Shown: positions 1 to 64,000 of the stretch, in pieces | Layout: the number at the start of each line of letters is the position of its first letter | Position numbering within the stretch: position 1 is the stretch's first letter | Source of the DNA: Styela clava | Lineage: Eukaryota | Assembly (NCBI RefSeq): GCF_964204865.1 | Contig: NC_135254.1 | Coordinates: 19,468,001-19,532,000 of the forward strand | Length of the DNA stretch: 64,000 nucleotides | Direction: 5' to 3' | Position numbers and translations under genes: made by a program | The notes under the pieces: model-generated | The model's input: only the letters and a program-made list of their open reading frames with translations | What the model was told of the DNA's origin: nothing | Databases searched by the model: none

Positions 1-119
1 TTGATAGGTATTTGTCTGTCAGATACACGCGATATCTCACGAAAGCGAGCGTTTTATAACTACCTCAAGGAAATTTACAATCAGATACAATCAATAACAT
101 CAACAAACTATTCTCCTAC

Positions 120-3100
120 CTCGGCATCCGTGAAATGATGAAAAAGAATATTAGGTTTCGTTCCATCCCAAACTTTAGCTACAATGTGTGTGCTGCTAAC
201 TTCTTCAAAATTAAGTACCTATAAACACATGGTGTGGCATATACAACACAAACATAAATATCTAATTTTACCATTCATTTCATTGCATGCAATATCTTCT
301 AAACCTACGTAATAGACATTACAGAGTGATTCCAGAGCAGAAGATTTTGTTCGAAGAATTTTAATATGGAGGTCGTTTAAGTTGACAACTGAAGGTCGAA
401 TTAAGATGTCCACTGAATATTCACAAAATAAACAAGAGAGCAATGCTTGAATATATGGACTACGACTACCCGACCGTGTATATGAGTACAATAGAACCTT
501 GAAGCACAGATGTTGTGGAAACGATCAGCGAACAAGCAAGATAAAAAATAATAAAGAGTTTTCTCTAATTAAGATAAAATTGCAAATTTCGAGTGAAATA
601 TCAGGTTCCATAGGAGCTGAAATAGTTCAGTTCAGGGCTTCCCAAACTTATAAGCTCGGGGCCCCATCCAATATATTAAAATTTTTCATGATCCCTTTCC
701 ACGTTTAAAATGCTAACCCATTCGATACAAGCGCGTGGCTTCTAGGGCAGGGCTACTCAACCGGCGGACCACCATCTAAATCCGGACCTTTCGGGTATTA
801 AATTTGGATTGCAGCTGCTTCTTGAATTTGAATGCACCATTTCTTCTTGGGTAGCCCCAGTTTAGTCTATTATTTGCGATAAAAGTGATGTTTTCCCAAC
901 AACAACGAAGCAATACAATCCATAGGTTCATTTCAGGTTCAATAAGTTAGTTATAGTAAAAATATCAAAACAAGCTAGACCTGGCACACAAGTGTGAAAT
1001 GATCATTGTGATTTACTTCCTGGATTCTCATACATTTTTCATCTGCACCTGAACAAGCCTCTGGATGTTCTGCATACCATTGTCGAAGTTTGTCAACGAT
1101 TTCTCTATCAAAAGCAGTTAAAGTATACGATTCTGAACTTGCTTTTTCAGACGTCAAAATATCATCCTGAAAATTGATTAAAAAGTAATGAAACAATTTT
1201 ATAGAAGTGATTGCATGAAGATCTTGGGTTTAAACCCCATGCCGTCCACTTTACTAAGTCTAATAAATTTTGTAGAATATATTACAACAAAGATTCTGGT
1301 ACTACCAATCATTGCGTATCCCTATATATCGAGGTCTGTTTAAAAAAGGGTTGTTAAATAAAGGTGAAAACATGAAATGGCTGTGTATAAAAAGCTTCTA
1401 TATCACCTTGAGTTCCTATACAATACTGTTATTACATATGCATGATTGGGTCTAAATCAGCAGATTCTTTTCATGTTTAATTCATAATTTCTGTTCAACT
1501 TTTAAGAATTCAGTATAACACTTTATTCACATTGTGCTAGGCATTAGGAACGCGCTTTCCATCTCACTTCTTATTATCTCATTTTTAAGAAGATTGCCAG
1601 ACTCCTCAATGTCATAGGGTGGTTCTCATAAAAGCTGGTCGCTCGTGACTTCCTTCGCAATAAAATCCAGGCATAAGAAAGGAATATTTAGTTGACTATT
1701 GCTACACCTGGTAGAAGTTGATATTCGGACAAGCGGTCATGGTTCATCATTTGCATAGAACAAAAATCTTACCCTATAAATAACTACATAAAAGTTTGCA
1801 ATTTCCAAATTAAAATAGGAAAGATACATTGTTCACCATCTTCATGAAAATAAAATCTAGAAAGTCCTGTTAAACAGCATTCATAATAAGTAACATGTAT
1901 TTCACTTTGTTTGAGAGGTGTTACCATATTCGGTTACCTTTTTACTCCATTGCACCCATGACCATCCTCTTGTTGAACATAATACTACTTCATCACCTCT
2001 ATAGACTTTTAGCCGATGCAAACGTATAATGTCACCAACATCAACCTATAAATATATTTGATATTAGATAATAGATTCCACATCCAGAAACAACCATGGA
2101 ACATGTCCTTTCTAGTTAATATCAATAGCCAAATATAAGAAAGATAAATTTCAGCTGAGCCTCAAATTGAAACTAACTATCGCAATTAATGCTTATTCCA
2201 TATAGGTAAATGGGATTCTCACAAAGAAAAAGCAACTTTGTACTTTTAATCAATCGGTTTGCGGAATAAGCTTTGAATTCTGTAGGGAGTGATTGGGTGC
2301 GAGAAAATTATTGGGACTCTCACTACCGCAGGATGATTGACTCAATCGCTATTAGGATACAGCTTTTTCCACCTTTAATGAAACGTGGATGATTTACTGA
2401 TTGATTCTATATATTCCATCCCCTTATACAAAATTGTTAGTGGATGAGATGCTATGGTCTACCGTATAACTGAGAGTTTTATTTTTTTCCTCTTCTTCGA
2501 GACGATCATGAATTCTTCCTTTCTACTTTTTATCACCAAGAAAAGGGCTTTTTTAATATAAATACAAAATTCCTACGTGAATAAAATAATCATACCTTTG
2601 CAAAAAAGTTGATGTCTCTGTGAAACAATCTAATTTTTAGTGGAATCTGACTCGTGTCGTCTATGAGAAATACCAGAGCAAAGTAATCTGAAAAAAAGTT
2701 TATAATATTTTTGTGTTAGATATTAATGAGCTTATTTGATTCTAGAATCTTATTCATTATACTGTCATAATATCACTGTGTTGGAGAGAGAGAGATAATG
2801 ATATATTCCGAATACCATTAAAGTACACATTGCAGCTAAAAAAACAATGATCAGGAAAATATAATCAAGAGGGAGGGGGGCAAGACTGCGAGGTCGATCA
2901 GCCCCTAAACAGGATTAAACGGCCCCTAATGACTGAATGAAAGTGAACTGGGGGATCACAAACTTAAACTTCGAAATTTTTTATATTCAATTTCTAAATA
3001 TACCTGTTCCTCTAGATACTGTTGCCTCTGCGAAATCACATACAATTCCATAAACACAATAAGATGAAGATTGGCAATTTGATTGATTGTCATAAATTTC

Positions 3101-3190
3101 TTTCAGGGTTGAGTATTTGTATTTTGGAACTTTGCCACGACGTCCATCAGCCCAAGTCATTGGACGGTCATCACACTTAGATTTAGACAT
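120..3190 (-). CDS. POT1: Protection of telomeres 1 (POT1)-like OB-fold ssDNA-binding protein, 5' part (continues past the left window edge)
   Basis: Spliced exons ~3190-3004 (MSKSK...KYKYSTLKEI...CVYGIVCDFAEATVSRGT), 2687-2596 (DYFALVFLIDDTSQIPLKIRLF), 2045-1938 (VDVGDIIRLHRLKV), ~1167-980 (YTLTAFDREIVDKLRQW...FTLVCQ), 218-120 (HIVAKVWDGTKP), all GT-AG and in phase. The motifs SRGTDY, GDIIRLHRLK and KVWDGT match POT1 OB1/OB2. Confidence 0.9.
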
Positions 3191-4839
3191 TTCAAACTGA
3201 GAAAAGTAAACAAATTTTTAACATTTTAATATTCAGCGCATGTTCACTAAACGACGTAGAACCTATATTCAGCTTGGCACGACCACTTTTGCATATGTTA
3301 ATACTAACCCCCACCTGGCTCTGTCATCCAAAGACTACGTCACTACGACCTCACAAGCACATCAAGGAACTTGCCAAAGTATAGCTAAGATCGCCCGAAA
3401 TGCCATTTTCGCCATCGATAACGAACTCACTAACGCCAGCGATCTCTCTCACACCGAGATCATTACAATGAAAAAATGAGAAAAATAGCTTGCTCGATTT
3501 TGGGTGATCATCACACGTTTTGAATGACAGTTGGTATAGTGAGGAGGGCCTTAATACGTATTACAGTATTACGTTACTGTGACGTTAAATTTGAATAACG
3601 TCAGTAGTCAGATAGGGATGGTTGTGCCACACAGCCACGCCAACCAGAAGTAATTACGTCGTGTTGTGAACGTGGCCCCAATATTCAGCAATATTACGGA
3701 ATACATTATAGATATCATGCATCAGTTCATTCTTAAACTAGTACAATAGTATTTGAATGTGCCACGAGGCACCAACCAGGGATGTAAAAATCAAATATAT
3801 TCAAATATCATGGCTCTAATTTGGTGACGAAGTGATCTAGTCTACCTTTTCATCCATCCAACTCGAGGAATCAATTATTGCATCGCTAATACAGTGTTAT
3901 GCAGATTTTAAAGTCAAATAAACTTTTACTTAAAACAGTAAAATATATGTTTCTGGTTACTCATCAAACCACCATTTTTTCTCTTTATCAGCCGTGGGTA
4001 AGCCAATACGCAATAGCTTTCAATTAAACTGTTTGAATTTGTTTAATATATTACTTTGCCAAAATTTTCAGTGTATCCGCTTTGTCAAAAACTAAACCTA
4101 TACTCAGATATTTGCCACACACGTAAAATTATGTACATTTTGATTCTCGCGCAAGGGGAAGTACCTAAAACCAATAGATTTGAGGGTTATTTTTTCCGAA
4201 ACAAAACATGTGATTACGTACGAGCTCAGTACTAATTAGTGGTAGTTCAGCCGCGAAGAACTAAACAAAATGGGGTTTGAAATTATTTTAATAAGAGCAT
4301 ACCGATATGGTATTAAATTTCAATAGTTTTAAATTAAATAGTTGTTGAACAGGTGAAGGGTTTAAAGGTTAAATGTAGAAGTTTTTAGGACGAAATAACG
4401 AGTTAGAATTAGGCCAGTTCCGCAAGTACCGGTACAGTTCCGCGGTTTTGTAAGGGTAGTTTCTAGCTTTAACTCGAAACTGTAGTGGTAGTGAATAAAA
4501 AAATCTTAAAACAACCACTTTGGTCTTTTTTGTATTTTTTAATTTTTATTTCAATAATAAAATAATTTCTTCAACGGAAATGTATACCGTAGTTAACTAT
4601 ACGGTAGGCTATACCGTAGCCTAGGGAAAATAAAGGAACCGGATAATATTTACCGTAGGTACGTAACCATACCGTAGTGAATAGATTCAGCTACTCAGGT
4701 ACCGTACCGTACTGAACTATGGTATCGGTATGGTGTTATAGGCCTACCATATATTAATTGGTAATATTTGAAATTCTGGGGAAACAAAAGTTGTGACCAA
4801 AAACGTTTACAATTAATAAACCTCCCGACCTTATTAGCA

Positions 4840-5395
4840 TAGGATTGGAATTTACATATCTATTTATCCTGACGGAGAGGAAAGCGAATAACATATTTAT
4901 CCCGGCCTAACCATATGGCGAACCACGGCCTCTCGTCGGGTTACCAGTAAAATTCCATTTGGTATTCTGCCTGTCTGGTATTGGAATTTATTTGGCAAAA
5001 AAAGTTATTTTTAAATGGTTGTATAGAGTTGTCGGTTGTACCTGTATCGATATATCAATATACTCCTATCCCATTGTTCACGCCACAGTCCTGCAGTCGG
5101 TCCGCTCAACAGACGGGTTGAATTATGGATAGGATTTACATATTTATATCGGAAGAAAAATGTGATGAGATGGCTTATCACTTGCCACTGCCTCTCGTTC
5201 GGTTGTAGTACCATGTTGTGGATGGATTAGACGGCCACTTATTTTTCTTCAGATGCATGGTCTTGATAGTGAGGAAGTCGTATCCGACTAGCGGTCACGT
5301 GAACCACCCTACAGCGGCGGGAAGTCCAACAATCGTCACATCCAATTATTTTCCATTTAATGTGAACCCAGGCAGGGTAATCAGAAGTGTGGTAG
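4840..5395 (-). mobile_element. Two adjacent SINE-family fragments
   Basis: ATAGGATT...TACATAT ends at ~4840 and ~5128; CCTCTCGT(C/T)(G/C)GGTT core matches the copy at 56012-56190. Confidence 0.6.
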
Positions 5396-5420
5396 CTGCC
5401 GATTTTAATTTGAATATCTA

Positions 5421-5961
5421 CCGTATTTCCCGGCGACTAAGTCTACTCGGTAAATAAGACGAGGCCCTTTCTAAGCCTAAAAAATGGGTTTTGCATATAA
5501 CCGGCCGATAAGACGGTAGTAAAATCCCATCAACATCAAAATCTCAAATTACCATGCAAAGACTTTTAAGCGGTCGCCGTGTTTGCGCATTGGTTAAAAT
5601 AGCCTATTCAAACTGTCTTTCACTTTCAATCTAATTGTGTTCAATGTAACTCGTGATTGTGTCCACCATATAAAAACATTACCGATCTAAAATAACATGA
5701 CAATCTGATTATATTTAGTTTTTATAAATAAATATACATGTAAAGTGTATGTATGATAATCACAGCATTGAAATTCCAGATTCACATCGCGAGAATGCCG
5801 ATTTATTTAAACTAACCTGATGCGGACGTGTGGAATGCCATCGCTGAGGGTATTTTATGGTCCGAATTAAATAATAAGGCGCCACCAAAAATAAGGCGAT
5901 TCCCCAAAATTCAGGCCAAAAATTTGGGTCTAGAAAAGCGACTTATTCGCCGGGAAATACG
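5421..5961. mobile_element. Tc1/mariner-pogo-type MITE
   Basis: TIRs CGTATTTCCCGGCGACTAAGTC / GACTTATTCGCCGGGAAATACG, preceded by TA on the left. Confidence 0.75.
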
Positions 5962-6251
5962 AAATGATAAATGATAATAATTTGGCAACTTAAGATCTCC
6001 AATATTTATAGGGGGGAAAATAGTCCTGGTATGGTTATTCCGCCAGCAGACAATTTGCATGCTTAAATATTAAATAAAATAGCCTATTCAGCTATTATGC
6101 CCTGTTGCTACGTGTAAGAAATCTAGTGTAATATTTTAAAGTGATTTGTTGTCCTAATCTACAATTTCAAGTGAATAGTGTTTCTCAAGTAGTTGAAAAT
6201 CAGCATTGCTAAAGCTATTTTAAAATTAATATGCTTTCATGCTGGGCTCTA

Positions 6252-6487
6252 CTGTGTTTCCCCGAAAATAAGACTGGATCTTATTCCAATTTTCTTCCGA
6301 AAAATAACACTTATTTTCGGGGGATGTCTTTTATTTTCATTTATCAAAAGCAAAGTAGAGAATTACGAGATTTTCAAATATACAAAATATGAAAATCGAT
6401 ATCCATCTACCTATAAATAACACATTTTCCTCTCTCACATGTTTTAGATTAATCATTTAAAACAGTCTCATTTTCGGGGAAACACAG
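6252..6487. mobile_element. Tc1/mariner-pogo-type MITE
   Basis: TIRs CTGTGTTTCCCCGAAAATAAGAC / GTCTCATTTTCGGGGAAACACAG with TA on both sides. Confidence 0.85.
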
Positions 6488-8341
6488 TATATGTTTTTAT
6501 CTCGATGTAAACAGAGAAGCGAGAATATAATTTGTTTCCCAATGTTAAAAGAGTTTAAGGGATAGCAAAATATACAATCTGACCAAATTTGCTATTTTCT
6601 TATATATTGTTTATATTATACTATTTTTCTGAAATTCTGTTTTTACATTGTAATCACCATCAGAGAATGAAAACAACAATATGGACCTTTCGAAGTATCC
6701 TAAAAAGCTGGAATTGCATCTTTTATTAAATTATTCTTACTTTGCCATTTTCTTTTGCTTACTATTTTTAATTTTTTTTTTTGTAGGCACTAACATCGAG
6801 ATATGATTTTATTTTGGAAAGTGTAAATCACTCACTACTTCCCCATGAGGACAATTTATATCAATATGTCACTGCGCTAGGAGTCCAGCAGTAGGCCTAC
6901 CTTTAATGAAGTGTATCATGTGATTAGTAAGGACAGTGACATTTACACAGTGCTTTTTTGGTTCTAAAATTATTCAACATTCAGACATCAAGGAAGGAAT
7001 GTGTGTAAATCAGCAATGGAAATTGCATATTTCTGTATGCTGAATAACTTATTTTATTGATGTACTACGCAATAGTTTAGTAGCCTATCTAGTTATATCA
7101 TTAGCTTTGAGCAATTTGTTCGCTCATCAACTCAAACTCCCACTACTATCAATAACATGGGTACAAGTAATCAAGCTAAATTCTGTCACATGTAATGTTG
7201 TTTTCGATCCACAAATTCACTATTTTTGATTCAGATAGATTTTGATTTAGCACAAGGCATGAATTTTCGTGTTCAATTCTAACCATAATTATTCCAGGGA
7301 GAGAAATCACTCGACAATTCCAAGGATAATTTGAATAAATTTACATAGTTTAAGTGTTATTTGTACAAGGGCAGCCTTGATGTTGTTTATTTCCTTCTAG
7401 TATAGCCTATATGAATATGCAATCAGCTAGTTAATGCTTCAATCTGTGAAGTTGCGTTCCAATATTCCTGCGACATTTTAGGCAGGAGTTCTCAACCTTT
7501 ACCCTAAAATATGACCGCTGTTGTGTAAACAAATTTTCCTAATGTGACATGAGCGCAATAACATCGATTGCGTAACATCCACTATGTAGTTGATGACATA
7601 TTTCGGTCGAGTACTTTCTCGCTTGCAAACTCCAATAGTCACATTACAATTACAATAATTTTTATTATGTAGGACATTGGTTATAAGATACATTTCAAAC
7701 ATAATAGTACACATCTATGATTACAGAAGAAACTCTTGTTTTGTAATTGTATTATCAAAAGTTTGGGATATCATTTTCTGTGTTTAAAACTCTTGGCCAA
7801 GATTATTTTACACTCACAAAGATGTAAATTTGAATAATGAAAGTTAATTAGACCTAGATTTGGTTTATGGCATTGATATAATATAGAATTGCATAGCATA
7901 ATTCGCACACTTTAAAAATTCTGCATTCGACAGAAGAAGCTTTATAGATTATAAAAGGCAGCTGTGACATGACAAGATCAAACGTCGTTGATGTTAATTA
8001 AATTGAAAAATAACAAAACGAACGTGACTGCTTAATGCTACAGTGGGACGATACACTTGAATTACCGTACTTAAAATCATTGGACAATGGAAGATATATC
8101 AATTTGCATAACCCGAAACTCAAATTAACATAATATATATAAAGAGATAAGGTGTAAATGTAAAAAAATCGTGATAATTATATAATAATATGTGGATACA
8201 CACTACATAGTATATGTAAATTTTCATTATTTATATCCCGTGTCTCTGGGTAATTTTAACGATCATTGACAACAGGAGAGTTTTTTTTTACTATGGTTAT
8301 ACTTCCTCATCTTATTTACAACATTGATTACATAATGATTC

Positions 8342-11300
8342 CTAATACTGATGCAGAACGCTCATTGCTTCAGCTGATTTTGCACGTACACCTGGTGAAG
8401 AGTCCTTCAGTAGTTGAATTAGAGCTAAAACAATAAATTTTGTTAGTTATGTAAACAGTTTGTGGAATAAAGAAGCATATTTCATAGACACAGGTATCTA
8501 AAGTGATAGTGTAAGCAAAATAATATTACTATTAATATGTAATTCTGTTGGAATACTTTAGAACAGTGGTTCTTCAATTTTTTAAGCTGCGCCCCCATTT
8601 TAGAATTGTCAAGTCTTGCGCCTCAAAAATACCTACCGTAGCTAACAAAAAGCTACAAATACAAGATAATAAGGCAAAAGTTTTTTGTTTTATTCAAAAA
8701 AAGTTAAAACACATGGAAGGAACGTAAATATCCAAATAGTTTTATTTTTAATTAGTTTCACGTCCCCATCTAAAATTTGTCTACGAACCATTGGGGCGTG
8801 CACCACCGTTTCAGAATCACTGCTTTAGAATATATTGTGCCAGTTAGCTATCTCTTATTTGGAATCTGGATAGTTTTGGATAGTATGAAACATTATATAG
8901 TCAAATTTTAAAATGATATCACGCCAGTATGATTGATGAAAATAATAATTTCAAACCTGCACATATCTGTTCTCTTGTCACTGTATGTTGGACATCTTCC
9001 GGTGCATTGCTCATTAAGAATCCTATGTTTATAAAATGAACAGATAAAAAAGCTTAGTGCATTTAGTAGCATTGGTTTGAGTGCTATGACCTGAATTATT
9101 CAGCAAGTTGACATGATTAATAATTCTTATGAGGTAGATTTATATATAATACAGTAGTATATAGTTAGATTTTAGATAAATATGCCAGTATTTTAAATTC
9201 AAGTATAGGCTATGTCTCTTGTTAAATTTCAACATTGAAATCATAACTTTTCTGTATAGTGGATTAGTGGTTAATATTTAGGTCAGGGTGGTCCAAACCC
9301 AGGCCCGCCGCTTTATTATCTGTGGCCTGCGTCGCATTTGGTGTTGTTTCGTCATAAAAATATTATAGTAAAATCTTTCGAAATATTGTTACATCATTAA
9401 TGTTAATGAATTGACTAGTGTTATAGTTAGCTATGGCAACTGGCAAAGTTGAATGATGTGCTCAGCAGTCTAAATTGTTAACTGGATTTCTATTTTTGGG
9501 TCGGGAATATATGCTAACAAAATTGACTTCATAATAAACTAAAAATTGAATGAGAAATCTATTAGCCTAGGTTGGCTATGTCTGATAACTAAATATTAAT
9601 GCAATGACCGAACAATATAATTCCCAGGTGTTTTTAACAACCAGCCTAAACAGTGTTATAAAAACTGCTGCCTGTATGTCAGAAAATTTAGTAATTACCC
9701 TCCTGGATCTCAAATTTGGTGAAATTCGGTAATCATCAATCTGCAGTTATTTGTAAGTTAATTTTAACATGAATTTGAAAAGAAAGCTGACCAACAGATT
9801 TTTGACTGGATATGGGAGGGAAAATATCACAATGCTTGCTTAATATATCTGCAAGTTGTGTCTTTGACAATCTAAAACGATATTTCCCTTATGACACTTT
9901 CTTCGTTATGAAGAGTTTGAAATCTTACACTAAATGTAGATACAGTAAGATTTTTGAGATTGAGTTTTTAGTGGGTTTTAGCTTGGTAAATGACAAATAA
10001 TGATCAATGTGTTTGAACAATATAAAAGTGTTTGTTTTGTATTGCAGTATTGTGGCCTGCGAACAATACAAAAATAATAGTGTGGCCCGCGAGGCCGACA
10101 TTCACGCTGATTCAGGTCATTAAAATTGAAATAATTTCATGACATAATTTTAGAATAGTTGAATTAGGTAAGGTATAATCACGGATGAACAAGCTTTATC
10201 TTACCTGTAAACATTGCAGCGTTTGAGCGAATCGAGGCCCAGTGACTTTTGAAGAAGGACACACATCCCATTAAATATACATTTGTTTTATCTGGTATGT
10301 CTCGCACCTGCACAGATAGTATTAGGACCAGTTAGGTATTATCAAACAGTATGTTATTTGCACAATATGGCATTTTTAGTCCAAGACACTTGAGAATATC
10401 ATGTGCTGTGTTACAAATTGCAAATCGAAGCGCACTCAACGTTATATTCTGTTACAAATAGGCATACATTATTAAATTGCCTGTTTTTTTAAATTTTCAT
10501 GACACTTGAAAATCTCATGTGTTACAAATTGCAAATCGAAGCGCACTAAACGTTATATTCTGTTACAAATAGGCATACACTGTTTTTTTTATTTAAAGTC
10601 TCTGTATTGTTTTATTTGACATGCTACGAATATTATGTTTGCAGTTGCACCCTGTTTTTTTTTTGAGGTTTTACTGTTGTAACCAGTATTATTTGACGCC
10701 GTCTATCGTAGTTTGCTTTCTACTTTGTTACATTTGTTATGTCAATCAAAATAACACTCTGGTATTGAATTCAAATCTGAGACACAAACATCCAGAGTAC
10801 CATATTATATTATATTCCTTTACAATACCTGAATAGATTATCAATCACTCACCAAGATTTTTGACAAGTCGTTCATGAATTCACCGTAGTGAAGTTCAGC
10901 ATCCTCATGTAAAAACTTATTGAACATTTCAGTCGCTGCTTTTGAGCCAAGAACGTGACTTACTTTCTGAAGTGTTACTTTACATGCCTAAATGATAGTG
11001 AAAAAATAGGTCTACATTAAATGACGCAGGAAGCAATTGATTAAGGAGACATTTTATATTAATAACAATTTTGTCAGAGGACAGAGTTTCAATAGCAGTT
11101 AAGTGTGCGCATAAATAATTTGATTGTTTTCATTAGACAAGCTTTGAAAAGTACTGAATAAGAATTTAGGTCATTCTATAGATATTATAATAATTCTTGT
11201 TAGTGTGAGCTTTTTTTCCTTTATTTTATTAGGATCGCCCTCTCACCTTTGGTTGAAGGCCAGTAACCATTTTTTGACGAACTTGAGTGTATTAGGCATA

Positions 11301-13346
11301 ATGAAACATTGAAAAGCAATCTTGTTCAAAGCGAGTTCATGTGCACTTGCAGAGAAATATATAAGATTGATCTTTGAGGAAGTTATAGATGACAACGGAT
11401 AACATACTATAAATCATTATAGTGTAGGATTGCGCAATTTGCACGCTGGTTTAGTAAGTACTGATTAACAAAAGATTTGAAGAGTTCATAGTAATATATC
11501 ACTGACCTTTCGTACAGACTGATCATCATCATTCAAATGTAGTAGAATAGCTATCAGGTTGTTATGTACTTGCTCTACAAAAGCATTTTCCGAAGGTCCT
11601 GTCCCACATCTTGTGAGGCAACCAAATAACCTGATGGCAGTACTTCTGACATCAGGGTTATCCTGTTAAAATTATTTCAGACTAACAGTCACTTAGTCAG
11701 AACTCTAATATTTAATATCTAGGCCTACAGTTTAAATTGAGGCGATTGATTATATTTTAGGAATAAAACAATCTCACCTTTTCAAAGCATGGCCTGATAC
11801 GTAGACATAGATTCACAAATATTGAATGTATATTCGTGTTTTTCACTTCAGTTAAAAACCTAGAAATAAATGTTTATTAATTGATGACTAAAGTAAGATA
11901 TATGTTGCTTGCATGAAATTCGAAATGTCTCCGGGTTTCAGTAACCTCTGAACAAAATGACCTACTGTGAGATACATACCTATTCTCCAATAAGGATTAA
12001 TTGAAAGTAAATCATTTTGATAATGACGACTTACCTGGTTTTGATCTACTTATGCTATGCCATATAAATTCTATTTCGACACTGTGGGACATACATTTCA
12101 AATAATAATAAATAGCAAATTGAAAACATGTGACCACCTTTCCAGTCCAGTCATTGCCTCAAGGGCGATAGAGTCATCTAAGTCATGTTTATCATCCATT
12201 CCCGACATCATTGCACTCAACACACTAGTCCCATACCTCTCCACCTGAAAAAATAATTAATTTGACATTCACTGGGTAATATTAGTAAGTTTTCAAGAAC
12301 TGTGTATTACAATTATTGATATAATGTTAATATTTTTTGTGACGTATCCTATGAAACTTGATCCGAAGAAGTATATTGACTAAATTCTTTAGAAAAGAAA
12401 TGTATGACGGGAAGGCGAGACAAAAACAAAAACATTATTTGTAGAGACTACTTCGACTTACTATTCACAGGCATAACACATCGTGATGAACTACAAAGAA
12501 TACATGGGCATGTTGACACAAGTTAAGCTGAAAGATTTATCGTTGAATAACTACATGAAATATGAGCGAGACGGCATATCGGAAACTGTATGGAAGGCAC
12601 ATTCATAAGTCATGTTACTTACATGGATAGCTTAAATGAGATCATTTTGGTTTTATATTCTCGCTGCGTACTTACGGCGTCATAAATAGCACTAAGTAAA
12701 GTAATCCCAACTATATTAGGTTTTATTTGTATGTATACAATACTATGGGTCACCACAAACAAGAAGTCTTTGCTAATCATTGACGAGAGGTTAGCCAAAT
12801 ATCAGATGACTGTGGCAGGATTTATACTATGTGAATGTGAGCTCTGTCTGGCGCAACAATGCTTTTGTTTTGTTCTGGTCAATTGATTACCGTTAGTGAG
12901 GCAAAGGTATCAGGCAGTAACAAGAATTTACTTCCCAAAAAATGTTTTGTGTGAATGTAATGAAATCTCGATATTATTTCTCATATAAATGATTATAAAA
13001 ATGGAATATTTGAAATGTATTTGTATAAGACTATTTAGTGTCGTAAAAACAGGTAATAGTGTTAGTCTACATATCTGTACAGATTTGATGAAAAATTACT
13101 GAATTTTTGAATTATGCAACGGCTTGATGTTATTATCCGGATTGATTGATCTATATTATTTAGTGTTGTTAAAACAAGTGCAATTGTTAGTTCATATACC
13201 TGTTCAGGTGAGGATCCAACAACATTGGCAAGGCCACGTATACTAAGTCGTCTTACAACACCTGATGGATCAACCAGTCTTCCTCTGATACTATTAACAA
13301 TCACTTCTAGTAGAATTTCATTGTTGCCGGCAGACTCTGCGATGAG
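8342..13346 (-). CDS. MROH1: Maestro HEAT-like repeat protein (MROH1-like), last eight exons; upstream exons not found in window
   Basis: Exons ~13346-13200 (LIAESAGNNEILLEVIVNSIRGRLVDPSGVVRRLSIRGLANV), 12244-12138 (VERYGTSVLSAMMSGMDD...IALEAMTGL), 11859-11778 (NLCLRIRPCFEK), 11662-11507 (DVRSTAIRLFGCL...ILLHLNDDDQSVRK), 10987-10852 (ACKVTL...LHYGEFMNDLSKIL), 10306-10205 (FFKSHWASIRSNAAMFTG), 9022-8958, 8425-8342 (LIQLLKDSSPGVRAKSAEAMSVLHQY*). This matches the MROH1 C-terminus. Confidence 0.88.
8564..8822. mobile_element. hAT-type MITE
   Basis: Ends CAGTGGTTCT...AGAATCACTG flanked by a perfect 8-bp target-site duplication CTTTAGAA (8556-8563 and 8823-8830). Confidence 0.85.
9284..10110. mobile_element. 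Probable hAT-derived element in a MROH1 intron
   Basis: Begins CAGGGTGGTCCAAAC; GGCCCGC/GGCCTGC subterminal motifs near both ends; right end decayed. Confidence 0.45.
10408..10580. repeat. Local direct duplication (~60 bp core) in a MROH1 intron
   Basis: GTGTTACAAATTGCAAATCGAAGCGCACT.AACGTTATATTCTGTTACAAATAGGCATACA occurs twice. Confidence 0.85.
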
Positions 13347-14325
13347 CTGTAATAAATAATTCATCATTCCAGATGTGTAGCGAGCTACATTTTTATAACA
13401 CTTTTAGTTATTCTACAAAATTTAAATATGAGGAAGAAATATTGAACTATCATTACATCAACGTGTATTAGCACATAAGAAGGATTAATTATCATTGGTT
13501 AGTTTTACAGACAACGGTTTACAAATCTCCATTATAATTATTTCGATAGTATATACCTCCCTTTTTCCTCAAATTCAAACAGTATTTAAATTGTTTTCAC
13601 TTTAAAATCAAAAGTCTCATGTCAGTCTATGTTTAATAGTGCTCAGCCTTAACAAATAATTGTGCAATTTCATGTTCATTACCAAATTTATACTATTTCA
13701 TTTATTACTCAGGCTTTTATTGTAAGCTTGCTCAAAGCAAATATCTATGTAATAAAGTGAATTTTTATCTGACAGTGTACAAAACAAAGTTAAAATTCCA
13801 CACTGATTGGGAAATACTGCTAAGTCACGAAGTTAAATTATCATTCTCAAAATACAATTTTTAGGCACTCTTTTTTTATTCTTAGACATTGTTATGGTTT
13901 TCAATTCTACTTTATTGATAAAAGGAACTGCATTTGAATATAAGTTTAAAATTCCACTGTCAGGTCTTATACAATGTAGAGTTAGTCATAATATGCGAAT
14001 AATTTGCATAATAAGAAATGCTTAACAAGCAGTGACCAGACAGACGTTAGTCAGAATTTAGATGAAACTTATCTGAAATATTATTTCTATTGCTAGTCAA
14101 TGTTTATGTGATGTACAGCTAGCCTTTTATACTAATAATAAGGGGGGAATGGCCAATCCACTATTTACAGTCAAGGTAAATTTTTGGAGTAGTGTGGCAG
14201 TTATTAATAAAACTAAACCCATATAAATTTATTTTTCAGTCACTATCTGTTGATATGCGTTACCTCAGCTCTCATCCAATAGGCTTATACATGTTTGAGT
14301 TGTAGTACATAGAAGAGTTAATGAT

Positions 14326-17038
14326 ATGAATATCAGAACATTGTTAGTGACTTTGATTGTGTCAGTAATTACGGTATCTGGGGATGAAACAGATACCAAG
14401 AAAGTGTGGTGTGTGGATGATACTGTGATGCAAAACACTGATCTTGTCAAAGGCATTGATAGAGATGATTTGTGCAAATCAAGTATAAGTAAGTGCTTCC
14501 CTTTTTATTGTATTGTTTCTTATGATGGAAGTGCATGTCATCTAAGGTAGCAGTTCCTTTACAGCGATTACAATCAATAGTACATTGTGATAATTTATAA
14601 CTAGTTTAATCCATAAGCAAAATATGTTTTGTAATAATGCTTATTTTTTTCAAAATGTGCTACCAATCACTGATCTCGGCTAAATGAATATAAATTAAGG
14701 ATAAGGCTAACCATGTATGTCATATATACTGTTAGTTTTACTCAACTTTTTTCATATGTTCAGTAAATGCCACACCATGGTCAGATGAGGAGGATAAAAC
14801 ACCAGCTAAACCAGAAAATCTCCAACTTCAAGCCCGCACTTATAAAACTGATGATGAAAACTCATCAAGGCAAATAGCTGTGTTTATATCATGGAGACAG
14901 AAAAGTAAGAAATTCTTTTCAGCCCTACTTTTATTTGTTTTCAAATTTACACTGGTCAGCCATTGTTTTGTCATTGAGTGGATGCTCTTTCAGTAAAGAT
15001 AAGTTCATTGCACTGTGACAAATTATCACTGTTGAGTTCAAAAATATGAATTTCCACAGTGGGTGACCTGCCTTCCTCACAAAGTTACTATGTTGAATTG
15101 AATTTTATCAATCCTCCTGGTCAACACAAGCAATATACAATGACATGGGATAATGCTCTGTTGAGGGAACTGGAGAATAGTACAGCACATTATGTAAGTT
15201 TTTTTAAAATTAAATATCAGGAATTAGTCTAGGGTTTCATATTTACCATGGGGAAAATAAAAGGCAGAGCAAACTGTAACTGATGATCAAAGGAAATTTT
15301 TGTATTTTAAAATTATAGGTGAAAAAATATATTTTTATACAAACAGGTTGAATTCAATTTTATCTACTGCAGCAGAATTGAAGGAAGCTACCATATTGGG
15401 CCCGGTGATAAATACCGGTTCAAGATACAAGGTTTACCCATGTATCAAGAAGACTCAGATCCCCAACTTGTCGCTGGGAATATAGCAATACCAGGTACAA
15501 AAAAATACGAAACTACACTTCCACAAGAAGTCCGTCAAACTTTTGATATTTAATTATTATTTACACTTTCAGGTTGTAGAAAAAGCAAGGAAATTCGAAG
15601 ATCTGCAGCTTGCCGCAGTCATACAAGAAGAAAGAAACGTCCAAAACCTAGTATTATTATTATTGTTTATTACTATTGATGAGAATGAAATCCTTTGAAT
15701 CAAAATAAATAAATGTACCGTACATAAAAAATAGAATAATGGACGATGGAAACTGATGCGTATCTGCAATACAATGCAAATCCATTAATTCTGATGATTT
15801 GTTTACAGTAAAGCCTATCAATGAACCAGCTGAAACTATCGATAAAGAAGAACAACCGTCTACTGAATCTGCAAAGAATATGAATGAAGCACAAAATCGC
15901 TCAGGTATTCAAAGAGTAGTGCTGGAAATAAATTCCTGATAAAGAAATTAATGTTTAATCGAAAAATAATTTACTTGCAGGAGATGATCCAGAAATAGCT
16001 GATTTTACCTCAACAAATATTGTTTTCATTATTGTTGGAGCGGTTATCATCGGCGTATTGATTATGGCATTATTATTCATTTTATGTCGTAAGAGGTTGC
16101 ATGGATGTAAGTTATTTTGTAATACTTCTAAGCCTTTTCATGTTTTGTGCATGACTCGCAAGTCACAATCACAACTTACCATATTTCTTATCTATTATTT
16201 AGATATTCTTCCGAAGAAAAGCGTCGCAAAACGACGTGTTCTAATAATCAGCAGTTTAGAAGAAAAATATTCGCAAGCTATTAACATGCTTTTAAAGATT
16301 TTTGACAAGATTGAAAGCATCAAACTAACATGTAATCTACGACAGAAAATTGACATAGGAGAGCATGGAATTGTAAAATGGGTGACAAAAAATGTTACTG
16401 ATGCTGATATTGTAGTTTTTGTCATAGGCAATAAAAGTGAAGTTGCAAAGGATCACTGTTCTGAAAACTCCCCATTAGAAGTAGAAGAAATTGAGAAACA
16501 TCAAGTTGGGCAATCACTCAATACAGCAGAAACCATCATCAATTCGAATAAGTGCGTAAATTCGCACAAAAAATTTATAGTACTCGACCTACATCATCAT
16601 GTTAAGAGGGAAGATTTGCCGATTTTCAAGCACTATAGATTGCTATCGGATTTCAAAAAATTCACCCATCATGTTATTGGAGCATCACATATCATGAGCA
16701 CTAGTGATAAGAAGATTTTCAGTAATCTACTCTCAAATGCACAGCTGGGATATGGAACAAAAATTACAACCGCGGAAATAGATGAAGATGACGTTATTGA
16801 TCCAAAAAATGCTCCCATTTCTGGCCAAAATAATTTTGATTCTCTACCATTCCCACCTGCAAATATTGAAGAAGGACAATCCCTGGCATTGAATATTGAT
16901 GATACTTCAGCATATGTTGATGGACCTCCATCGTGTGAAAGTAATCAGTCTCACGAGTATGTAACAACTGATTATAACAATCCAGGACAATCTTACAGAT
17001 ACCTCAAGGCAGGCGCTAGACCAAAAACAAAATGCTGA
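14326..17038 (+). CDS. IL-17 receptor-like gene A (signal peptide, single FnIII, stalk, TM, SEFIR, tail)
   Basis: Exons 14326-14488 (signal), 14764-14904 (PWSDEEDKTPAKPENLQLQ...IAVFISWRQK), 15060-15193, 15347-15494 (VEFNF...PGDKYRFKIQGLPMY...IAIP), 15573-15650 (GCRKSKEIRRSAAC), 15809-15904, 15981-16106 (TM IVFIIVGAVIIGVLIMALLFIL), 16203-17038 (RRVLIISS...IGEHGIVKW...ADIVVFV, SEFIR-like). Confidence 0.88.
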
Positions 17039-17656
17039 CATTGATAATAATACAACCAAGTCTATATAAAATGTTGGGCACTAGAATCTGACAAGGGCAT
17101 CCTTATATTTAAATGAGCTAGGAATGGAGTTGGATCTGAACGCTGGCAAAATGTCTCGCATATCATACCATTATGCAATAAACACACTTGAAAGCCATTG
17201 ATTTTTAAAATCATTTATTCAGCTTCCTATGATTTGTTCTTCCTATTGCCTGATACTGAACATTCGGTTACTTTACTTATTACTTGGGTTTATAATAATA
17301 TTTTCATGTGATTCTATGTACACTCTGCCACACGAATAATAGCTGATGCAGTTTTTATTTGTCTTTCTATGTATATTACCCTTATCAAAATAAACACCAT
17401 ATTGTTTTTTATTATTATGCTAAAGTGTGCAGAATATTTTCGTTAATGTCCATAGACAGCATCTTATTTTTGGGACATTTAAAACTACTGCTCACATTAT
17501 AAACTTTTGTGCAATTTTTTCTATGATATAGATCAGCTAAATGAATATCATGCGATGAATAAAGAGATCGAGATCCTAAAACCGCATTGCGAGCGCGGAA
17601 AGTTTTTATTAATAGGTACAAATTTTATTTCTCTGGGAATGACCATTACTATAGAC

Positions 17657-17836
17657 CAGTGGTTCTTAAACTTTAAGCCAGATAGGAAGGAAAAAGTATG
17701 TTTTATTCAAAAAGTACGTGGATGGAACGTAAATTTTGTAATTATCCCAAATAAGGCGGGCAAAATCAAATCTGAGAAATATTTTTATTTTCAATAGCTT
17801 CACACCCCCTAAAGAAATTGTGTATGAGAACCACTG
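17657..17836. mobile_element. hAT-type MITE (related truncated copy at ~23040-23240)
   Basis: TIRs CAGTGGTTCT / AGAACCACTG. Internal segment AAGGCGGGCA(A/G)AATCAAATCT...AAATATTTTTATT...TTCAC(A/G)CCCC is shared with 23140-23200. Confidence 0.75.
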
Positions 17837-18175
17837 CCATATAACATCTGATGTTTTTAATATACGAATTTAACTCTGAAAAAAAAGGTGATTTTTATTC
17901 AAAAGTTTGCAGTTATACTCTGATCAATGTTATTTGCTATTCTTTTCTCCAGAATTGAAGTTATAAAAAATTTCTAACTTCCGTTATTAATGTTTTTTCT
18001 TATTATTGTATTCATATTCAGAAAAACTAGTTTGTGATTGTGATTAACTGAACTATAGTACCTATTGTGAAATGTTTGTTCCTTTTTGAGGTGTTATTTT
18101 GTTGTATTTGTGAGCCAAAAGTTTCAGAAACCTGATAATGATTTTTTTGTGTTTATATAGATTATATAGGATGTA

Positions 18176-21100
18176 ATGATAGCAAGTCTTATAAAATGCA
18201 TCCTGCTTTTACTGATGTTGCTGCTACCTTCTTCATTCTCTATGAATTGCATGTCGGGAAAAGGAAATATATGCACATGCAAACAAAGTATGTTGTTTTT
18301 ACATTTAAGTATGACAATTTGTTCACTGTTTCGAATGTATATATCCAGAGACAACATTTAAGTCCAATCATAAAAGTATTAGCCATGAATATCTTAATGG
18401 ACAGAATTCATTCAGCTGGGCGGCCTCGGAATTGACTTAAAAAACCAAGTTTGTTTTACTCAATATGGTTTGAGAAATGTGATACATGCTTAAAACTCAA
18501 GAATTTGCTGTTCATGTAACTTATTTTAAAGAGGGTGTGTCAAGATAAAAGGGTGATTGTATTGAAATTTTGAAAAAATCAAAAATAGTTTATGACATAA
18601 AAATTTACAGAACTCTTATATATTTAAACCTCGCCAAAATTCATGGTTGATTTGATATTAAAAAAGATGGTCGATAAATGAAGGTGTGTTATAGAAAAAC
18701 GCAGAAATAACAATGATTTATTTACAACAATATTTTGACTGATATTGGTAATTTATTATTACATTTTACAGGACGAGGAATACCGTGGTCAATACCGACA
18801 GATAGAACCGCTCCTGCTGTGAATAATGTCAACGCCCGATTTTTTGTTGAATCCGAGAGGATTGGCATTAAAGTAAAATGGAGCTATCGAGGTGAGGCCG
18901 TGTGTACGCTAATTTGTTTATTAAGGCCAAACAACGAATTCTATTTGATTTTCGTTTATGAAGTCGTAATGTTATTAAATAAAAACCGAGCCTTACTATA
19001 TTTGTAACTTATCTTAGGTATAATAAATTGGAGAACATTCAGGACATAGTAGCTCATTACAAAATTTCAGAAAGCCTCATAAATTATAAAATATTTATAT
19101 CATGGTAGTGGCCAAGATTTCAAATTAGCTCTCTGTCCTGGTTAAATAAAAGCTTGTTAATTTCCATATACAGTTATGTATTTGCCAGACATTTCTGGAG
19201 GATTTTTGATTGAAGTACTATATTCTAAAGGTGACCCAAAATATTATCACTGCAATGTGACAGTTCAAAGAACTAGATCAAAGAAACCCGCTGTAAGTAT
19301 GCTATTAGAATTTGGTTAAGTAATCAATTATTCTACCCAGCTATAGAAATTCGTATAATAAGATTATAATACATTTCAGATTACATTTCAATTCATATAT
19401 GGAACTGGTACTGTACGACCAAAGGATGAATTTCTGTTTAAAATATCATCACTTCCGCTCTATACTTTTGATAGCAAGCCATCTAGCGAATCAGTTACAT
19501 TACTTGTTAAAGGTTAGTATTCAGAAAAACATTAGGAATTGAAATTCTATATCATACTCGGTTCTGATGGCATTGTGAATATTACATAAGATCAAATAAA
19601 GCCTGAACTCATTGTATTTGATTTCCACAAACAATAGTTCTTCCGAGTATTGTGGAAATGACCATGTTTTTGATTCTATTCTGAAATGAACTAATTCAAA
19701 AATTGAGATCAGTTAGATTATGATCAATGACAAGTACAAACTTAAACTAGCATCCCTAGTTTACTCAACACTGTAGGTTCCACATGCTACAGACAATGAT
19801 TTTTTTTCCGCATACGGCCAGAAAACTGCATCTCATTCGGTGTAATACTAACTAACACATTATTACGCATATATATATCTAACAGGTTGCAAACACAAAG
19901 ATATATCACGAACTATATACTGTAAAAGAGACAGAAAAAAAGTTTCTATCAGGATAGATGAGAACCCAGTACATGGTGAGCTGGCATTGAATTGTCTTTC
20001 TTGGTAACACTAATTGTTATTTGATATGGAGGGTATAGGCTCAATGCACTGAGGCCGACTAGAAATGAAATTTTGAAATACCAATAACATATTTATATTC
20101 AATATAGGCTATACTGTATTTCTGTTAGAATTTGAGCATTGACTTTTTTCAGATCAAACAATCTTTGATCAAAGAATCTTTGTTACCCTTTTTGTGTTGT
20201 GTGCGATCCTCATCACTCTACTGATATTTTATTTTCTGGCCATCATATGCATATGCAACAAACCAGGTGGGTTCGGTTAATTGACACTAACTTTAGAGAT
20301 GGCAAGCCTCTTGATTTTGCTGCTTTTTGGTATTGAAAACAAATTTACCAATGACTTTGTAAGTGTCATCTGAAAAGCTATTTGACAAACTACATAGTTT
20401 CTGTGTCATAACTTCTATTTACTCAATATGCCAATATTTGTGTTCTGGTCAAAAATATAATTAAGAAGATTCAATTTAGCTGACAGTAAAATTTGCATTA
20501 TTTTTTTCCAGGATTTCCTACTCTGACTCGTGTTAATCCTAGAACAATATTAATTGTTGGCAATGTTGACAATGAAGGAAAAATATTATTGACTAACGGA
20601 CTTTATAACGTTTTACGTTCAAATGGAGGAAATAATGTATACACCATCTCCAATGTTCAAAATATGAATGCAATTGGACAAGAAGGAATAACTGTTTGGT
20701 TGTCTAAAAAAATGTCGACATCAGATGTTTGTATCTTCCTGACTGACAATGATCTGACAAATGACAATAGTCATGTCAATATCGCAATTGGTTTAGCAAA
20801 GAGCATGATATTAAAAAAACACCATATCAGAGCCACGCGCAAAAAGATCATTCTTGCTCACTGGAACAACACTATCCACCATGACAATATTGAAAATCTA
20901 GTATTTTGCCAACATTACCATCTCATAACAGACATCAAAAAACTATTGAAACATGCTCTCGGAGAGCATTTTTATTGCACGCCTCAAAATTGTGACGATT
21001 CAAAGGAATTATTATGCAGATTATTATCTACTTTACCCCAATCAGAGTCTATAATCAGTAATGTCGCTAATATTAACGACCTCAGTAATACAGATGTCAT

Positions 21101-21176
21101 TGAAATCTGTGAAGAAGAAGAAACAATGAATATACTAAACCTAGATGAATTACCATCTATTGAATGCAACACATGA
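18176..21176 (+). CDS. IL-17 receptor-like gene B
   Basis: Exons 18176-18287 (signal + CMSGKGNICTC), 18772-18891 (PWSIPTDRTAPAV...IGIKVKWSYR), 19174-19292, 19380-19512 (ITFQF...KISSLPLY), 19886-19975 (GCKHKDISRTIYC), 20153-20266 (TM), 20512-21176 (RTILIVG...IGQEGITVWL...SDVCIFL, SEFIR-like). Confidence 0.87.
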
Positions 21177-21639
21177 ATTTCCGTCATCTGGTGTCTAATT
21201 ACTGATCTCTATCTAACCAATCTTGGATATTATATAGTACATAACATAGAAGCATCTGGAGAAAAAAAATTCGTACATTTTTTTTTAAATTAAAGACCTC
21301 AATGAAATGTACATACACAATTATGCAACTTGCCCTATCTAACTAAGCACATTTATTACATTACTAAATTTCCACTGTAATACATGAATTTTTTGTATCA
21401 TATATTTTTCTATTTTGTATTAAAATGAACCTGGTTGTCATTTTTCAATGATTTGTCATCATTGATGTTGACAAGCATTCCCATAATTAATGTTATTTAT
21501 GTAGAATTTAGGTAGGCCCCATCAATGCTATACATTTATTTATACTACAATTTTCAGGTTTTTGTATTTTCAATACATTATCACTTGTGTTGTTATGCTT
21601 AACAAAATATGTGTGTTTATTTTTAGATGGTAGGCTGTA

Positions 21640-24600
21640 ATGCAGAACTATGGGTTAGCTTTATGTTTGTTTCTGATATTACTTGTTTGCTGGAGTAAAG
21701 TGGTTGATGGTAAACATATTGAATGCAGGCGAAAGAAGTCAGAAAATTCAAAGTATTTAAATAAAAGAAAATGTTACTGTTATAATGGTAATAATTTTGT
21801 ACGAATCTAATACTACTTGATATCAGGGCTGTGGAGTTGAAGAAAATTTGCGCTAATCTCGATTCCAACTACAATAACTGCAAAAGTTGTTTATTGGAAA
21901 TGCTTGGTCAATTCAAATTCTGAATCATGACTACAATATCAATAAAAATATGCAAAACTAAGACACCAATTTCACAGCCTTAGGTAATATTCTTTAGATT
22001 ATATCTGCACGTTCACGATCAAGATATTCTCTTTAAAGATAGAACAATGGCTTTTTGAAATTAATATGTTGGAACTAGGTGGGTACGAACTTGGATTCTC
22101 AACCAAGAAACAACGTGCCCTGTTGATACATTGTTGCGTCACAATAACCTTTCAATTTTGTCATTCTCTTGAAATTTTAGAATGTCCACTACTGAAGGGC
22201 TTTTGCTTGTAAACAGTACTCGCCCCTCACTTGAATTCCGGGAGAATTCTTGCTAACATACAGAACCAGCAAATCCCATAGCGCGCTGATGCTGCTTAAT
22301 TTGAAAATGTCAAGCAAGATAATAAGATATTCGTTCGCTGAGGGAAATATTATTTTGACCAGTAGAATTGCCATTATTGCCGATTATTCAAACTCTAAAT
22401 ATCATGCACAATCTATTAATAGTTTTTTTTATACATAGTTACAGGTCCTGGGTGGAGTAAGAAAGAAGTTAAACCAGCCCCAGCAGTTTACAATCTTTCA
22501 CTAGTTCAGACTGCCTATAATATCTCAAAGGGTGAAACTCGAATTGGTGTTGATATTACTTGGACACAAAAGAGTAAGTTTATGTCAACACCCATAGCCA
22601 AGTATTCAAGCCAAATACTTATGTATTTTGAAATAAATTACGAACAACCTACTAAATTGATATATTTTGCATCAAATAAAGCAAAATCTAGAACAAAATG
22701 CTTTTCTTTGAGGGTCACTGATCCATTCGTTTGACTTTTATAATCATTATGTTAAATTTTTCCTCTCTGCAATTGAATGTAAATAAAATAAAATGTTTTT
22801 GTATTGTTAGCTTTTAATTTTTTGATATTACAGGTTCTGATATTGAATATATAGACCCAGGATACTTCATTGAAGTTGTAGACAGAAGCAGCAATGAGGA
22901 TTGGCAATATAAATGTCCTATAAAAGTTAACAATTCAAAAACCGAAATGGTAAGAAATGTGCCTTATTATTAGTGATACAGGATTACAGGGTAACCCTCA
23001 AAAAACACAACCGATAATTAATTCCTTCTATGAACATGAAAAAAATATATTCGGAACTTCTGCTTGTGTATGATTGTACCCAAAAAAATATGTGGATGGA
23101 ACTTAAATATTCAAAATAAAGAAATGTAAATATCCCCAAACTAAGGCGGGCAGAATCAAATCTAACAAATATTTTTATTGTTGCTTAGTTTCACGCCCCC
23201 TCAAAAAATTGTCTACGCCTCCACCGTTAGAGAACCGCTATACTAGAATATGACCAAATAACCTGGGTTCTGTTTTGGTTGGTCATCCGGTATCTGTCTT
23301 ACACATACCAAAGTTTACACTAAAACGCAATGATATCTAAAAAGAGCAGTCCTTTTTTTGTGCGAAATTGTTTTATGAAACGGAATTGCTCATAGATAAA
23401 TATACTAGCATAAAATGGTTAAACCTACCGGTATGTGGAAATCACACTATGACTTAATCTTCTGTCATTAACAAGCGTTTAATATCTCAGCTATGACCCT
23501 AATTCTTGAAAATTGCTTATATTTTTTAGGTGACGTTTCGCTACACTTTTAAAACTATTCAACACCGTGATGAAATAGTACCAGGAAAAACTTTCTACAT
23601 AAAAATATTTGGACTTCCAATGTACAATAAAGATGACACGCCATCATCTGTTAAAGGCGAAATAAAAATACAAAGTACGCTAACGCTTGAAAGAGACTAT
23701 GATTTCTAATTTTGGTATATATTTTAAAGCATGAAATACAAAAAGCATGGGTGTTTTTTTTTAATCTGCCTCCAGTATGCCAGAAACGATATTACCCACA
23801 AATAACTTTTCCATTGTTTAAACCAATGATTCTGTAGATTATATTTAAACTACGCAGCAGATGCTTTCAGCAATAATAACCAGTGAGAGTTTCACCTTAC
23901 CACATAGATGTATGATCATTTTGCTTATTATTTACTACAGAATGTGGAAATACTCAATCCCGTATTCGTGATAAGAAGAAAAAAAATGACCAAAAAAACA
24001 AGCGAATAAAAGGTTAGCTTAATTTTCAATAAATAATATTTACCGTATATAGTCTCCCACTTCTTAAATGACTTAATATTATTTTTTAGGTTCAAATTTG
24101 CGCCCAAGGGATGAAAATAATGTAAAGAATAAAAATAAAGGTATATAAAGAAAAATATTATATTAGCTGAAACCGATTGTTATTTGAATTTATTCTTCAG
24201 AGATATCGTACCATTCGAAAATACAATACTTGTTTTTTAGTAACTCAACTTAATTTTCAGTTCAAAACAAATAGCCTGCTTCTGCCTAAATTATTTTTAT
24301 TTTTTTAGATTCAAATTTACGCCCAAAGACTCCATCCAAAATAAAGAATAATAAAGGTATAGTGATGTCCTATTTACTAAAACAGAACGAAATTGATTGT
24401 TATCTGAATTAATTTTATTACAGATAACGTTCCATTCGAACATACAATACTAGTTGCTGTATTCGCCACCGTAGCAGTGATCTCAGTTATTGCCATCATT
24501 GTTTATAAAACTTCACAAAGTAAGTGGGATCTATTTCTGAATAATACCATTATGCGTATCTAAATTGCTACTTAATATGGTAAAGTGTGTGAAAACAGAG

Positions 24601-25748
24601 GTTCAGGAGCACCGTGAAAACTAGTGTCAATGCGTTATTGCTGCAAACAGATAAATATATATCAACCTGATATCGTGGTACTTAAGCTCTGAACAAGGCC
24701 CTATATAAGCAACCACTGATATATCATGACACGTAAGAGGTTACTTTACTTTTCAGTTAAGAAATGTCTACCCAATTTATTACACTCTGGGTAAGATGAA
24801 GAGCAAGAAATTTTAACCAAGATTTGTAAACTGCAATACTAAATTTTTAACCGGTACTACGCTAGTGATTCTCATTTGGATGTTTATGTTCCATCCACTT
24901 ATTTTCAACATGATTTTTGAATAAAACATACTTTCGCCTCATTAGCTTACTAGTTGGTGAGGCGCGAGAACCACTGTGCTAGGCCATCGCTCCACGCGAT
25001 TTGTGTAAAAATGATAATATTCTGGAAATTCCTTACAGGGGAAAGAGAGAAACTACCAAAAGAAGTTCGACATATTTTAGTAATCGGAGATTACATTGAA
25101 AGATACACACCGGTGATCAATCGATTAATTGAAATTTTCAGAGAAGATAACGTTGAAATTCATTCAAATATACGACAAGTTTCAGAAGTGGGACAAAATG
25201 GTATCATAACATGGACGACAGAAGCACTGGAAAAAGTGGATGTTGCAATATTTGTTGTAAACAGCTTGTCACAACTTAGAAACGAAGATGTAACAGTAAT
25301 TGAACAAAACGGAAAAGATCAATACTCTCCTGTTAAAATAGCTATTAGAATCGCAGAAAACATTGCACTGAAAAAAGGTTTCAAAAACTCCAGAAAGAAA
25401 TTCATAGTTGTAGATTTGAACAAATGCATCGTCGAAAATCCCTTAGTAATGTGTGAAGTTTACAACCTGGAAAAAGACTTCAAAAGAATGCTGAAACATG
25501 CACTCGGACCTAATTATAAGGATGAAAATATAAAGCAAAAGAAAGAGACGTTAGCTAAGTTAATTTCCGCAAGTCGAAAACCAAGATCAACCAGACCAAA
25601 AGAAAGATCTCTTCAACCGGTGATTGATTTTGAAAAGTCAAACAATCTTGATGAATCCATTCCACACGAGTGTGAACAAATACCACTGAATTCTTTAAAT
25701 ATACAACAAGATCAGCCACCGTCTGTAGAATGTAACGTATGTAGGTAG
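21640..25748 (+). CDS. IL-17 receptor-like gene C
   Basis: Exons 21640-21709 (MQNYGLALCLFLILLVCWSKVVD, signal), 22445-22573 (GWSKKEVKPAPAV...IGVDITWTQK), 22834-22949, 23530-23674 (VTFRY...PGKTFYIKIFGLPMY), 23941-24012, 24090-24140, 24309-24356, 24424-24519 (TM), 25039-25748 (RHILVIG...VGQNGIITW...VDVAIFV). Confidence 0.85.
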
Positions 25749-26439
25749 CAGTTTATTTGTGTAAAAAAAAACTCGATTTTATCATCATCTTTAGTAAGAT
25801 TGTATGTATACCATAGCTCTGTAGTACACAAACTCTTTTTTTTTCTTCTTTATTTCATACTTACCAAAAGCAAGACAGCGATAAGCGAGTGAATGATTTA
25901 TTAAAATTTTCAGCGAAACTAGCCTTGTATATTTTTCCACTTTAAACGTGATTTTATTTGAGCAATTAAATTCTTCACTTTGATTAATTTTTTTCATTGA
26001 TGCAATTGTATAATCTTCATATTGTTTTTTTCTTTCTATGTATTATTATACTGTGTCTTATCAGTACCTTCACTATGTCATTTTCATTTTCTAACATGTG
26101 TCTGATTTATCAATCACCAAGCTCACTGTCATCAACTGTGTCTGCATATCCGTACAACTTATTTGTTACTAATGAATATTTTGGATTTTAATACAACTAA
26201 CCAACGAGTACATTTCTTTGATATTATAATTTTTCAAAAATTTTTACTAATTTCTGCAAAAACAAAGCACATCTCTGGTTCATATCTCGCCCATTATTGA
26301 ATATTTATAAAGGACCTTTTTCAGATTGAAATTCGTTGATAAGAATTTTATAAAAAAGAGCAACTCAATCAGCGACGATTGTCTCCCGGGGAAGTCAAAA
26401 CATTTATAAGCCAATTTTTATAATTGTTTTTTCAAATTT

Positions 26440-26965
26440 CTATCGATTTGTTGGATGGCTATTTTTATTTATGCATGGTCATTTTATTTATTCTGGTCTG
26501 TTTGAAACTGTATAATATGAGACTTGAGATATCTAGAATTAAGATTTTGACTTACAGTGGCAAAACAAAACAAATTTGCTGGATGACTTTTCATTTATTC
26601 ATGCATGATCATTTCATTCCTATCCGTTGTGTGTAATGAAATTACTCACGTAAAATGTTTGATACTTTATTGATGGGACTGTAGAAATAGATCTCTAGAA
26701 AGGAGAATATGACTGCTGACAGTGGTAAAACTAATTTGTTGGATTACTTTTCATTTATTTATGCATGATCATTTCATTCTTCTCCGTTGGTGTGTAATAA
26801 AATTACTTATGAAAAATTTTTGATTCATCTTTAGTTGAGATATCTAGAATGGAGAATATGACTGCTGACAGAGGTAAAACTAATTTGTTGGATTACTTTT
26901 ATTTATGCATGATCATTTTATTCTTTATCATCTGTTCATGTGTAATAAAATTACTTACGAAAAAA
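26440..26965. repeat. ~160-bp imperfect tandem repeat (3-4 units) between genes C and D
   Basis: Recurring TCTAGAA...GACT...AAAAC.AATTTG.TGGAT.ACTTTT...ATGCATGATCATTT...GTGTAAT.AAATTACT. Confidence 0.8.
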
Positions 26966-29005
26966 TGCGACTCTATAATATTATTCAGATCAGATGGGGA
27001 AAGAAAATATATAACTTTTAGTTTCATATTACTTTATGACTGGTTGGTTACCGTACAAGTTATTTTTTCTTATGTACAGATATATGTGAAACTGAACACC
27101 TTATATGTAACAAATTTGAGGGAATTGCCATAAGGAAAAAGAATGATAATTTTTTGACCAAGTTTCGATTCCACGTCTGAGCTATCACATCAGGAAGCTA
27201 AATTATTTGCATATACAAACAGAGCGTCATCAACAATCTCTCATATTCCATTAAGCAACCAATTGAGTAGATAATTAATCAAGGTTTGAATATTTCGGAA
27301 AAGCTGTATTGCACAAATCAGTGGTTCCCAACCTTTTTCGATAAATTTTGGAACCATTATTCCTTTCTTACTGGGCATGTCATACAATCTTCAATAAGGG
27401 ATCATTGCCTAATAATAGGTGCAACCTACAGTTTGAATAGTTCACGCTTCCATAAATATGTATCACAATAATACTTTATCACAATAATACTTTATAACTA
27501 AACATAATTTGTGGAACCACCCTACATACAGAATGACATTTCCTCCCTAGGAAGGAAAACGTTGCATAAAGTATAAACAGATATAGTTTCAATACTAACA
27601 TTAGATGAAACAACAATAAATTCAGGAGGGAAGTTAGCATATATATCAAATTGATGTACAATGCACATCTGTTGAGATAAAAGCATAAATGTATGAAATT
27701 AACGAATGACTAGAAAATATATAATACAAATAAAAATCCAATTACTCAAATGTCTGTATGAAAACCAAACAATAATACATGGTACTTTACTTCCTATATG
27801 TGTCTGAATTTGCATACAAGTTGAGCAAACTTTTGTCTATTCTAGTAAACAGTTTCGGAAGATTTTATGAAATGAAAAACGAGAGAAAAATGAAAATTGA
27901 TCCCATAAATTTAAATAGCAAAATTATGACCTCCGTAAGACTCCATAATGGTTTGAAAAACGCAAATGCTAATTTATCACAACAAAGATTTAGTAAAGTG
28001 ATCCATAGATCCACTTTGCGTCGAAAAGTGAAATGTTATATTTTCAAAACAAACAGTTTTATACATAAGGTTTCAATACTCGTCATTGTCTGGTCAGTTG
28101 AATATAAACCAATTGTGACACTGAATTTTAAATAAGGTAGTAAGTCATTTTGAAATCAAGACTAGTCAATCATCGAAAACAGTATAGGTGTATAATGGTG
28201 GTATTCTTAAAATTTATTCAAACATCATAAAACGAAAAATTTATATTTGAAAAACATTATAAAGCTTGATATTTTATTTACAAAATGGTTATCTGAAGCA
28301 AAGCAAAATTCGTTTTCCTGCAAAACATCTCTATACGAAAATACATATAATATGAAGATAATTATTTTCGATAGATAAAACAATAGATCCTCATGAATGA
28401 TGAATCGTATGGCACATGAATGGCACTTTCGACAAAGGCTAAGAAAAATATTATCATAATCAGAGGTGGAGAAGGGTGGGTGGAAGAGTGGGAGGAAACA
28501 GGACGCAATCAATATCGACAAACACAAACAGCTCAATTGTTTTCTCCTCGAGACTGACAGCTCAGTAGAGATTCATCGACTAATTATTATACGGGTATAA
28601 GTAGATTAAGGAGTGTAGAAAATTAGGAAACAGGAAATCTCAATTCACTTGATTCTAGTATATCCATTATGTGTTTGGGCATATATATGCGAGACGTTCA
28701 AAACATGGTTTATGATGGATGAGAAGTAATCAAGTAGCAAGTCTCAATTCTTGAAATCAATGCATGCGCTTGATAGAAACCATTCTCTAGATCACATATC
28801 AGAATACCTAATAATTTCAAGTTTCGGTTAGCTTTTCTGGTATCAAATTGTATCTAAAACGTTGCAAGTTACATTGGTTCAAGTAGATTCCCTGCCATGT
28901 TCCATCAAGTGAATGCGTAAGTGCGGAGGCTCGGTTTCTCAGAGAGCATGTGATTAGATAGATATATTTCATATCAGAGACTAGTTTTTATTTTGGATAT
29001 AAGCA

Positions 29006-32000
29006 ATGAAGTTGTTGAAAAAGAAAAGATTGATATATATAGTATTTATAAGCCTAATCGCAAGTTTTTGTGATGCGTACATAACCTGTAGCGAAGAGAT
29101 TGGTGAACTGTGCAAGAAGAAAGATGTACATAACGGTAAGTCTGTGTTGTAGCTGAAAGATGCTCGTTAATATAGAAAACCCTCTAATTGTAGTTGGAAT
29201 TTCTCAGCATTCCGTCTTTTATATCATGGTGGTAAAATGTTTATTAGAAAAGGTCTGACCATGATTGGGAAAAAATGTTATGTGGACTTTTATATATGAT
29301 GCAAACTTTGTTTTCCTTCAAACAGTATCTAAAGGAAGCTTAACACATACTCAATACGCTTAATTGTAATGTTTTTATGTCACTTTAAAAAATAATTTGT
29401 TCCATCTGAGTAACGTATATTATATAGTGGGTCACCAACTTTTGGCGGTTACAATAAATGCATATTGAACCATGATAATGAATTCTGTCATCTGTCATTT
29501 TCAAATTTCAATCATGCAGCTACAGCTTCCGCAACCTGTCTCCTCTGCAGGTTATTAATGGCAAAACAACAAGCATGTTCTTGAAGCATACCAATTACGG
29601 TACATCACCAATCTTCTGGTTTATATTGATTATGTTGTTTCTATACTTTCAACAGATGAAATACCATACAGTAAAGTTGGAGAAATGACAGCACCAACTC
29701 CAGAATGCATGACTGTAACCTTACTTGATCAAAATGGCTCAGAACATTTGACAAAAATAACTTGGATGCAAAAGTGTATGTATCCAACTTTTATATGTAT
29801 GTGTAAACTATTGTCATTCAATGAACCCCGTCCTTAACGGTTTTTATGAAGTTTGCTAATTTCAGAAAAGTCGAAATTTTAGAAAATTTTCAGAAGACCA
29901 CTAAGAACCCTTTAATTAATACAAAGTTAAAATTCAAGATTGCGATGGTTGCGATTTCAATGGTACACTTTCACATAATTCGGAAATTAAAATATTTTTG
30001 ATATTTCATTTGTAATGTTTGACTTTGACTATAATCAAAATATATGTACAGGGAATGACTTGCAGTATGTTGATGGATACTATATGTCGATACTTAACAG
30101 TGCTTTTATGGATTTTACAACCGCTCAATACCTTTTTCAAATCAATAAAACCGAACTAGAAAAATATAAAGATGAGAGTGGATACGTGAGTGAAATTTTG
30201 AGACATTGCTACGATATAAAGGAGAATACTATGAGAAAAAAAAACATAGCAATATAAAAATATACAATAATGAGCAGGTTATTGTTATTTTTTATAGAAG
30301 TTGCTCATAAAAAATATCAAAGCACCACATTTATTTTTGTATAGACAATTTTATGATGCTATCGTTATGACAGATGCAAAGGCACTTGTTTCCTCTATCT
30401 TTAAACCTCAGTAAAAAATAAATTGATTTTAATAATTATAATCTTTGTTCAATATTAAATGGTACGTCTGAAAATTTCAGCATTTTGTTTGAACCATCTA
30501 TTCCAGATATTTTTGCAAATATTCTGTCCAACTTATGTCACAGGGTTCCCCATTATTAGATAGTTTCAATCAAAATCTGTAATATATATTATTGTGTAAT
30601 TTACTTTTTGGTTACCCCTTTCTTCTAATTGATATATATTAGGTTACATTCAGTTTCAATGACCACAAAGAACTGTCAGGAAAAATTGCCATCATTATCT
30701 CATCAATGCCAATGTATCAAACTGATGATAATGACCATTTTCTTAAAGTTAATATGGATGGTTAGTTTATTTATTTAATTCACTTTATTGTATATAAAGA
30801 TGAATAAATATTTTTTAAGTAATTTATAATTATACAATTAGCCATTTATAAGCAACTCATAACAGAGTTGTATTCACTCATATTAAAACAATAAGCTCAA
30901 TCTATCATTAAATTATAAAGATAACTTATATATAAGAATTGCTATTTATATTTCTCTTTGAACAACTTGACAAGCGCAAATTATGCATGAAAAGAAATAT
31001 AAACATTTTACATCATTGTTTTATTTCTCACTAATCCTTGCAAATTAAACACAAAATTCCAATGAACATTTTGGAATTTGCATCACCATACATGCCGCCA
31101 TTATCAATTATAGTTTTACTGATAAACCTTTATGTTTTGATCGTTTTTCAGCCATTTATTCAGATCCATATATCACAAAGACAGAAACTATTTGTTTAAA
31201 CAACCAAACAGGTAAAGAATTAATTCTAAAAATATTGATGCCAATTCATGAATATCTCACATTTTCATTTTCAAAAGTAACTTGATAAATGTTTAAATAT
31301 TATCACAACTTTTATATCAGATAACAGTGAAGCCATAAACACTCATATGAAACATAGATATGAAATTGCACAGAGTGCCCTGATGCGATAGTTAAAGCCC
31401 ATTGTTGCTACAGATAATGAAGGATCAGAATATGGAAGTGAAATGCTCGGTATAGATTCTCAAGAATATGATATTGGTAGCAGCGAAAATTTCCCAACTG
31501 ATCCTGATGACGTAGAAGTGTCAAGAGATTCACCACTTTGTGACACTACTGGAAGTGAGTGATATTTAAAACAAGGTTGTAATAATTTAACGAGTCAGTT
31601 ATTGACTTATTCCCAACTCAAATCACTTGGTAGAGTGACTTGGAAGGAATTTTTCTCCACTCATATTGTTTTTTCGAATAACCTCTGACATCAAGTTAAT
31701 AACTTGAGATAATGATAACACCTAACACTAAGATCGCAACAGTACAAATAGTGAAACGGCCGAAGATTGTAAAATTGTAAAGATGTATAGTTTCACTACA
31801 TTGGGTATTGTAATAATCAAAAGTGAATAATGCAAAAAAACATGTATCGAATTTCAAATATGAACAGTAGTGTAGAAACATGATTTATTGCCATATATCA
31901 TTTCAAGCCTAATAATTTTACTGCTTTTTTACAGCATTAATTAAGATTATTGAATCTCTCTGTTTTGCAGTGGTACCTGTAAGTGTTACAATAATAGCAT

Positions 32001-33412
32001 GTGTTATATCTGCACTGATGACTGTGTTTACCATAATCGCAGCTATAGCATTGTACTACGTCATCTGCAGAGCCATAGGTAAGAATATAAAGCTAATTAG
32101 ATTATAAGAATAGATATAAAATCTATTCTTCTTCAAACTAAATTTTTAGCAGTAAATTTCCTGAAATATTTATCGCACTTTCAATTTTGTTTCAAAACAA
32201 GAAAATATGAATATTTACTAAAAAAAAAAGACAAAAATGTTTCCTATCAAAACATAATGTTAACATTGCAGAGAAAGAACACAAAAGAAGAAAGAAAGAA
32301 ATGTCAAATAGAGGGCGAATAAAGAAGCAAGGTCAGTGGCTAATGTTAGAATCATAACATGTATCGGGCTTGTTCGAAGCAAAAGGGGTGAAAAAAGAGT
32401 AATATAAAAAATGCATAATATAAACTAATATCCAGGCTTCAATATCACTATCAATTTGTAAGACAATACTTTACTTTCTATTGCGACAGAATCAAAAATA
32501 AAGTCCAAGGTGATGATTATCGCCAACATGATGGATGCTGAAGAACAAGTAAAGGATGAAATATACAAAAAAGCTGCATTGTGTCTTGCAAATATATTAT
32601 ACGAAAGTGGAGAATTCGAAGTTGGTTGCAATCTATGGGTAATGAAAGACATTGCACAAATGGGAATAGCAATGTGGACACACAATATAATCACATCTCA
32701 AGACAAAATAGTCTTGGTGTGCAATCCCCACACAGTTGCTGCATTGAAGAAATATTGCCCTAATGAAGGTGTCAGCCAGAATAAAAGTCTCGTTCACAAC
32801 CCCAATTCCTCCGCTCAGATCATTTATAGGATACTAATGAGCACCCACACTCTTGAGAAAAAACTAGTCATTGTTTGTCTAAATGATGAGGAGCATGACT
32901 GCTTAGCAAACCTGATGCTACCTACTTTGAATCATTGCGAAAGATATGACCTCGTTCATCAATTTGCAGGTTTAATACAAGCATTATATAAGAATCCCAA
33001 TGATGCAAAGCGTATGAAAGCAGAAATAATGGCAACTATGCAGAAAAGTTTATCCCACATATTCCTTGCAAATAAAAATCAAGACGAAATTGATAAAAAG
33101 GTTGGAAATGACTTTGATAGATTGAAATCTTCAATACAAGAGCAAATGTGGCTGATGAATGAGAACAAACCGGCACAGAAACTACCAGATAAAAAATTCC
33201 CTCATAAAAACAACAATCCTGCGGCAACAACAGAAAAAATCATTCCTGATATGCAATTTGATTCAATGTTTTCTTCACGATGCAACAGTCACAGCACAGA
33301 AACTATTTCAAGCTGTGGGGATACGGGATTCCAGGAGACCAATCACATGCATTACCAATCACATTACCATCCCGCTGGAGCCAGACCCAGGACTTATTCA
33401 AATAAACTCTAG
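29006..33412 (+). CDS. IL-17 receptor-like gene D (most canonical SEFIR of the array)
   Basis: Exons 29006-29135 (signal), 29656-29775 (TAPTPECM...KITWMQK), 30052-30186 (DLQYVDGYYMSIL), 30643-30760 (VTFSF...ISSMPMY), 31152-31211, 31414-31554 (acidic stalk), 31971-32078 (TM), 32272-32331, 32490-33412 (KVMII...AALCLANIL...EVGCNLW...IAQMGIAMW...DKIVLVCNP; compare the IL17RA SEFIR pattern KVWIIYS...EVALDL...ISEAGVMTW...KIIVLCS). Confidence 0.88.
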
Positions 33413-33883
33413 TCATAAAGGTGAAACTGGTGCAAATAGAAGCAATGCTTGCAAACAGAATATCATAATAATATTAACAATTATGTTGATGTGTAGCAGT
33501 ATTGTATTCATAGCACCACCCACATAGGAAACACCCACACAACTTCTCTATAGAGAATGTTATTGACTATTGTGTCCTAAAAATAACCACTTGTCCTGCA
33601 CACCATTTTTTTAAATTTTGTATATTTTTTTCTCTTCAAAGATATCCAGACTATCATGTATTTTGTATAACATCAGATATTTTTTATGAGTTAATGCATT
33701 CAATAAAATCAACTAAAACGACAGTGAGTTTTCAAGATAGATCACCGTTGTGCGTGGGCTACAATAGCCCTTCAGTATAATTTTATGAGGCCCACAGGAA
33801 GAAAACAGTATCAACTTAACAGTAATAGGGAGAATTACATTCTATGTACCATTGCTGACTTAATTTGACAACATAATCAGACT

Positions 33884-33951
33884 CATTCTTGACTGTTTTT
33901 GCATATAATAATAGACACATTCTTGACTGTTTTTGCATATAATAATAGACA
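33884..33951. repeat. 34-bp perfect tandem duplication
   Basis: CATTCTTGACTGTTTTTGCATATAATAATAGACA x2. Confidence 0.85.
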
Positions 33952-34194
33952 CAACATAATAATAAAAGTAAACATCAATTTAGATTGTAAAATCAAAAAT
34001 CATTTTTTAATAGTATGAATCCTTAGTAATTTATTTCCTAAAGAAGCTACCGCAGATTATATATTTACTATACTACACACAATTTTGGTATATTATTTGA
34101 GGGAAGTAAAACTGAAGTATCTTAAGTCACATTTATCAGAAATGAACTTGTTTGATCTGTCGTTATGTACTTGTTACTTATCAATTTTAAGTAT

Positions 34195-34445
34195 GTGGAT
34201 AGGTATTTGTCTGTCTGTGTGTCTGTCTGTTAGATGCACGCGATAACTCACGAAAGCGAGATTGGATCTGCTGCAGTTGCATGTGCATTCATCATATCTC
34301 GTATCAGGAGCCTATTGATTTTGGGCGAATTATGTCGTATAATTAGCGAGTTATCAATTAATTAGTGATGGGACACAAGGTGTCAATATGGAGTAAAAGC
34401 GCTGTTTTGGGGGATCCCCTAACTTTTGATGGAAGAGTCTTCCCT
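34195..34445. mobile_element. Interspersed repeat with (GTCT)n, possibly Helentron/HINE-like; second copy at 3-52
   Basis: GATAGGTATTTGTCTGTC...AGAT(A/G)CACGCGATA(T/A)CTCACGAAAGCGAG occurs at both places. Family assignment is inferred from the GTCT microsatellite layout. Confidence 0.5.
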
Positions 34446-35011
34446 CTTTGACCTATTTTCTTGTTTAAGTTTTGATTTGGCCATTAGATCTTAAATTGTC
34501 TAGAAATCTTGAGATAAACTAATTTGCTTCTACTGTGCCGATTATGAAAGGTAAACCACTTAATTTCAAGAATGTAATAAAATGGATGGGATTTTCAAAT
34601 TTATTCGAAAAGAGCTAAAGATAATAAGATTGCATAATCCTATTGCAAACCAAATCCTGTTATGAACAAACACGGGAAAAACATAGAATGAAGTAAACAT
34701 ACAAAACAAACTCAAAGACAAGAGATGATAACAGAATTATTAAGTGTCTCAGTAACGACTAGTTTAGTTTGATAAGTATGTATGATCGTATAATTCATTT
34801 CTTATAAAAAGATAAATGTGTCTGTTATGTTGCTAAATGTTGGGAATGACAAATCAGTTTCATTTACTCTGTAAACAGTGTTCTGTTAATAAACAACATA
34901 TAATAAATGGTACCACAAGAAGTTATCTCGCCACTCAGGCGAGTCTGTCGTATTGAAAGGCACTGAAGCGTAATGTATAGCGTGGGTGGACACGCATTCC
35001 CTTAAGGGTTT

Positions 35012-35021
35012 GGAATTTCCC
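35012..35021 (-). promoter_or_regulatory. Consensus NF-kB site upstream of gene E
   Basis: GGAATTTCCC, i.e. GGGAAATTCC on the - strand, ~95 bp before the ATG at 35117. Confidence 0.4.
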
Positions 35022-35116
35022 ACTTTTAGGAACAATGTGTCTAAGCGTGTGATTGTGTAAATGCTTGGATTAAAAATACAAAAATTGTAAACTTCTTTAC
35101 TTTTAAACTTTAGATA

Positions 35117-38100
35117 ATGCTATCAATATGGTTAGCGTATAGCATCATTTTCTACTCAGGAATAACAAGAGCTCAAAATTGTAAGAATCAGCAAAGCTGT
35201 TTGTGTAGAAAGCAGCAAAACTGTTTGTGCGATGATTATCAGGAAGTAGCTTGCAGTTCTGAATGTTTGAAAGAAGGTACAGTGGGTTATCTTCAAGATG
35301 GCCGTGCTTTTACTTGTTCTGTCCATGGTGCAAATAGAGGTAAGAATAATTTTAACTTTTTAGAAACTTTAGAGTAAGATAATTTTTATGATTTAAAAAG
35401 ACAAAAATGTTTGATTCATTACTGGTACTTTATTTTGAGAAATTTTCTACCAAAATACTATGCCATATGTATCAAAAGGGCTAAGATAATTTTTATGATT
35501 TAAAAAGACAAAAATGTTTGATTCATTACTGGTACTTTATTTTGAGAAATTTTTAACCAAAATACTATGCCATATGTATCAAAAGGGGTGCGTGCATACC
35601 ACACATTTGTGTTTAGGCCAGTATGCTCTTATGCATGCATCAAGTCTTTAACATTATTGTCAGCTTATTTATCTATTTTGCTAGCATTAAGGGACGAATA
35701 AATGTATATACATTACCATGAAAATTAGGTAATAATCAACAATATTACTATAATAATATATTTGTAGACTCTTGCAATAAGTTATAACTTGCCAAAGGAT
35801 CCAATTATATGAAAACGGATGATTTTTTTTGTAATATTTGTATTAACTAATCATATACAAAAGTGTATGGTTACCAATACATAAAAAACTACCAACTATG
35901 GGCTTGTAGTTTTACAAAAAAAATTATGCATTTCTGAAAGAATAAATTATTCACTCGAGATCTAAAGCTATTCATTTAGGATAGCGTTAAAAATGAAACT
36001 TTGTATGACATAAAAATTATTTGAAATCACAGACATACCTCGACCAACAAAAAATGACACAACAGCTTGTATGCCAGTTTCATTCAGAATCAGTTGCCAC
36101 AAAACTTTCATAAGAAGTATTTACGTACCAACACTGAATATGTCATGGGACCAAGAAGGTATGTACCATAGTAATAAATAGTTCCGTATTTCAATAAGTT
36201 TTACATTTTATTAGTGAAAAAGTAAACATCAGTTCAATTGATGCAGACTCTGAAATGAAAATTTTATTCAAAAGTAGGTCGTGATTGATGACTGATATAC
36301 CAAGAGCAAAAATGACATCATAGAATACATGATGGTGAAAAAAACAGAACCCAGGTCATTTGGAACATATTCTAGATAAAAACATAAATTTTGTGCAGAA
36401 AATCATAGATTACTGAAACTTTTGCATACAATCATACACAAACATAAATTCAACTGTTGAAGTGGTAAATTTGATAATTATTTCATAATAAAATTTCAAG
36501 TAATTAAGATTAAGAAATTCATTAGTTCTTTTTGGGTTATCGTGTATCGGTAGAGGCTGTCATCGAATAGAGATTGATGCTAGACTAGAAGCAATTAATG
36601 TTAACAGTATGTATATACCAAATTGATATCCATCTGCATACTTTACTTATGAGAGGAACATAACATTGTAAATATCATTGTAATGATAGATAGATGTTTT
36701 GCAATTTAGAAACTTGAATAAATGTAATTACTGGTGAAAAATTTGCATCCTTCGTTTTAACTTTTCAATTGGATTAGCTCAATACCATTAACTATTTTTT
36801 GCAAGTTCGTAGACTAAAAATAAGCCAATTAAGAATTCCCATGTCCATATCTATCGGTATATATTATTAGCCTTTACTACATTTATAAAAAAAACTATTA
36901 TATTTTAAATTATAAGAATACAAAAAATGAATTTGAAATTTTTTTGATATTATAACAGAAAGATTCATTCGAGATGGTGATATCACTGGCTTTTATCTTG
37001 TTGAAGGAAACCTGCGTTATAAAGTATCTATTGATATCAAAAATGACAAAAGAAATCATTCTATGCATGTGGTAAGTAATTACAATTAAGATAAAACAGC
37101 TTTAACTTCACTATAAAAATACTGTTATCATATGGGAACTTTAATCGAGGACAAGCTAATAGAACAAGCCTCATCATGGGATAAATGTTATTAAGCCTAA
37201 TGCAGAAAATTCGCGCATAATATTTGGCTTCGAAGCAAGATAAGCATAAGATAAGATTTTCATATTTATCCCGGAAAAGAAGAAGACCAACGGTGAAGCA
37301 TACCCCAGCCTCACACCCAGTTGCCAGTCCAAGTTGGGTATGGAATTAGTTAGCCAGTTATTTGTTTTAGATGTATGTACTTGATGATGAAGGAAGCCAT
37401 AACTGCCAAGTTGTCACATGAACCTACCTACAGTGGCCAGGAGCCCATCAATCCTCCCACACATAATTATCCCACATAGAATTTGAACTTGCGAACCCAC
37501 GTAGAAGAATCAGAGGTGCAAAGGAAGGCATATTCCTAGCACTTAGCATGATGCGCCAACTGACAAGGTCAGGATAAGATTTTCAAAATGATCTTAGAGG
37601 AGAGAAAAGGTCTGGTAAGGAACAGGCCAGCCTAATGGAAGTCAATTCTACATTACTAAATAATCTCAAATTGGTTTCGAGCCCATGAGGATACATCACA
37701 CAGTAATTCTTATTTTTTCACTATACTATAAATCAATCTCTGAAACATCTGTAATCTCATAGCATATCCACAATTTTTCAGCCAAATAATAGCTGCATAC
37801 GATTTCGATATGATTGTTTTGGAGCACATAACGATCTACTTGAACCAGAAGAAAAAATGCAATTTTGGGTTGCATCATTACCAATGTCACAACCAGACGA
37901 CCCAAGAAATGGTCTTTGTGCCGAGTTTACTATTCCTAACCAGGATGAATGTATGTTATTATATTTTTAATAATAAGATATTCTGTGGGCATATTGGTCA
38001 CGTGATTATTTAACACTATATATGTATAGTGCGTAGCTTTTTAAAAATCTCTGGTCCAAGCACGATGCCAATAAGCCCAGGGTGGAGTAGATCCGGTCTG

Positions 38101-40609
38101 CTATAGATAATTAGAAAGAATGCGGTATCACTTTGTTTATTGCAAAAAAAAGAGAGCATTTCAATGATTATCAACAATTACAAAAGTGAACCTAAATCTG
38201 ATACCTGGGTAATAAGTAAGATAGAGACAACCTAATATTCAAAGACAGTAATTAAAAATAACATGGCTATTGGCAATACTATTCTGCAACCAGCTTTCTT
38301 CACAGATTCAAACAATAAATTTTATTCCTTAACAGGTGGGAAGACATATTTGAGTACCACAACAACTACAACAACCGAAGACCCTACAGAGCAACAAAGT
38401 ACACCTTCATATACTGGTAATGATCACAGTATTAGCAATTTATAATTTTCACAATAAGTGAAAAGAGACAGTCACTGGAGTTCTTTAACTAAATGTGTTT
38501 GATTATTGAGATCCAAAAACAAAAACTTTCTCAGCCATTACACTAATTCTTGCAAACCTTATTAATCAAATTTCCCCCATTCACCTTTTTTGTTAAACTA
38601 GTCTGTAAGTCAGTTTGAGCTTAAAAAACCGAAATTTATTTCAATGTTCAATGCAAGTGGTAGGCACATTCGATTTCAGACACACGGCTAATTCTTTTAC
38701 CATGGACTGAGTTGCTCTTTTCACACTTTTAGTAAGTTCTAAGACATTTAGAGAGTAGCTATTGACAAGTGCAGTTTATAAAACAACAAATGAAGACAGC
38801 ATGTAATATATTGAAAAACACGTTTATCCTTTTTGCTGTCCTTACACACTGTGTTACACAGACCCTTAATAATTATTTTACAAACTCATAATTATGATAT
38901 TAATCATTTCAGAAACAATATATTTTATTTAACAAATATTAGAATAGGATTTCATATTTATTAGGGGGAGAGAAAAAACGCAGCCTCCTGTCCACGTTGG
39001 ATTTAAGACTAGTTAACAGGGTATATGTTTCAGATGCATGGACTTAGAGGTGGTGGAAGCCATAACCATATGCCATCCCATGATACCAAGAAGTCCAGCA
39101 GATCCTGCGAACACAATTATTCCCCAGATTTGATTATCCCTAAGATTCGAATCTGCGCGCACCTAATCAGAGGAGGAATGGCAGAGGAGGGATAGCTAAA
39201 GATTAGCACAATAAGCCAAACGCCAAGTCTTAAATGTACTATACTTGAATACATATTAATATACTCTTCAATCTCTTCAGAAAATTGGATAACATTCTTC
39301 ATTGTCATTTTGGGGATATGTTTGGTCATTGTGGCTGCTGTGGTAATATATGTGAAGAAAAAGAAAAAGCAAGGTATTATGCCTATTCACTTAATATGCC
39401 AGTAAAGCAGTTGTGATATTTTATTTTTTTCATGTGACACTCACTCATGCCTTTTACTCCAAACAAACCCCTGTACAAGAAGTCACTCATATCTAACAAT
39501 AGGTAAGGAGCTTACATATATGAAAAAGCAAATCTTTTCAGTTAGGCTTTACACTCTGGGTGAGGTGGGGCCATGCGATTTGAACGTGACACGTTATGTA
39601 AACTGTAAAGCCAACACGTTTAAGCCTAACACTTCATCTGCTGCTCATAAATAGGGATAGGGAGTAGCAGCAGATACATGCAATTACAGAAACTTTTATA
39701 CAAATTGTCATTAAATGACCCTAAATGTTATTAAATGCTAATGTAAATACCCACAAAAAAGGTAAAATTACTTTTCTGGTCTCCCCAGAAAAATATTACT
39801 AGCTGCTACCATTTAGTATATACAGATAATATTTTGTTATAGGCCAAAACTTTGAGAAAGAGGAAAATACTGACTTCAAAATAAGAAATATTCTGATGGT
39901 AGCTGATAAAAAAAAGAATTGTGATGAAGTGCATGGAATAGCAACAAAAATGAGGGAATATTTCCCAGAAGTACAAGTGATCTGTAACTGGGAAAATCGT
40001 AATGAAAAATCAATTAGCAACTGGTATTCAAAAAGAATGGAGGAAGCAAATGTTGTAATATTTGTTGAAGGAGTGGAAATTTTGAAAATGCTGGAAATAA
40101 ACAATAAGGAAATACAACAACAAACTGATTTTACAATGGCAATCAATCATTTTTTATTTCAAAGTAGAAAAAACATTTTTAAACCAGCAATGTTTTTAGT
40201 TAGAAATGAAAGGGACAGTTTTTACATTTTGACTATGCATAAAGCAAAAAACTGTCATGCCTTTCTCATAAAGAATTCAACAGATGAATGGTTTTATAGG
40301 TACTTGGAATCCATTGCAGTCGCTACGCCTGCAAAAAATAGTAAAATCAAAAAACAACATCCAAAAAATCAAGCTCAACAAAAACAAAAAATAAGTCTAG
40401 AAGAGCAAGAAAAATTCATTGAGCAAGACAATGAACACTACAAAGCAAATAGAGCCAAGTCAAACGTTGTTCATATAGAAATGGAAACAATAGCTGAAGT
40501 ACATGCTCTTGATAAAGATGAAAATGGTAATACACAGATTGGTGAACGTGACCCAAACAACTGCGTACAAAAAGGAGCAAGACCAAAAGAAAGAACAACT
40601 GGCCTATAG
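35117..40609 (+). CDS. IL-17 receptor-like gene E
   Basis: Exons 35117-35339 (signal + 8-Cys cap), 36033-36158 (PTLNMSWDQE), 36959-37071, 37782-37950 (IRFRYDCF...VASLPM...FTIP), 38336-38416 (Thr-rich), 39280-39374 (TM), 39843-40609 (RNILMVAD...ICNWEN...ANVVIFV). Confidence 0.85.
35375..35587. repeat. ~107-bp near-perfect tandem duplication in gene E intron 1
   Basis: TAAGATAATTTT...CCATATGTATCAAAAGGG occurs twice in tandem. Confidence 0.9.
37243..37560 (-). mobile_element. tRNA-derived SINE
   Basis: On the - strand it starts TGGCGCATCATGCTAAGTG (A-box-like), then GGGTTCGCAAGTTCAAATTC (B-box-like), and ends in a (CTTAT)n tail. Body shared with other copies in the window. Confidence 0.7.
38942..39230 (-). 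mobile_element. SINE, same family, decayed
   Basis: ATAGGATTTCATATTTA end, GATGCATGGACTT...GGTGGAAGCCATAACC core, GATTCGAATC B-box-like. Confidence 0.6.
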
Positions 40610-41789
40610 AAAACCATTAGCAATTTTTCCATAGTGTTTTAAGATTGGCGACAAAATAATGCGTACATTTGAAATCATTGACAATTATAAATTAATGTTT
40701 TTTTACGATAAAGAGCTTCTCACATTTTATATTAGAATAAGACTATAATACAATAATATAATTATGAGAATTCATTCCCACTTGCAATACCCAAGAGAAA
40801 ATGCACTAGTGAAATTCTCTTATTTACATGGTTCTGTCAGCAGTATTTTATAAAATTTAGGGCAAATCAGAAAGTGTTGAAAAAGCTCAAAGACGAAATT
40901 TTAATTTTTGTACAAACCTTTGCTAGTACAACACTTTCATTATCATTTCTTATCCTGATGCAGTATTTTAGCAGAAGTCATTGAGAACAAATACTCAGTA
41001 TCTAAAATTACTTGCAATTTGGTACATTTTGTTCTTATTTCGACCCCAAATAGACAAGGGGTAAAATTTAATATTCTAATTGAAGTTGTAGGACATGAGA
41101 ATACAAATTAAACAAACATAAAATATTGAGCATTTGCATTTTTATTTCGCAATATTCATCATTGTTTACCTCATTTAAGTGCTCAAAGCTGCAAGTAAGT
41201 CAAGAGTTTGATGACATGGCAACTGGCATTATTATAATCATTTCTCTTTCTATTCCTAGTAGGCCTATAGTTTAGTGTGATGGGTATTGTCAATATATTT
41301 TTAATTAAGCACCATTTGACAACATTTGACTTTTTTTTATTAACTTTGTGCTTTTATTCAATTATATTTACCAGAAAAAAAGTTTGACTGATTCAAAACA
41401 TGTTTAAAGAGTTCAGTCAGCCATGGATGGGTTACAAACAATGCTTTAGGTTGGTACTGAAAACAAACTATCCCACCGAAAACAGAAGAACAAGCCATAC
41501 AAAGCCAACTATTTGCTTAACAAGAAAATAAAATTCATGGAGCCTAAGAGTCAATAGTACAAATTTTTACAATTTCATTCATGTCTGTTCAGGCTTTTGA
41601 TGTGCTAAGCGGAAAGCACATTATGATGTACCAGTATGTTTACGATGTATTATAAAAATGATCTTAAAAACAGGCGTCTCTATTGAAAGTAAGGGCAATA
41701 ACCATTCGAGAAATGGTTATCGACAAGATAGCTTGAGTAAAAATATGAGATTAATATAAAAAGTTAAATTGGTTGGAAATCTTTATAAA

Positions 41790-44700
41790 ATGACTATATA
41801 TAGGGTTGTTGTTATATTTGTAATAGTATTCATTATAGCCAGACATGCAGATGGTAATACACTGAAATGTACGTCATCATGTTCTAAAAATGGATCTATT
41901 GCTGTGCTTAGTAACAGTCAACAATTGACTTGCTCCATACGAGGTAAGACATGATGAACGATGATTTCAATGTACAATATGTCTTTACCAAAAATAATTC
42001 TGGGCTGAAATGAAAAATGATGAAAACTAGATCCAAATTTTAAATAGCATTGGACCAAAACTAAATTTTGTAAAAATTGCAAATATATTATGAAAAATCT
42101 TTTCAATATTTCCAATACTAATTATATATTACATTTCTTTGTATTCAAAAACAAAACCAGCATTACTTTTAACTAAGTATAAATTTCATGAAATTATATT
42201 GAGCAATCATAAATACAAAAACTTGTTTTGATTGGTTAATTCAACTTGAAAATATAGTGTCATACATTTGCTATCTCTCTGCTATCTGTAATGTCACCAA
42301 TTTGAAATGTATTAAAAAATCATTTGTAATTTGTAGGACAATACTTAACTCCATGGCCAAAAGATGAAGACAAAACAGCACATAAAGCACGCAAGCTTAA
42401 GATTCGGTGGTACATATATCAAGAAGCAAGAATTGCACTGGATATAACATGGTCACAGAAAGGTAATCAACAGGCATGGTAATCAGTGTGGTAACTATTA
42501 GAAAGCGAAACAAATACTTTTATAAACAAGGCTTATTTATATATATACATATATTCATGTTACTATGACACAAAACCCATGGAATTTTCAAAACTTAACG
42601 AGTAGAAAAGCATAAATAAAGACAGCGTTTCTCAACGGGGAAGGGATTCAGTTGTTTTTAGGGAAGAAATACAGAACTATTACCTTGCATTCGATGTAAT
42701 TTTACCAATATTGTTTAGTACCTAATTCAGTATTATTGTGATACATATTTAGGACACATTATAGACTATTCAAACTGTGCAAAAGCCAGAGTGGCTAAAG
42801 CTAAGGATCCTTGCAAAAAAAAAATTGGAATGAATAGTGGAAATATGTGAAGTGAGGGGGGAATAAACAGACCCAGAATAGGCAAATGAAGTAATATATC
42901 AACAAAGGTTAAGAGCCATTGTTTCAAAAAAATATGATTGATTGAGCAATTACAAGATAGAACAATTTGCTTAATCATGATGGCCAATATCAATTTAAAA
43001 ATTAATTCCTATTGCTGTTGCATAATAAAAAACACAATATAGCGATTAAGCTTGATTCTTTATTCTACGTTCAAATAACATACAAAATCCTTTTCTTTGA
43101 TAATGTATAACGAAAGAGTGTTTGGTAATATTTGACAATGATCGCATCGCCAAATTTAATACAACAGACGCCTGTCCTTTGATAAGATGATAAGATATAC
43201 AAGCAACTTGTGTACATTGTGCACTTATGTCAATGTGCAAGTTTTACTCGATTATGTATTTCGAGGCAAGTACTCGTAAATAAAAAACTACTTTCTACCG
43301 ATGTCCCTTAATCAGTCCATTCAAAGATTAACATTACATCACATGGATACTGTAAATCACTAAATCCCATTAAAGTTGTTGAAAAAATACACCATATATT
43401 CTCATATATAAGCCGATCTCACATACAAGCAGACTCCATAAAAACAGCCCTTAAAAAGTGACTTTGTAAGAAATATGCATATAAGCCGACTCTACAAATC
43501 GCTGTATGCACATATCACAACCAGAGATGTTCAATATGAAATAACCGGTAATATTCGAATATCGTTTTTAGTGTTTATAAGCATATTGGGATGTGTATCA
43601 TAGAGCCGCCGTCCAAGCTTTGAATGAAAACATTTTACAATTATTATATTTTATGTTTTGTCATAATCGAAGACAGCCCATTGCGGCATGGCAATTAATT
43701 GCTGTCGACATGAAAGGATTTAAATCAGCACCGATTTGAATGACTTATAACACATCCAGGATGTTTTTGATTGAAAATATTTTACAATTATTATCGTATA
43801 TTTGTAACATAGTCGAGATATCATGTGCAACCACGGCAAAAAATATAAATGCAAATTGTGTGTTAATTATTGTTTCCATCCTCAGTTTCGAAAGTGACTG
43901 AGCATAATGGGAAATTATTGCACTTCTTGCAATGATAATATCGTTCGGTTTGTGGTTTTAATTTATAAAATGTCATTTTGGTTGAGTGCGATCATAGTTA
44001 TGTGCGTACAAGTCGACCCCTTAGTTTGGCAACTTTTTTTGGAGTTTCAAACTCAGATTATATGCAAGAATATACGGTATTTCTGGATAGTTTTTTTTTA
44101 ATAATAGGCATCAAAGTGCAGTGATTGAACAATAAGGCCGAACCCTAAAGCTTTTGCAAGTCACCGAAGTTGGACTTTTCCTTGAAGCCCACAACAATAT
44201 TCTGATGCATTCTCAGATTAATTTATTAAATCCTCCAGTAACGCCACACCAAAATAATTTGTGTCTAATTCATCAAGAATTCATCATTTAAATACCTTAT
44301 GATATATGTTTAAATTATGAATATTATTTCCAGTGTCTGATCTACGAACACAAAATATAGAAGGATATTATCTGACAGTTGGAATGTCCAACTACAAAGT
44401 ACTCCTGAGCTATGAAAATAAAACCCATGGTGAATTTTATAATCATACGAAGGTAGGAAAAAGAAAAATTTTATTTTACTTATGTATATATATTTTTTAT
44501 TATACCTTGCTCAAAGCAGGGCCACAAGCTCATTAAAACATAAAAAAACTCATCTCTGAGCAAAAGTACTGGTAACCAATTAAATGAGATCATATAGATT
44601 TACAATGGTTCTGCATGTGCCAGATATGCATATGGAGGATATGGAACTTGATGCATCACAATCAGAAAATATGATACAGAATTGTTATAGTTATGTGTAC

Positions 44701-47700
44701 CTAGGTTAGTAATAGAGCTTTGTGTGAGATTTTTTTTCTTATTTGTTTACAGACTTTATTATTCATTGTCAGGCTCAAAATATATATTGCCTCTTATTGT
44801 ATTAAGTAAATCATTTCAAAGTTAATTTTCTTACAGAAATATGTTAATTTTGGCTATCAATGCATTGGTATGAGATACTGGTTCATAAGACCTGGAGATT
44901 ATATAGAAGTAAAGCTTCATTCACTACCCATGTATCACACAACAACAAATATGCAAGCACTGAAGAGAAATATCACAATTCCAAGTAAGAGGGGAACATA
45001 GGTTATCAAATAAATAAATTTTTTACAGAATCAATCTTAAAGTATTACTGATAATCCCCTAGAATAAAGCTTTTGCATTGCAACATAGTTGAAAGTTCGA
45101 TGAACGCATAATCCTCCATTTTGTTCATTCATTCATGCAAGGTTAAGTACTCATTTTATTTGTATTTGAAAATAGCAAATAATTTGTTGAAATTTATTAC
45201 AGAATGTATAGAAGATGAAAGACTCGTTAGTGTTAAAAACAAGGAAATTTCAGACAAAGCTTGCAAAGATTTCTGGCGAAGTTTGTGAATTAACTATTTT
45301 ATTACACATGACATGAGAGTAATGCTCTCATATATGGACATGAAGAGTGTTTATCGGTACCGGTACAGTGAGAGTGTTCTCTTTAATCAGAATAAAAATT
45401 TTGGTGATATATTGGGTCCCATAGGACCTGGCGGAAATAAAAAAAAAAACTACCTAATAATCTTCTTTAAAATTCTTCCATCCGACTGAAAATTTGATAT
45501 CGATTGGACCATTGGAAAAAAGTCATTTATTTCAAACAAAAATTCAGAAAAACTATCCATATACTATCCATACATTCTTAGACATGTCCCTACTACATAA
45601 TTCCAAATGCCAACTGATATTAGATTATTGATTTTCAGGTATATGGAACATAAGAAGATCAACAACACCAATGCATTCTACCTTTAGTGTAAATGGTAAT
45701 GAAGCATATTGCAATAGAATATTAATTACAATTAATTACAATTATTAACTTTTTTATTCATAAATGATCATTATATATTAATAATGTTACATTACTGACA
45801 TATCACATTTAGAATATTTCAGATCATTCTACATAGGTGACACCCCAGCCCCCCCCCCCCCCAAAAAAAAATAGATTACTGTAACTTTTGTGTAAAATCC
45901 GACACAAAATTTAAGTGTTACAAAATTTTCTTCATTTTCTCATAGAAGTAATTTAGAACTAAGGTCACCCTGTATGTAGATATCACTATGTTGAATGGAT
46001 TTCATATTTCGGTTGTATGTTTTGATGAAAGTTAGATTATTTAGACATCTATAATTTGTTTTTGTTTTTCATTCACAGCTTCCACCCATAAGCCGGTCAT
46101 TGTACACATGAGAAAACCAGGTAAATTTTCATTGTTTACTGAATTTGTTCTATCAAAAGGGATCACTTTAATATTGTGTTAAAAGATAGCAACAAACTGA
46201 GGCACATTAAACCTGATTTTGGTACTGTAATAAGAAAGTAAGAATCCTTATTATTTCCATGTTAATAGCAGGAACCAATAACTTGCAACTTTATAGCGAT
46301 TTACAATTACTATAGAATTTTAGAGATGACTAAATGATAAGAAGGTATAGTATCCGGAGTTAAAACCCTTGTTAGTGCAGCAATCAATCCAAAGTCTCCA
46401 CTCTCAACCCTATTTCTGGTGTGTGTGGGTAAGCTCAAAATAAATGGCTAATATTTGAGAATTATATAAAAATGTTCTCTGAGATTTCAACATTCATTTA
46501 TTATATAACATCGACTTATTAAAGACAGCAATATATATAGGATGTTTTATGTGAAACATATGGGTACATATGTACAAATAAATAAATCATTCATTTCAGT
46601 TAATATTTTATGTTTCGATCTATATTTCTGTTTACAGATCAAACAATTTACTTCGTGTTAGCATCTGTCATTGGAGCATTTCTCTTCCTGATAATTCTTG
46701 CAAGGATGGTTATACAAGAAAAGAGAAATAAAAATAGAAAACATTCAGGTGGGTTAAGCAAACTGATATTATTCTTAACAAGAGAGCGATAGTGATGATT
46801 AAGAAAGTCAAACCCCAAGAAGCGTTCCCATTGAATTAAGATAAAGAAAGAACAGCAACATTTTTGGTGACATATCAAGTCACATCAGACTGACTTCCGG
46901 AGGCTTCTTCCATCTTTCAGTACTAAAATTTGAAACTGATTGGTCCAGTAGTTGTGATGAAAAGCGATTTTAGCACAACAACAACCCCAAACATCCCAAC
47001 AAGACTAACAACAACAATATTTGATTGTAAACCAATTACGCCCTCTTCCTGTCTGATAATGTTCAATGAACCTTTAACTGTCTATCATATATGATAGAAG
47101 ACAAATATATTATGAACAATGTTGTAACATTGATGTTTCTTGCTAATGGACCATTGATTGAACTGTGGGTGTTCACGAACAAGAATCTCACAGGAGAATA
47201 TTAAATGAAGAGAAAAATTGCTGGATTTATCAAAGTCACATGATGCTCTTAATTGTTAAACTAATTAGTCATTCTCATAAAAAAACTAGTACTGGTACCC
47301 TGGCATAAGGCTGGAGTGAATCATATCATTGATTATTTCATACCCTTTCCCATCCGTTAAAATGTAAAAATGAAAAATTATCCCCTGAGCTTAACATTAA
47401 AATACAAATAGTATTAAAGAAGTAAATATAATAGAATATTACAGTAAATGTTTGCATTACATCCCTACTTATTATTCTACTTTGTTTTCTAATGCTAAAA
47501 GTTCACCTTCCATTACTATTTGGACTAATTTACAAGAATTCAAAGTGGACCAACAGAAATATTCTTATTTCATGTTATTTGCCCAAAATTTTGAGAATGT
47601 CTCATTAATACCACAGTCTCCTTACCAATAAATCTCAAAAATTGTTAATACAGGTGAAAGAAGAATTCTTGTTATAGCAGATAACAGCGACAACAGTAGA

Positions 47701-48180
47701 TTGGATGAAATACATTCAATGATTGCGCGACTGAGGCATGAGTTCAATTTACAAATAGCAAGTAACTGGGAAAACAGAGTAATAATTGGTAAAGATTGGA
47801 TGGATTGGTATCAACAAGCCATGAGCAATTCCAATACTATTCTGTTTATAGTAAGCTATAAAATTTTTTGCGATAGTCTTACTTTGACTAAAACATTGCA
47901 TTCCGGGCAAGAAATCAAACAGGCATTCAATCAAGCACATTCTTGCAAGATACAAGGAAGAGCAGAAGTTATCATTCTTCTTACTGGTAAAGTGAACAGA
48001 ATTCGGATGTTGTTAGCGAGACAAAAAACACATTATGTAGTATACAGCATGCAGAACCACTACAAAGATTTTTTGCTGCATATGACGGGCAAAACAGCAT
48101 CAAAAGACAAAATAAAATATTTGATGAGTGCTATTAAAAACTGTGATCAAAGGAATGAAGAAGCAGACACATTAGTATAA
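41790..48180 (+). CDS. IL-17 receptor-like gene F (short cytoplasmic tail)
   Basis: Exons 41790-41943 (signal), 42337-42461 (PWPKDEDKTA...IALDITWSQK), 44334-44451 (NIEGYYL), 44837-44984 (VNFGYQC...PGDYIEVKLHSLPMY...ITIP), 45203-45280, 45639-45695, 46079-46120, 46638-46748 (TM), 47654-48180 (RRILVIAD...IASNWEN...SNTILFIVS). Confidence 0.85.
43392..44077. mobile_element. pogo/Tigger-like non-autonomous element in gene F intron 2
   Basis: Imperfect TIRs CCATATATTCTCATATATAAGCCGA / TCAGATTATATGCAAGAATATACGG followed by TA; subterminal TATAAGCCGA repeats. Confidence 0.65.
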
Positions 48181-49990
48181 ATATGAGAGCATATTCAATA
48201 TGTAAAAATGTTGAAATCAGCTCATCAAAATCACAAGTTAAGAGGATCAAAAAAGTCAACCAATAATATAGTGAAATATGGAGTAAGATCAAAAAATTTA
48301 AATGGTCCTTCTGTCTATTCACACACCATGCAGCTAGTTTTTACGAGCAAATACCAAACGAGAATGACTAGAAAAGCATGTCTGTCAGTTTTATATTGTC
48401 TATATTTTTCTTTCTTTGTTTACACATTCATATCCTTATAGGACTTTCATTTTTGTGGAATGCGAATGTGATTTTTCCAGTCTCATTAATGTAAGATACA
48501 CAATTGCACTGCCAAGCTTATTATTGACTCAATTTTTATTTATTAATGCAAATGACGTGAACACCATTTTTTATAATTTGTTTCATATCTTTGCATCTTA
48601 CAAACCACCAAGTATTTTTGTATATGAAGAAAGCTACAAAAATTTGAAAAAATTCATTCAATTCGGATCAGCCCCAACTTATTACACTCTGGGTTGATGG
48701 GTATTGGAGGACTTCTTAAGAAAGCAAGGACTAAACCTGAAATCTTTCTTGATGTAAACATAAATAAAATGGAAATTAGAAATGATATATCTTCATTGTC
48801 AATTGATTTGCTTAATATTATGAAGCATTATCTGTAATATGAAACTGCATTAAATATAAATCTAGACATGTCAGCATTGTTGTATAGTGTTTTTTTAAAA
48901 TGGGGAAAAAAGATCCTTGCTGATATTGAATACTACACTGAAAATGGAAAAAAATTTTACTTTTCGATTTAATCCAGACACTAGATTTTATACACCACTA
49001 ACGAATTATAACCCAATTGTCGCCACTCAACAATGAAGGTTTATATGGCCAGGAAGCACTTTTAAGGTGGAACGATTAGTCCAGAACATAACAATCTACC
49101 ATATGCAATAATATCAGTCCAACTGATATATAGTTAGTGTAATTTTCCCCTAATGAGATTCAAATGTCATACACATAAAGGTATACGTTGAATAATATTA
49201 TAAGGTGTTAAAGAATGCAGGAGTGGATGAAGAAATTCTTCAGGCAATGTCCAACAAAAATGTGTCTCCATTCTGCGCATATGAAGAACAATAACAGCAT
49301 TGATACTTAACCTCTGATAGTGGGGTAGCCGAACAAGTAAGTATAAGTGAAAATCATCAATGCAAATACTGTAACACTCCTAGTTGTTAAATTCATTGTA
49401 AAATATAACTTTCAAATTGTAAATTCTTTAATCGATCAAGCAGTATTACTTAATTGAAATATTATAAATACAATTACAAATGAAGGGAAAATTAATCTAT
49501 TGTTTCGTGAAAAATCAAGTCATATTGAAAAAATCAGTTTCTAAAGACAAAAATAGTGTGAAAATGATGTAACAGAATGATAGATATGATTAACCAGGAT
49601 GTTTATATGAACACTGGCAAGTGTTAGGATAAGCAAGTTTCCGAAACCATCATAAATAATATGATGACCTATTTTGAAGTAGTGTCAATGATGATACCTT
49701 CTCAGATTACACCACCGAATCGAAAAATGTAATAAGTTTGTTTATTGTATGCATAAAATTAATGTGAAATAAATCTGTAACCTGTTTCTACTGGTTACAA
49801 ATACAGCAGTCATGGGGTTGTTATGAAAACGGATTTTGAAGTAGTGAAACCATACAGCAATACACACATAAACAAAGAGAATGTATATTTGAAATTTCGG
49901 TCGAGAGGAACATCACACATATATATACAGCATGCACAATAGGATCGTTATCGTTCTTTAGTGGAGCAGTCATTCAGACGACGCAAGAAA

Positions 49991-52900
49991 ATGAAGGAAA
50001 TCTCATTATGTGTCGTCCTTGCTATATCTGCACTGACAGAGAATGTCCATGCCAGGAAACACTCAGTCAGATGTTTGGATGAGATTGATTCTGAAGACAT
50101 GCAACCAAACATAACGGATGGAGGTTTGCCTTGCACCGCAGAACTATGTGAGTACAAGTTATTATTTACTGCAGAAAAATACTGTACAAGATCCAAACTA
50201 AGTTTAGAATCATCCCACAAAATATACCTACTCAAAATATAATTAAATCAAGTCTCAGGTATTTTAAATCCAGTTTCGTTCTAATTGTCATTTGATATAA
50301 AATAGGTGCAAGAAAAATTTGTGATAACAGATTGAAATTTTTGATGTGTGACAAAAAAATATCTGAAAACTAAATTAAATATTTATTGGAACAACGATAC
50401 GAGTATAAAATAATAAAGATTATTGATAATAAAGATGAAAGTAACAACAATTATGTATCAGTAACAGTTCGTTTGAACAAATTACTGTGGGTTCTATGAG
50501 TTTCTTTTTTGCGTACGATGATGTCATCAAAAACTGCACACCTTGTGGCGGTTCCGCTTTCGCTTTAGTCGTGAAAATTGCTGTACTGGTAGTCTACTGT
50601 GACAGATTGCATACTACTACTTTGTTCTGGCCTTCTGCCTAGGGTGTTCGAGCACTGAATTTTTGTTCGAGTACCGCAGCATTTTTGACTAGAATTTTTT
50701 TGTCGACTACCAACTTTTAAGAGTAACGAGTCGTTCGACTACTGAGGTATCACAGTATATTCTTTGGATGTTTTTATACGAGAATTGGGTCATGGTAACA
50801 ATAAGTACATTTAACATTGTGCATTGCAAGCTATTGAAAATGTAACAAAATTGTTCATGTAAGCCTGATGTCAATAATTGCATTACATTTTATGTGGGCT
50901 ACAAAGAACTGTTTTTAAACATTGAAAAATGTTAATACTTTTTACCTAATGTAGTCACAAAAATGGCTTATAAATCTCAAAGTATGCTATATATCTAAGT
51001 AGTGTGGTTTCTGTATGGCGAAAAATAAATCACGGATTCCTGAATCATTTTTTTGTTTTTTCGTACACATTTTATTCTTCTTTTATTCGAATAACATATG
51101 TAAAGATTTTGTGAGCTTGACAGTTGTCTAATATGACCTTCAATATGTTGTATAAATCTTTTTTTTATCGCTAGCTGAGGATTTGTTTGAGGGTTATTAC
51201 AAATTCAATCTATTTTTAAGTGACCAATTTTAAAAGAATAGAATTATAAGATTCATCTTACCGATTTAAAGTGAAACAGATGTTTTGTTTTACCAATGCC
51301 AAATTTGTTGCGCAAAATGACTATTTCCAATCAAAATTTGTCACTTTCTGTAAATGTCCTCTTCCCCCTATTGTTTCTTTCAAAAAGGTTTTCATAAAAT
51401 TCACTTGTTTCACTATCAAGTGATTGTTTCACTACAGCATGAACATATTTTTGACTTCATCCTATCATCTCCATATTTTGAGGGGAAGACATTACCACTG
51501 TGATTACGCAATCCAATAGACAAATTCCAATGCACAGTATATACGTCACATTTGAGAATTTACGTAACCTTTCCACAGACGAAATATATTCTCTCACGTA
51601 CCAAATTTCACTTTCGTCTAAAAACAAGCAATCTCTTCCTATTTATCCCAAAATATTTGTTTGAATGTATTATTGTCGGATCCAATCTCGAAATTCATAT
51701 TTTCACACATTTCGGTTTCACAAAAATTGAGGAAATCTGATATTTTCTGTTTAGGGTGTCCACCTCAATGGAATAGAACACAGAAAATTCCACCGAAGCC
51801 ACGATTACATAAGCTTCGTTATTACACCTATAAAATTAATGGTAAAAATCAGCGCAATATTGGCCTGAGAATCAAATGGTCAAATACAGGTAAGAAACAA
51901 ATTCCTCACTATCAACTATTCTAATAATTACTAGAGTTCGACTGTTGATAATAATGCATTTACAAAACTATTTTGAAGAGCAGAATTCCTCTATTACCCA
52001 TGGTAAATAGAGACCCATTTCCTATATTGCTTAATTTTTCTTATATTACATTTTGTACTCTTTCCACTGGAAGCAAGGCTTTGTTCAAGAATCCACTGCT
52101 AGGTAGGAAAATACTTTAGTTTGAAAGGACTGCAGGCGCTCCGGAAGTATTTGTACCAAGATGACGTACAACCTGAACAACTCTAACATGGTAAGCATAC
52201 TATGTTCAGGTTGTGCACCATCCTGGTACAAATACTTTTGAGAGCACCAGGACTGCATCTGCCAGTTTCCGCATTGCCTACACAATTTATTGCACCACGG
52301 ACAAGGTGGTGGGCGTGAGCATCAAACCCACTCTCTATAAAATGGCGAAAAACTTATTTTTTTCATTTTCGGTAGCTGCCCCTTACTGTCCCAAAATGAA
52401 TTTAATTCTAATATATTTCAACTGATTGCATACATATGATTGGTGTGGTAGGAACTTACAGTCCTTCTAATTTGGTATTTATAAATATCCATCTTGTGAA
52501 GGTTTGTTTAGGACCAAGGGCAGCGTGGTATATGGTCACTCAAAAGGAGCCATAAATTTCTAATTATTCCTACAAAAATGAAGGAAATTTATTCAGCACT
52601 TGTGTTTGTGTATGGCTGTACCCAAATGTTTCAGTAATCTAGGACGCTTTGCAAAAAGTCAGGCCCTCTCCTTTTTGTTAGATCATTGTGAACAGCTATT
52701 TTATTTACAAGAGAAAGAGAGAGAGAAAAACATGTTTTAACATTTTGCAGCATCGCATTATCAAAATTACATCAAAGGATATTCTTTGGCAATGTTTAGC
52801 ATTAATATGATGTATGACTTTCGAATATGCTTCAAGACTACAAATGTGAAAAGCCAAATGGAAAGTAATGAGGTATGGTAAAGGATAGTGCATTTTGATA

Positions 52901-55900
52901 GATTATTTTATTTGATAGAAATAGGTTTGTTATATAAATGGCTTAGCAGTGTTTAATCACTTTCATTATTTTTTTTAACTCTGGTCAATAGAAGTGAGAC
53001 CTTACTATCTCTAAAAAGATGTAAACTTGATATTTTCATCATCATAGTTTATTGTTGTTAAAATATTCAAGAAACAATGAAAGCCACAATACTATAAAAA
53101 GACTTCACAAATCACGAGAAAAATTTATTATGCATTTTTGAATGTTGATCTGCTAATTACAAGAATTAACGCTAGCAGAGACTTAATGTCAAACTCATGA
53201 AATTGTTACATACATGGTAATGTATGAGATACATCTCACACTAACAATATCATGTTTTCAAGAAAGATTAAATCAACATCTCTATTTTATTACAATATTC
53301 TAATACATTATGAAGAGTAGTAATATGACATTCCAAGATTCTTGACATTACAATTAAGATTGAGTAATTTGCAACGTAATTTCAAATTTTCAAAGCACTC
53401 CTGTGTGCAGAAATCAGTGCAATGTTAAGTAAGTTTTTAATTCAATGTATCATAAAAGTAATAAAATTTGAGATAGGATAGGAATTCCATATCCATCCGA
53501 GTGGAGAGGAAAGTCGATTATTTGGCTTAATCATATGAAAAACCATGGCTTTTCGTTTGGTTACCAGTCTAAGTCAAGTGTGGGAATAGCAAACAAATTA
53601 TTTATTCGAGATTGATGTTACGTAAACCGCCTACGATGGTGAGAAATCCAACAATGCTCTGTAATTATTCTCCACAGGATTCCAACTTGCGAACCCATGC
53701 AGGGTGATCAGAGATGCGATGGCAATCTTATTGCCTCTCGCTTAGCACGATGCGTCAATTGCTCTTAATGTAGCTTCGCATCAACTGTTACATATCTTCA
53801 CCTGCTAAGTTTTACCTCATTTCTATAACTATAAGATTGGAAATTGTTGATCATTTTGATATCTTGAATCTTGAAATTCCCAACAACAAAATGAAACCAA
53901 CATCTGAATGAAACTTGTTGTTTTTATGTTTTAGATTGAATTTTTATACTGGTACAAATGTAAGGATGAAGGGTGTGTTCAAATTCTACCAGGAAAGACA
54001 TATTTTCTTGAGTTAGCTCCAAATCCTATGAGTGTATATAAAGAAAATGAGGACGGGATGCATGGCAGACGAAAAATCACCATACCAGGTATGTTAATTA
54101 TATTATCAAACAACCTTCAAACATGCCTTTCACTCTGAACAAGGTGCTATGCAAGCGGCCAATGATATCTAAAGTTATGTTTGGAGCTACTATCATTTAG
54201 GATCGGAATCTTTCATATTTGGGGTTAGGTGGAGGGACCAGAGGGATTTGTGCCAGAGATGTGTAACCTGCAATGTCAACACAGTTACGATAAGTCTAAT
54301 GCTTTAACTACTAGGCCATCGAGCCTTTCTTATAAATATATCTTGAAAGAACCCCATACGTTTTGACCAAATAAAAGTTTGATTTTTTAACCAAAGCATA
54401 TTCCATTGAAATAATACACAAAGATTTATTATTTATCAATTTAGGTTGTGATAATGAAAGAATAAGAAAATATCAAGGATGTCCTGGCAATGGTGAGTAT
54501 TGTATTTCGCAATTTTAAATTTCCGACGACATCAAGCAAAAGATAAGATAAATTGCATTCTTTATCAAGGTGCTTTTGAACGGTAGAAAAAACATTAGAA
54601 ACTCAAAACATTTCTCAAACACATAAGTGCATATTATTGATCTATTATTGGATTTAGACATCAGTTAAGATAGGATGGCAATAGACAAAGCGTGTAAAGC
54701 TATATATTCCAACTATTCAAAGTTGTTCATCAAACAGAGGCAGTGAGAATTGAGTACTAAACGATAACACCCAAACCATTTTTTTACGAAAGTCTAATGA
54801 TAGGAATAAATTTTAAATAATCCTTGACTTTTATTTATATCCTACGATCCCACAGAAAAAAACAGAAGGAAAAAGGCTAGACAGAACAATATTGAAATGG
54901 CCTCTGATGAAAGCACAATTTTGACAGCTGTGCTAGATCCAGGTACAAATGATCTTGTTATGTTTCGAAACCATGCTACCATGCAAATTTCAGTTTTATC
55001 GCTAGACCTGGCTTCTAATCTGCTTTTCGATTCATCTTACATATGAGAAGAGTTGAATGAGAAGTTCTTTAAATCTCTCTGCGACAGGGAGAAGTACAGC
55101 AATTATTTTACATACAACCCACCCATTTGAAAATGTGAATCTTATTCATTTGTCCAGCCAATTGTACAATTCGTACAGCTTTAATGCCCTATGAAGTGTC
55201 GATTACCTTGGTACAATGATTCATTTTTTTTACCAATTAATAAATTATATATAAATTCTAGAGACAATATATTCAGGAGATGGCGAAGAAGATACTTTCA
55301 GTTATACAACCACAAAAAAAAAGCACAAAGGTGACCTAAATATAAAAATTTTATATTTCTGAAGCAGTTTCATACCCCATACAACCTCCGGAGGAGGAAT
55401 GAGGTCAAGTGTAAACCGAATTTTCATTAAGTACTATATGGTATTAGGAAAAAAACTCAATTTCAAATTGGTCATAATATTTTATTTACAATATTGCACA
55501 TTAATAACAAAATATTGTACATATTATGCATAAGTATATTGTATAGGAAAAATTGGTGTAGTGTTGGGCTTATGAAAAAAAGTACACGATATGATAATCT
55601 CTGATTAATGAGAACTGACCTAAGAAACCATTGCAGATTTGGCAAAATGTCAGATAATGAGGAAGTTTACAGTACTTTTGTAAGTATTGTCAAGTGTAAA
55701 GAAATTTCAGTAACCATGCTTCAGAAAGCCTTTTTTTGCTTCAAGTATCTCCTAAATAGAAATCTGCCAAACAGAAACTTTTTTCAGTAATTATTATTGC
55801 TAAAAATTTTAGCTGCATAACTAAAGAATGAAAATCACTAATGATAAGTATACAATAATATAAATACGGTAATTAGATTTTCATCAATATAAAAAACAAT

Positions 55901-57643
55901 ATGATATAAATATGTTCCACACCACCAAGTGAGTTTGCTTTTTCCAGTATTCACTGGAATTTCTTCACAAAATGTTCAGGGCTTGATGCCAGACTTTGAG
56001 CAAACTTAGTATAGAATAGGATTTACATATTTGTCCTGGGAGAGAGAATAACCGATAAAACACCTTAATCATATGGTGAAACGCAGCCTCTCGTCCGGTT
56101 ACCAGTCCATGTCGGGTATGAGAATAGTTAGCCAGTTATTTGTTTCGAATATGTGGACTTAATGGTGGAGAAAACGTAAACCACCCTCCGTAAACTTGCA
56201 TTTAAAATATCAAAAACATTTTAGGATTAAGGTTCGAACATATTTATATTGTAGGGATATCGATGCAGTGATGCAACCAATGGGATCTAACAACTTTACA
56301 GGTACAGACATTAACAAAAGCTATCAAGTTGTCACATTGGTATTGACCTTGAGTGCACTAGCAATTTTCTTGATGTTTATATTGTGGATTGCAGTGAAGA
56401 GATGCAATTCAAAAACAGGTAATCACCACTAAAGGATCAGATATATCAACAAATATATCTTCAGATTGTTCATACCAGGGTACTCCCGTAGTGTGCGTGT
56501 ACCAGGTTAGAGTTAGGCCATAATTAGATTCCGATTTTGGCCCATGGGTTTCAGTTCCTTTACACAACTTGATGTAAAGTTGGCGAACAAAATTAGTTAC
56601 CTCCATATTGGTACACACGCTACTGGAGTGCCCATACCAGTGTGGTAATGTCTTGTCTGTCTATTTACACAGTGACAATTGTCACAGAACCAGACAATGA
56701 CATGAAGAATAAAGTGTTTCCATGTTTATTGAATAAGTGATTATATGAAATAAAAGCTGGAAAAGTATGGAACTTGAACTAAAAATTTCCCAGTTTGACA
56801 TGGTTTACTCGATTTTTATACCTTGATATGTTGGGCAATCCAAGTATCAGAAAAACAATTCGCCAAATAACTTCTGATAATGATAATAATTTCTGACTAA
56901 CTACTAACTACAAATTAGTACTTTAATAAGAATAATCACAATGTTTCATATGTCTAATACTTTTTACGTTTTTCTACTTTGTTTAAGTACAAACAAATCA
57001 GAAGGAAGTTCTTTTTCTTGAAAAGACAAACAACATGAATTCACTGCACTCACTGGCATCACAGTGGCTTGTCTCAGAAATCAAATCACAAGGTCATGTC
57101 AAAGTAACATACAGCAAATGGGAAATGCTACAACTTGTAGAAAGTCCTATGCTATGGATGAATGATAAAATAGGAAAAGCTGATATCATTGTTCTTCTTT
57201 TTGCTTCAACTGACACTCAGACATTGCCTAAATCGTTCAGAGTCTTGAATGATAAACCAAGTTCAAGCAAAAATATGGATAATTGGCTAGAAAAAAAATT
57301 CTATGAAATATCCGCTGCAAAACATCAAAAAAGAAAGTTCTATCAGGCATCGTTTTCTGACAACAACAACATCTCTTACCAGACTGCAACAATGAAAACA
57401 TATTATTTGATGGAAGATTTAAAAGAGTTCTATACTGCTATCTGTGGAGGTCAAGAATATTCCTTAATCCTGGACAAGACCCATAAATTGTACAAGTTGA
57501 GTGAAACTATAAAAAAATCTCAAAATCATGTCATTCACAATGAAGATAGCGGGATACCCAACTTTACAGATCTAAAAAATGAAAGTAGCCTGATACAAAA
57601 TAATGGAAGTGGAGCAAGAAGAAAAACAATTACAATCAAATGA
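49991..57643 (+). CDS. IL-17 receptor-like gene G
   Basis: Exons 49991-50148 (signal), 51756-51889 (PPKP...IGLRIKWSNT), 52751-52872 (NYIKGYSL...RICFK), 53935-54088 (IEFLY...PGKTYFLELAPNPM...ITIP), 54445-54492 (GCDNERIRKYQGC), 54856-54942, 55277-55330, 56255-56418 (TM), 56988-57643 (KEVLFL...PMLWMNDKIGKADIIVLLF). Confidence 0.86.
53473..53760 (-). mobile_element. tRNA-derived SINE, same family
   Basis: On the - strand TGACGCATCGTGCTAAGCG...GGGTTCGCAAGTTGGAATCC, (CCTAT)n tail, shared GGTTACCAGTC core. Confidence 0.7.
56012..56190 (-). mobile_element. SINE 3' fragment, same family
   Basis: ATAGAATAGGATTTACATATTT...CCTCTCGTCCGGTTACCAGTCC...TAGTTAGCCAGTTATTTGTTT, shared with the 37243 copy. Confidence 0.65.
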
Positions 57644-58366
57644 AGATGAATCTTCGTAATTTCATAAATGGTTTTTCGTTCAAATGATCATCTGATTTAT
57701 TCATATAGGACTCTTGCTGCATAAAATAACCTGCTTAGTGTGTTGTTTAATCTGCTTTTTTTCAAGTGTTAATCCAAAAGGTGTGCTGTGCAATAAATGC
57801 TGTGTGAAAGTGAGACTTATGCTATGTTGTAATCATTGTGGGGTCAATTGAAAGGGAAAGATCGTGAAATCGTTGGTATTAAATACAACGGGAGATGATC
57901 GAAGATTAATTTATAGGTATAAAGGCAATAGGCAAAACCCTTCGTCCAGCGGAATTCTTATTCCAGTTGGTGACATATTGGCAACAACAAAGAGAGATAA
58001 TGTCAGAAATCACGGCCATGGAGCCAAATAAAATTTACAAGATACTTTGTCTTGAAATTCCAAAGCATATAAAAAGCAATGCTGATTACTGGCTCCCAGA
58101 TTGAGGGAATTTCTGATTCAAGCCAATAACTCTGTGAATTCCAGATTTGACCGCAAAGGCTTTTGAGTATGCAAGCCTTGTTTACTTGTATGCCGACAAT
58201 TTCTTATTTTTTGAGTTACGAGCTACGTCAAAAATGCTGCAGAGGTCTGAAAGTCAAATTCATTTTATATTTTACATAATTTTAAAACATATTATTGGTG
58301 TTGGTTTTCAAATAGCTATATACAGGTTGCAAGCCACATCATACCCAAATTGTAATTGCAGTGAAT

Positions 58367-58376
58367 GGGAAATTCC
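58367..58376 (+). promoter_or_regulatory. Consensus NF-kB site between genes G and H
   Basis: GGGAAATTCC; near-consensus GGGAATTTCT at 58105-58114. Confidence 0.35.
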
Positions 58377-59518
58377 TGAAGCGATATATATTGCACACGC
58401 AATAATGCAAAAAATAACGATACTACATCAAATATTCAATGGCTCTAATTTATTAAAAATCAATGCCATAAACAAAACCCATGGGGATGATTAATAAGAT
58501 ATAGGAAATCCAATAATAGATTTCAGGAAGCCAATATTGCTGGTATCCCCACCTCTTCATAAAACATTAGTTACATTACTTAAAGAATAAACATTTTAGC
58601 ACAAGACATGATGATATTATGTTTCCGTAATTCCAATGGATGTTTAGACAATGGATATGTATTAAGTTACACTTTTTATTCTAAAACAAAAAAAGTTTAG
58701 ATGATTGAATGTGGACGAAACTGGCAGGAGCTTGGTAAGGTTATGTTAAAAATTTGAGTTCAATTTTAGAAAAAAAAATTCAGTAATATTAAAATTATGA
58801 CAATGATTTCCTCATATATGACATAATTTCTTAGATGAAGAGATACTCAATCGATATAATCTACAACTACAATGAGATGTGTTTATTTAGTAAGAATATA
58901 AACAGATTACAAACACAGTCAGCTTAAGTTACAGGCTTTACAATGACATACCATTATGTCACCAATGGAAAAGGCCGTTACATTTAGCTTTCTTGATGAT
59001 ATTCATCAAAAGTAAAAGTGGGAATTTATTTTTGAAAGATTTTTTAAATTCAGCATTATCTAGTTCATGTATAGAACCAGTTTTCTACCTTTTTGGAAGC
59101 GGAACCCCAAACTAGCATTCCAGAAGCTCGAGAAACCAAAGTGCAATAGTTTAATTGCAAAATATTGTCTGAATTATGTGAGCTACAAATATATGTAAAA
59201 GCAAACTTTATACATGTAAAACAAATGATCTCCTTAAGCATCTCGATTACATTTAAACGGTATACATATAAATGTATTATTACAGACTCTCAAATTTGGA
59301 AGAAAACTGAGCCCCTGGACTGTATTGGCGGAACTCTAAGGCGCAATAGATTGTTGTTTAACTTTGATTGAAAACAACTTATGTAGAGTATAATACTATT
59401 GGCCATCCATCAACTGATGTAGAGTATAGTACTGATAAGTTGTACGTAAATAAAAAATAAAATTTTTGCAGCTGATGATAATTTAATTTGTGTTTACTCA
59501 AATAGGTTTAGGATAAAA

Positions 59519-62500
59519 ATGGAGCAATATTTCAATACAAGATTATTAGGTTGCATTTGCATATTGCTTCATTTCATACTGTCTACCGTCAAAGCTGAGA
59601 ATATACATCATGAGCATTGTCTTCAATGGTGCATGACAAAGTATAATGTTAAGTGTTCTGAAATAGTGGAATGTGAAGCTCATTATAGTAAGTATTCTTT
59701 TAACTGAAACTAGTTTGTAGTTTCCCAAAGAACTGTTTCATTGATATTTGAATGAAAGCTAATAAGTTTGTCTGCTTTCAGCTACCAAAATGTGGTTTCT
59801 AATAACGTAACATGAAATCAGTCTATGTAATGAATAGTAAATCAGGTCCTGGTATAGTGACTAAATAGTTTTTTGATATTCATTTCAATAAATATTTATT
59901 AAAAGTGAAGATCCCAACATCAGTAGACAGATGGCAAGTGCATTAAAAATATACATGGTGTTAATGAAGTTCTAATTTTTTTTTAAATTGCAAAATGAAT
60001 TCATTGACGGAATATGAAGTTTGTTTGTCTTTATAGGCTTATGAAATTAAGTAAAATATTTAAATAAACACTGACTGAAATTAAACACACATGGTTAAGA
60101 TATATTGAGAAATGGTCTTCATAACAAAATTATAATTGCAACGGGACATCATCAAAAACCTGTTTATGGATGCCCACTGTATATGATAAAATAATTCAAA
60201 GTTTTTGTGATGCAAATGTATACTTGTGACCAGAGCAGAATATTGAAAAGGAGTACAAACAGGGATGCCAAAACAAACTGAATTGTATTTGATATATCGT
60301 AAATAATCTTTTGTTATGTGAATAATAAAGATATCTCTTCATTGAAAAAAATGAGACTTAAAGCCATGGAATCGGTATCTGGTAGGCCCATAAAATCATA
60401 TCTTGAATAAACTTTTAATATCTATAATTTTTTTATATCAATCTTAATATGCATATATTACCGGTAAGTATCATTATATTGTCTTTGAATAGAGCTGAAT
60501 TAAAAATATAATAGAATTGTATATTTACTAACAATAATTAATAATAAATTATTTTGTTTAATCCATTTCTGATATCAATGTTTATAATTGGTGTCCTATT
60601 TTACAGATGAAATAATATTAAAAGAAATAGGGGAGCCTCGTCCCATCGCAAATTACCTTAAGGTCACACCTTATTGCTATGAGCATGACAACAGCAATTA
60701 CAGCCATATTGGTTTGAAAATTTCATGGGAGATTAATGGTAGGTGCAGTAAAAGTATAAGTAATGCAATTCTGATTAGTCATATTATTACACCCGTAGTA
60801 TATGTAACAGGCTTAGTGTTAGGCTTTATTAACACTATTCCGATTTTCCTCAATCTTTCCGCTTAAACTGAGAATATTTTAGTTCTATTACGAGTTCGGG
60901 GACTGTCTGTGTTAGGCAAGTGAATATACCCAAGTACTTCTGGAGCGCCAGCATATGAGTAAATCCACGATTTCAGTTTAAAATATATGAACCTTATAAC
61001 AGACCTAACATTGATTATAAAAGAATCAGAAAATGTAATTGATGTTTTGATTCAATTATCAATTAAGACTTGATGGAATCGCTGTCCTAACCTAATTATA
61101 ATTTTATACAAAATCAAGTTTTTCCTTCCACTATGCAGGTCAGTATATGAGAGATGAGTTGGTGACCGAATTTCATCTGGAAATTCAAGAGTTTGGTGGG
61201 CATAGCACAGTATCCAACTTCAATGTTCGCATCACTCCGAACATGTCAATACCCTTCAACAACTACGTGAGTTACAGTATATAATGGTATAGAAAAGTAT
61301 ATAATCTATAACATTATGAATTTTGTTCAATAAGAATTGTTGAGAGTATTTTTAATATGGCGTAAATATACGTCATTTGCTCTGAACAAAGATCAGTAAA
61401 AGCAGCAACTGGTAGGTGATGGGATACTAAAGTTTGGAAGAACCAGAATTTTTCAGATTCTGCATTGCTTACTCAATTTACTACACTCCGAGTGAGGTGG
61501 TAGGCATGAGACATGAACCTGAGATTGTACCCTGCAATGTCAGCATATTGAAATAGAGATTTTTTTCTTTCAATCATGTGTCATGACATTGATTTAAAGC
61601 AATGAAGCTGCATAAAAAAAATAAAAAAGTGCTGGCTGGATTATCTACTATGAAATCCCTTTTATGAGACAACTTACATTTAACACTAAACAAAGCCTTA
61701 AGGGGGGCAAACATAATTGGCTTATTTATATTCTCACTTATGGCAACTTTTTTGGATTTCTTCCTTACGTGTTGTCTCATGTACTTTAATTTTTTGTACC
61801 ATGGCGGAGTTTTAAGTAAATGCAAACAGCAGTATTTATATTATTTTCAAGATTCATTTTGAGTATTTCTATCTTGGATGGGACAGTGATAATGTGCCAG
61901 AAATATCAGAGAACGTCAACTATACTGTGGAGCTTGATTCATTGCCACTTTTGGTAGAAAAGAAAAATTCGGAAATGAATATCACTCCTCAAACAATTAC
62001 AAGGGAATTTAAAATACCAGGTAACACAACATTAATATTTTGATATTCGAACGAACTATAAGATTTTGTACAGCTTCACGATTGATGTAACAAATTTTCA
62101 GTCCGGGAAACAGATTTTTTTAAAATGGTATCAACCTGATGCTATCATCATTTGAGCGGGATATGGAAATAACATTAGATGAATCAAATTTGGGCTGAAA
62201 ACTGCAAACGAAATCATGTTCAAGAGTCGAGACATTATTTTAAGTCATGAATTTTGTAAAACAGTCGTACTTTACTGAAGATGGTGAACTTCTTGATTAA
62301 TATTTTTTAACTTTTATGCTCATTTCACGACTCCAACTAACAACATATACTGGTTCCAAAGTTCATCAAGTTTGAGTCAGGTTAAATCTTGTTAATTTCA
62401 AAAATATTGGTCATTTTATGACTCTTTCCAGAGAAATTTTATTTATTATATTTTCAATTCAACAAAACAGATTTTTATTTTATTTTTTGATTTCTCATAG

Positions 62501-63195
62501 CAAATTTTCGTAAAATGAATAACTGCACAGCACCCGATGAATCAAGTAAGTCACATTCTTAATGTTTTAAATATTCACAAAAACTTAATCTGAATGAATA
62601 TGTAAAATATGTTAAAAATGTTCACTACCTACTAGTAATACTTATTCAAAATAAAAATATCACGAGTGAACATTGTTGTTATTACAAACTATATCTTCCT
62701 CCAGCCCACTCAGGAATAAGAATTACTGATTTCCATGCCATATTTATCACATGAACACAGTAATAGCAACTTTAATGCTTGCAATGTAACTGCATTCTTT
62801 ATGTAATATAAAACATGATGTTTGATCATATATGTATGATATAATTTTCCAGTTTGGAATTACATTACATAGATTTTTAGAATACAAGAAATATAGCAAT
62901 CAAGTTGCAGAAGAAATTTTAGTTTCAAAAAGGGAATTTTATTTAAAGATCTATATAAAATAACATAGAAAGATAAAAAATAATGAAAAAAGTAATATTT
63001 ATTATAATTATACTTTCTATTACGTAGTTGAACTAGAAAAGGAAGAAACAACAACAATCTCAACAACAACGACAGAGCAAAATGCTGAAATGTTGACAAT
63101 TGTTGTAACAGTTTCAGTCATCTTTGTGATATTGCTAATCGTCGTAATTGTTGGAATCGTTTCATTTTTGTTTCGAAAGGAGAAAGCAGTCCAAA
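59519..63195 (+). CDS. IL-17 receptor-like gene H, partial (SEFIR exon expected beyond the window)
   Basis: Exons 59519-59687 (signal + 4 Cys), 60607-60738 (IGLKISWEIN), 61139-61266, 61852-62020 (IHFEY...YTVELDSLPL...FKIP), 62501-62545, 63028-63195 (Thr-rich stalk + TM LTIVVTVSVIFVILLIVVIVGIVSFLF). Same exon phases as A-G. Confidence 0.82.
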
Positions 63196-64000
63196 GTAAG
63201 TAGCTATTAATCTCACGATTCAGAATTCAACTATACACAAAGTCTTCTTCTGTCATTCTTTGTCTGATAAGTTCGGTGGCATAGTGGCTTAAACATTAGG
63301 CTTAACTATTATAATATGACAGGTTGAAATCTCTGGTTCAATTCCTATACCTACCGCTTCACCCAGAGTGTAATGAATTGTGTATGCATTGTTTAAACTA
63401 AAAGATTCTGGTCCTTTCAAACTACAGTTACCTAGCAGTGACTGCTTGTGCAGAGCCTTGTTAGGAGTAAACGACATATAAATATGTCATAAAAAGTATT
63501 ACCGTGTGCCATCTGCTAGGAGTATACAAATTACCTTGCTCAGGCGACAATCTCATTGGATGAAACTCATTGATTTAATAATAGGTCGTTTTAGGGTGGT
63601 TTACACCGCTGATCAATCTCCAATGAATGGGAATTGGTTAACTGATTTCATACGAGGCATTAACTGGTAAGCGAACAAGACTATGCAAATAAAGAAATAT
63701 CCTCTCTTGAGGCATAATTATGAAATTTTAGATCACTTCAAGTCTTCTTCTAGTTTGGCATCAGAAAAACCTTGAAATCTTTCTACATGCTTAAAATAAT
63801 AATATTCTTTTTCTTTCGCCATGTCATTGCCAGTGTCATCTCGGCATGAATTACTTCAGTCCCCCCCCCCCCCCCCCCCCCAAGCAGCCACTAATATCTG
63901 ACAATTCAAACGAAGCAACTATTACCGAAAAGACTGGAATCTTTCACGTTCGCAATTGCCTACACAATTTGGTAAACACTGTCTTGAGGTAAGAGAATGG

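Follow-up and report, generated by a model that had tools for sequence, protein, structure and literature searches.

Eight IL-17 receptor (IL-17R)-like genes of Styela clava lie antisense within a single intron of MROH1. The window, the 64,000-nucleotide stretch of contig NC_135254.1 that was analysed, contains the 3' end of MROH1 and most of this array. The reading we favour, at a probability of roughly 0.7, is that a founder receptor entered an old, short intron and duplicated there in tandem, with survival of the antisense orientation, later offshoots to other introns, and MROH1 as a passive host. On this reading, the locus offers a clean example from nature of an old, short intron enlarged approximately eighty-fold by nothing but gene duplication, in the invertebrate group most closely related to vertebrates. 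At least 11 IL-17R-like genes that possess half the usual ectodomain also come to light.

The MROH1 host gene

S. clava MROH1 is a 1,674 amino acid protein encoded by 40 exons, as determined by exact spliced alignment of P0001. Intron 32 is 51,823 bp, approximately 80 times the median intron of the gene; the remaining 38 introns range from 115 to 1,697 bp (median 647). The host features, in window coordinates continued past its end, are:

92153-65170, - strand: MROH1 exons 1-32
65284-65170, - strand: MROH1 exon 32 (G000:C5:19533170-19533284), 1.2 kb past the window
13347..64000 and on to 65169 beyond the window, - strand: MROH1 intron 32, GT-AG, phase 0
8342..13346, - strand: MROH1 exons 33-40 (spliced alignment of P0001), residues 1383-1674 and the stop codon; HEAT_MROH2B_C
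13346-13200, 12244-12138, 11859-11778, 11662-11507, 10987-10853, 10307-10205, 9022-8957 and 8424-8342, - strand: bounds of exons 33 to 40

The original prediction proposed a single MROH1 intron of more than 50 kb that holds the receptors antisense, and this is what was found, with 8/8 receptors on the opposite strand. The acceptor that it read at 13348-13347 on the - strand is real, and exon 33 starts at residue 1383 of 1674. Its estimate of ~300 amino acids of MROH1 in the window agrees with the 292 of 1,674 encoded by exons 33-40. The preceding exon that it anticipated was recovered as exon 32, which ends in QRVTVTAFFSQ, close to the predicted motif QR..T.AF.AE. As it also expected, no MROH1 exon is interleaved among the receptors; a tblastn search of 264 kb gave no MROH1 match or stray exon piece between 13358 and 65167. 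There is no second MROH1 locus in the genome, and all 28 scored matches (28/28) lie here.

The MROH1 domains PF23221, PF23210, PF21047 and PF23227 all score above the Pfam cut-off. Residues 1150-1674 are 32-51% identical to 87 other matches and colinear with orthologues, and the exon 32-33 junction is gap-free in the alignment to homologues. The same phase-0 intron is present in 22/42 metagenome MROH1 loci, where it is 153-1,249 bp. By these sequence comparisons, the position of intron 32 is ancient and the intron was ancestrally short. No SEFIR match better than E 0.15 was found in any of the 42 loci, and a metagenome scan with an R8 alignment returned 57 pattern matches, 0 of them confirmed. 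The one Ciona family member located, P0108, is on a different contig from Ciona MROH1, although further Ciona members may reside within MROH1. An ascidian-like MROH1 contig, L053, begins within intron 33 and stops short of intron 32.

The receptor array

The coding spans of all eight genes (8/8) are on the + strand within 13347-65169, and the genes occupy 75% of intron 32. The genes are:

14326..17038, + strand: R1 (P0002), 573 aa, 8 coding exons; signal peptide, one FN3, stalk, transmembrane segment (TM), SEFIR
18176..21176, + strand: R2 (P0114), 412 aa model without TM; candidate in-frame TM exon at 20153-20266
21640..25748, + strand: R3 (P0101), 466 aa
29006..33412, + strand: R4 (P0103), 597 aa; top SEFIR score among the eight
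35117..40609, + strand: R5 (P0012), 523 aa; SEFIR most degenerate, without a Pfam match
41790..48180, + strand: R6 (P0013), 453 aa
49991..57643, + strand: R7 (P0003), 514 aa
59519..64000 in the window, + strand: R8 (P0102), 452 aa; SEFIR exon at 64117-64664, just outside

The array is thus nested as predicted, but its eighth gene ends at 64664, just beyond the window. The R8 stop codon is 505 bp from the MROH1 donor, and an ATTAAA at 64920 lies ahead of that donor. The window's receptor genes are annotated as "uncharacterized". POT1 was considered as the identity of the downstream gene and was not confirmed.

All eight array genes (8/8) have exon phases 1,1,0,1 followed by a single SEFIR exon, as do the family genes on C1 and C9. 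The proteins are only 14-32% identical to one another. A recent segmental duplication is ruled out, with just 15 short DNA self-matches in total, the longest of 298 bp.

Transcript evidence comes from runs of three studies that are RNA-like, their type being a guess, and the comparison covered 8000-26500, thus the MROH1 3' exons and R1-R3. In these presumed RNA runs, all 7 introns of R1 are present as GT..AG joints (4/4 runs), R3 also has GT..AG joints, and contigs extend across R2. The R1 contigs of these RNA-like runs start at 14238-14260. Contigs of MROH1 and of R1-R3 were found in the same bulk runs.

Relationship to IL-17 receptors

An IL-17 receptor is defined, in section 8 of PMC11087794, as a type I transmembrane protein with a SEFIR and two FN3 domains that binds IL-17 and recruits Act1/CIKS. 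The array proteins are non-canonical members; because the second extracellular FN3 is absent, they are called IL-17R-like and not canonical IL-17 receptors. Like vertebrate IL-17RA and IL-17RB (7uwn, 4hsa, 3jvf, 3vbc, 9ot1), they are type I membrane proteins. The R1 model shares the D1 FN3 fold of IL-17RA (Foldseek E 3e-9) and the SEFIR of IL-17RB (E 3e-5), which is also matched by the family profile. The profile matches IL-17RA at residues 15-159 only, corresponding to one FN3 (D1) and not two. In the predicted structure of R1, the one receptor that was folded, a single beta domain is followed by pLDDT <50 for residues 225-262. Unlike IL-17RA and IL-17RB, the array receptors are therefore composed of D1, a short Cys linker and a disordered stalk, without a second FN3. 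The TM starts at residue 206-271 in the short receptors versus 314-540 in six canonical relatives. The short receptors are 12-18% identical to the solved IL-17RA/IL-17RB receptors, and P0002 as a single query found no PDB relative. A hydrophobic TM is present in 7/8 models, with R2 as the exception. By Pfam, the SEFIR is above the cut-off in 3/8 (R1, R4 and the R7 exon), below it in 4/8, and without a match in R5.

The S. clava genome encodes at least 11 short receptors, canonical IL-17 receptors on C4, 32 PF06083 (IL-17 ligand) matches and two SEFIR-only adaptor-like ORFs. The short receptors are predicted to function with this large ligand set, either as co-receptors or as subunits of IL-17 receptors, through D1 and the SEFIR. 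In the human receptors, D1 makes the tip-to-tip signalling contact (PMC9477748). The many ligands and degenerate ectodomains resemble other invertebrate expansions (PMC8353272; PMC11087794), in which about half of the IL-17Rs per subphylum have degenerate ectodomains. Reported receptor numbers are two in the purple sea urchin, six isoforms in mussel and five in amphioxus, low counts compared with those of S. clava. Neither a D1-only ascidian clade nor nesting appears in the passages on invertebrate IL-17R available from these two papers.

Other nested loci and kinship

The claim that the whole array is nested holds for the MROH1 cluster, but three more family members are on two other contigs. 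The two other loci of the family found here are likewise antisense inside introns of unrelated genes. A 19.9-kb intron of NUP98-96, flanked by exon ends at C1:14562404 and 14582354, contains two family genes, and a 7.9-kb intron of a RIM-binding-protein (RIMBP) gene, flanked by exon ends at C9:12191744 and 12183875, contains one, a nesting that was predicted before inspection. In total, each of the three family loci found (3/3) sits antisense in an intron of a different, unrelated host; among other IL-17-pathway loci, 0/6 appeared nested. The repeated nesting is suggestive only, with two moves independent of the starting case. Neither P0104 nor the SEFIR exon of R7, each searched against the whole genome, yielded a further family locus. 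NUP98-96 was identified by a PDB match to two conserved flanking exons; lone short exons next to the two nested genes matched nothing useful in the PDB.

The tree groups R1-R3 (100/94), R5-R6 with C1a (99/97) and R8 with C9 (100/99). R5/R6 cluster with the NUP98-96-nested pair, and R8 is the sister lineage of the RIMBP-nested gene; the tree leaves the direction of moves among the three loci unset. Midpoint rooting places R7 outside the other seven array genes. The careful tree sets the S. clava short receptors apart from Ciona, Clavelina and Phallusia genes with weak support (82/77), while in another tree R7 and R8 fell among those genes. A single clade uniting P0109 with the S. clava short receptors is not rejected (p-AU 0.62), and the tree constrained to it has a likelihood above that of the free tree. 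R1-R8 alone as a clade are rejected (p-AU 0.005), mainly since C1a and P0109 branch within this group; p is 0.11 when P0109 is included and C1a is left out. R1, R2/3, R4, R6, R7 and R8 have paralogue-specific relatives in other organisms, so the array duplications are old.

Origin of the array

An intron-bearing founder would have moved by DNA into the old, short MROH1 intron. Retroposition is ruled out, since the founder's introns are retained and it was thus no retrocopy. The founder would have then duplicated in tandem within intron 32, with breakpoints inside the intron that spare the MROH1 exons; because these are left intact, such duplications would be tolerated. Antisense orientation is probably what survives, because receptors in the host's own orientation would burden MROH1 mRNA with approximately fifty disruptive splice-site pairs and eight poly(A) sites. 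In Drosophila, mis-splicing explains the opposite-strand bias of intron-bearing nested genes (PMC3814207). Decoy signals on the host strand are not depleted in intron 32 versus the other MROH1 introns (per kb, acceptors 0.91 vs 0.78, donors 1.24 vs 1.01, poly(A) 2.84 vs 2.77), and one strict pattern found no recursive-splice-like motif in it. Later, one offshoot of the R5/R6 lineage and one of the R8 lineage likely left and would persist antisense in the NUP98-96 and RIMBP introns, respectively. The most likely role of MROH1 is that of a passive host that is cis-spliced across the array; the splicing is read from database models of two annotation versions and gap-free protein colinearity. Only if its mRNA is cis-spliced would every MROH1 transcript cross the receptor cluster.

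The original prediction had one founder amplifying in place. Amplification is supported by the shared strand and exon phases, the clustering of neighbours R1-R3 and R5-R6 in the tree, the lack of stray MROH1 exon pieces and the short ancestral intron elsewhere. The data are compatible with a single founder without proving one: the joint S. clava clade is not rejected, yet its support is weak and Clavelina has tandem pairs. Clavelina carries an adjacent family pair (consecutive accessions), so a ready-made small cluster (e.g., R7, R8 and the ancestor of R1-R6) could have been captured as a block and then partly expanded. Such adjacent paralogues, the deep long branches of R7 and R8, once among non-Styela genes, and the old duplications implied by paralogue-specific relatives all fit this unlikely course, whereas the higher likelihood of the constrained single-clade tree and the weak separation of the S. 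clava receptors in the careful tree speak against it.

A selected intronic antisense position is quite unlikely. Here every locus would be nested because the receptors rely on the transcription or chromatin of their host, with the opposing polymerase priming or damping them. The 3/3 nested family loci and the 0/6 among other IL-17-pathway loci are in keeping with this, but no more than two of the moves stand apart from the locus that prompted the question, the family census is incomplete, the three hosts differ in function, and fly and mammalian nested genes show no correlation with their hosts (PMC3814207; PMC11694760). The co-occurrence of MROH1 and R1-R3 in bulk runs is uninformative on regulation either way. 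A bolder and likewise unlikely version would have ascidians possess a clade of D1-only IL-17 receptors serving as tip-to-tip co-receptors or decoys for a large ligand set; in Styela these would be obligate intron dwellers that move from intron to intron and require an opposing host transcript for their regulation.

Ascidians use trans-splicing, which counts towards an MROH1 divided between two transcription units, one on either side of the array. Either this or an assembly error is very improbable, as there is no assembly gap (zero N) across 264 kb, the intron ends are canonical and in phase (donor score 8.7, acceptor 12.0), and older.1 protein versions keep the junction and the neighbouring accessions XP_039269336-350. 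The.1 proteins differ at 4-9 residues, so they come from another assembly.

Place among nested genes

Nested gene clusters are an already known kind. No title or abstract start describing this locus was found in a literature search whose coverage mostly excludes subscription journals; tunicate receptors may be among those listed in the PMC11087794 supplement. Like opposite-strand nested genes of Drosophila (PMC3814207) and mammals (PMC11694760), the receptors are whole, fast-evolving genes in the largest intron of a conserved host. Unlike those cases, eight multi-exon protein-coding paralogues share one late intron (32 of 39), and members of a single family occupy nested positions in three hosts that are unrelated. 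These hosts provide a built-in test of intronic antisense position as a neutral refuge versus a selected one; if the repeat nesting is chance, the MROH1 array is an ordinary nested cluster. Eight genes per host exceed the mammalian 95th percentile of 3-4 but fall well short of the most extreme hosts, with 77 and 186 (PMC11694760).

The MROH1 Intron

The window lies on contig C5 (19468001-19532000). Its most 5' minus-strand HEAT exon matches without difference a stretch of the 1,674-aa protein named Styela clava MROH1 by NCBI. Exact alignment of this protein gives 40 exons from 92153 to 8342 on the minus strand (window coordinates continued past 64000). In this database-protein alignment, intron 32 (65169-13347) is 51,823 bp long, GT-AG and in phase 0, and the remaining 38 introns measure 115-1,697 bp (median 647). 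The original prediction placed the whole receptor array antisense in one MROH1 intron of more than 50 kb and expected the preceding exon in the flanking contig. Both are borne out: eight plus-strand genes lie inside the intron, and exon 32 was found, ending in QRVTVTAFFSQ. The search covered an added 200 kb beyond the window, free of N, and no MROH1 match lay within intron 32. All 28 scored genome-wide matches fall at this single locus. The exon 32-33 junction of the joined protein is gap-free against homologues among the matches listed. The nesting of the array is real and well supported.

The Receptor Genes

The eight IL-17-receptor-like genes, R1-R8, span 14326-64664 on the plus strand and occupy 75% of intron 32. 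R1 starts 979 bp from the MROH1 acceptor, and R8 ends 505 bp from the donor. Database proteins are available for all eight. They have the same layout: a signal-peptide exon is followed by three FN3 exons (phases 1, 1, 0, 1), short exons for the stalk, one for the TM, and a single last exon with SEFIR. GT..AG joints of R1 and R3 are present in RNA-like contigs (three studies, with four runs presumed to be RNA), and contigs from the same runs cover R2 and the MROH1 3' exons.

Any two of the eight proteins are 14-32% identical (median 18%, 28 pairs), and the array DNA has only 15 short self-matches; the array is therefore old.

Several smaller features were observed. An in-frame hydrophobic candidate TM exon (20153-20266) is absent from the R2 database model; either the model is wrong, or skipping of the exon would yield a secreted protein that still carries SEFIR. 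Stalk exon number differs between paralogues, and R3 has a duplicated short stalk exon (24073-24455, 73% DNA identity). A degenerate tandem repeat of ~160 bp lies in the R3-R4 gap (26446-26964), and R5 intron 1 holds a direct repeat of 106 bp (35375-35587, 98%). The motif GAR[PRM][KR] occurs near the C-terminus in 10 of the 150 related proteins listed, the canonical receptor from contig C4 among them; in the window it is found in R1, R4, R5, and R7 (17035, 33409, 40606, and 57640). It is kept although the proteins are <25% identical.

Protein Type

Pfam SEFIR scored over the cut-off in three of the eight proteins and under it in four, with no match in R5. The family profile matches IL-17RA residues 15-159 (the first extracellular FN3 domain, D1) and the IL-17RB SEFIR, with no match to the second FN3 domain, D2. 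R1 was modelled with AlphaFold from 49 sequences (mean pLDDT 76). The model shows a single beta domain, then a short helical Cys linker and a disordered stalk, followed by a TM helix and SEFIR; in structure it comes closest to IL-17RA and IL-17RB. R1-R8 are predicted to work like IL-17 receptors. Canonical IL-17 receptors, in the available text of PMC11087794, require two FN3 domains, whereas R1-R8 fall outside this double-FN3 definition. The short ectodomain is shared by relatives named from Ciona, Clavelina, and Phallusia, which makes the D1-only type ascidian-wide. This type separates from ten canonical receptors in the tree with support 99.

Nesting in Two Other Hosts

Members of this short, D1-only family lie inside two further genes.

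C1:14564213-14579020, minus strand, two family genes inside plus-strand NUP98-96 (L032, L033, L041)
C9:12186540-12190217, plus strand, family gene of 7 exons, open for 428 aa, inside a minus-strand RIM-binding-protein gene (L116, L117)

The NUP98-96 autoprotease domain lies upstream of the C1 pair; of the exons around the pair, one on the upstream side matches human Nup96 252-279 and one on the downstream side 477-525. The likely host intron is 19,949 bp, GT-AG and in phase, and 16 other gaps in the candidate exon chain are 82-2,024 bp. The database protein of one of the pair, P0112 (245 aa), ends before TM and SEFIR exons that are both present in the DNA.

The C9 locus was found by search with R8, and its nesting was predicted before the flanks were read. 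The host intron (7,868 bp, in phase) splits an FN3 domain. The C9 gene is not among the 150 related proteins listed. A short near-copy of the host's upstream FN3 exon lies 98 bp before it (12192047). The C1 pair falls into the R5/R6 group; the C9 gene falls beside R8.

Six control loci were read: a canonical receptor cluster and an intronless receptor (C4), an adaptor-like pair (C5), and three ligand clusters. None was nested between coding exons of one host, with flanks read by eye for coding exons, so that UTR introns are possible. No exon was seen within 20 kb to the left of the C4 cluster. The names of flanking genes are tentative readings of their motifs, except for GAR1.

The MROH1 nesting was the starting point, which leaves two independent cases out of three. 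The chance of the nestings would be, very roughly, 0.1% (fly rates in the available text of PMC3814207) to 5% (insertion by target size). Counts of family members are a lower bound, from five protein and two family searches of the genome.

History of the Intron and the Array

Scanning metagenomes with the MROH1 region gave 42 loci. In 22 of them both intron ends are readable, and the intron lies at the same phase-0 position and is 153-1,249 bp long; L060 and L061 were taken as 406, and L075 was combined from two readings. Many of the loci nearly duplicate one another, and the distinct exon peptides number about ten. The intron is therefore ancient and short elsewhere. Of the remaining loci, three are intronless at the position, 14 miss one or both ends, and in three the intron is shifted downstream by a few codons. 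No SEFIR match in the 42 loci was better than E 0.15. One metagenome contig, L053, is likely from another ascidian: it begins in intron 33, carries MROH1 3' exons with an extra intron at residue 1467 as in S. clava, and its exon 34 is 69-81% identical. The one family member located in Ciona and Ciona MROH1 are on contigs that differ in length.

The idea that a founder amplified in place holds in part. Adjacent genes cluster together in the tree (R1-R3 100/94, R5-R6 99/97), as local duplication predicts, and the ancestral intron is short. The single founder is the less secure element: one origin of the S. clava short receptors is allowed by the sequences and weakly supported (p-AU 0.62, clade support 82/77), and another tree places R7 and R8 elsewhere. 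The trees are unsure because of long branches. R1, R2/3, R4, R6, R7, and R8 are each nearer to other proteins in the database than to one another; the duplications are therefore older than several speciations.

Proposed Mechanism and the Role of the Host

Position, strand, structure, age, and the ancestral intron are established. An intron-bearing founder may have entered the MROH1 intron at the DNA level, followed by tandem duplication whose breakpoints would lie within that intron. Antisense copies would survive because same-strand intron-bearing genes would mis-splice the host, as argued for Drosophila (available text of PMC3814207).

MROH1 is most likely a passive host. Selection for nesting itself is a live alternative; no sequence sign of adaptation was found on the MROH1 host strand in intron 32, and host and nested genes in fly and mammals are mostly uncorrelated in the available parts of PMC3814207 and PMC11694760. 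The prediction that every MROH1 transcript reads antisense across the cluster fits an 84-kb primary transcript crossing all eight genes, conditional on cis-splicing. Nested antisense genes are common, according to the accessible text of PMC11694760. This case differs in its scale for a gene with small introns, in its D1-only receptors, and in the nesting of one family in three hosts; the papers searched held no literature on this locus.

Neighbouring and Related Genes

Downstream of MROH1 lies a multi-exon minus-strand gene (3196-978), tentatively read from its motifs as POT1-like; Pfam gave no confirmation of this reading. Directly upstream is an intronless 1,070-codon M1 aminopeptidase on the minus strand (L005:1353-4562, continued window 95353-98562), possibly a retrocopy; its neighbours have many introns.

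Elsewhere, C4:15087000-15136000 holds a tandem cluster of canonical IL-17 receptors, in which P0139 (1062 aa) carries two stretches that resemble D1, and C4:9073821-9076229 a separate intronless receptor of 803 codons. Two adjacent SEFIR-only ORFs at C5:17290241-17292741 are candidates for Act1/CIKS-like adaptors. The S. clava genome has at least 32 IL-17 ligand matches on C2, C3, C5, and other contigs, most of them clustered in tandem, whereas three ligands are reported for Ciona in the available text of PMC8353272.

Follow-up and report, generated by a model that had tools for sequence, protein, structure and literature searches.

What kind of proteins are encoded by a run of neighboring genes on chromosome 5 of the tunicate Styela clava, seven of which carry the RefSeq label "uncharacterized protein"? 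A first-pass annotation of a 64,000-nucleotide window of this chromosome (C5:19468001-19532000), made from the DNA letters, had proposed a tandem array of at least eight strongly diverged IL-17-receptor-like genes with SEFIR domains, sharing one exon layout, running off the window's end and perhaps larger than eight.

A tandem array of eight genes

We found eight such genes in tandem, head to tail on the + strand, over about 50 kb. Seven of them (genes A to G) are established by RefSeq mapping, shared intron phases, sequence profiles and Pfam matches, and the membership of the eighth, gene H, is partly verified. The array does run off the window, as the SEFIR exon of gene H is located 117-661 bases past its end (L001:117-661), but it is not larger than eight: there are no further family exons in the 10 kb on either side of the window, and a genome-wide profile search found just two relatives beyond the array, both on C1. 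Within the window, the full-profile scan had no match on the minus strand, an Rfam scan had none, and Pfam searches with ten other open reading frames (ORFs) had none.

Membership was assessed by leave-one-out profiles, which recovered the SEFIR exon of the left-out gene with E-values from 1e-5 to 2e-30, and the left-out ectodomain exons with E-values from 1e-5 to 9e-14 for genes A, B, C, E and F; these values exclude chance similarity. The ectodomains of B, C and E are tied to the family in this way. The link for the gene D ectodomain is weak, and the ectodomains of G and H were not recognized by sequence from those of their paralogs.

Gene structures and splicing

The RefSeq proteins P0001, P0005, P0004, P0003, P0007/P0063, P0064 and P0060 can be placed on the window with 98-100% identity and introns bounded by GT/AG. 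Genes A to G have a common layout: a signal-peptide exon, three exons that make up one FnIII-like domain, between one and five small exons for the stalk, one transmembrane (TM) exon and a single long exon for SEFIR. All seven share the intron phases 1, 1, 0, 1, followed by 1; the sole exception is an additional phase-2 mini-exon in isoform X1 of gene G. The layout that the first-pass annotation had described, with phases 1-1-0-1, is thus real, and its three FnIII exons form a single domain.

Gene A (LOC120344275, 573 amino acids; P0001, 573/573 identity) has a coding sequence at 14326..17038, in exons 14326-14488, 14764-14904, 15060-15193, 15347-15494, 15573-15650, 15809-15904, 15981-16106 (TM) and 16203-17038 (SEFIR), with phases 1,1,0,1,1,1,1. 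By Pfam and model alignment, exons 2-4 (14764..15494) encode the FnIII-like domain, corresponding to D1 of IL-17 receptors, and the last exon (16203..17038) encodes the SEFIR domain and a C-terminal GARPK tail. Gene B (LOC120344279, 18176..21176) was modeled from RefSeq isoform X3 (P0005) and RNA-like contigs, with exons 18176-18287, 18772-18891, 19174-19292, 19380-19512, 19886-19975, 20153-20267 (TM) and 20512-21176 (SEFIR); its TM exon is present in the contigs and skipped by isoform X3. Gene C (LOC120344277 isoform X2, 466 amino acids; P0004, 456/466 identity) spans 21640..25748, in exons 21640-21787, 22439-22573, 22834-22949, 23530-23674, 24090-24140, 24424-24519 (TM) and 25039-25748 (SEFIR), with phases 1,1,0,1,1,1. 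It contains an internal duplication. Gene D (LOC120344273, 597 amino acids; P0003, 597/597 identity) spans 29006..33412, in exons 29006-29135, 29656-29775, 30052-30185, 30643-30760, 31152-31211, 31414-31554, 31971-32078 (TM), 32272-32331 and 32490-33412 (SEFIR).

Gene E (LOC120344276, 523 amino acids; P0007, 516/523 identity) lies at 35117..40609, with exons 35117-35339, 36033-36158, 36959-37071, 37782-37950, 38336-38416, 39281-39373 (TM) and 39843-40609 (SEFIR). The current RefSeq version of its protein, P0063, departs from P0007 at seven residues, and the window has the same seven differences. Gene F (LOC120344280, 453 amino acids; P0064, 453/453 identity) lies at 41790..48180, with exons 41790-41943, 42337-42462, 44334-44452, 44837-44984, 45203-45280, 45639-45695, 46079-46120, 46638-46748 (TM) and 47654-48180 (SEFIR, with a short tail). 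It stops early, and similarity to the tails of its paralogs continues 3' of the stop. Gene G (LOC120344281 isoform X1, 544 amino acids; P0060, 544/544 identity) lies at 49991..57643, with exons 49991-50147, 51755-51889, 52751-52872, 53935-54088, 54445-54492, 54856-54942, 55262-55330, 55637-55679, 56255-56418 (TM) and 56988-57643 (SEFIR). For gene H (59519..64000, running off the window), we found no protein identifier; the hand model, built on consensus splice sites, has a signal exon and three ectodomain exons at 59519-59687, 60607-60738, 61139-61266 and 61852-62020 (phases 1,1,0,1, as in the other genes), followed by a TM exon whose end is at 63195. Searched exon by exon, its ectodomain had no relevant Pfam match, and the profile of genes A to G gave E = 0.77. 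Its SEFIR exon scores 18.7 bits with Pfam, below the cut-off, and E = 2.7e-4 in the genome-wide profile search.

Transcript support for the predicted junctions was obtained for genes A and B. All seven introns of gene A are spliced at the exact model coordinates, and six junctions of gene B are spliced, in contigs from three studies (runs X1, X5 and X9), which we presume to be RNA on the evidence of GT..AG-bounded deletions that are not seen in DNA. None of these introns is spliced out in the DNA run X10, and DNA contigs of an independent run span the 6 kb examined for splicing. The spliced contigs extend the 3'UTR of gene A to about 17547. The junctions of genes C to G are those of the RefSeq models, and those of gene H are from the hand model.

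The SEFIR domain and protein topology

The last exons encode SEFIR domains, as the first-pass annotation had predicted. Pfam SEFIR matches six of the seven long ORFs and exceeds its cut-off of 23 bits in A (27.6 bits, residues 308-452), D (37.5 bits) and the SEFIR exon of G (23.9 bits); B, C, F and H, as well as G taken as a whole protein, score below the cut-off. Gene E has no Pfam SEFIR match and is joined to its paralogs by its leave-one-out profile (E = 6e-7); part of the IG..GI motif is missing from it. When a profile of seven SEFIR exons was compared to the PDB, only SEFIR chains of IL-17RB were matched (E = 3e-7). Residues 304-484 of the gene A AlphaFold model match the SEFIR domains of IL-17RA (4nux, Z = 14.3) and IL-17RB (3vbc, Z = 11.7), in models whose alignments included vertebrate IL-17RB and IL-17RD and which may be tilted towards that fold.

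Proteins A to G have the type I single-pass topology, with a hydrophobic N-terminus and, between D1 and SEFIR, a single strongly hydrophobic stretch (counted for gene B from the RNA-supported model). The Act1/CIKS adaptors are cytosolic proteins that have a C-terminal SEFIR domain but neither ectodomain nor TM helix; the array proteins, which have both as well as a signal peptide, do not belong among them. Four of the seven end in a conserved C-terminal tail, G-A-R-[PR]-[KR], and this motif is also conserved across species.

An ectodomain with D1 and no D2

The prediction of FnIII ectodomains held for a single domain. Pfam IL17R_fnIII_D1 matches residues 58-201 of protein A with 27.5 bits (cut-off 26), and gives sub-threshold scores for F (14.5 bits) and G (17.9 bits). 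The top structural matches of the A and G models are D1 of the IL-17RA and IL-17RB ectodomains (Foldseek E = 3e-9 and 6e-9, the latter for G, whose best match is IL-17RA); again subject to the possible tilt of the models, residues 33-213 of A superpose on residues 37-200 of IL-17RA with Z = 14.7 and an rmsd of 2.9 Å over 158 residues. The A model has pLDDT above 90 in both of its domains, and the ectodomain of G is confidently modeled. In genes A to G a short cysteine-containing N-terminal piece follows the signal peptide.

Between the end of D1 and the TM helix there is a charged stalk of 24-106 residues, with pLDDT of 31-46 in the A and G models, i.e. predicted to be disordered. Canonical IL-17 receptors have a second FnIII domain, D2, of roughly 105 residues. 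The structural match of gene A stops at IL-17RA residue 200, which we assume lies close to where D1 ends, and these stalks leave no room for D2. Pfam D2 has no match in any of the paralogs, and a genome-wide search with IL17R_fnIII_D2 found nothing, but its control was likewise without a match anywhere. We conclude that D2 is absent from the array proteins. As the IL-17RA complex structures illustrate, canonical receptors hold their ligand with D1 and D2 jointly, so binding by an ectodomain with D1 alone may be weak or depend on a partner chain, or its ligand may be of another kind. The "double-FN3" feature (PMC11087794) is not present in these proteins.

An old expansion specific to tunicates

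The paralogs are as diverged as had been claimed: their identity averages 22% for the ectodomains and 19% for the SEFIR domains. In a phylogenetic tree, all eight fall within a tunicate-only clade (support 98/95) together with sequences from Ciona and Phallusia, so none is orthologous to one particular vertebrate receptor. Vertebrate IL-17RB (98/96) and IL-17RD (98/95) form separate clades, and IL-17RA, RC and RE are absent from the profile's matches. Gene H has a very long branch. [quoted passage not shown] Because four of the paralogs have closer relatives that are absent from the S. clava genome, the duplications must be old. The idea of an old lineage-specific expansion therefore stands.

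We saw no sign of hyper-polymorphism like that of allorecognition loci: two RefSeq versions of proteins B, C, D and E, a small sample, differ at about 1-2% of residues.

Ligands, candidate adaptors and other receptors in the genome

A count of IL-17 ligands, suggested by the first-pass annotation, gave at least 32 Pfam IL17 exon matches in the S. clava genome, all above the cut-off and keeping the conserved cysteines (CxC..GC and GCxC). Two SEFIR ORFs without a TM segment, of 303 and 171 amino acids, are located 2.2 Mb upstream of the array (C5:17.29 Mb) and are candidate Act1-like adaptors. C4 carries one long, multi-domain ORF for a canonical IL-17RD/ILCR1-like receptor. Altogether S. clava has at least 10 short receptors, one long receptor and the candidate adaptors.

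Function of the array

The IL-17R-like identity of the array proteins is supported by Pfam, by the profile match to IL-17RB chains and by the predicted folds; the locus may be one for cytokine or immune-recognition receptors, with putative ligand binding and signaling. The reading we prefer, with a probability of roughly 0.7, is that these are eight anciently duplicated receptor genes with D1 alone, in which D1 binds IL-17-type ligands and SEFIR recruits Act1-like adaptors. D1 would bind dimeric cystine-knot ligands of the IL-17 type, such as those encoded by the 32 or more exons; ligand-induced pairing of receptors would bring SEFIR domains together, and these would recruit TM-less Act1/CIKS-like adaptors such as those encoded upstream on C5, leading to TRAF/NF-kB-type responses. 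With paralogs only about 20% identical, the enlarged ligand family would most likely be shared out among the receptors.

It is unlikely, in our estimation, that the array proteins are instead accessory, decoy or modulatory chains that pair with the C4 receptor, damp signaling or bind a non-IL-17 ligand, for example a microbial molecule or a cystine-knot protein resembling neurotrophins. Vertebrate IL-17RD/SEF damps signaling in other pathways, and the closest vertebrate match of the SEFIR profile is IL-17RD-like. The loss of D2, the existence of a long multi-domain receptor in the same genome, the TM-skipping RefSeq isoform of gene B and the binding of neurotrophin-type ligands by arthropod IL-17 receptors (PMC11087794) also point this way. 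However, the SEFIR folds are intact and the tail motif is kept across species, which favors signaling over a pure decoy role; eight diverged copies beside so many ligand exons are better suited to ligand partitioning; and Ciona and Phallusia have the D1-only layout as well, which points to it as the working form of this subfamily in tunicates.

More improbable still is a partly decaying array in which some members (F and H, possibly also B or E) would be leftovers of the old expansion that no longer function. The early stop of F with tail homology beyond it, the lack of a Pfam SEFIR match and of a complete IG..GI motif in E, the long branch and missing protein record of H, and the internal duplication in C could all be explained by decay. 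Yet all eight genes have open exons, consensus splice sites and conserved phases, B is transcribed and correctly spliced, the relatives of A, B, D and G are retained in other species, and unconstrained copies so diverged would have gained stops. An artefact of assembly or annotation–haplotypes that were collapsed or duplicated, or ORFs arising by chance–is refuted by the roughly 20% identity among copies, the DNA contigs over 6 kb and the leave-one-out statistics, and there are no N runs within the window; we give it a negligible chance.

Tentatively, and with more doubt than belief, we suggest that the array receptors belong to an IL-17R subfamily of the tunicates' own that works with a single FnIII domain. 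In S. clava it would have diversified together with the 32 or more IL-17 ligands into a combinatorial cytokine or recognition system, with the clade-specific C-terminal GARP[KR] tail as a new docking motif. If true, it would amount to an expansion on the receptor side for which the literature we searched has no report in any chordate. IL-17 signaling is a central pathway of mucosal defense, and here its receptor side is expanded in one compact array in a member of the vertebrates' sister group. The build is unusual, since the second ligand-binding domain is lost in all members and the signaling domain is intact. If the array receptors do bind IL-17s, then D1 alone can suffice, and they offer a natural panel for studying ligand-receptor specificity.

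Comparison with known IL-17 receptor systems

The array genes are not mentioned in the S. clava genome paper (PMC7540406) or in the IL-17 surveys available. Human IL-17RA (3jvf, 4hsa, 7uwm; SEFIR 4nux) has the type I topology and the D1 and SEFIR folds in common with the array proteins, which are only 11-17% identical to it, lack D2 and the long C-terminal extension after SEFIR, total 450-600 amino acids and, forming a separate clade, are not its orthologs. The closest vertebrate sequences to the SEFIR profile are IL-17RB and IL-17RD (a Latimeria IL-17RD-like protein has E = 2e-8). IL-17RB resembles the array proteins in its overall length of about 500 amino acids, but has both D1 and D2 (Pfam residues 25-158 and 159-252 of P0030), and IL-17RD has N-terminal and Ig/Fn domains.

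Counterparts of similarly short build are Ciona intestinalis LOC100179646 and the Phallusia mammillata homologs of LOC100179646 and LOC100183544, all "uncharacterized" and all in the tunicate clade of the array. They are weakly similar to it (profile scores of 36-45 bits), and with D1 ending near residues 191-202 and SEFIR starting near 272-311 they too have no room for D2. Most animals have two to four IL-17 receptors (PMC11087794). Ligand-side expansions are known in sea urchin, octopus and bivalves: the sea urchin has 35 IL-17 genes and 2 receptors, and the mussel has 3-6 IL-17R forms (PMC8353272, PMC5457136). S. clava likewise has the large ligand family of a marine filter feeder or grazer, but its receptor side is enlarged too.

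A tandem array of eight IL-17-receptor-family genes

The window (C5:19468001-19532000, in a genome of 377 Mb) is AT-rich, with a GC content of 0.29-0.37, and has no gaps. Its ORF at 15959-17035 matches LOC120344275 (gene A; protein P0001, 573 aa, "uncharacterized protein"), for which the Pfam domains IL17R_fnIII_D1 and SEFIR are recorded, and Pfam SEFIR matches six of the seven plus-strand ORFs longer than 120 aa, scoring above the cut-off in genes A, D and G. We made a SEFIR profile from the last exons of the seven genes A-G and searched it against 1.84 billion representative proteins. There were 57 matches in total, and the top ones were seven RefSeq S. clava proteins, every one "uncharacterized", from genes A-G (respectively LOC120344275, LOC120344279, LOC120344277, LOC120344273, LOC120344276, LOC120344280 and LOC120344281). 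Placed on the window with splice-site-aware refinement, these proteins fit at 98-100% identity, on the plus strand and head to tail, with 0.5-3.3 kb between neighboring genes of the array. Each gene opens with a signal exon and three exons that make up one domain; 1-5 short exons for the stalk come next, and a transmembrane (TM) exon and a long terminal exon complete it. Introns 1-4 have phases 1,1,0,1 in each gene and the remaining introns are in phase 1, the sole exception being a phase-2 mini-exon in isoform X1 of gene G. This is exactly the layout and phasing claimed in the first-pass annotation.

By searching the whole genome with the SEFIR profile we found the seven A-G exons, two relatives on chromosome C1 (minus-strand SEFIR exons of the same subfamily, 10 kb apart, at L003:614-1261 and L004:501-1064; C1:14.56-14.57 Mb), and one match lying 167 bases beyond the end of the window. 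The last of these belongs to an eighth gene, H, whose final exon lies in a 191-codon open frame in the adjoining flank (L001:89-661, acceptor at L001:117). Its upstream exons (59519-59687, 60607-60738, 61139-61266 and 61852-62020) and a TM exon ending at 63195, all on the plus strand, have consensus splice sites and the family phases, and in the model the W of the I.W motif and the "IPG" end are at the expected places. Judged from its sequence, H is the least secure member of the array, because its ectodomain exons taken one by one have no significant match to the A-G profile or Pfam and its SEFIR domain is sub-threshold in Pfam (18.7 bits). Profile scans of the 24 kb preceding A and the 10 kb following H turned up no further family exons, which limits the array to eight genes. 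It does run off the window, as had been proposed, but only by the SEFIR exon of H, and the larger array that had been envisaged is not there. In positions 1-14300 we recognized no gene: there are no long ORFs, Rfam families or receptor-family exons, and the ORFs that we tried have no Pfam match.

As a test against chance, each gene in turn was removed from the profile and then sought with the profile of the others. SEFIR exons were recovered at E-values of 1e-5 to 2e-30, and ectodomain exons at 1e-5 to 9e-14 for A, B, C, E and F; the ectodomain of D was recovered weakly (E = 0.005) and that of G had no match in this search. No minus-strand segment scored in the full-profile scan.

Domain identity and a single-FnIII ectodomain

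Both domains of gene A score above the curated Pfam cut-offs, with 27.5 for IL17R_fnIII_D1 (cut-off 26; residues 58-201) and 27.6 for SEFIR (cut-off 23). Among all PDB sequences, the seven-exon SEFIR profile hit only IL-17RB SEFIR chains (E = 3e-7 and 3.5e-6). An AlphaFold model of gene A, made from a 41-row alignment, is confident at residues 50-210 and 300-480 and disordered at 226-261 and in the tail. Its top Foldseek matches are IL-17RA ectodomains (E = 3e-9), next IL-17RB, and lower down the SEFIR domains of both receptors. By VIA-align, residues 33-213 superpose on IL-17RA 37-200 (Z = 14.7, rmsd 2.9 Å over 158 residues), and residues 304-484 on the IL-17RA SEFIR structure (Z = 14.3). Gene G, the annotated ectodomain least similar to its paralogs, models with the same strand order as A and also has IL-17RA as its top Foldseek match (E = 6e-9, rmsd 2.5-3.7 Å), with the caveat that the alignments for both models included vertebrate IL-17RB and IL-17RD rows. 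The SEFIR and IL-17R-type ectodomain assignments of the first-pass annotation are thus upheld.

The structural match of gene A ends at IL-17RA residue 200, a position that we place near the end of D1, the first FnIII domain, and its linker. In IL-17RB (P0030), Pfam places D1 at 25-158 and the second domain, D2, at 159-252. The distance from the end of D1 to the TM helix in the array proteins is 24 residues in C, 42 in B, 58 in D, 61 in F, 70 in A and 106 in G (isoform X1); in E, where the scripted motif had no match, it is about 30 residues by alignment. K, R, E, D, S and T abound in these stalks, whose pLDDT is 31-46 in the models of A and G. Relatives in Ciona and Phallusia have equal spacing (D1 end near 191-202, SEFIR start near 272-311), so the D1-only build is a trait of the tunicate subfamily and not of Styela alone.

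Several features vary among the members. Four array proteins, A (about 17012-17026), D, E and G, carry a G-A-R-[PR]-[KR] motif 5-12 residues before the C-terminus. The motif recurs in P0002, P0008, P0009 and P0012, proteins of other species whose identity is otherwise no higher than about 40%, and is missing from the vertebrate IL-17RB and IL-17RD matches. From this distribution in sequences, it is probably a clade-specific docking motif. Gene F has an early stop (region 47654-48440), and behind it the paralog profile continues to align through two more stop codons to position 246 of 251, with a degraded tail motif in the frame behind the stop. Gene C contains a tandem duplication of about 220 bp (24082-24455; 24082-24135 pairs with 24301-24354, and 24201-24234 with 24422-24455; 76-88% identity) that doubles the stalk-plus-TM exon unit, and RefSeq isoform X2 takes its stalk exon from copy 1 and its TM exon from copy 2. 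RefSeq lists at least three isoforms of gene G (544, 514 and 505 aa; exons 55637-55679 and 56255-56418), X1 and X2 differing in a 30-residue stalk piece directly before the TM helix. Other tandem repeats are intergenic (26689-26964, 149 bp x 1.9; 33873-33953, 34 bp x 2.4) or in intron 1 of gene E (35375-35587, 107 bp x 2.0).

Transcripts of genes A and B

Sequencing runs X1, X5 and X9, from three different studies, contain about 45% of the words sampled from 14300-20299, close to the share of exons in that stretch, and runs of a fourth study contain more than 90% and resemble genomic DNA. In X1, X5 and X9 contigs all seven introns of gene A are skipped (joints 14488/14764, 14904/15060, 15193/15347, 15494/15573, 15650/15809, 15904/15981 and 16106/16203), with GT..AG ends throughout, as are five introns of gene B, into whose last exon a loose contig end runs. 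Contigs of the DNA run X10 over 14300-20299 have none of these joints; because the intron-less form is missing from DNA, we take X1, X5 and X9 to be RNA, the run type itself being a guess. The predicted junctions are therefore backed by transcripts from three studies for A and B; C-G stand on RefSeq models and H on the hand-built one.

The exon at 20153-20267, which encodes the TM helix of gene B, is present in spliced contigs of all three studies and is skipped by RefSeq isoform X3 (P0005), which would fuse the ectodomain straight to SEFIR with no membrane anchor. One X5 contig links 17611 to 18157 (GT..AG ends), so gene B has a 5' leader exon just after or within the gene A 3'UTR, which extends to about 17547.

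An old expansion in tunicates

Mean identity between paralogs is 22% in the ectodomain and 19% in SEFIR, in line with the proposed hyper-divergence; the closest pair, B and C, is 36% identical. We inferred a maximum-likelihood tree from 57 SEFIR cores, taking a SEFIR protein from a metagenome as the outgroup. A single clade (98/95) unites the eight array genes with Ciona LOC100179646, a pair of Phallusia proteins and transcript-assembly proteins; vertebrate IL-17RB (98/96) and IL-17RD (98/95) each have a clade of their own. Within the tunicate clade, A, B, D and G are each paired with sequences about 40% identical to them. Searched against the S. clava genome, gene A's partner P0002 has gene A itself as its best match (38%), and profile searches of this genome found no genes like the partners of B, D and G. 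The partners must therefore belong to other species, and duplication took place before those species split off, which bears out the old lineage-specific expansion proposed initially. Neighboring genes tend to be closest in the tree, a pattern expected from local duplication (B with C, E with F). The two C1 genes (14.56 Mb) are nested alongside E and F, bringing the family to at least 10 members. The inner branching order is unsure because of long branches (H, E and Ciona).

Ligands, candidate adaptors and comparison with known receptors

A count of IL-17 ligands, suggested in the first-pass annotation, gave at least 32 exon-level Pfam IL17 matches, every one above the cut-off and mostly in tandem clusters on C3, C5 and C2 (for example, C3:14.84-14.87 Mb, C3:2.18-2.23 Mb, C5:14.72-15.08 Mb and C2:18.35-18.38 Mb). 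For Ciona, three LPS-activated IL-17 genes, and 6-7 genes in a genome-wide count, are reported (PMC8353272). In an alignment of 22 ligand exons the CxC..GC and GCxC cysteines are conserved, and an insert with an extra cysteine pair is present in the C10 copy and in most of the C3 14.8-Mb copies that were aligned. Two adjacent SEFIR ORFs without a TM helix, 2.2 Mb upstream on C5 (303 and 171 aa; L005:154-1065 and L006:530-1045, C5:17.29 Mb), are candidate Act1/CIKS-like adaptors; tunicate CIKS has no Death domain (PMC11087794). On C4 (9.07 Mb; L015:1822-4230, minus strand) an 803-codon single-exon frame specifies a long receptor of IL-17RD/ILCR1-like type, whose ectodomain has several domains (IL17R_D_N, fn3, D1 and ILCR1-Ig matches) and which also has a TM helix and SEFIR (45 bits). 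From these matches, ligands, a canonical receptor and adaptors are all present in this genome. Going by family membership, the array products would bind IL-17s and signal through Act1/CIKS-like adaptors.

Overall, the observation made in the first-pass annotation is confirmed and its interpretation supported: the genes are real members of the IL-17 receptor family, expressed at least in part, that arose by ancient duplication and have a D1-only ectodomain. Neither IL-17 nor SEFIR is mentioned in the S. clava genome paper, we found no description of the locus in the Styela and ascidian IL-17 receptor literature, and one IL-17 survey makes no reference to receptors with a single domain. In canonical IL-17 receptors the FnIII domains come as a pair (PMC11087794), whereas the array proteins lack this double-FN3 arrangement, and they are not orthologs of any vertebrate receptor. 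The array is the largest tandem set of IL-17-receptor-family genes that we could find described for any chordate.

What the first reader, a model, noticed from the sequence alone, without database searches (positions are those of the whole stretch)
14764..16106. Single-FnIII ectodomain: the IL17R D2 domain is missing from all eight paralogs
Seen (example gene A): after the D1 exons and the short GC..C linker exon only low-complexity stalk exons precede the TM exon. The introns in A, B and C leave no room for a ~100-aa second domain. Known: IL17RA/RB/RD have tandem FnIII D1+D2, and both contact the IL-17 dimer. As I recall, the 1-0-1-1 phase pattern matches the D1 exons of IL17RA. Inference: an atypical half-ectodomain receptor class that may bind ligand differently, act as co-receptor or decoy, or recognise non-IL-17 ligands.
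Basis: partly seen in the sequence, partly recalled or inferred. Interest (0 to 1): 0.8.

Follow-up and report, generated by a model that had tools for sequence, protein, structure and literature searches.

The report
One-domain IL-17 receptors in sea squirts
Eight neighbouring sea-squirt (Styela clava) genes encode relatives of the IL-17 immune receptor whose outer part keeps only the first of the usual two ligand-binding domains; other sea squirts share this trimmed design, and I found no paper that describes it.

Summary
Coordinates 14764-16106 run exactly from exon 2 to the end of the transmembrane (TM) exon of gene A. Gene A is Styela clava LOC120344275, 573 aa.

- **Gene A layout:** signal peptide, Cys hairpin, one IL-17RA-like FnIII domain (D1), a disulfide "GC..C" linker, about 45 aa of disordered stalk, TM, SEFIR.
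- **No room for D2 in A:** the introns after D1 are 78, 158, 76 and 96 nt.
- **Transcripts:** spliced contigs from four runs (three studies) join these exons with nothing between them. The same holds for gene B.
- **Annotation:** RefSeq models of C and F agree.
- **Weaker cases:** D, E, G and H show the same collinear layout only ab initio.
- **Homology:** a family profile aligns to human IL-17RA residues 17-167 (D1 plus linker, E=5e-7) and stops where D2 starts.
- **Structure:** AlphaFold models of gene A and of a Phallusia homologue show one FnIII domain. The gene A model superposes on IL-17RA 7-169 (Z 14.7).
- **Distribution:** the family is ascidian-wide (Ciona, Phallusia, Styela), and all members are annotated "uncharacterized".
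- **Not the usual invertebrate form:** sea-urchin, shrimp and arthropod IL-17Rs have long or D1+D2 ectodomains.

The most likely reading is a signalling IL-17-type receptor that binds ligand through D1 alone, after secondary loss of D2. Function is untested. I class it as a new variant of a known kind.

The parts
14326..14488 (+). Gene A exon 1: start codon, signal peptide, N-terminal two-Cys beta-hairpin
   Evidence: P0001 aa 1-54. AF2 strands 24-31 and 49-55. C29 and C50 are nearly invariant in the family.
14764..14904 (+). Gene A exon 2: first third of the IL-17RA-like FnIII D1 ('PWS..TAP' and 'ISW' motifs)
   Evidence: This exon alone hits Pfam PF16556 positions 15-42. Family profile positions 44-96.
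15060..15193 (+). Gene A exon 3: middle of D1, including the hypervariable stretch that aligns with the IL-17RA CC' ligand loop
   Evidence: Highest column entropy in D1 at aa 116-127.
15347..15494 (+). Gene A exon 4: last third of D1 ('LPMY', '..IPG'), phase-1 donor
   Evidence: Pfam PF16556 positions 105-139. The E3|E4 and E4|E5 joints are seen in transcript contigs.
15573..15650 (+). Gene A exon 5: 'GC..C' linker followed by a polybasic tract (RRKKRPKP). It is homologous to the disulfide-bridged helical D1-D2 linker of IL-17RA.
   Evidence: The profile alignment 'iPgCrknkeiskttaCkde' pairs with IL-17RA 'VPDC-EHARMKVTTPCMSS'. AF2 helix 201-216. Joints.
15809..15904 (+). Gene A exon 6: acidic low-complexity stalk, occupying the place where D2 would be
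   Evidence: AF2 pLDDT is below 50 over aa 221-263. Present in the transcripts.
15981..16106 (+). Gene A exon 7: end of the stalk plus the transmembrane helix
   Evidence: AF2 helix 264-293. Joints 15904|15981 and 16106|16203.
16203..17038 (+). Gene A exon 8: SEFIR domain, disordered tail ending in GARPKTKC, stop codon
   Evidence: Pfam SEFIR 29.5 bits against a cut-off of 23. VIA Z 14.1 to the IL-17RA SEFIR domain, PDB 4nux.
18170..21176 (+). Gene B (LOC120344279). Exons: E1 18170-18287, D1 exons 18772-18891, 19174-19292 and 19380-19512, GC..C linker 19886-19975, TM 20153-20266, SEFIR 20512-21176.
   Evidence: All joints are seen in transcript contigs of 3-4 runs. Sequence checked. Profile hits.
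21640..25748 (+). Gene C (LOC120344277). E1 21640-21786, D1 exons about 22426-23679, basic stalk exons, TM exon about 24411-24524, SEFIR 24987-25748.
   Evidence: RefSeq isoform X2, P0004, mapped by tblastn. Profile hits.
29003..33412 (+). Gene D (ab initio). D1 exons about 29652-30760, candidate acidic stalk exon 31414-31554, TM exon 31971-32078, SEFIR 32489-33412.
   Evidence: Collinear profile hits. Phase-1 exon candidates. SEFIR ORF. No transcript or annotation evidence.
35114..40609 (+). Gene E (ab initio). Last D1 exon about 37785-37940, Thr-rich stalk exon 38306-38428, TM exon 39281-39373, SEFIR 39869-40609. Exons 2-3 were not located.
   Evidence: No transcript or annotation evidence.
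41790..48180 (+). Gene F (LOC120344280). E1 41790-41948, D1 exons 42336-44983, C..C linker exon 45196-45285, TM exon 46637-46771, SEFIR 47650-48180.
   Evidence: RefSeq-derived P0008 mapped by tblastn. Profile hits.
49943..57643 (+). Gene G (ab initio). D1 exons about 51769-54087, GC..C linker 54445-54492, TM exon 56302-56418, SEFIR 56993-57643.
   Evidence: No transcript or annotation evidence.
59450..63195 (+). Gene H (ab initio). D1 exons about 60636-62024, Thr-rich stalk plus TM exon 63028-63195. Its SEFIR exon lies just past the window end, at what would be window 64101-64664.
   Evidence: The SEFIR exon was found in the downstream extension L004 1101-1664.

Best explanation
**What it is.** Gene A and its seven tandem neighbours encode type I membrane receptors of an ascidian-specific branch of the IL-17 receptor family.

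**Shown.**
- The proteins are homologous to IL-17RA/RB from the N-terminal Cys hairpin through FnIII domain D1 and the disulfide-bridged helical D1-D2 linker.
- Exactly where IL-17RA's hinge and D2 begin, they continue instead with a 20-70-residue low-complexity stalk (basic, acidic or Thr-rich).
- A single TM helix and a cytoplasmic SEFIR domain follow.

**Inferred.**
- D2 was lost secondarily, before the Ciona/Phallusia and Styela lineages split. The retained linker is a vestige of the two-domain ancestor.
- These are signalling-competent receptors for the ascidian IL-17-like cytokines.
- They would grip the cytokine dimer with D1 alone. D1 carries ligand sites 1 and 2 and, in vertebrate IL-17Rs, also the D1-D1 'tip-to-tip' receptor-receptor interface.
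- They lack site 3 and the D2 elbow that lets one IL-17RA adapt to many ligands.
- They would signal through SEFIR-Act1/CIKS.
- The tandem expansion, and the extreme divergence concentrated in the CC'-loop region, would supply ligand specificity by gene number instead of by hinge flexibility.
For: **Architecture**
- The exon model of A equals RefSeq P0001 exon by exon.
- Spliced contigs from 4 runs in 3 studies join D1, linker, stalk, TM and SEFIR with introns of 78, 158, 76 and 96 nt and nothing else. The same holds for gene B.
- Pfam on P0001: IL17R_fnIII_D1 27.5 bits (cut-off 26) at aa 58-201, SEFIR 27.6 bits (cut-off 23), no D2.
- Other members also hit D1 (P0007 31.1 bits, over the cut-off; P0011 22.9 and P0015 19.2, under it). 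None hits D2.

**Homology**
- The 15-sequence family profile matches IL-17RA chains at E=5e-7, profile 39-196 to IL-17RA 17-167. The match ends at '..TPCMSS', the second linker Cys and the hinge Met.
- PMC9637376 gives D1 as 2-172 and D2 as 173-273, places the linker disulfide at Cys185-Cys196 and starts the joint at Met197.

**Structure**
- AF2 of P0001: N-terminal hairpin, 7 strands over 72-193, helix 201-216, disorder 221-263, TM 264-293, SEFIR.
- The Phallusia homologue gives the same picture.
- Foldseek's top hits are IL-17RA ectodomains at E=1e-9, covering about 165 of about 270 residues.
- VIA: model 32-213 on IL-17RA 7-169, Z 14.4-14.7, rmsd 2.7 A. SEFIR Z 14.1 to 4nux.

**Distribution**
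- Only 16 proteins in 1.84 billion reach E<=1e-3. The named ones are Ciona intestinalis LOC100179646 and LOC100177305, Phallusia mammillata and Styela clava. All full-length members have the same layout.
- There is a second Styela locus on C1.

**Function (inferred)**
- In IL-25/IL-17RB, sites 1 and 2 (499 and 636 A2) lie in D1. Site 3 (760 A2) is made by the linker and D2. The tip-to-tip contacts are D1-D1 (PMC9477748).
- The family's most variable D1 segment aligns with the IL-17RA CC' loop.
- Act1-like SEFIR hits exist in the genome.
Against: - No ligand-binding, localisation or signalling data exist for any member.
- D, E, G and H rest on ab initio models only. Their D1-to-TM intervals are 1.0-2.2 kb, so small unrecognised exons cannot be formally excluded.
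- Loss of site 3 would remove up to about 40% of the interface seen in IL-25/IL-17RB, so affinity for an IL-17-type ligand is not guaranteed.
- Several paralogs score below the Pfam SEFIR cut-off (B 13.4, C 20.2 and F 14.8 bits), so signalling competence may differ among copies.
- 'Secondary loss' is argued from parsimony and the vestigial linker. The family tree is an unresolved star.
- Whether ascidians also keep a two-domain IL-17RA-like receptor is unresolved (the C4:15.1 Mb cluster).
Confidence: 0.72

Rival explanations
1. Co-receptor or decoy. The D1-only proteins do not bind cytokine productively themselves. Instead they dock by D1-D1 tip-to-tip contacts onto a ligand-binding multi-domain receptor (for example the 794-aa IL-17RD/ILCR1-like gene), or they soak up ligand or receptor as dampers. 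Some forms may be shed or secreted.
For: - In the IL-25 complex, IL-17RA contacts only IL-17RB, through the D1 tips, and never touches the ligand (PMC9477748).
- A multi-domain SEFIR receptor exists in the same genome.
- A 234-aa homologue, P0007, ends after the linker without TM or SEFIR.
- A polybasic RRKKR tract follows the linker in A.
- RefSeq predicts a TM-less isoform of B.
Against: - SEFIR is retained in all eight genes, which a pure decoy would not need.
- The transcripts of A and B that were seen include the TM exon.
- The CC'-loop equivalent is the most variable part of D1. That pattern suits direct ligand contact better than a conserved receptor-receptor interface.
Confidence: 0.2
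2. The receptors have been retargeted to non-IL-17 ligands, such as other cystine-knot factors or microbial or self-recognition molecules. D1 then serves as a fast-evolving recognition module on a SEFIR signalling chassis.
For: - Extreme divergence: 20-27% identity between neighbours and terminal branches of 1.3-2 substitutions per site.
- Tandem expansion.
- Arthropod IL-17Rs bind neurohormones (CFSH, PTTH) according to PMC11087794.
Against: - The D1 fold, the N-terminal hairpin Cys pair and the linker are conserved with IL-17RA.
- According to earlier notes of this scan, which I did not check, Styela also has a large IL-17-like ligand expansion. That would offer matching partners.
Confidence: 0.12
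3. Annotation or assembly artefact. A D2 exists but is encoded by unrecognised exons or alternative isoforms, or D1-only is simply the ordinary, poorly detected invertebrate state ('degenerated double-FN3').
For: - Pfam's D2 model is weak on divergent sequences, and exon-wise searches are insensitive. The D1 model, for instance, missed every window exon in the genome scan.
- D-H have long introns.
- PMC11087794 classes about half of the IL-17Rs in each subphylum (amphioxus excepted) as 'degenerated'.
Against: - In A and B the spliced transcripts and the intron sizes leave no room.
- The ectodomain between the linker Cys and the TM is about 25-60 residues and is predicted disordered in two species.
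- Lengths, not only domain hits, differ from other invertebrate IL-17Rs: sea urchin 535 and 662 aa, shrimp 295 aa (PMC5457136, PMC10604874).
- Arthropod clusters do show D1 plus D2 by Pfam.
Confidence: 0.04

Closest known systems
Human IL-17RA (PDB 4hsa, 3jvf, 7uwm, 5n9b)
   Same: - Type I receptor.
- N-terminal Cys-bearing extension.
- Non-canonical FnIII D1.
- Disulfide-bridged helical linker, 'PDC...C'.
- SEFIR domain.
- Profile E=5e-7 over residues 17-167. Z 14.7 over residues 7-169, and Z 14.1 for SEFIR.
   Different: - IL-17RA continues after the linker hinge with FnIII D2 (residues 173-273). D2 forms ligand site 3 and swings by 19-30 degrees to fit different cytokines (PMC9637376).
- The ascidian proteins have a disordered stalk there.
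- IL-17RA is a single shared gene. Here there are 8 (+ at least 2) hyper-diverged copies.
- The C-terminal SEFEX/CBAD-type extension was not examined.
Human IL-17RB (PDB 7uwj, 7uwk, 7uwl; SEFIR 3vbc)
   Same: - D1 fold: Z 11-12 over model residues 47-216.
- SEFIR: profile E=7e-6, Z 13.1.
- Ligand sites 1 and 2 and the tip-to-tip contacts are in D1 (PMC9477748).
   Different: IL-17RB has D2. Site 3 (760 A2) uses the linker plus D2, and that part is missing here.
'Degenerated double-FN3' IL-17Rs of invertebrates (PMC11087794)
   Same: Highly divergent IL-17R ectodomains that conserved-domain models barely detect. That paper's survey covers tunicates for the ligand and adaptor types; I could not check whether these receptor genes are in its data set.
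   Different: That category assumes two diverged FN3 domains. Here the second domain is physically absent, as shown by length, exons, transcripts and structure models. The paper text mentions no single-FN3 class.
Ciona intestinalis LOC100179646 and LOC100177305, and the Phallusia mammillata homologue (all 'uncharacterized' or 'SEFIR domain-containing')
   Same: Same family and same layout: signal peptide, Cys hairpin, D1, 'PxC..C' linker, acidic stalk, TM, SEFIR.
   Different: 21-22% identity to gene A. The Ciona genes are a pair, whereas Styela has an eight-gene array plus a second locus.
Styela clava intronless 794-aa SEFIR receptor at G000:C4:9.07 Mb (IL-17RD/ILCR1-like)
   Same: Same genome. 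SEFIR 45 bits. Weak D1, fn3 and IL17R_D_N hits.
   Different: An ectodomain of about 440 aa with several domains, including Ig_ILCR1. Intronless. It was not picked up by the family profile.

Membership tests
IL-17 receptor family (SEFIR-domain type I receptors) | Signal peptide and a single transmembrane helix (type I topology) | tested here: met
   N-terminal hydrophobic leader and TM segment in the sequence. AF2 helices 2-18 and 264-293.
IL-17 receptor family (SEFIR-domain type I receptors) | Cytoplasmic SEFIR domain | tested here: met
   - Pfam PF08357 29.5 and 27.6 bits against a cut-off of 23 for gene A.
- Profile E=4e-6 to 7e-6 to IL-17RB and IL-17RA SEFIR.
- Z 14.1 to 4nux and 13.1 to 3vbc.
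- B, C and F fall below the Pfam cut-off but align in the family profile.
IL-17 receptor family (SEFIR-domain type I receptors) | IL-17R-type FnIII domain D1 | tested here: met
   PF16556 27.5 bits against a cut-off of 26, aa 58-201. Profile to IL-17RA 17-167, E=5e-7. Z 14.7 and rmsd 2.7 A over 158 residues.
Canonical 'double-FN3' IL-17R (IL-17RA/RB type) | Second FnIII domain D2 between the linker and the membrane | tested here: not met
   - No PF16578 hit in the protein or anywhere in the window.
- Only about 45 disordered residues lie between the linker helix and the TM.
- No exon for it in the transcripts.
- Structural and profile alignments stop at IL-17RA residues 167-169.
Canonical 'double-FN3' IL-17R (IL-17RA/RB type) | Disulfide-bridged helical D1-D2 linker | tested here: met
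   C197 and C209 of P0001 align with the two linker cysteines of IL-17RA. AF2 helix 201-216. The motif is conserved in A, B, F, G and in the Ciona and Phallusia members. It is unclear or decayed in C, D, E and H.
IL-17 receptor family (functional definition) | Binds an IL-17-fold cystine-knot cytokine | not testable with these tools
   No binding data. Multimer modelling with ligands was not run.
IL-17 receptor family (functional definition) | Recruits Act1/CIKS through SEFIR-SEFIR contact | not testable with these tools
   The only relevant result is that the genome holds Act1-like SEFIR hits at C5:17.29 Mb.
IL17RA orthology by gene structure | Intron phases of the D1 exons equal those of vertebrate IL17RA | not tested
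   Phases here are 1,1,0,1,1,1,1. No vertebrate gene structure was consulted.

The most novel reading that the evidence does not exclude
Ascidians replaced the vertebrate solution, one shared two-domain IL-17RA whose D2 elbow adapts to many cytokines, with an expanded and fast-evolving array of one-domain receptors, each matched to part of a similarly expanded IL-17-like ligand set. D1 plus the rigid linker would then be a naturally occurring minimal IL-17 recognition-and-assembly module, sufficient for ligand binding, tip-to-tip pairing and SEFIR signalling.
Probability: 0.3. Interest if true: 0.7.

Novelty: new variant of a known kind. Interest (0 to 1): 0.55.

Why it matters
- **A natural deletion experiment.** Structural work on IL-17RA, IL-17RB and IL-17RC treats the D1-linker-D2 unit as the cytokine-binding module. 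Here the closest invertebrate relatives of vertebrates have kept D1, the linker and SEFIR for hundreds of millions of years without D2.
- **A minimal module, if they bind.** If these receptors bind IL-17-type ligands, D1 (sites 1 and 2, plus tip-to-tip contacts) would be shown to be the sufficient core. That is useful for thinking about minimal decoys and about how receptor sharing evolved.
- **A correction to evolutionary surveys.** Such genes are currently lumped as 'degenerated double-FN3'.
- **An entry point into tunicate cytokines.** The family gives a concrete, expressed gene set (A and B are transcribed) for studying tunicate cytokine signalling.

Tried and rejected
  - The Atlas could not take P0001. 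I used Ciona P0023 instead.
- **Annotated proteins for D, E, G, H.**
  - Two alignment-seeded word searches returned only A, F and one unnamed 290-aa SEFIR fragment, P0002. The second of these also aimed at the C4:15.1 Mb cluster.
  - Those models therefore stay ab initio.
- **Exon-wise Pfam scans.**
  - The D2 scan of the genome and the scan of candidate exons of the C4 cluster found nothing.
  - Their power is low. The D1 model also missed the window's D1 exons genome-wide.
- **Family tree.** An ML tree was an unresolved star apart from the two Ciona genes. The order of duplications and a rooted statement about D2 loss cannot be given.
- **Repeats.** Within-window repeats do not explain the longer introns of D-H.
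- **Literature gaps.**
  - The supplement of PMC11087794 is not held, so I could not check whether these genes are in its data set.
  - The published Ciona 'Il17r' (AY261862, PMC6707023) could not be matched to this family. Its primer translations do not occur in the Ciona proteins fetched, so the link stays open.
- Exons were searched one by one. Whole-protein work used the RefSeq protein that the search returned, which matches my model exon by exon.
Full report
**What is at the coordinates.**
- The window is an AT-rich animal sequence (32% G+C).
- A word search with the open frame across the TM exon and last exon returned a 573-aa NCBI protein, 'uncharacterized protein LOC120344275 [Styela clava]' (P0001).
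- My exon model of gene A is: E1 14326-14488, E2 14764-14904, E3 15060-15193, E4 15347-15494, E5 15573-15650, E6 15809-15904, E7 15981-16106, E8 16203-17038.
- Every border is AG/GT. Each exon's peptide lies in P0001 at consecutive positions, with one split-codon residue between exons.
- The finding's 14764-16106 is therefore exon 2 through the TM exon.
- Intron phases are 1,1,0,1,1,1,1.
Exons were scanned singly, and whole-protein analyses used P0001 as returned by the tool.

**Is a second domain hidden?**
- The introns after the last D1 exon are 78, 158, 76 and 96 nt.
- Contigs of four public runs from three studies carry GT..AG joints at exactly 15494|15573, 15650|15809, 15904|15981 and 16106|16203. 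They also carry the E3|E4 joint as a loose end.
- The spliced joints show that these contigs come from RNA. In the 2506-nt contig of run X1 the record positions account for E4 to E8 with no spare bases.
- Gene B shows the same chain: 18170-18287 | 18772-18891 | 19174-19292 | 19380-19512 | 19886-19975 (GC..C linker) | 20153-20266 (TM) | 20512 onward (SEFIR).
- RefSeq models for C (P0004, LOC120344277) and F (P0008, LOC120344280) have D1, short basic or linker exons, TM and SEFIR.
- For D, E, G and H I found no annotated protein.
- A family HMM finds their D1, TM and SEFIR exons in collinear order.
- Between D1 and TM, the phase-compatible exon candidates are short linker, acidic or Thr-rich pieces.
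- H's SEFIR exon lies about 100 nt past the window end.

**What the ectodomain is.**
- Pfam on P0001 gives IL17R_fnIII_D1 (27.5 bits, cut-off 26, aa 58-201) and SEFIR (27.6 bits, cut-off 23). It gives nothing for D2. Exons 2 and 4 alone hit collinear parts of the D1 model.
- A profile of 15 family members matches IL-17RA chains of the PDB at E=5e-7.
  - Profile positions 39-196 align to IL-17RA residues 17-167.
  - The match runs through 'VPDC-EHARMKVTTPCMSS' and ends there.
- According to PMC9637376 that segment is the first, disulfide-rigidified part of the 18-residue D1-D2 linker. The joint begins at the Met after the second Cys. D1 is residues 2-172 and D2 is 173-273 in 4hsa.
- AlphaFold2 of P0001 with the family alignment has mean pLDDT 64, and mostly 75-90 per ten-residue block in D1. 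It shows:
  - a two-strand N-terminal hairpin;
  - seven strands over 72-193;
  - a helix at 201-216;
  - disorder over 221-263;
  - a TM helix at 264-293;
  - a SEFIR fold and a disordered tail.
- The Phallusia homologue P0011 gives the same picture.
- Foldseek's best PDB hits are IL-17RA ectodomains (E=1e-9, about 165-171 columns of about 270), then IL-17RB and IL-17RC.
- VIA-align places model 32-213 on IL-17RA 7-169 (Z 14.4-14.7, rmsd 2.7 A, 158 residues) and the SEFIR part on 4nux (Z 14.1).
- No part of the model aligns to D2.

**The family.**
- phmmer of P0001 against 1.84 billion representatives finds only 16 proteins at E<=1e-3.
- Those with names are Ciona intestinalis LOC100179646 and LOC100177305, a Phallusia mammillata protein, and Styela clava genes. 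All are 'uncharacterized' or 'SEFIR domain-containing'.
- The alignment shows one conserved plan:
  - a Cys pair in the N-terminal hairpin;
  - the motifs 'PWS..TAP', 'ITW.Q', 'GY..V', 'V.FN', 'LP.Y' and 'IPGC....EI....C';
  - then a variable stalk, TM and SEFIR.
- In the Styela genome the profile hits only this C5 cluster and a second locus on C1 with the same layout.
- Identities between members are 21-27%. The ML tree is a star with terminal branches of 1.3-2 substitutions per site.
- Column entropy within D1 is lowest in the strand cores and in 'LPMY' and 'IPGC'. It is highest at aa 116-127, which aligns with the CC' loop of IL-17RA.

**Is D1-only ordinary?**
- The literature I could read says no.
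- PMC11087794 defines IL-17Rs from cnidarians onward by a double-FN3. It calls poorly detected ones 'degenerated', with no single-FN3 class.
- Sea-urchin IL17R ectodomains are 535 and 662 aa (PMC5457136). A shrimp IL-17R has 295 aa outside the membrane (PMC10604874).
- ESM-Atlas neighbours of the Ciona member include arthropod clusters carrying both D1 and D2 Pfam domains (a lead only).
- The same Styela genome keeps a multi-domain, intronless 794-aa IL-17RD/ILCR1-like receptor.
- A further SEFIR cluster at C4:15.1 Mb has D1-like exons, the same '..IPG|' phase-1 junction and a GC..C exon. I could not decide whether it has D2.

**How it probably works (inference).**
- In IL-25/IL-17RB, ligand sites 1 and 2 (499 and 636 A2) lie in D1. 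[quoted passage not shown] Receptor-receptor 'tip-to-tip' contacts are D1-D1 (PMC9477748).
- In IL-17RA, D2 pairs with the cytokine's C-terminal tail and swings on the linker hinge to fit different cytokines. IL-17RA dimerises through D1 (PMC9637376).
- A D1-linker receptor therefore keeps the main binding pocket elements and the assembly interface. It loses site 3 and the adaptive elbow.
- I think it most likely that these are signalling receptors for ascidian IL-17-like cytokines that bind through D1 only. Specificity would be supplied by many diverged copies rather than by one flexible shared chain.
- The retained but, in some paralogs, decaying linker argues that D2 was lost rather than never present.
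- The co-receptor or decoy reading and the non-IL-17-ligand reading remain open.

**Verdict.** It extends beyond this cluster to ascidians generally. Function is untested.

Noticed in passing
window 15620-15650 (gene A exon 5); also gene B about 19925-19945 and gene C about 23930-24000: A polybasic tract directly follows the linker's second Cys: A has 'HTRRKKRPKP', B 'KRDRKK', C 'DKKKKNDQKNKR', and P0015 'DRKRKRKKKKKR'. It could be a proprotein-convertase site that would release soluble D1, or a glycosaminoglycan-binding patch.
   Followed up: no
P0007 and P0019 (Logan contigs of an unnamed organism, 234-235 aa): These family members consist of signal peptide, D1, linker and a short acidic tail, with no TM or SEFIR. 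P0007 is the best Pfam D1 hit of the family (31.1 bits). They may be naturally secreted D1-only forms, or they may be partial transcripts.
   Followed up: partly
window 19886-20512 (gene B): RefSeq isoform X3 of LOC120344279 (P0009) reads from the linker exon straight into the SEFIR exon and skips the TM exon 20153-20266. All transcript contigs laid here include the TM exon.
   Followed up: partly
window 17015-17038, 33380-33412, 40580-40609, 57610-57643: A conserved C-terminal 'GARP[KR]' motif closes the disordered tails of A, D, E and G. It also closes the homologues P0002, P0003 and P0005. F, B and C lack it. Its role is unknown.
   Followed up: no
G000:C1:14564300-14575133 (-), locus L006: A second locus of the same family holds at least two SEFIR exons. 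One gene there has D1 exons, a TM exon and a SEFIR exon in the same order, with 2.6 kb between the last D1 exon and the TM exon.
   Followed up: partly
G000:C4:15104000-15140000, loci L007-L009: This is another SEFIR receptor cluster. It has D1-like exons (L008 3531-5116, ending '..NIPG|gt' in phase 1), a 36-aa 'C..C' exon (L008 6066-6173), a TM exon (about 7485-7606) and a SEFIR domain split over several exons. Whether it keeps D2 is unresolved. It is not detected by the window family's profile at E<=1e-3.
   Followed up: partly
G000:C4:9073819-9076203 (-), locus L003 1319-3703: An intronless 794-aa SEFIR receptor with an ectodomain of about 440 aa. Pfam gives Ig_ILCR1 at 39 bits and weak fn3, IL17R_D_N and D1 hits. 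This is the genome's multi-domain IL-17RD/ILCR1-like receptor.
   Followed up: partly
window 17268-17740 (3'UTR of gene A): Transcript contigs of run X2 differ from the window by several indels (5, 3, 2, 4 and 14 nt deleted; 14 and 11 nt inserted) and a run of substitutions. This looks like strong allelic polymorphism in the 3'UTR. Coding differences between the RefSeq proteins and the window (92-100% identity in C) point the same way.
   Followed up: no
window 13062-13367 (-): A 101-aa minus-strand ORF just upstream of gene A, reading '..RRLSIRGLANVVGSSPEQVYEL..'. It looks like an exon of an unrelated neighbouring gene. I did not examine it.
   Followed up: no

What the first reader, a model, noticed from the sequence alone, without database searches (positions are those of the whole stretch)
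16990..57643. Conserved C-terminal GARP[KR] motif in otherwise unalignable tails
Seen: A ends KAGARPKTKC*, D HPAGARPRTYSNKL*, E QKGARPKERTTGL*, G GSGARRKTITIK*. The motif always lies within ~11 residues of the C-terminus while the rest of the tails share nothing. Inference: a short linear docking motif under selection. I do not know it from vertebrate IL17Rs; I recall GARPK in endosomal SARA/endofin proteins (unverified), which would hint at a trafficking or ubiquitin-related partner.
Basis: partly seen in the sequence, partly recalled or inferred. Interest (0 to 1): 0.75.

Follow-up and report, generated by a model that had tools for sequence, protein, structure and literature searches.

The report
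Conserved GARPK tail motif, sea-squirt IL-17 receptors
Four of seven tandem IL-17-receptor-like genes of the sea squirt Styela clava end in the same five residues (G-A-R-P/R-K/R), which distant relatives also keep while the rest of the tail has diverged, so it is probably a small, undescribed docking site whose partner is unknown.

Summary
GAR[PR][KR] occurs four times in the six-frame translation of the window (0.03 expected). All four lie 3-6 codons before the stops of SEFIR-exon genes A, D, E and G.

The window is Styela clava. Gene A is NCBI LOC120344275.

Seven further homologues from unnamed Logan/ENA assemblies, at most 44% identical to any S. clava paralog, carry the same motif 2-5 residues from their ends. 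Across the 11 holders G and A are invariant. R and K are each kept in 10 of 11, P in 9 of 11, and Y or F sits at -4 in 8 of 11. The 40 residues upstream are 7.8% identical between clades, against 84% for the motif.

Holders fall in four deep clades. Codons differ at synonymous sites. Spliced contigs from two studies carry gene A's motif.

Best reading: an ancestral, selectively kept C-terminal short linear motif of ascidian IL-17R-like receptors, lost in B, C, F, H and two other paralogs.

The partner is unknown. The SARA/endofin hint found no support. "Tails share nothing" is overstated, because a second Ser/Cys-rich island is shared.

The scan's only other GARPK note lies on this same window (gene F).

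The parts
17012..17026 (+). Gene A motif GARPK (GGC GCT AGA CCA AAA), then TKC and stop at 17036-17038
   Evidence: It is identical in the NCBI model P0001. Spliced contigs of runs X1 and X5 run through it.
17000..17035 (+). Gene A extended motif YLKAGARPKTKC, with Y at -4 from G
33377..33391 (+). Gene D motif GARPR (GGA GCC AGA CCC AGG), then TYSNKL and stop at 33410-33412
   Evidence: NCBI model P0004
40574..40588 (+). Gene E motif GARPK (GGA GCA AGA CCA AAA), then ERTTGL and stop at 40607-40609
   Evidence: NCBI model P0007
57611..57625 (+). Gene G motif variant GARRK (GGA GCA AGA AGA AAA), then TITIK and stop at 57641-57643
   Evidence: NCBI model P0008
16203..17038 (+). Gene A last exon: SEFIR domain plus polar tail. 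The exon start is set by a GT..AG joint 16106>16203 in RNA-like contigs.
   Evidence: joint in X1, X5, X8; absent in the colinear X10; Pfam SEFIR 28.5 bits
32462..33412 (+). Gene D terminal open frame (SEFIR plus tail). The true exon start was not mapped by RNA here.
   Evidence: (SEFIR 39.3 bits)
39830..40609 (+). Gene E terminal open frame. Pfam does not call its SEFIR-like domain, but the family profile finds it.
56987..57643 (+). Gene G terminal open frame (SEFIR plus tail)
   Evidence: (SEFIR 23.9 bits)
20508..21176 (+). Gene B last exon, no motif. It ends ..LPSIECNT* directly after the second tail island (21150-21173).
   Evidence: (joint 20262>20508)
24954..25748 (+). Gene C terminal open frame, no terminal motif. 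It ends ..PPSVECNVCR* (island at 25716-25745). An internal STRPKER (25587-25607) lies before the island, so it is not in the motif's position.
47632..48180 (+). Gene F terminal open frame, no motif, ends ..EADTLV*. The family profile aligns on through three stops to 48297, where the frame reads ..LRGSKKS.. (48241-48258), a weak possible relic.
16925..16957 (+). Gene A second tail island PPSCESNQSHE. Its counterpart in D is FSSRCNSHSTE at 33269-33301.

Best explanation
GARP[KR], more fully [YF]-x-x-x-G-A-R-P-[KR]-x(2-6)-COOH, is a real, ancestral and selectively maintained short linear motif. It sits at the very end of the polar cytoplasmic tail of the ascidian IL-17-receptor-like family (one IL17R FnIII-D1 ectodomain, a transmembrane helix, a SEFIR domain, then the tail).

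Shown here:
- It is a protein-level feature.
- It is transcribed in gene A.
- It is the best-conserved stretch of the cytoplasmic region apart from one SEFIR tryptophan.
- Only some paralogs hold it: A, D, E and G do; B, C, F, H and two genes on another contig do not.

Inferred:
- The peptide docks onto a cytosolic partner. The two basic side chains two residues apart, the small G-A pair and the upstream aromatic would make the contacts.
- Only motif-bearing chains of what are presumably heteromeric receptors would then couple to that partner, whether for signalling, stability or sorting.
- The protein ends a few residues later because nothing beyond the motif is constrained.

The partner is unknown.
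For: - Statistics: 4 seen against 0.03 expected; 0 of 2000 tail shuffles match.
- Relatives: 11 of 107 family members end this way (the 106 hits plus P0002). Seven of these come from unnamed Logan/ENA assemblies and are 25-44% identical to their nearest S. clava paralog. GA[RK]P[KR] occurs nowhere else in those 107 proteins.
- Per-residue conservation in the 11 holders: G 11/11, A 11/11, R 10/11, P 9/11, K 10/11, Y/F at -4 in 8/11. The invariant columns of the 354-column alignment are W69, G282 and A283.
- Contrast with flanks: between-clade identity is 84% in the motif and 7.8% in the 40 residues upstream (44 pairs).
- Phylogeny: holders lie in four clades with SH-aLRT 100, 97, 96 and 89 and end branches of 0.1-2.2 changes per site. 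The motif columns were not used to build the tree.
- Protein level, not DNA level: synonymous differences at three of the five codons (GGC/GGA, GCT/GCC/GCA, CCA/CCC).
- Expression: contigs from X1 and X5 (two studies) skip the GT..AG intron 16106>16203 and run through the motif and stop to 17547. X8 (a third study) shows the same joint, but its contig ends at 16769. No differing letter is listed in the motif.
- Gene models: the NCBI models of A, D, E and G end with the motif.
Against: - No binding, localisation or signalling data exist, and no known motif class fits.
- The species of the seven outside homologues are unknown, so the taxonomic depth rests on sequence divergence alone.
- The three named Phallusia mammillata relatives lack the motif. 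At least 6 changes of state are needed on the tree, so it is dispensable for many family members.
- G (GARRK), P0025 (GARMK) and P0055 (GAKPK) show that positions 3 and 4 tolerate change.
- The tree is a quick search with long branches, so clade placements are approximate.
Confidence: 0.6

Rival explanations
1. C-terminal sorting or scaffolding signal rather than a signalling adaptor site. The motif would work like the other C-terminal endings of this family (for example -[ST]-x-V), controlling ER export, surface delivery, polarity or recycling.
For: The motif always sits 2-6 residues from the free end. Family members without it often have other loaded C-termini. 27 of 107 end in V, against 6.8% V overall. 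13 of 107 fit [ST]-x-[VIL]-COOH, including E itself (TGL). Gene F in the window ends TLV. The two types of ending alternate within the clades that hold D, E/F and A.
Against: No known sorting signal fits. The endings are not KKxx or KxKxx. RxR fits only D. The last residue is K, N or T in three holders, so a PDZ-type reading of the motif itself fails (consensus patterns recalled, not from a call). Nearness to the end can simply mean that nothing beyond the motif is constrained.
Confidence: 0.2
2. Recognition site of a basophilic protein kinase, or a phospho-regulated site: R at -3 and K/R at -1 of a following Thr.
For: Thr directly follows the motif in A (RPKT), D (RPRT), G (RRKT) and P0025 (RMKT). 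E has KERTT and P0039 has KCT.
Against: 5 of 11 holders have no Ser or Thr after the motif (P0002, P0006, P0009, P0014, P0055). The invariant residues are G and A, not the acceptor.
Confidence: 0.08
3. The motif folds back on the receptor's own SEFIR domain, or on a partner chain's, as an intramolecular clamp that regulates SEFIR-SEFIR assembly.
For: Only indirect: it co-occurs with SEFIR in every case and was found in no other long open frame in the partial genome scan.
Against: Nothing direct. The linker length between SEFIR and the motif varies widely, from about 40 to 130 residues.
Confidence: 0.07
4. Leftover of common ancestry or chance, with no present function; or a nucleotide-level element (a repeat or an RNA site) that merely translates as GARPK.
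For: The genes are tandem paralogs. A repeated exon elsewhere in the genome carries almost the same 15 bases.
Against: The flanks are at random-level identity while the motif is 84% identical across clades whose SEFIR domains have themselves diverged by more than one change per site. Synonymous sites differ. Similarity to the repeated exon does not extend beyond about 25 bases (E above 0.1). Chance expectation is 0.03.
Confidence: 0.05

Closest known systems
Vertebrate IL-17 receptors (IL-17RB SEFIR, PDB 9ot1_B and 3vbc_A)
   Same: Same domain family. The profile of the cytoplasmic regions matches IL-17RB SEFIR at E 1.5e-15 and 2.1e-10. Pfam SEFIR is above its cut-off in A, D and G. P0001 carries PF16556 (IL17R fnIII D1) and PF08357. 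Signalling through SEFIR-SEFIR contact with the adaptor CIKS/Act1 is the established mechanism (passages of PMC11087794).
   Different: None of the three hits named as vertebrate IL-17RB or IL-17RD (P0021-P0023) has the motif. Another first-reader note on this window says the ascidian genes lack the second FnIII domain (s1-822918); I did not test that.
Function-bearing tail elements of IL-17RA beyond SEFIR (SEFEX, C/EBP-beta activation domain) and TRAF-binding motifs such as P-x-E-x-x-(aromatic/acidic); recalled from general knowledge, not from a call
   Same: The idea is the same: short elements C-terminal to SEFIR that recruit or regulate downstream factors, present on some receptor chains only.
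   Different: There is no sequence resemblance. P-K-[EQ] follows the R in 5 of 11 holders, but the TRAF6 and TRAF2 consensus positions after it are not met (compared by eye with recalled consensus patterns).
Class I PDZ-binding C-termini ([ST]-x-hydrophobic-COOH); consensus recalled
   Same: Position at the extreme C-terminus of a type I receptor. Family members without GARPK often end this way (13 of 107; 27 of 107 end in V).
   Different: The conserved residues of GARPK are 2-6 residues away from the carboxylate. Among the 11 holders only E (TGL) fits the class I pattern.

Membership tests
IL-17 receptor family (genes A-G) | Cytoplasmic SEFIR domain | tested here: met
   Pfam PF08357 scores: A 28.5, D 39.3 and G 23.9 bits (cut-off 23); C 22.0, F 17.5 and B 15.6 bits below it; E is not called. 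All seven match the family profile at E 1.9e-93 to 2.5e-41 in the genome search. The profile matches IL-17RB SEFIR in the PDB at 1.5e-15.
IL-17 receptor family (genes A-G) | Extracellular IL-17R fibronectin-III domain and a single transmembrane helix | tested here: met
   PF16556 is precomputed on P0001 (gene A). A hydrophobic stretch IVFIIVGAVIIGVLIMALLFIL lies before SEFIR. For B-G I read only the NCBI models and ran no domain scan of their ectodomains.
IL-17 receptor family (genes A-G) | Binds an IL-17 ligand and signals through CIKS/Act1 | not testable with these tools
   SEFIR-only open frames that could be CIKS-like exist at C5:17.29 Mb, but no interaction can be tested here.
Short linear motif (SLiM) | 3-10 residues, conserved while the flanks diverge | tested here: met
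   84% against 7.8% identity between clades. G and A are invariant in the 11 holders.
Short linear motif (SLiM) | Lies in an intrinsically disordered region | not tested
   Pfam called no further significant domain on the terminal open frames, tails included (only weak hits below cut-off), and the tails are polar by eye.
Short linear motif (SLiM) | Binds a defined partner domain | not testable with these tools
   No partner is known. The PDB sequence search with the last 30 residues of A found nothing at E up to 10.
   None of the 15 listed of 18 'GARPK' papers concerns them. GARPK has 0 occurrences in the 10 listed endofin/ZFYVE papers. No such motif appears in the passages shown from PMC8567383. 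The protein sequences themselves were not inspected.
Class I PDZ ligand | [ST]-x-[VIL] at the carboxyl end | tested here: not met
   Of the 11 holders only E (TGL) fits.
Basophilic kinase site | Ser or Thr at a fixed distance after R/K | tested here: not met
   Thr directly after the motif in 4 of 11. No Ser or Thr after it in 5 of 11.

The most novel reading that the evidence does not exclude
GARPK is the docking site of a so far unrecognised, ascidian-specific branch of IL-17 receptor signalling. Only the motif-bearing chains (A, D, E, G types) would recruit a lineage-specific adaptor or regulator that acts beside or instead of CIKS/Act1. The repeated loss of the motif (B, C, F, H types) and its replacement by -ECN or -x-V endings would create decoy or differently wired chains. 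The tandem array would then encode a combinatorial receptor code.
Probability: 0.2. Interest if true: 0.7.

Novelty: new variant of a known kind. Interest (0 to 1): 0.5.

Why it matters
IL-17 receptors are studied mostly in vertebrates, where little is known about what the tails beyond SEFIR do outside IL-17RA. Ascidians are the closest invertebrate relatives of vertebrates, and here they show an expanded, fast-evolving receptor array.

In that array one five-residue tail element is kept better than almost the whole SEFIR domain. This gives a concrete, cheap handle for finding a new partner of the pathway: a 9-12 residue peptide. It also sorts the paralogs into functional classes.

If no partner exists, the finding remains a clean example of a lineage-specific linear motif detected from raw sequence.

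Tried and rejected
The three cluster look-ups gave no names for the Logan/ENA proteins.

2. Widening the set by word search with the 11-row alignment returned only 3 proteins already known.

4. Search for another gene family sharing the C-terminal motif.
- The extended pattern ([YF]xxxGARP[KR]) gave 46 matches (control 21). Among the 30 loci cut out, only A and D have long upstream frames; the others have at most 83 codons.
- Motif plus TRR at 2, 3, 4 and 5 codons gave 6, 23, 9 and 23 matches, fewer than the reversed-pattern controls. Among the 38 loci of the first three scans, only A has a long upstream frame and a stop within 6 codons (351 codons). The one other long frame, L074 (129 codons), is a TGG match described in the next bullet.
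- L074 is a frame next to a UBX-domain exon. Its motif lies 10 residues from the end.
- The 5-codon scan gave no loci, so its rows were read only as printed.
- The scan is therefore incomplete, and short terminal exons would be missed.

5. GARPKTTG[K]* at C4 and C19 first looked like a second family with the C-terminal motif. I rejected this. It is a roughly 135-base repeated exon with an AG in front and GT directly after TTG. Many copies read on past it, so the motif there is internal. Its similarity to the window stops at the motif.

6. C's STRPKER was rejected as a positional counterpart because it lies before the ECN island.

7. H's NGSRQNSYTI against G's SGARRKTITI is not significant (E 3.4).

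8. Known motif classes compared by eye (TRAF6, TRAF2, di-lysine, RxR, 14-3-3 mode III, SH3 RxxK, WDR5 Win, AT-hook) do not fit. These patterns are recalled, not taken from a call.

9. Papers.
- Listings only were seen.
- Passages were seen for PMC11087794 and PMC8567383.
- No paper found describes this motif.
- Supplements are closed. The SI figures of PMC11087794 on IL-17R and CIKS architectures might show tunicate tails, and I could not see them.

Whole proteins used are the NCBI models as the tools returned them.


Full report
What is there. The window has no N and is 32.4% G+C. It carries seven + strand open frames that end genes A to G, at 17038, 21176, 25748, 33412, 40609, 48180 and 57643. 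Pfam finds SEFIR in A, D and G above its cut-off and in B, C and F below it. It does not call E. A profile of the seven plus one homologue matches all seven in the genome at E 1.9e-93 to 2.5e-41. It also matches the solved SEFIR domain of IL-17RB at 1.5e-15.

The word search identifies gene A as NCBI 'uncharacterized protein LOC120344275 [Styela clava]' (P0001, 573 aa, PF16556 plus PF08357). The 90% identity arises only because my query read through a 96-base intron. The window is G000:C5:19468001-19532000.

The full-length proteins I used are the NCBI models as the tools returned them.

The observation. GAR[PR][KR] occurs exactly four times in the six-frame translation, all on the + strand. 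The sites are 17012-17026 (A), 33377-33391 (D), 40574-40588 (E) and 57611-57625 (G). The stop follows 3, 6, 6 and 5 codons later. Relaxed patterns find nothing more on the + strand.

The expected number is 0.03. In 0 of 2000 shuffles of the seven tails was a 5-mer shared by 4 of 7. The codons differ at synonymous positions (GGC/GGA; GCT/GCC/GCA; CCA/CCC), so the constraint is on the protein.

Relatives. A HMMER search of 1.84 billion representatives with the family profile gave 106 proteins at E up to 0.001. Together with P0002 that makes 107 proteins, of which 11 end with G-A-[RK]-[PRM]-[KR] followed by 2-6 residues.
- Four are the NCBI models of A, D, E and G.
- Seven come from Logan or ENA assemblies without names: P0002 and P0006 (..GARPKQINC), P0009 (..GARPKEPC), P0014 (..GARPKYM), P0039 (..GARPKCTNGT), P0025 (..GARMKTKSLN) and P0055 (..GAKPKERNL).

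These seven are 25-44% identical to the nearest S. clava paralog. The S. clava genome holds only ten loci of the family, none of them these. They therefore come from other organisms. Two outside relatives, P0055 (a holder) and P0019 (G-like, no terminal motif), each show a longest contig of 24,203 bases, possibly the same one. If so, the tandem arrangement is shared.

GA[RK]P[KR] occurs nowhere else in the 107 proteins.

In the 11 holders G and A are invariant. R is kept in 10, P in 9 and K in 10. Y or F stands four residues before the G in 8. In their 354-column alignment the only invariant columns are one SEFIR tryptophan and the motif's G and A. Between clades, the 40 residues upstream of the motif are 7.8% identical and the motif 84% (44 pairs).

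Phylogeny. A quick IQ-TREE of 36 cytoplasmic regions was rooted on three vertebrate and one annelid protein. It places the holders in four clades:
- the D type (SH-aLRT 100);
- the G type (97);
- the E/F type (96);
- the A/B/C type (89).
End branches of the holders run from 0.1 to 2.2 changes per site. The motif columns were not among the columns used. At least 6 changes of state are needed.

The simplest history is presence in the ancestor of the ascidian family, followed by repeated loss. The three named Phallusia mammillata relatives lack the motif.

Within S. clava, four of ten loci hold the motif.
- B and C end right after another island (..PSIECNT, ..PPSVECNVCR).
- F ends ..TLV, with a weak possible relic behind its stop (..LRGSKKS..).
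- H lies just beyond the window's end (LOC120344278) and ends ..EEKV.
- The two genes on contig C1 end ..KPKII and ..CREC.

Expression. Contigs of three runs from three studies (X1, X5, X8) skip a GT..AG intron at 16106>16203. Those of X1 and X5 continue through the motif and stop to 17547. The colinear contig of X10 has no joint, as expected for DNA. The runs are only guessed to be RNA; the spliced form is the evidence. No differing letter is listed inside the motif, while X5 shows four differences elsewhere in A's tail, two of them amino-acid changing. Ten rows of that table were not shown. Gene B is spliced as well, with six joints.

The tails are not wholly unrelated. The alignment lines up an island S-[IVC]-[ED]-[CSN]-N with Ser-rich flanks: A PPSCESNQSHE, B PSIECNT, C PPSVECNVCR, D FSSRCNSHSTE. 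The same island appears in P0009, P0014, P0018, P0020 and a Phallusia protein. An LN[IL] element sits in front of it.

How it most likely works. Shown: a nine-residue element at the free end of a polar tail is kept by selection in a subset of chains. Inferred: it is a docking peptide. G-A allows a close approach or a turn. R and K, two residues apart, give two basic contacts. P fixes the backbone. The aromatic at -4 adds a hydrophobic anchor.

By analogy with vertebrate IL-17 receptors, chains pair and SEFIR recruits CIKS/Act1 (passages of PMC11087794). On that model the motif would give only some chains access to a further partner. I put selection on the motif at about 0.85 and 'docking site for a cytosolic partner' at about 0.6. 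Whether the partner serves signalling or sorting is open. The family's other endings (27 of 107 end in V, 11 of 107 in C) show that the extreme C-terminus is often functionally loaded, which keeps the sorting reading alive.

What is known. No known motif class I could recall fits (see Tried and rejected). 'GARPK' in the paper library gave 18 papers, none on a receptor motif by title or abstract. Searches for ascidian or Styela IL-17 receptors gave no paper on these genes' tails. The SARA/endofin recollection found no support.

The genes are members of the IL-17R family. The motif is a new feature of them, hence 'new variant of a known kind'. The scan's only other GARPK note lies on this same window (gene F).

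Limits.
- The species of the outside homologues are unknown.
- The tree is a quick search.
- The genome-wide scan is partial.
- Supplements could not be read.

Noticed in passing
window 16925-16957 (A), 21150-21173 (B), 25716-25745 (C), 33269-33301 (D): A second conserved tail island, S-[IVC]-[ED]-[CSN]-N with Ser-rich flanks, preceded by LN[IL]. B, C and the outside homologue P0015 end directly after it. The D-type version (FDS.[FY]SSRCNSHSTE) recurs in P0014, P0018 and P0020, and loosely in a Phallusia protein. It is probably another linear motif, perhaps a phosphorylation cluster.
   Followed up: partly
window 48160-48177 (F ends TLV); L049:1471-2043 (H ends EKV); 107 family proteins: 27 of 107 family proteins end in Val (6.8% Val overall) and 13 fit [ST]-x-[VIL]-COOH. 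The terminal Val or PDZ-like ending alternates with GARPK within clades.
   Followed up: partly
window 17033-17035; P0002, P0006, P0009: All four A-type proteins end in Cys (..KTKC..QINC..QINC..EPC). 11 of 107 family proteins end in Cys. A lipidated terminal Cys is conceivable but was not tested.
   Followed up: no
G000:C4:25.03-25.30 Mb and C19:15.9-18.4 Mb (L077-L080, L088-L100): A repeated exon of about 135 bases reads ..LHLG.PT.SNPE...AFPLIPPEPSNRRD.NV.SGARPKTT. It has an AG in front and GT directly behind. It gives 26 matches confined to two clusters, with copies 0.75-4.5 kb apart. No Pfam domain was found nearby. It is an unknown modular gene or genes, and the GARPK there is internal.
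   Followed up: partly
many contigs, e.g. G000:C8:3609821, C9:11581645, C13:21369404: A dispersed repeat with a G+C-rich palindromic core (GGGGCGCGCCCC) reads FSNGGARPK in one frame. Another repeat (TACTAAATCATCGGGGCTAGCCCCAAA) has an in-frame stop. Together they account for most genome-wide pattern matches.
   Followed up: no
G000:C14:3078710-3081736 (L074, - strand): A 329-codon frame with a UBX domain (E 1.2e-07) is followed 126 bases later by a frame ending ..SSNNASGARPKVPKWFKLGKK*. The motif lies 10 residues from that end. Whether the two frames belong to one gene was not tested.
   Followed up: partly
window 47632-48180: The NCBI model of gene F (P0010, 390 aa) leaves the SEFIR frame after ..EIKQAF and ends ..SYHSSYW, whereas the window's frame runs on to ..EADTLV*. 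So F has either two 3' forms or a doubtful model.
   Followed up: no
window 19289-19380: One intron of gene B is GC..AG, and three letters (TCT) lie between the two sides of the joint in three runs.
   Followed up: no
window 34192-34382 (- strand) and 13-49: The first 191 bases of the L077 query piece (bases 1101-1291 of that C19 locus) match the D-E intergenic region at 88% identity (E 3e-66). This is a repeat shared between contigs.
   Followed up: no
window 26689-26964 and 35375-35587: Two intergenic tandem repeats: 149 bases x 1.9 copies and 107 bases x 2.0 copies (98% matches).
   Followed up: no
P0055 and P0019 (Logan): An E-like and a G-like homologue each list a longest contig of 24,203 bases, possibly the same contig of an unnamed assembly. 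If so, the tandem array predates the split from S. clava.
   Followed up: no
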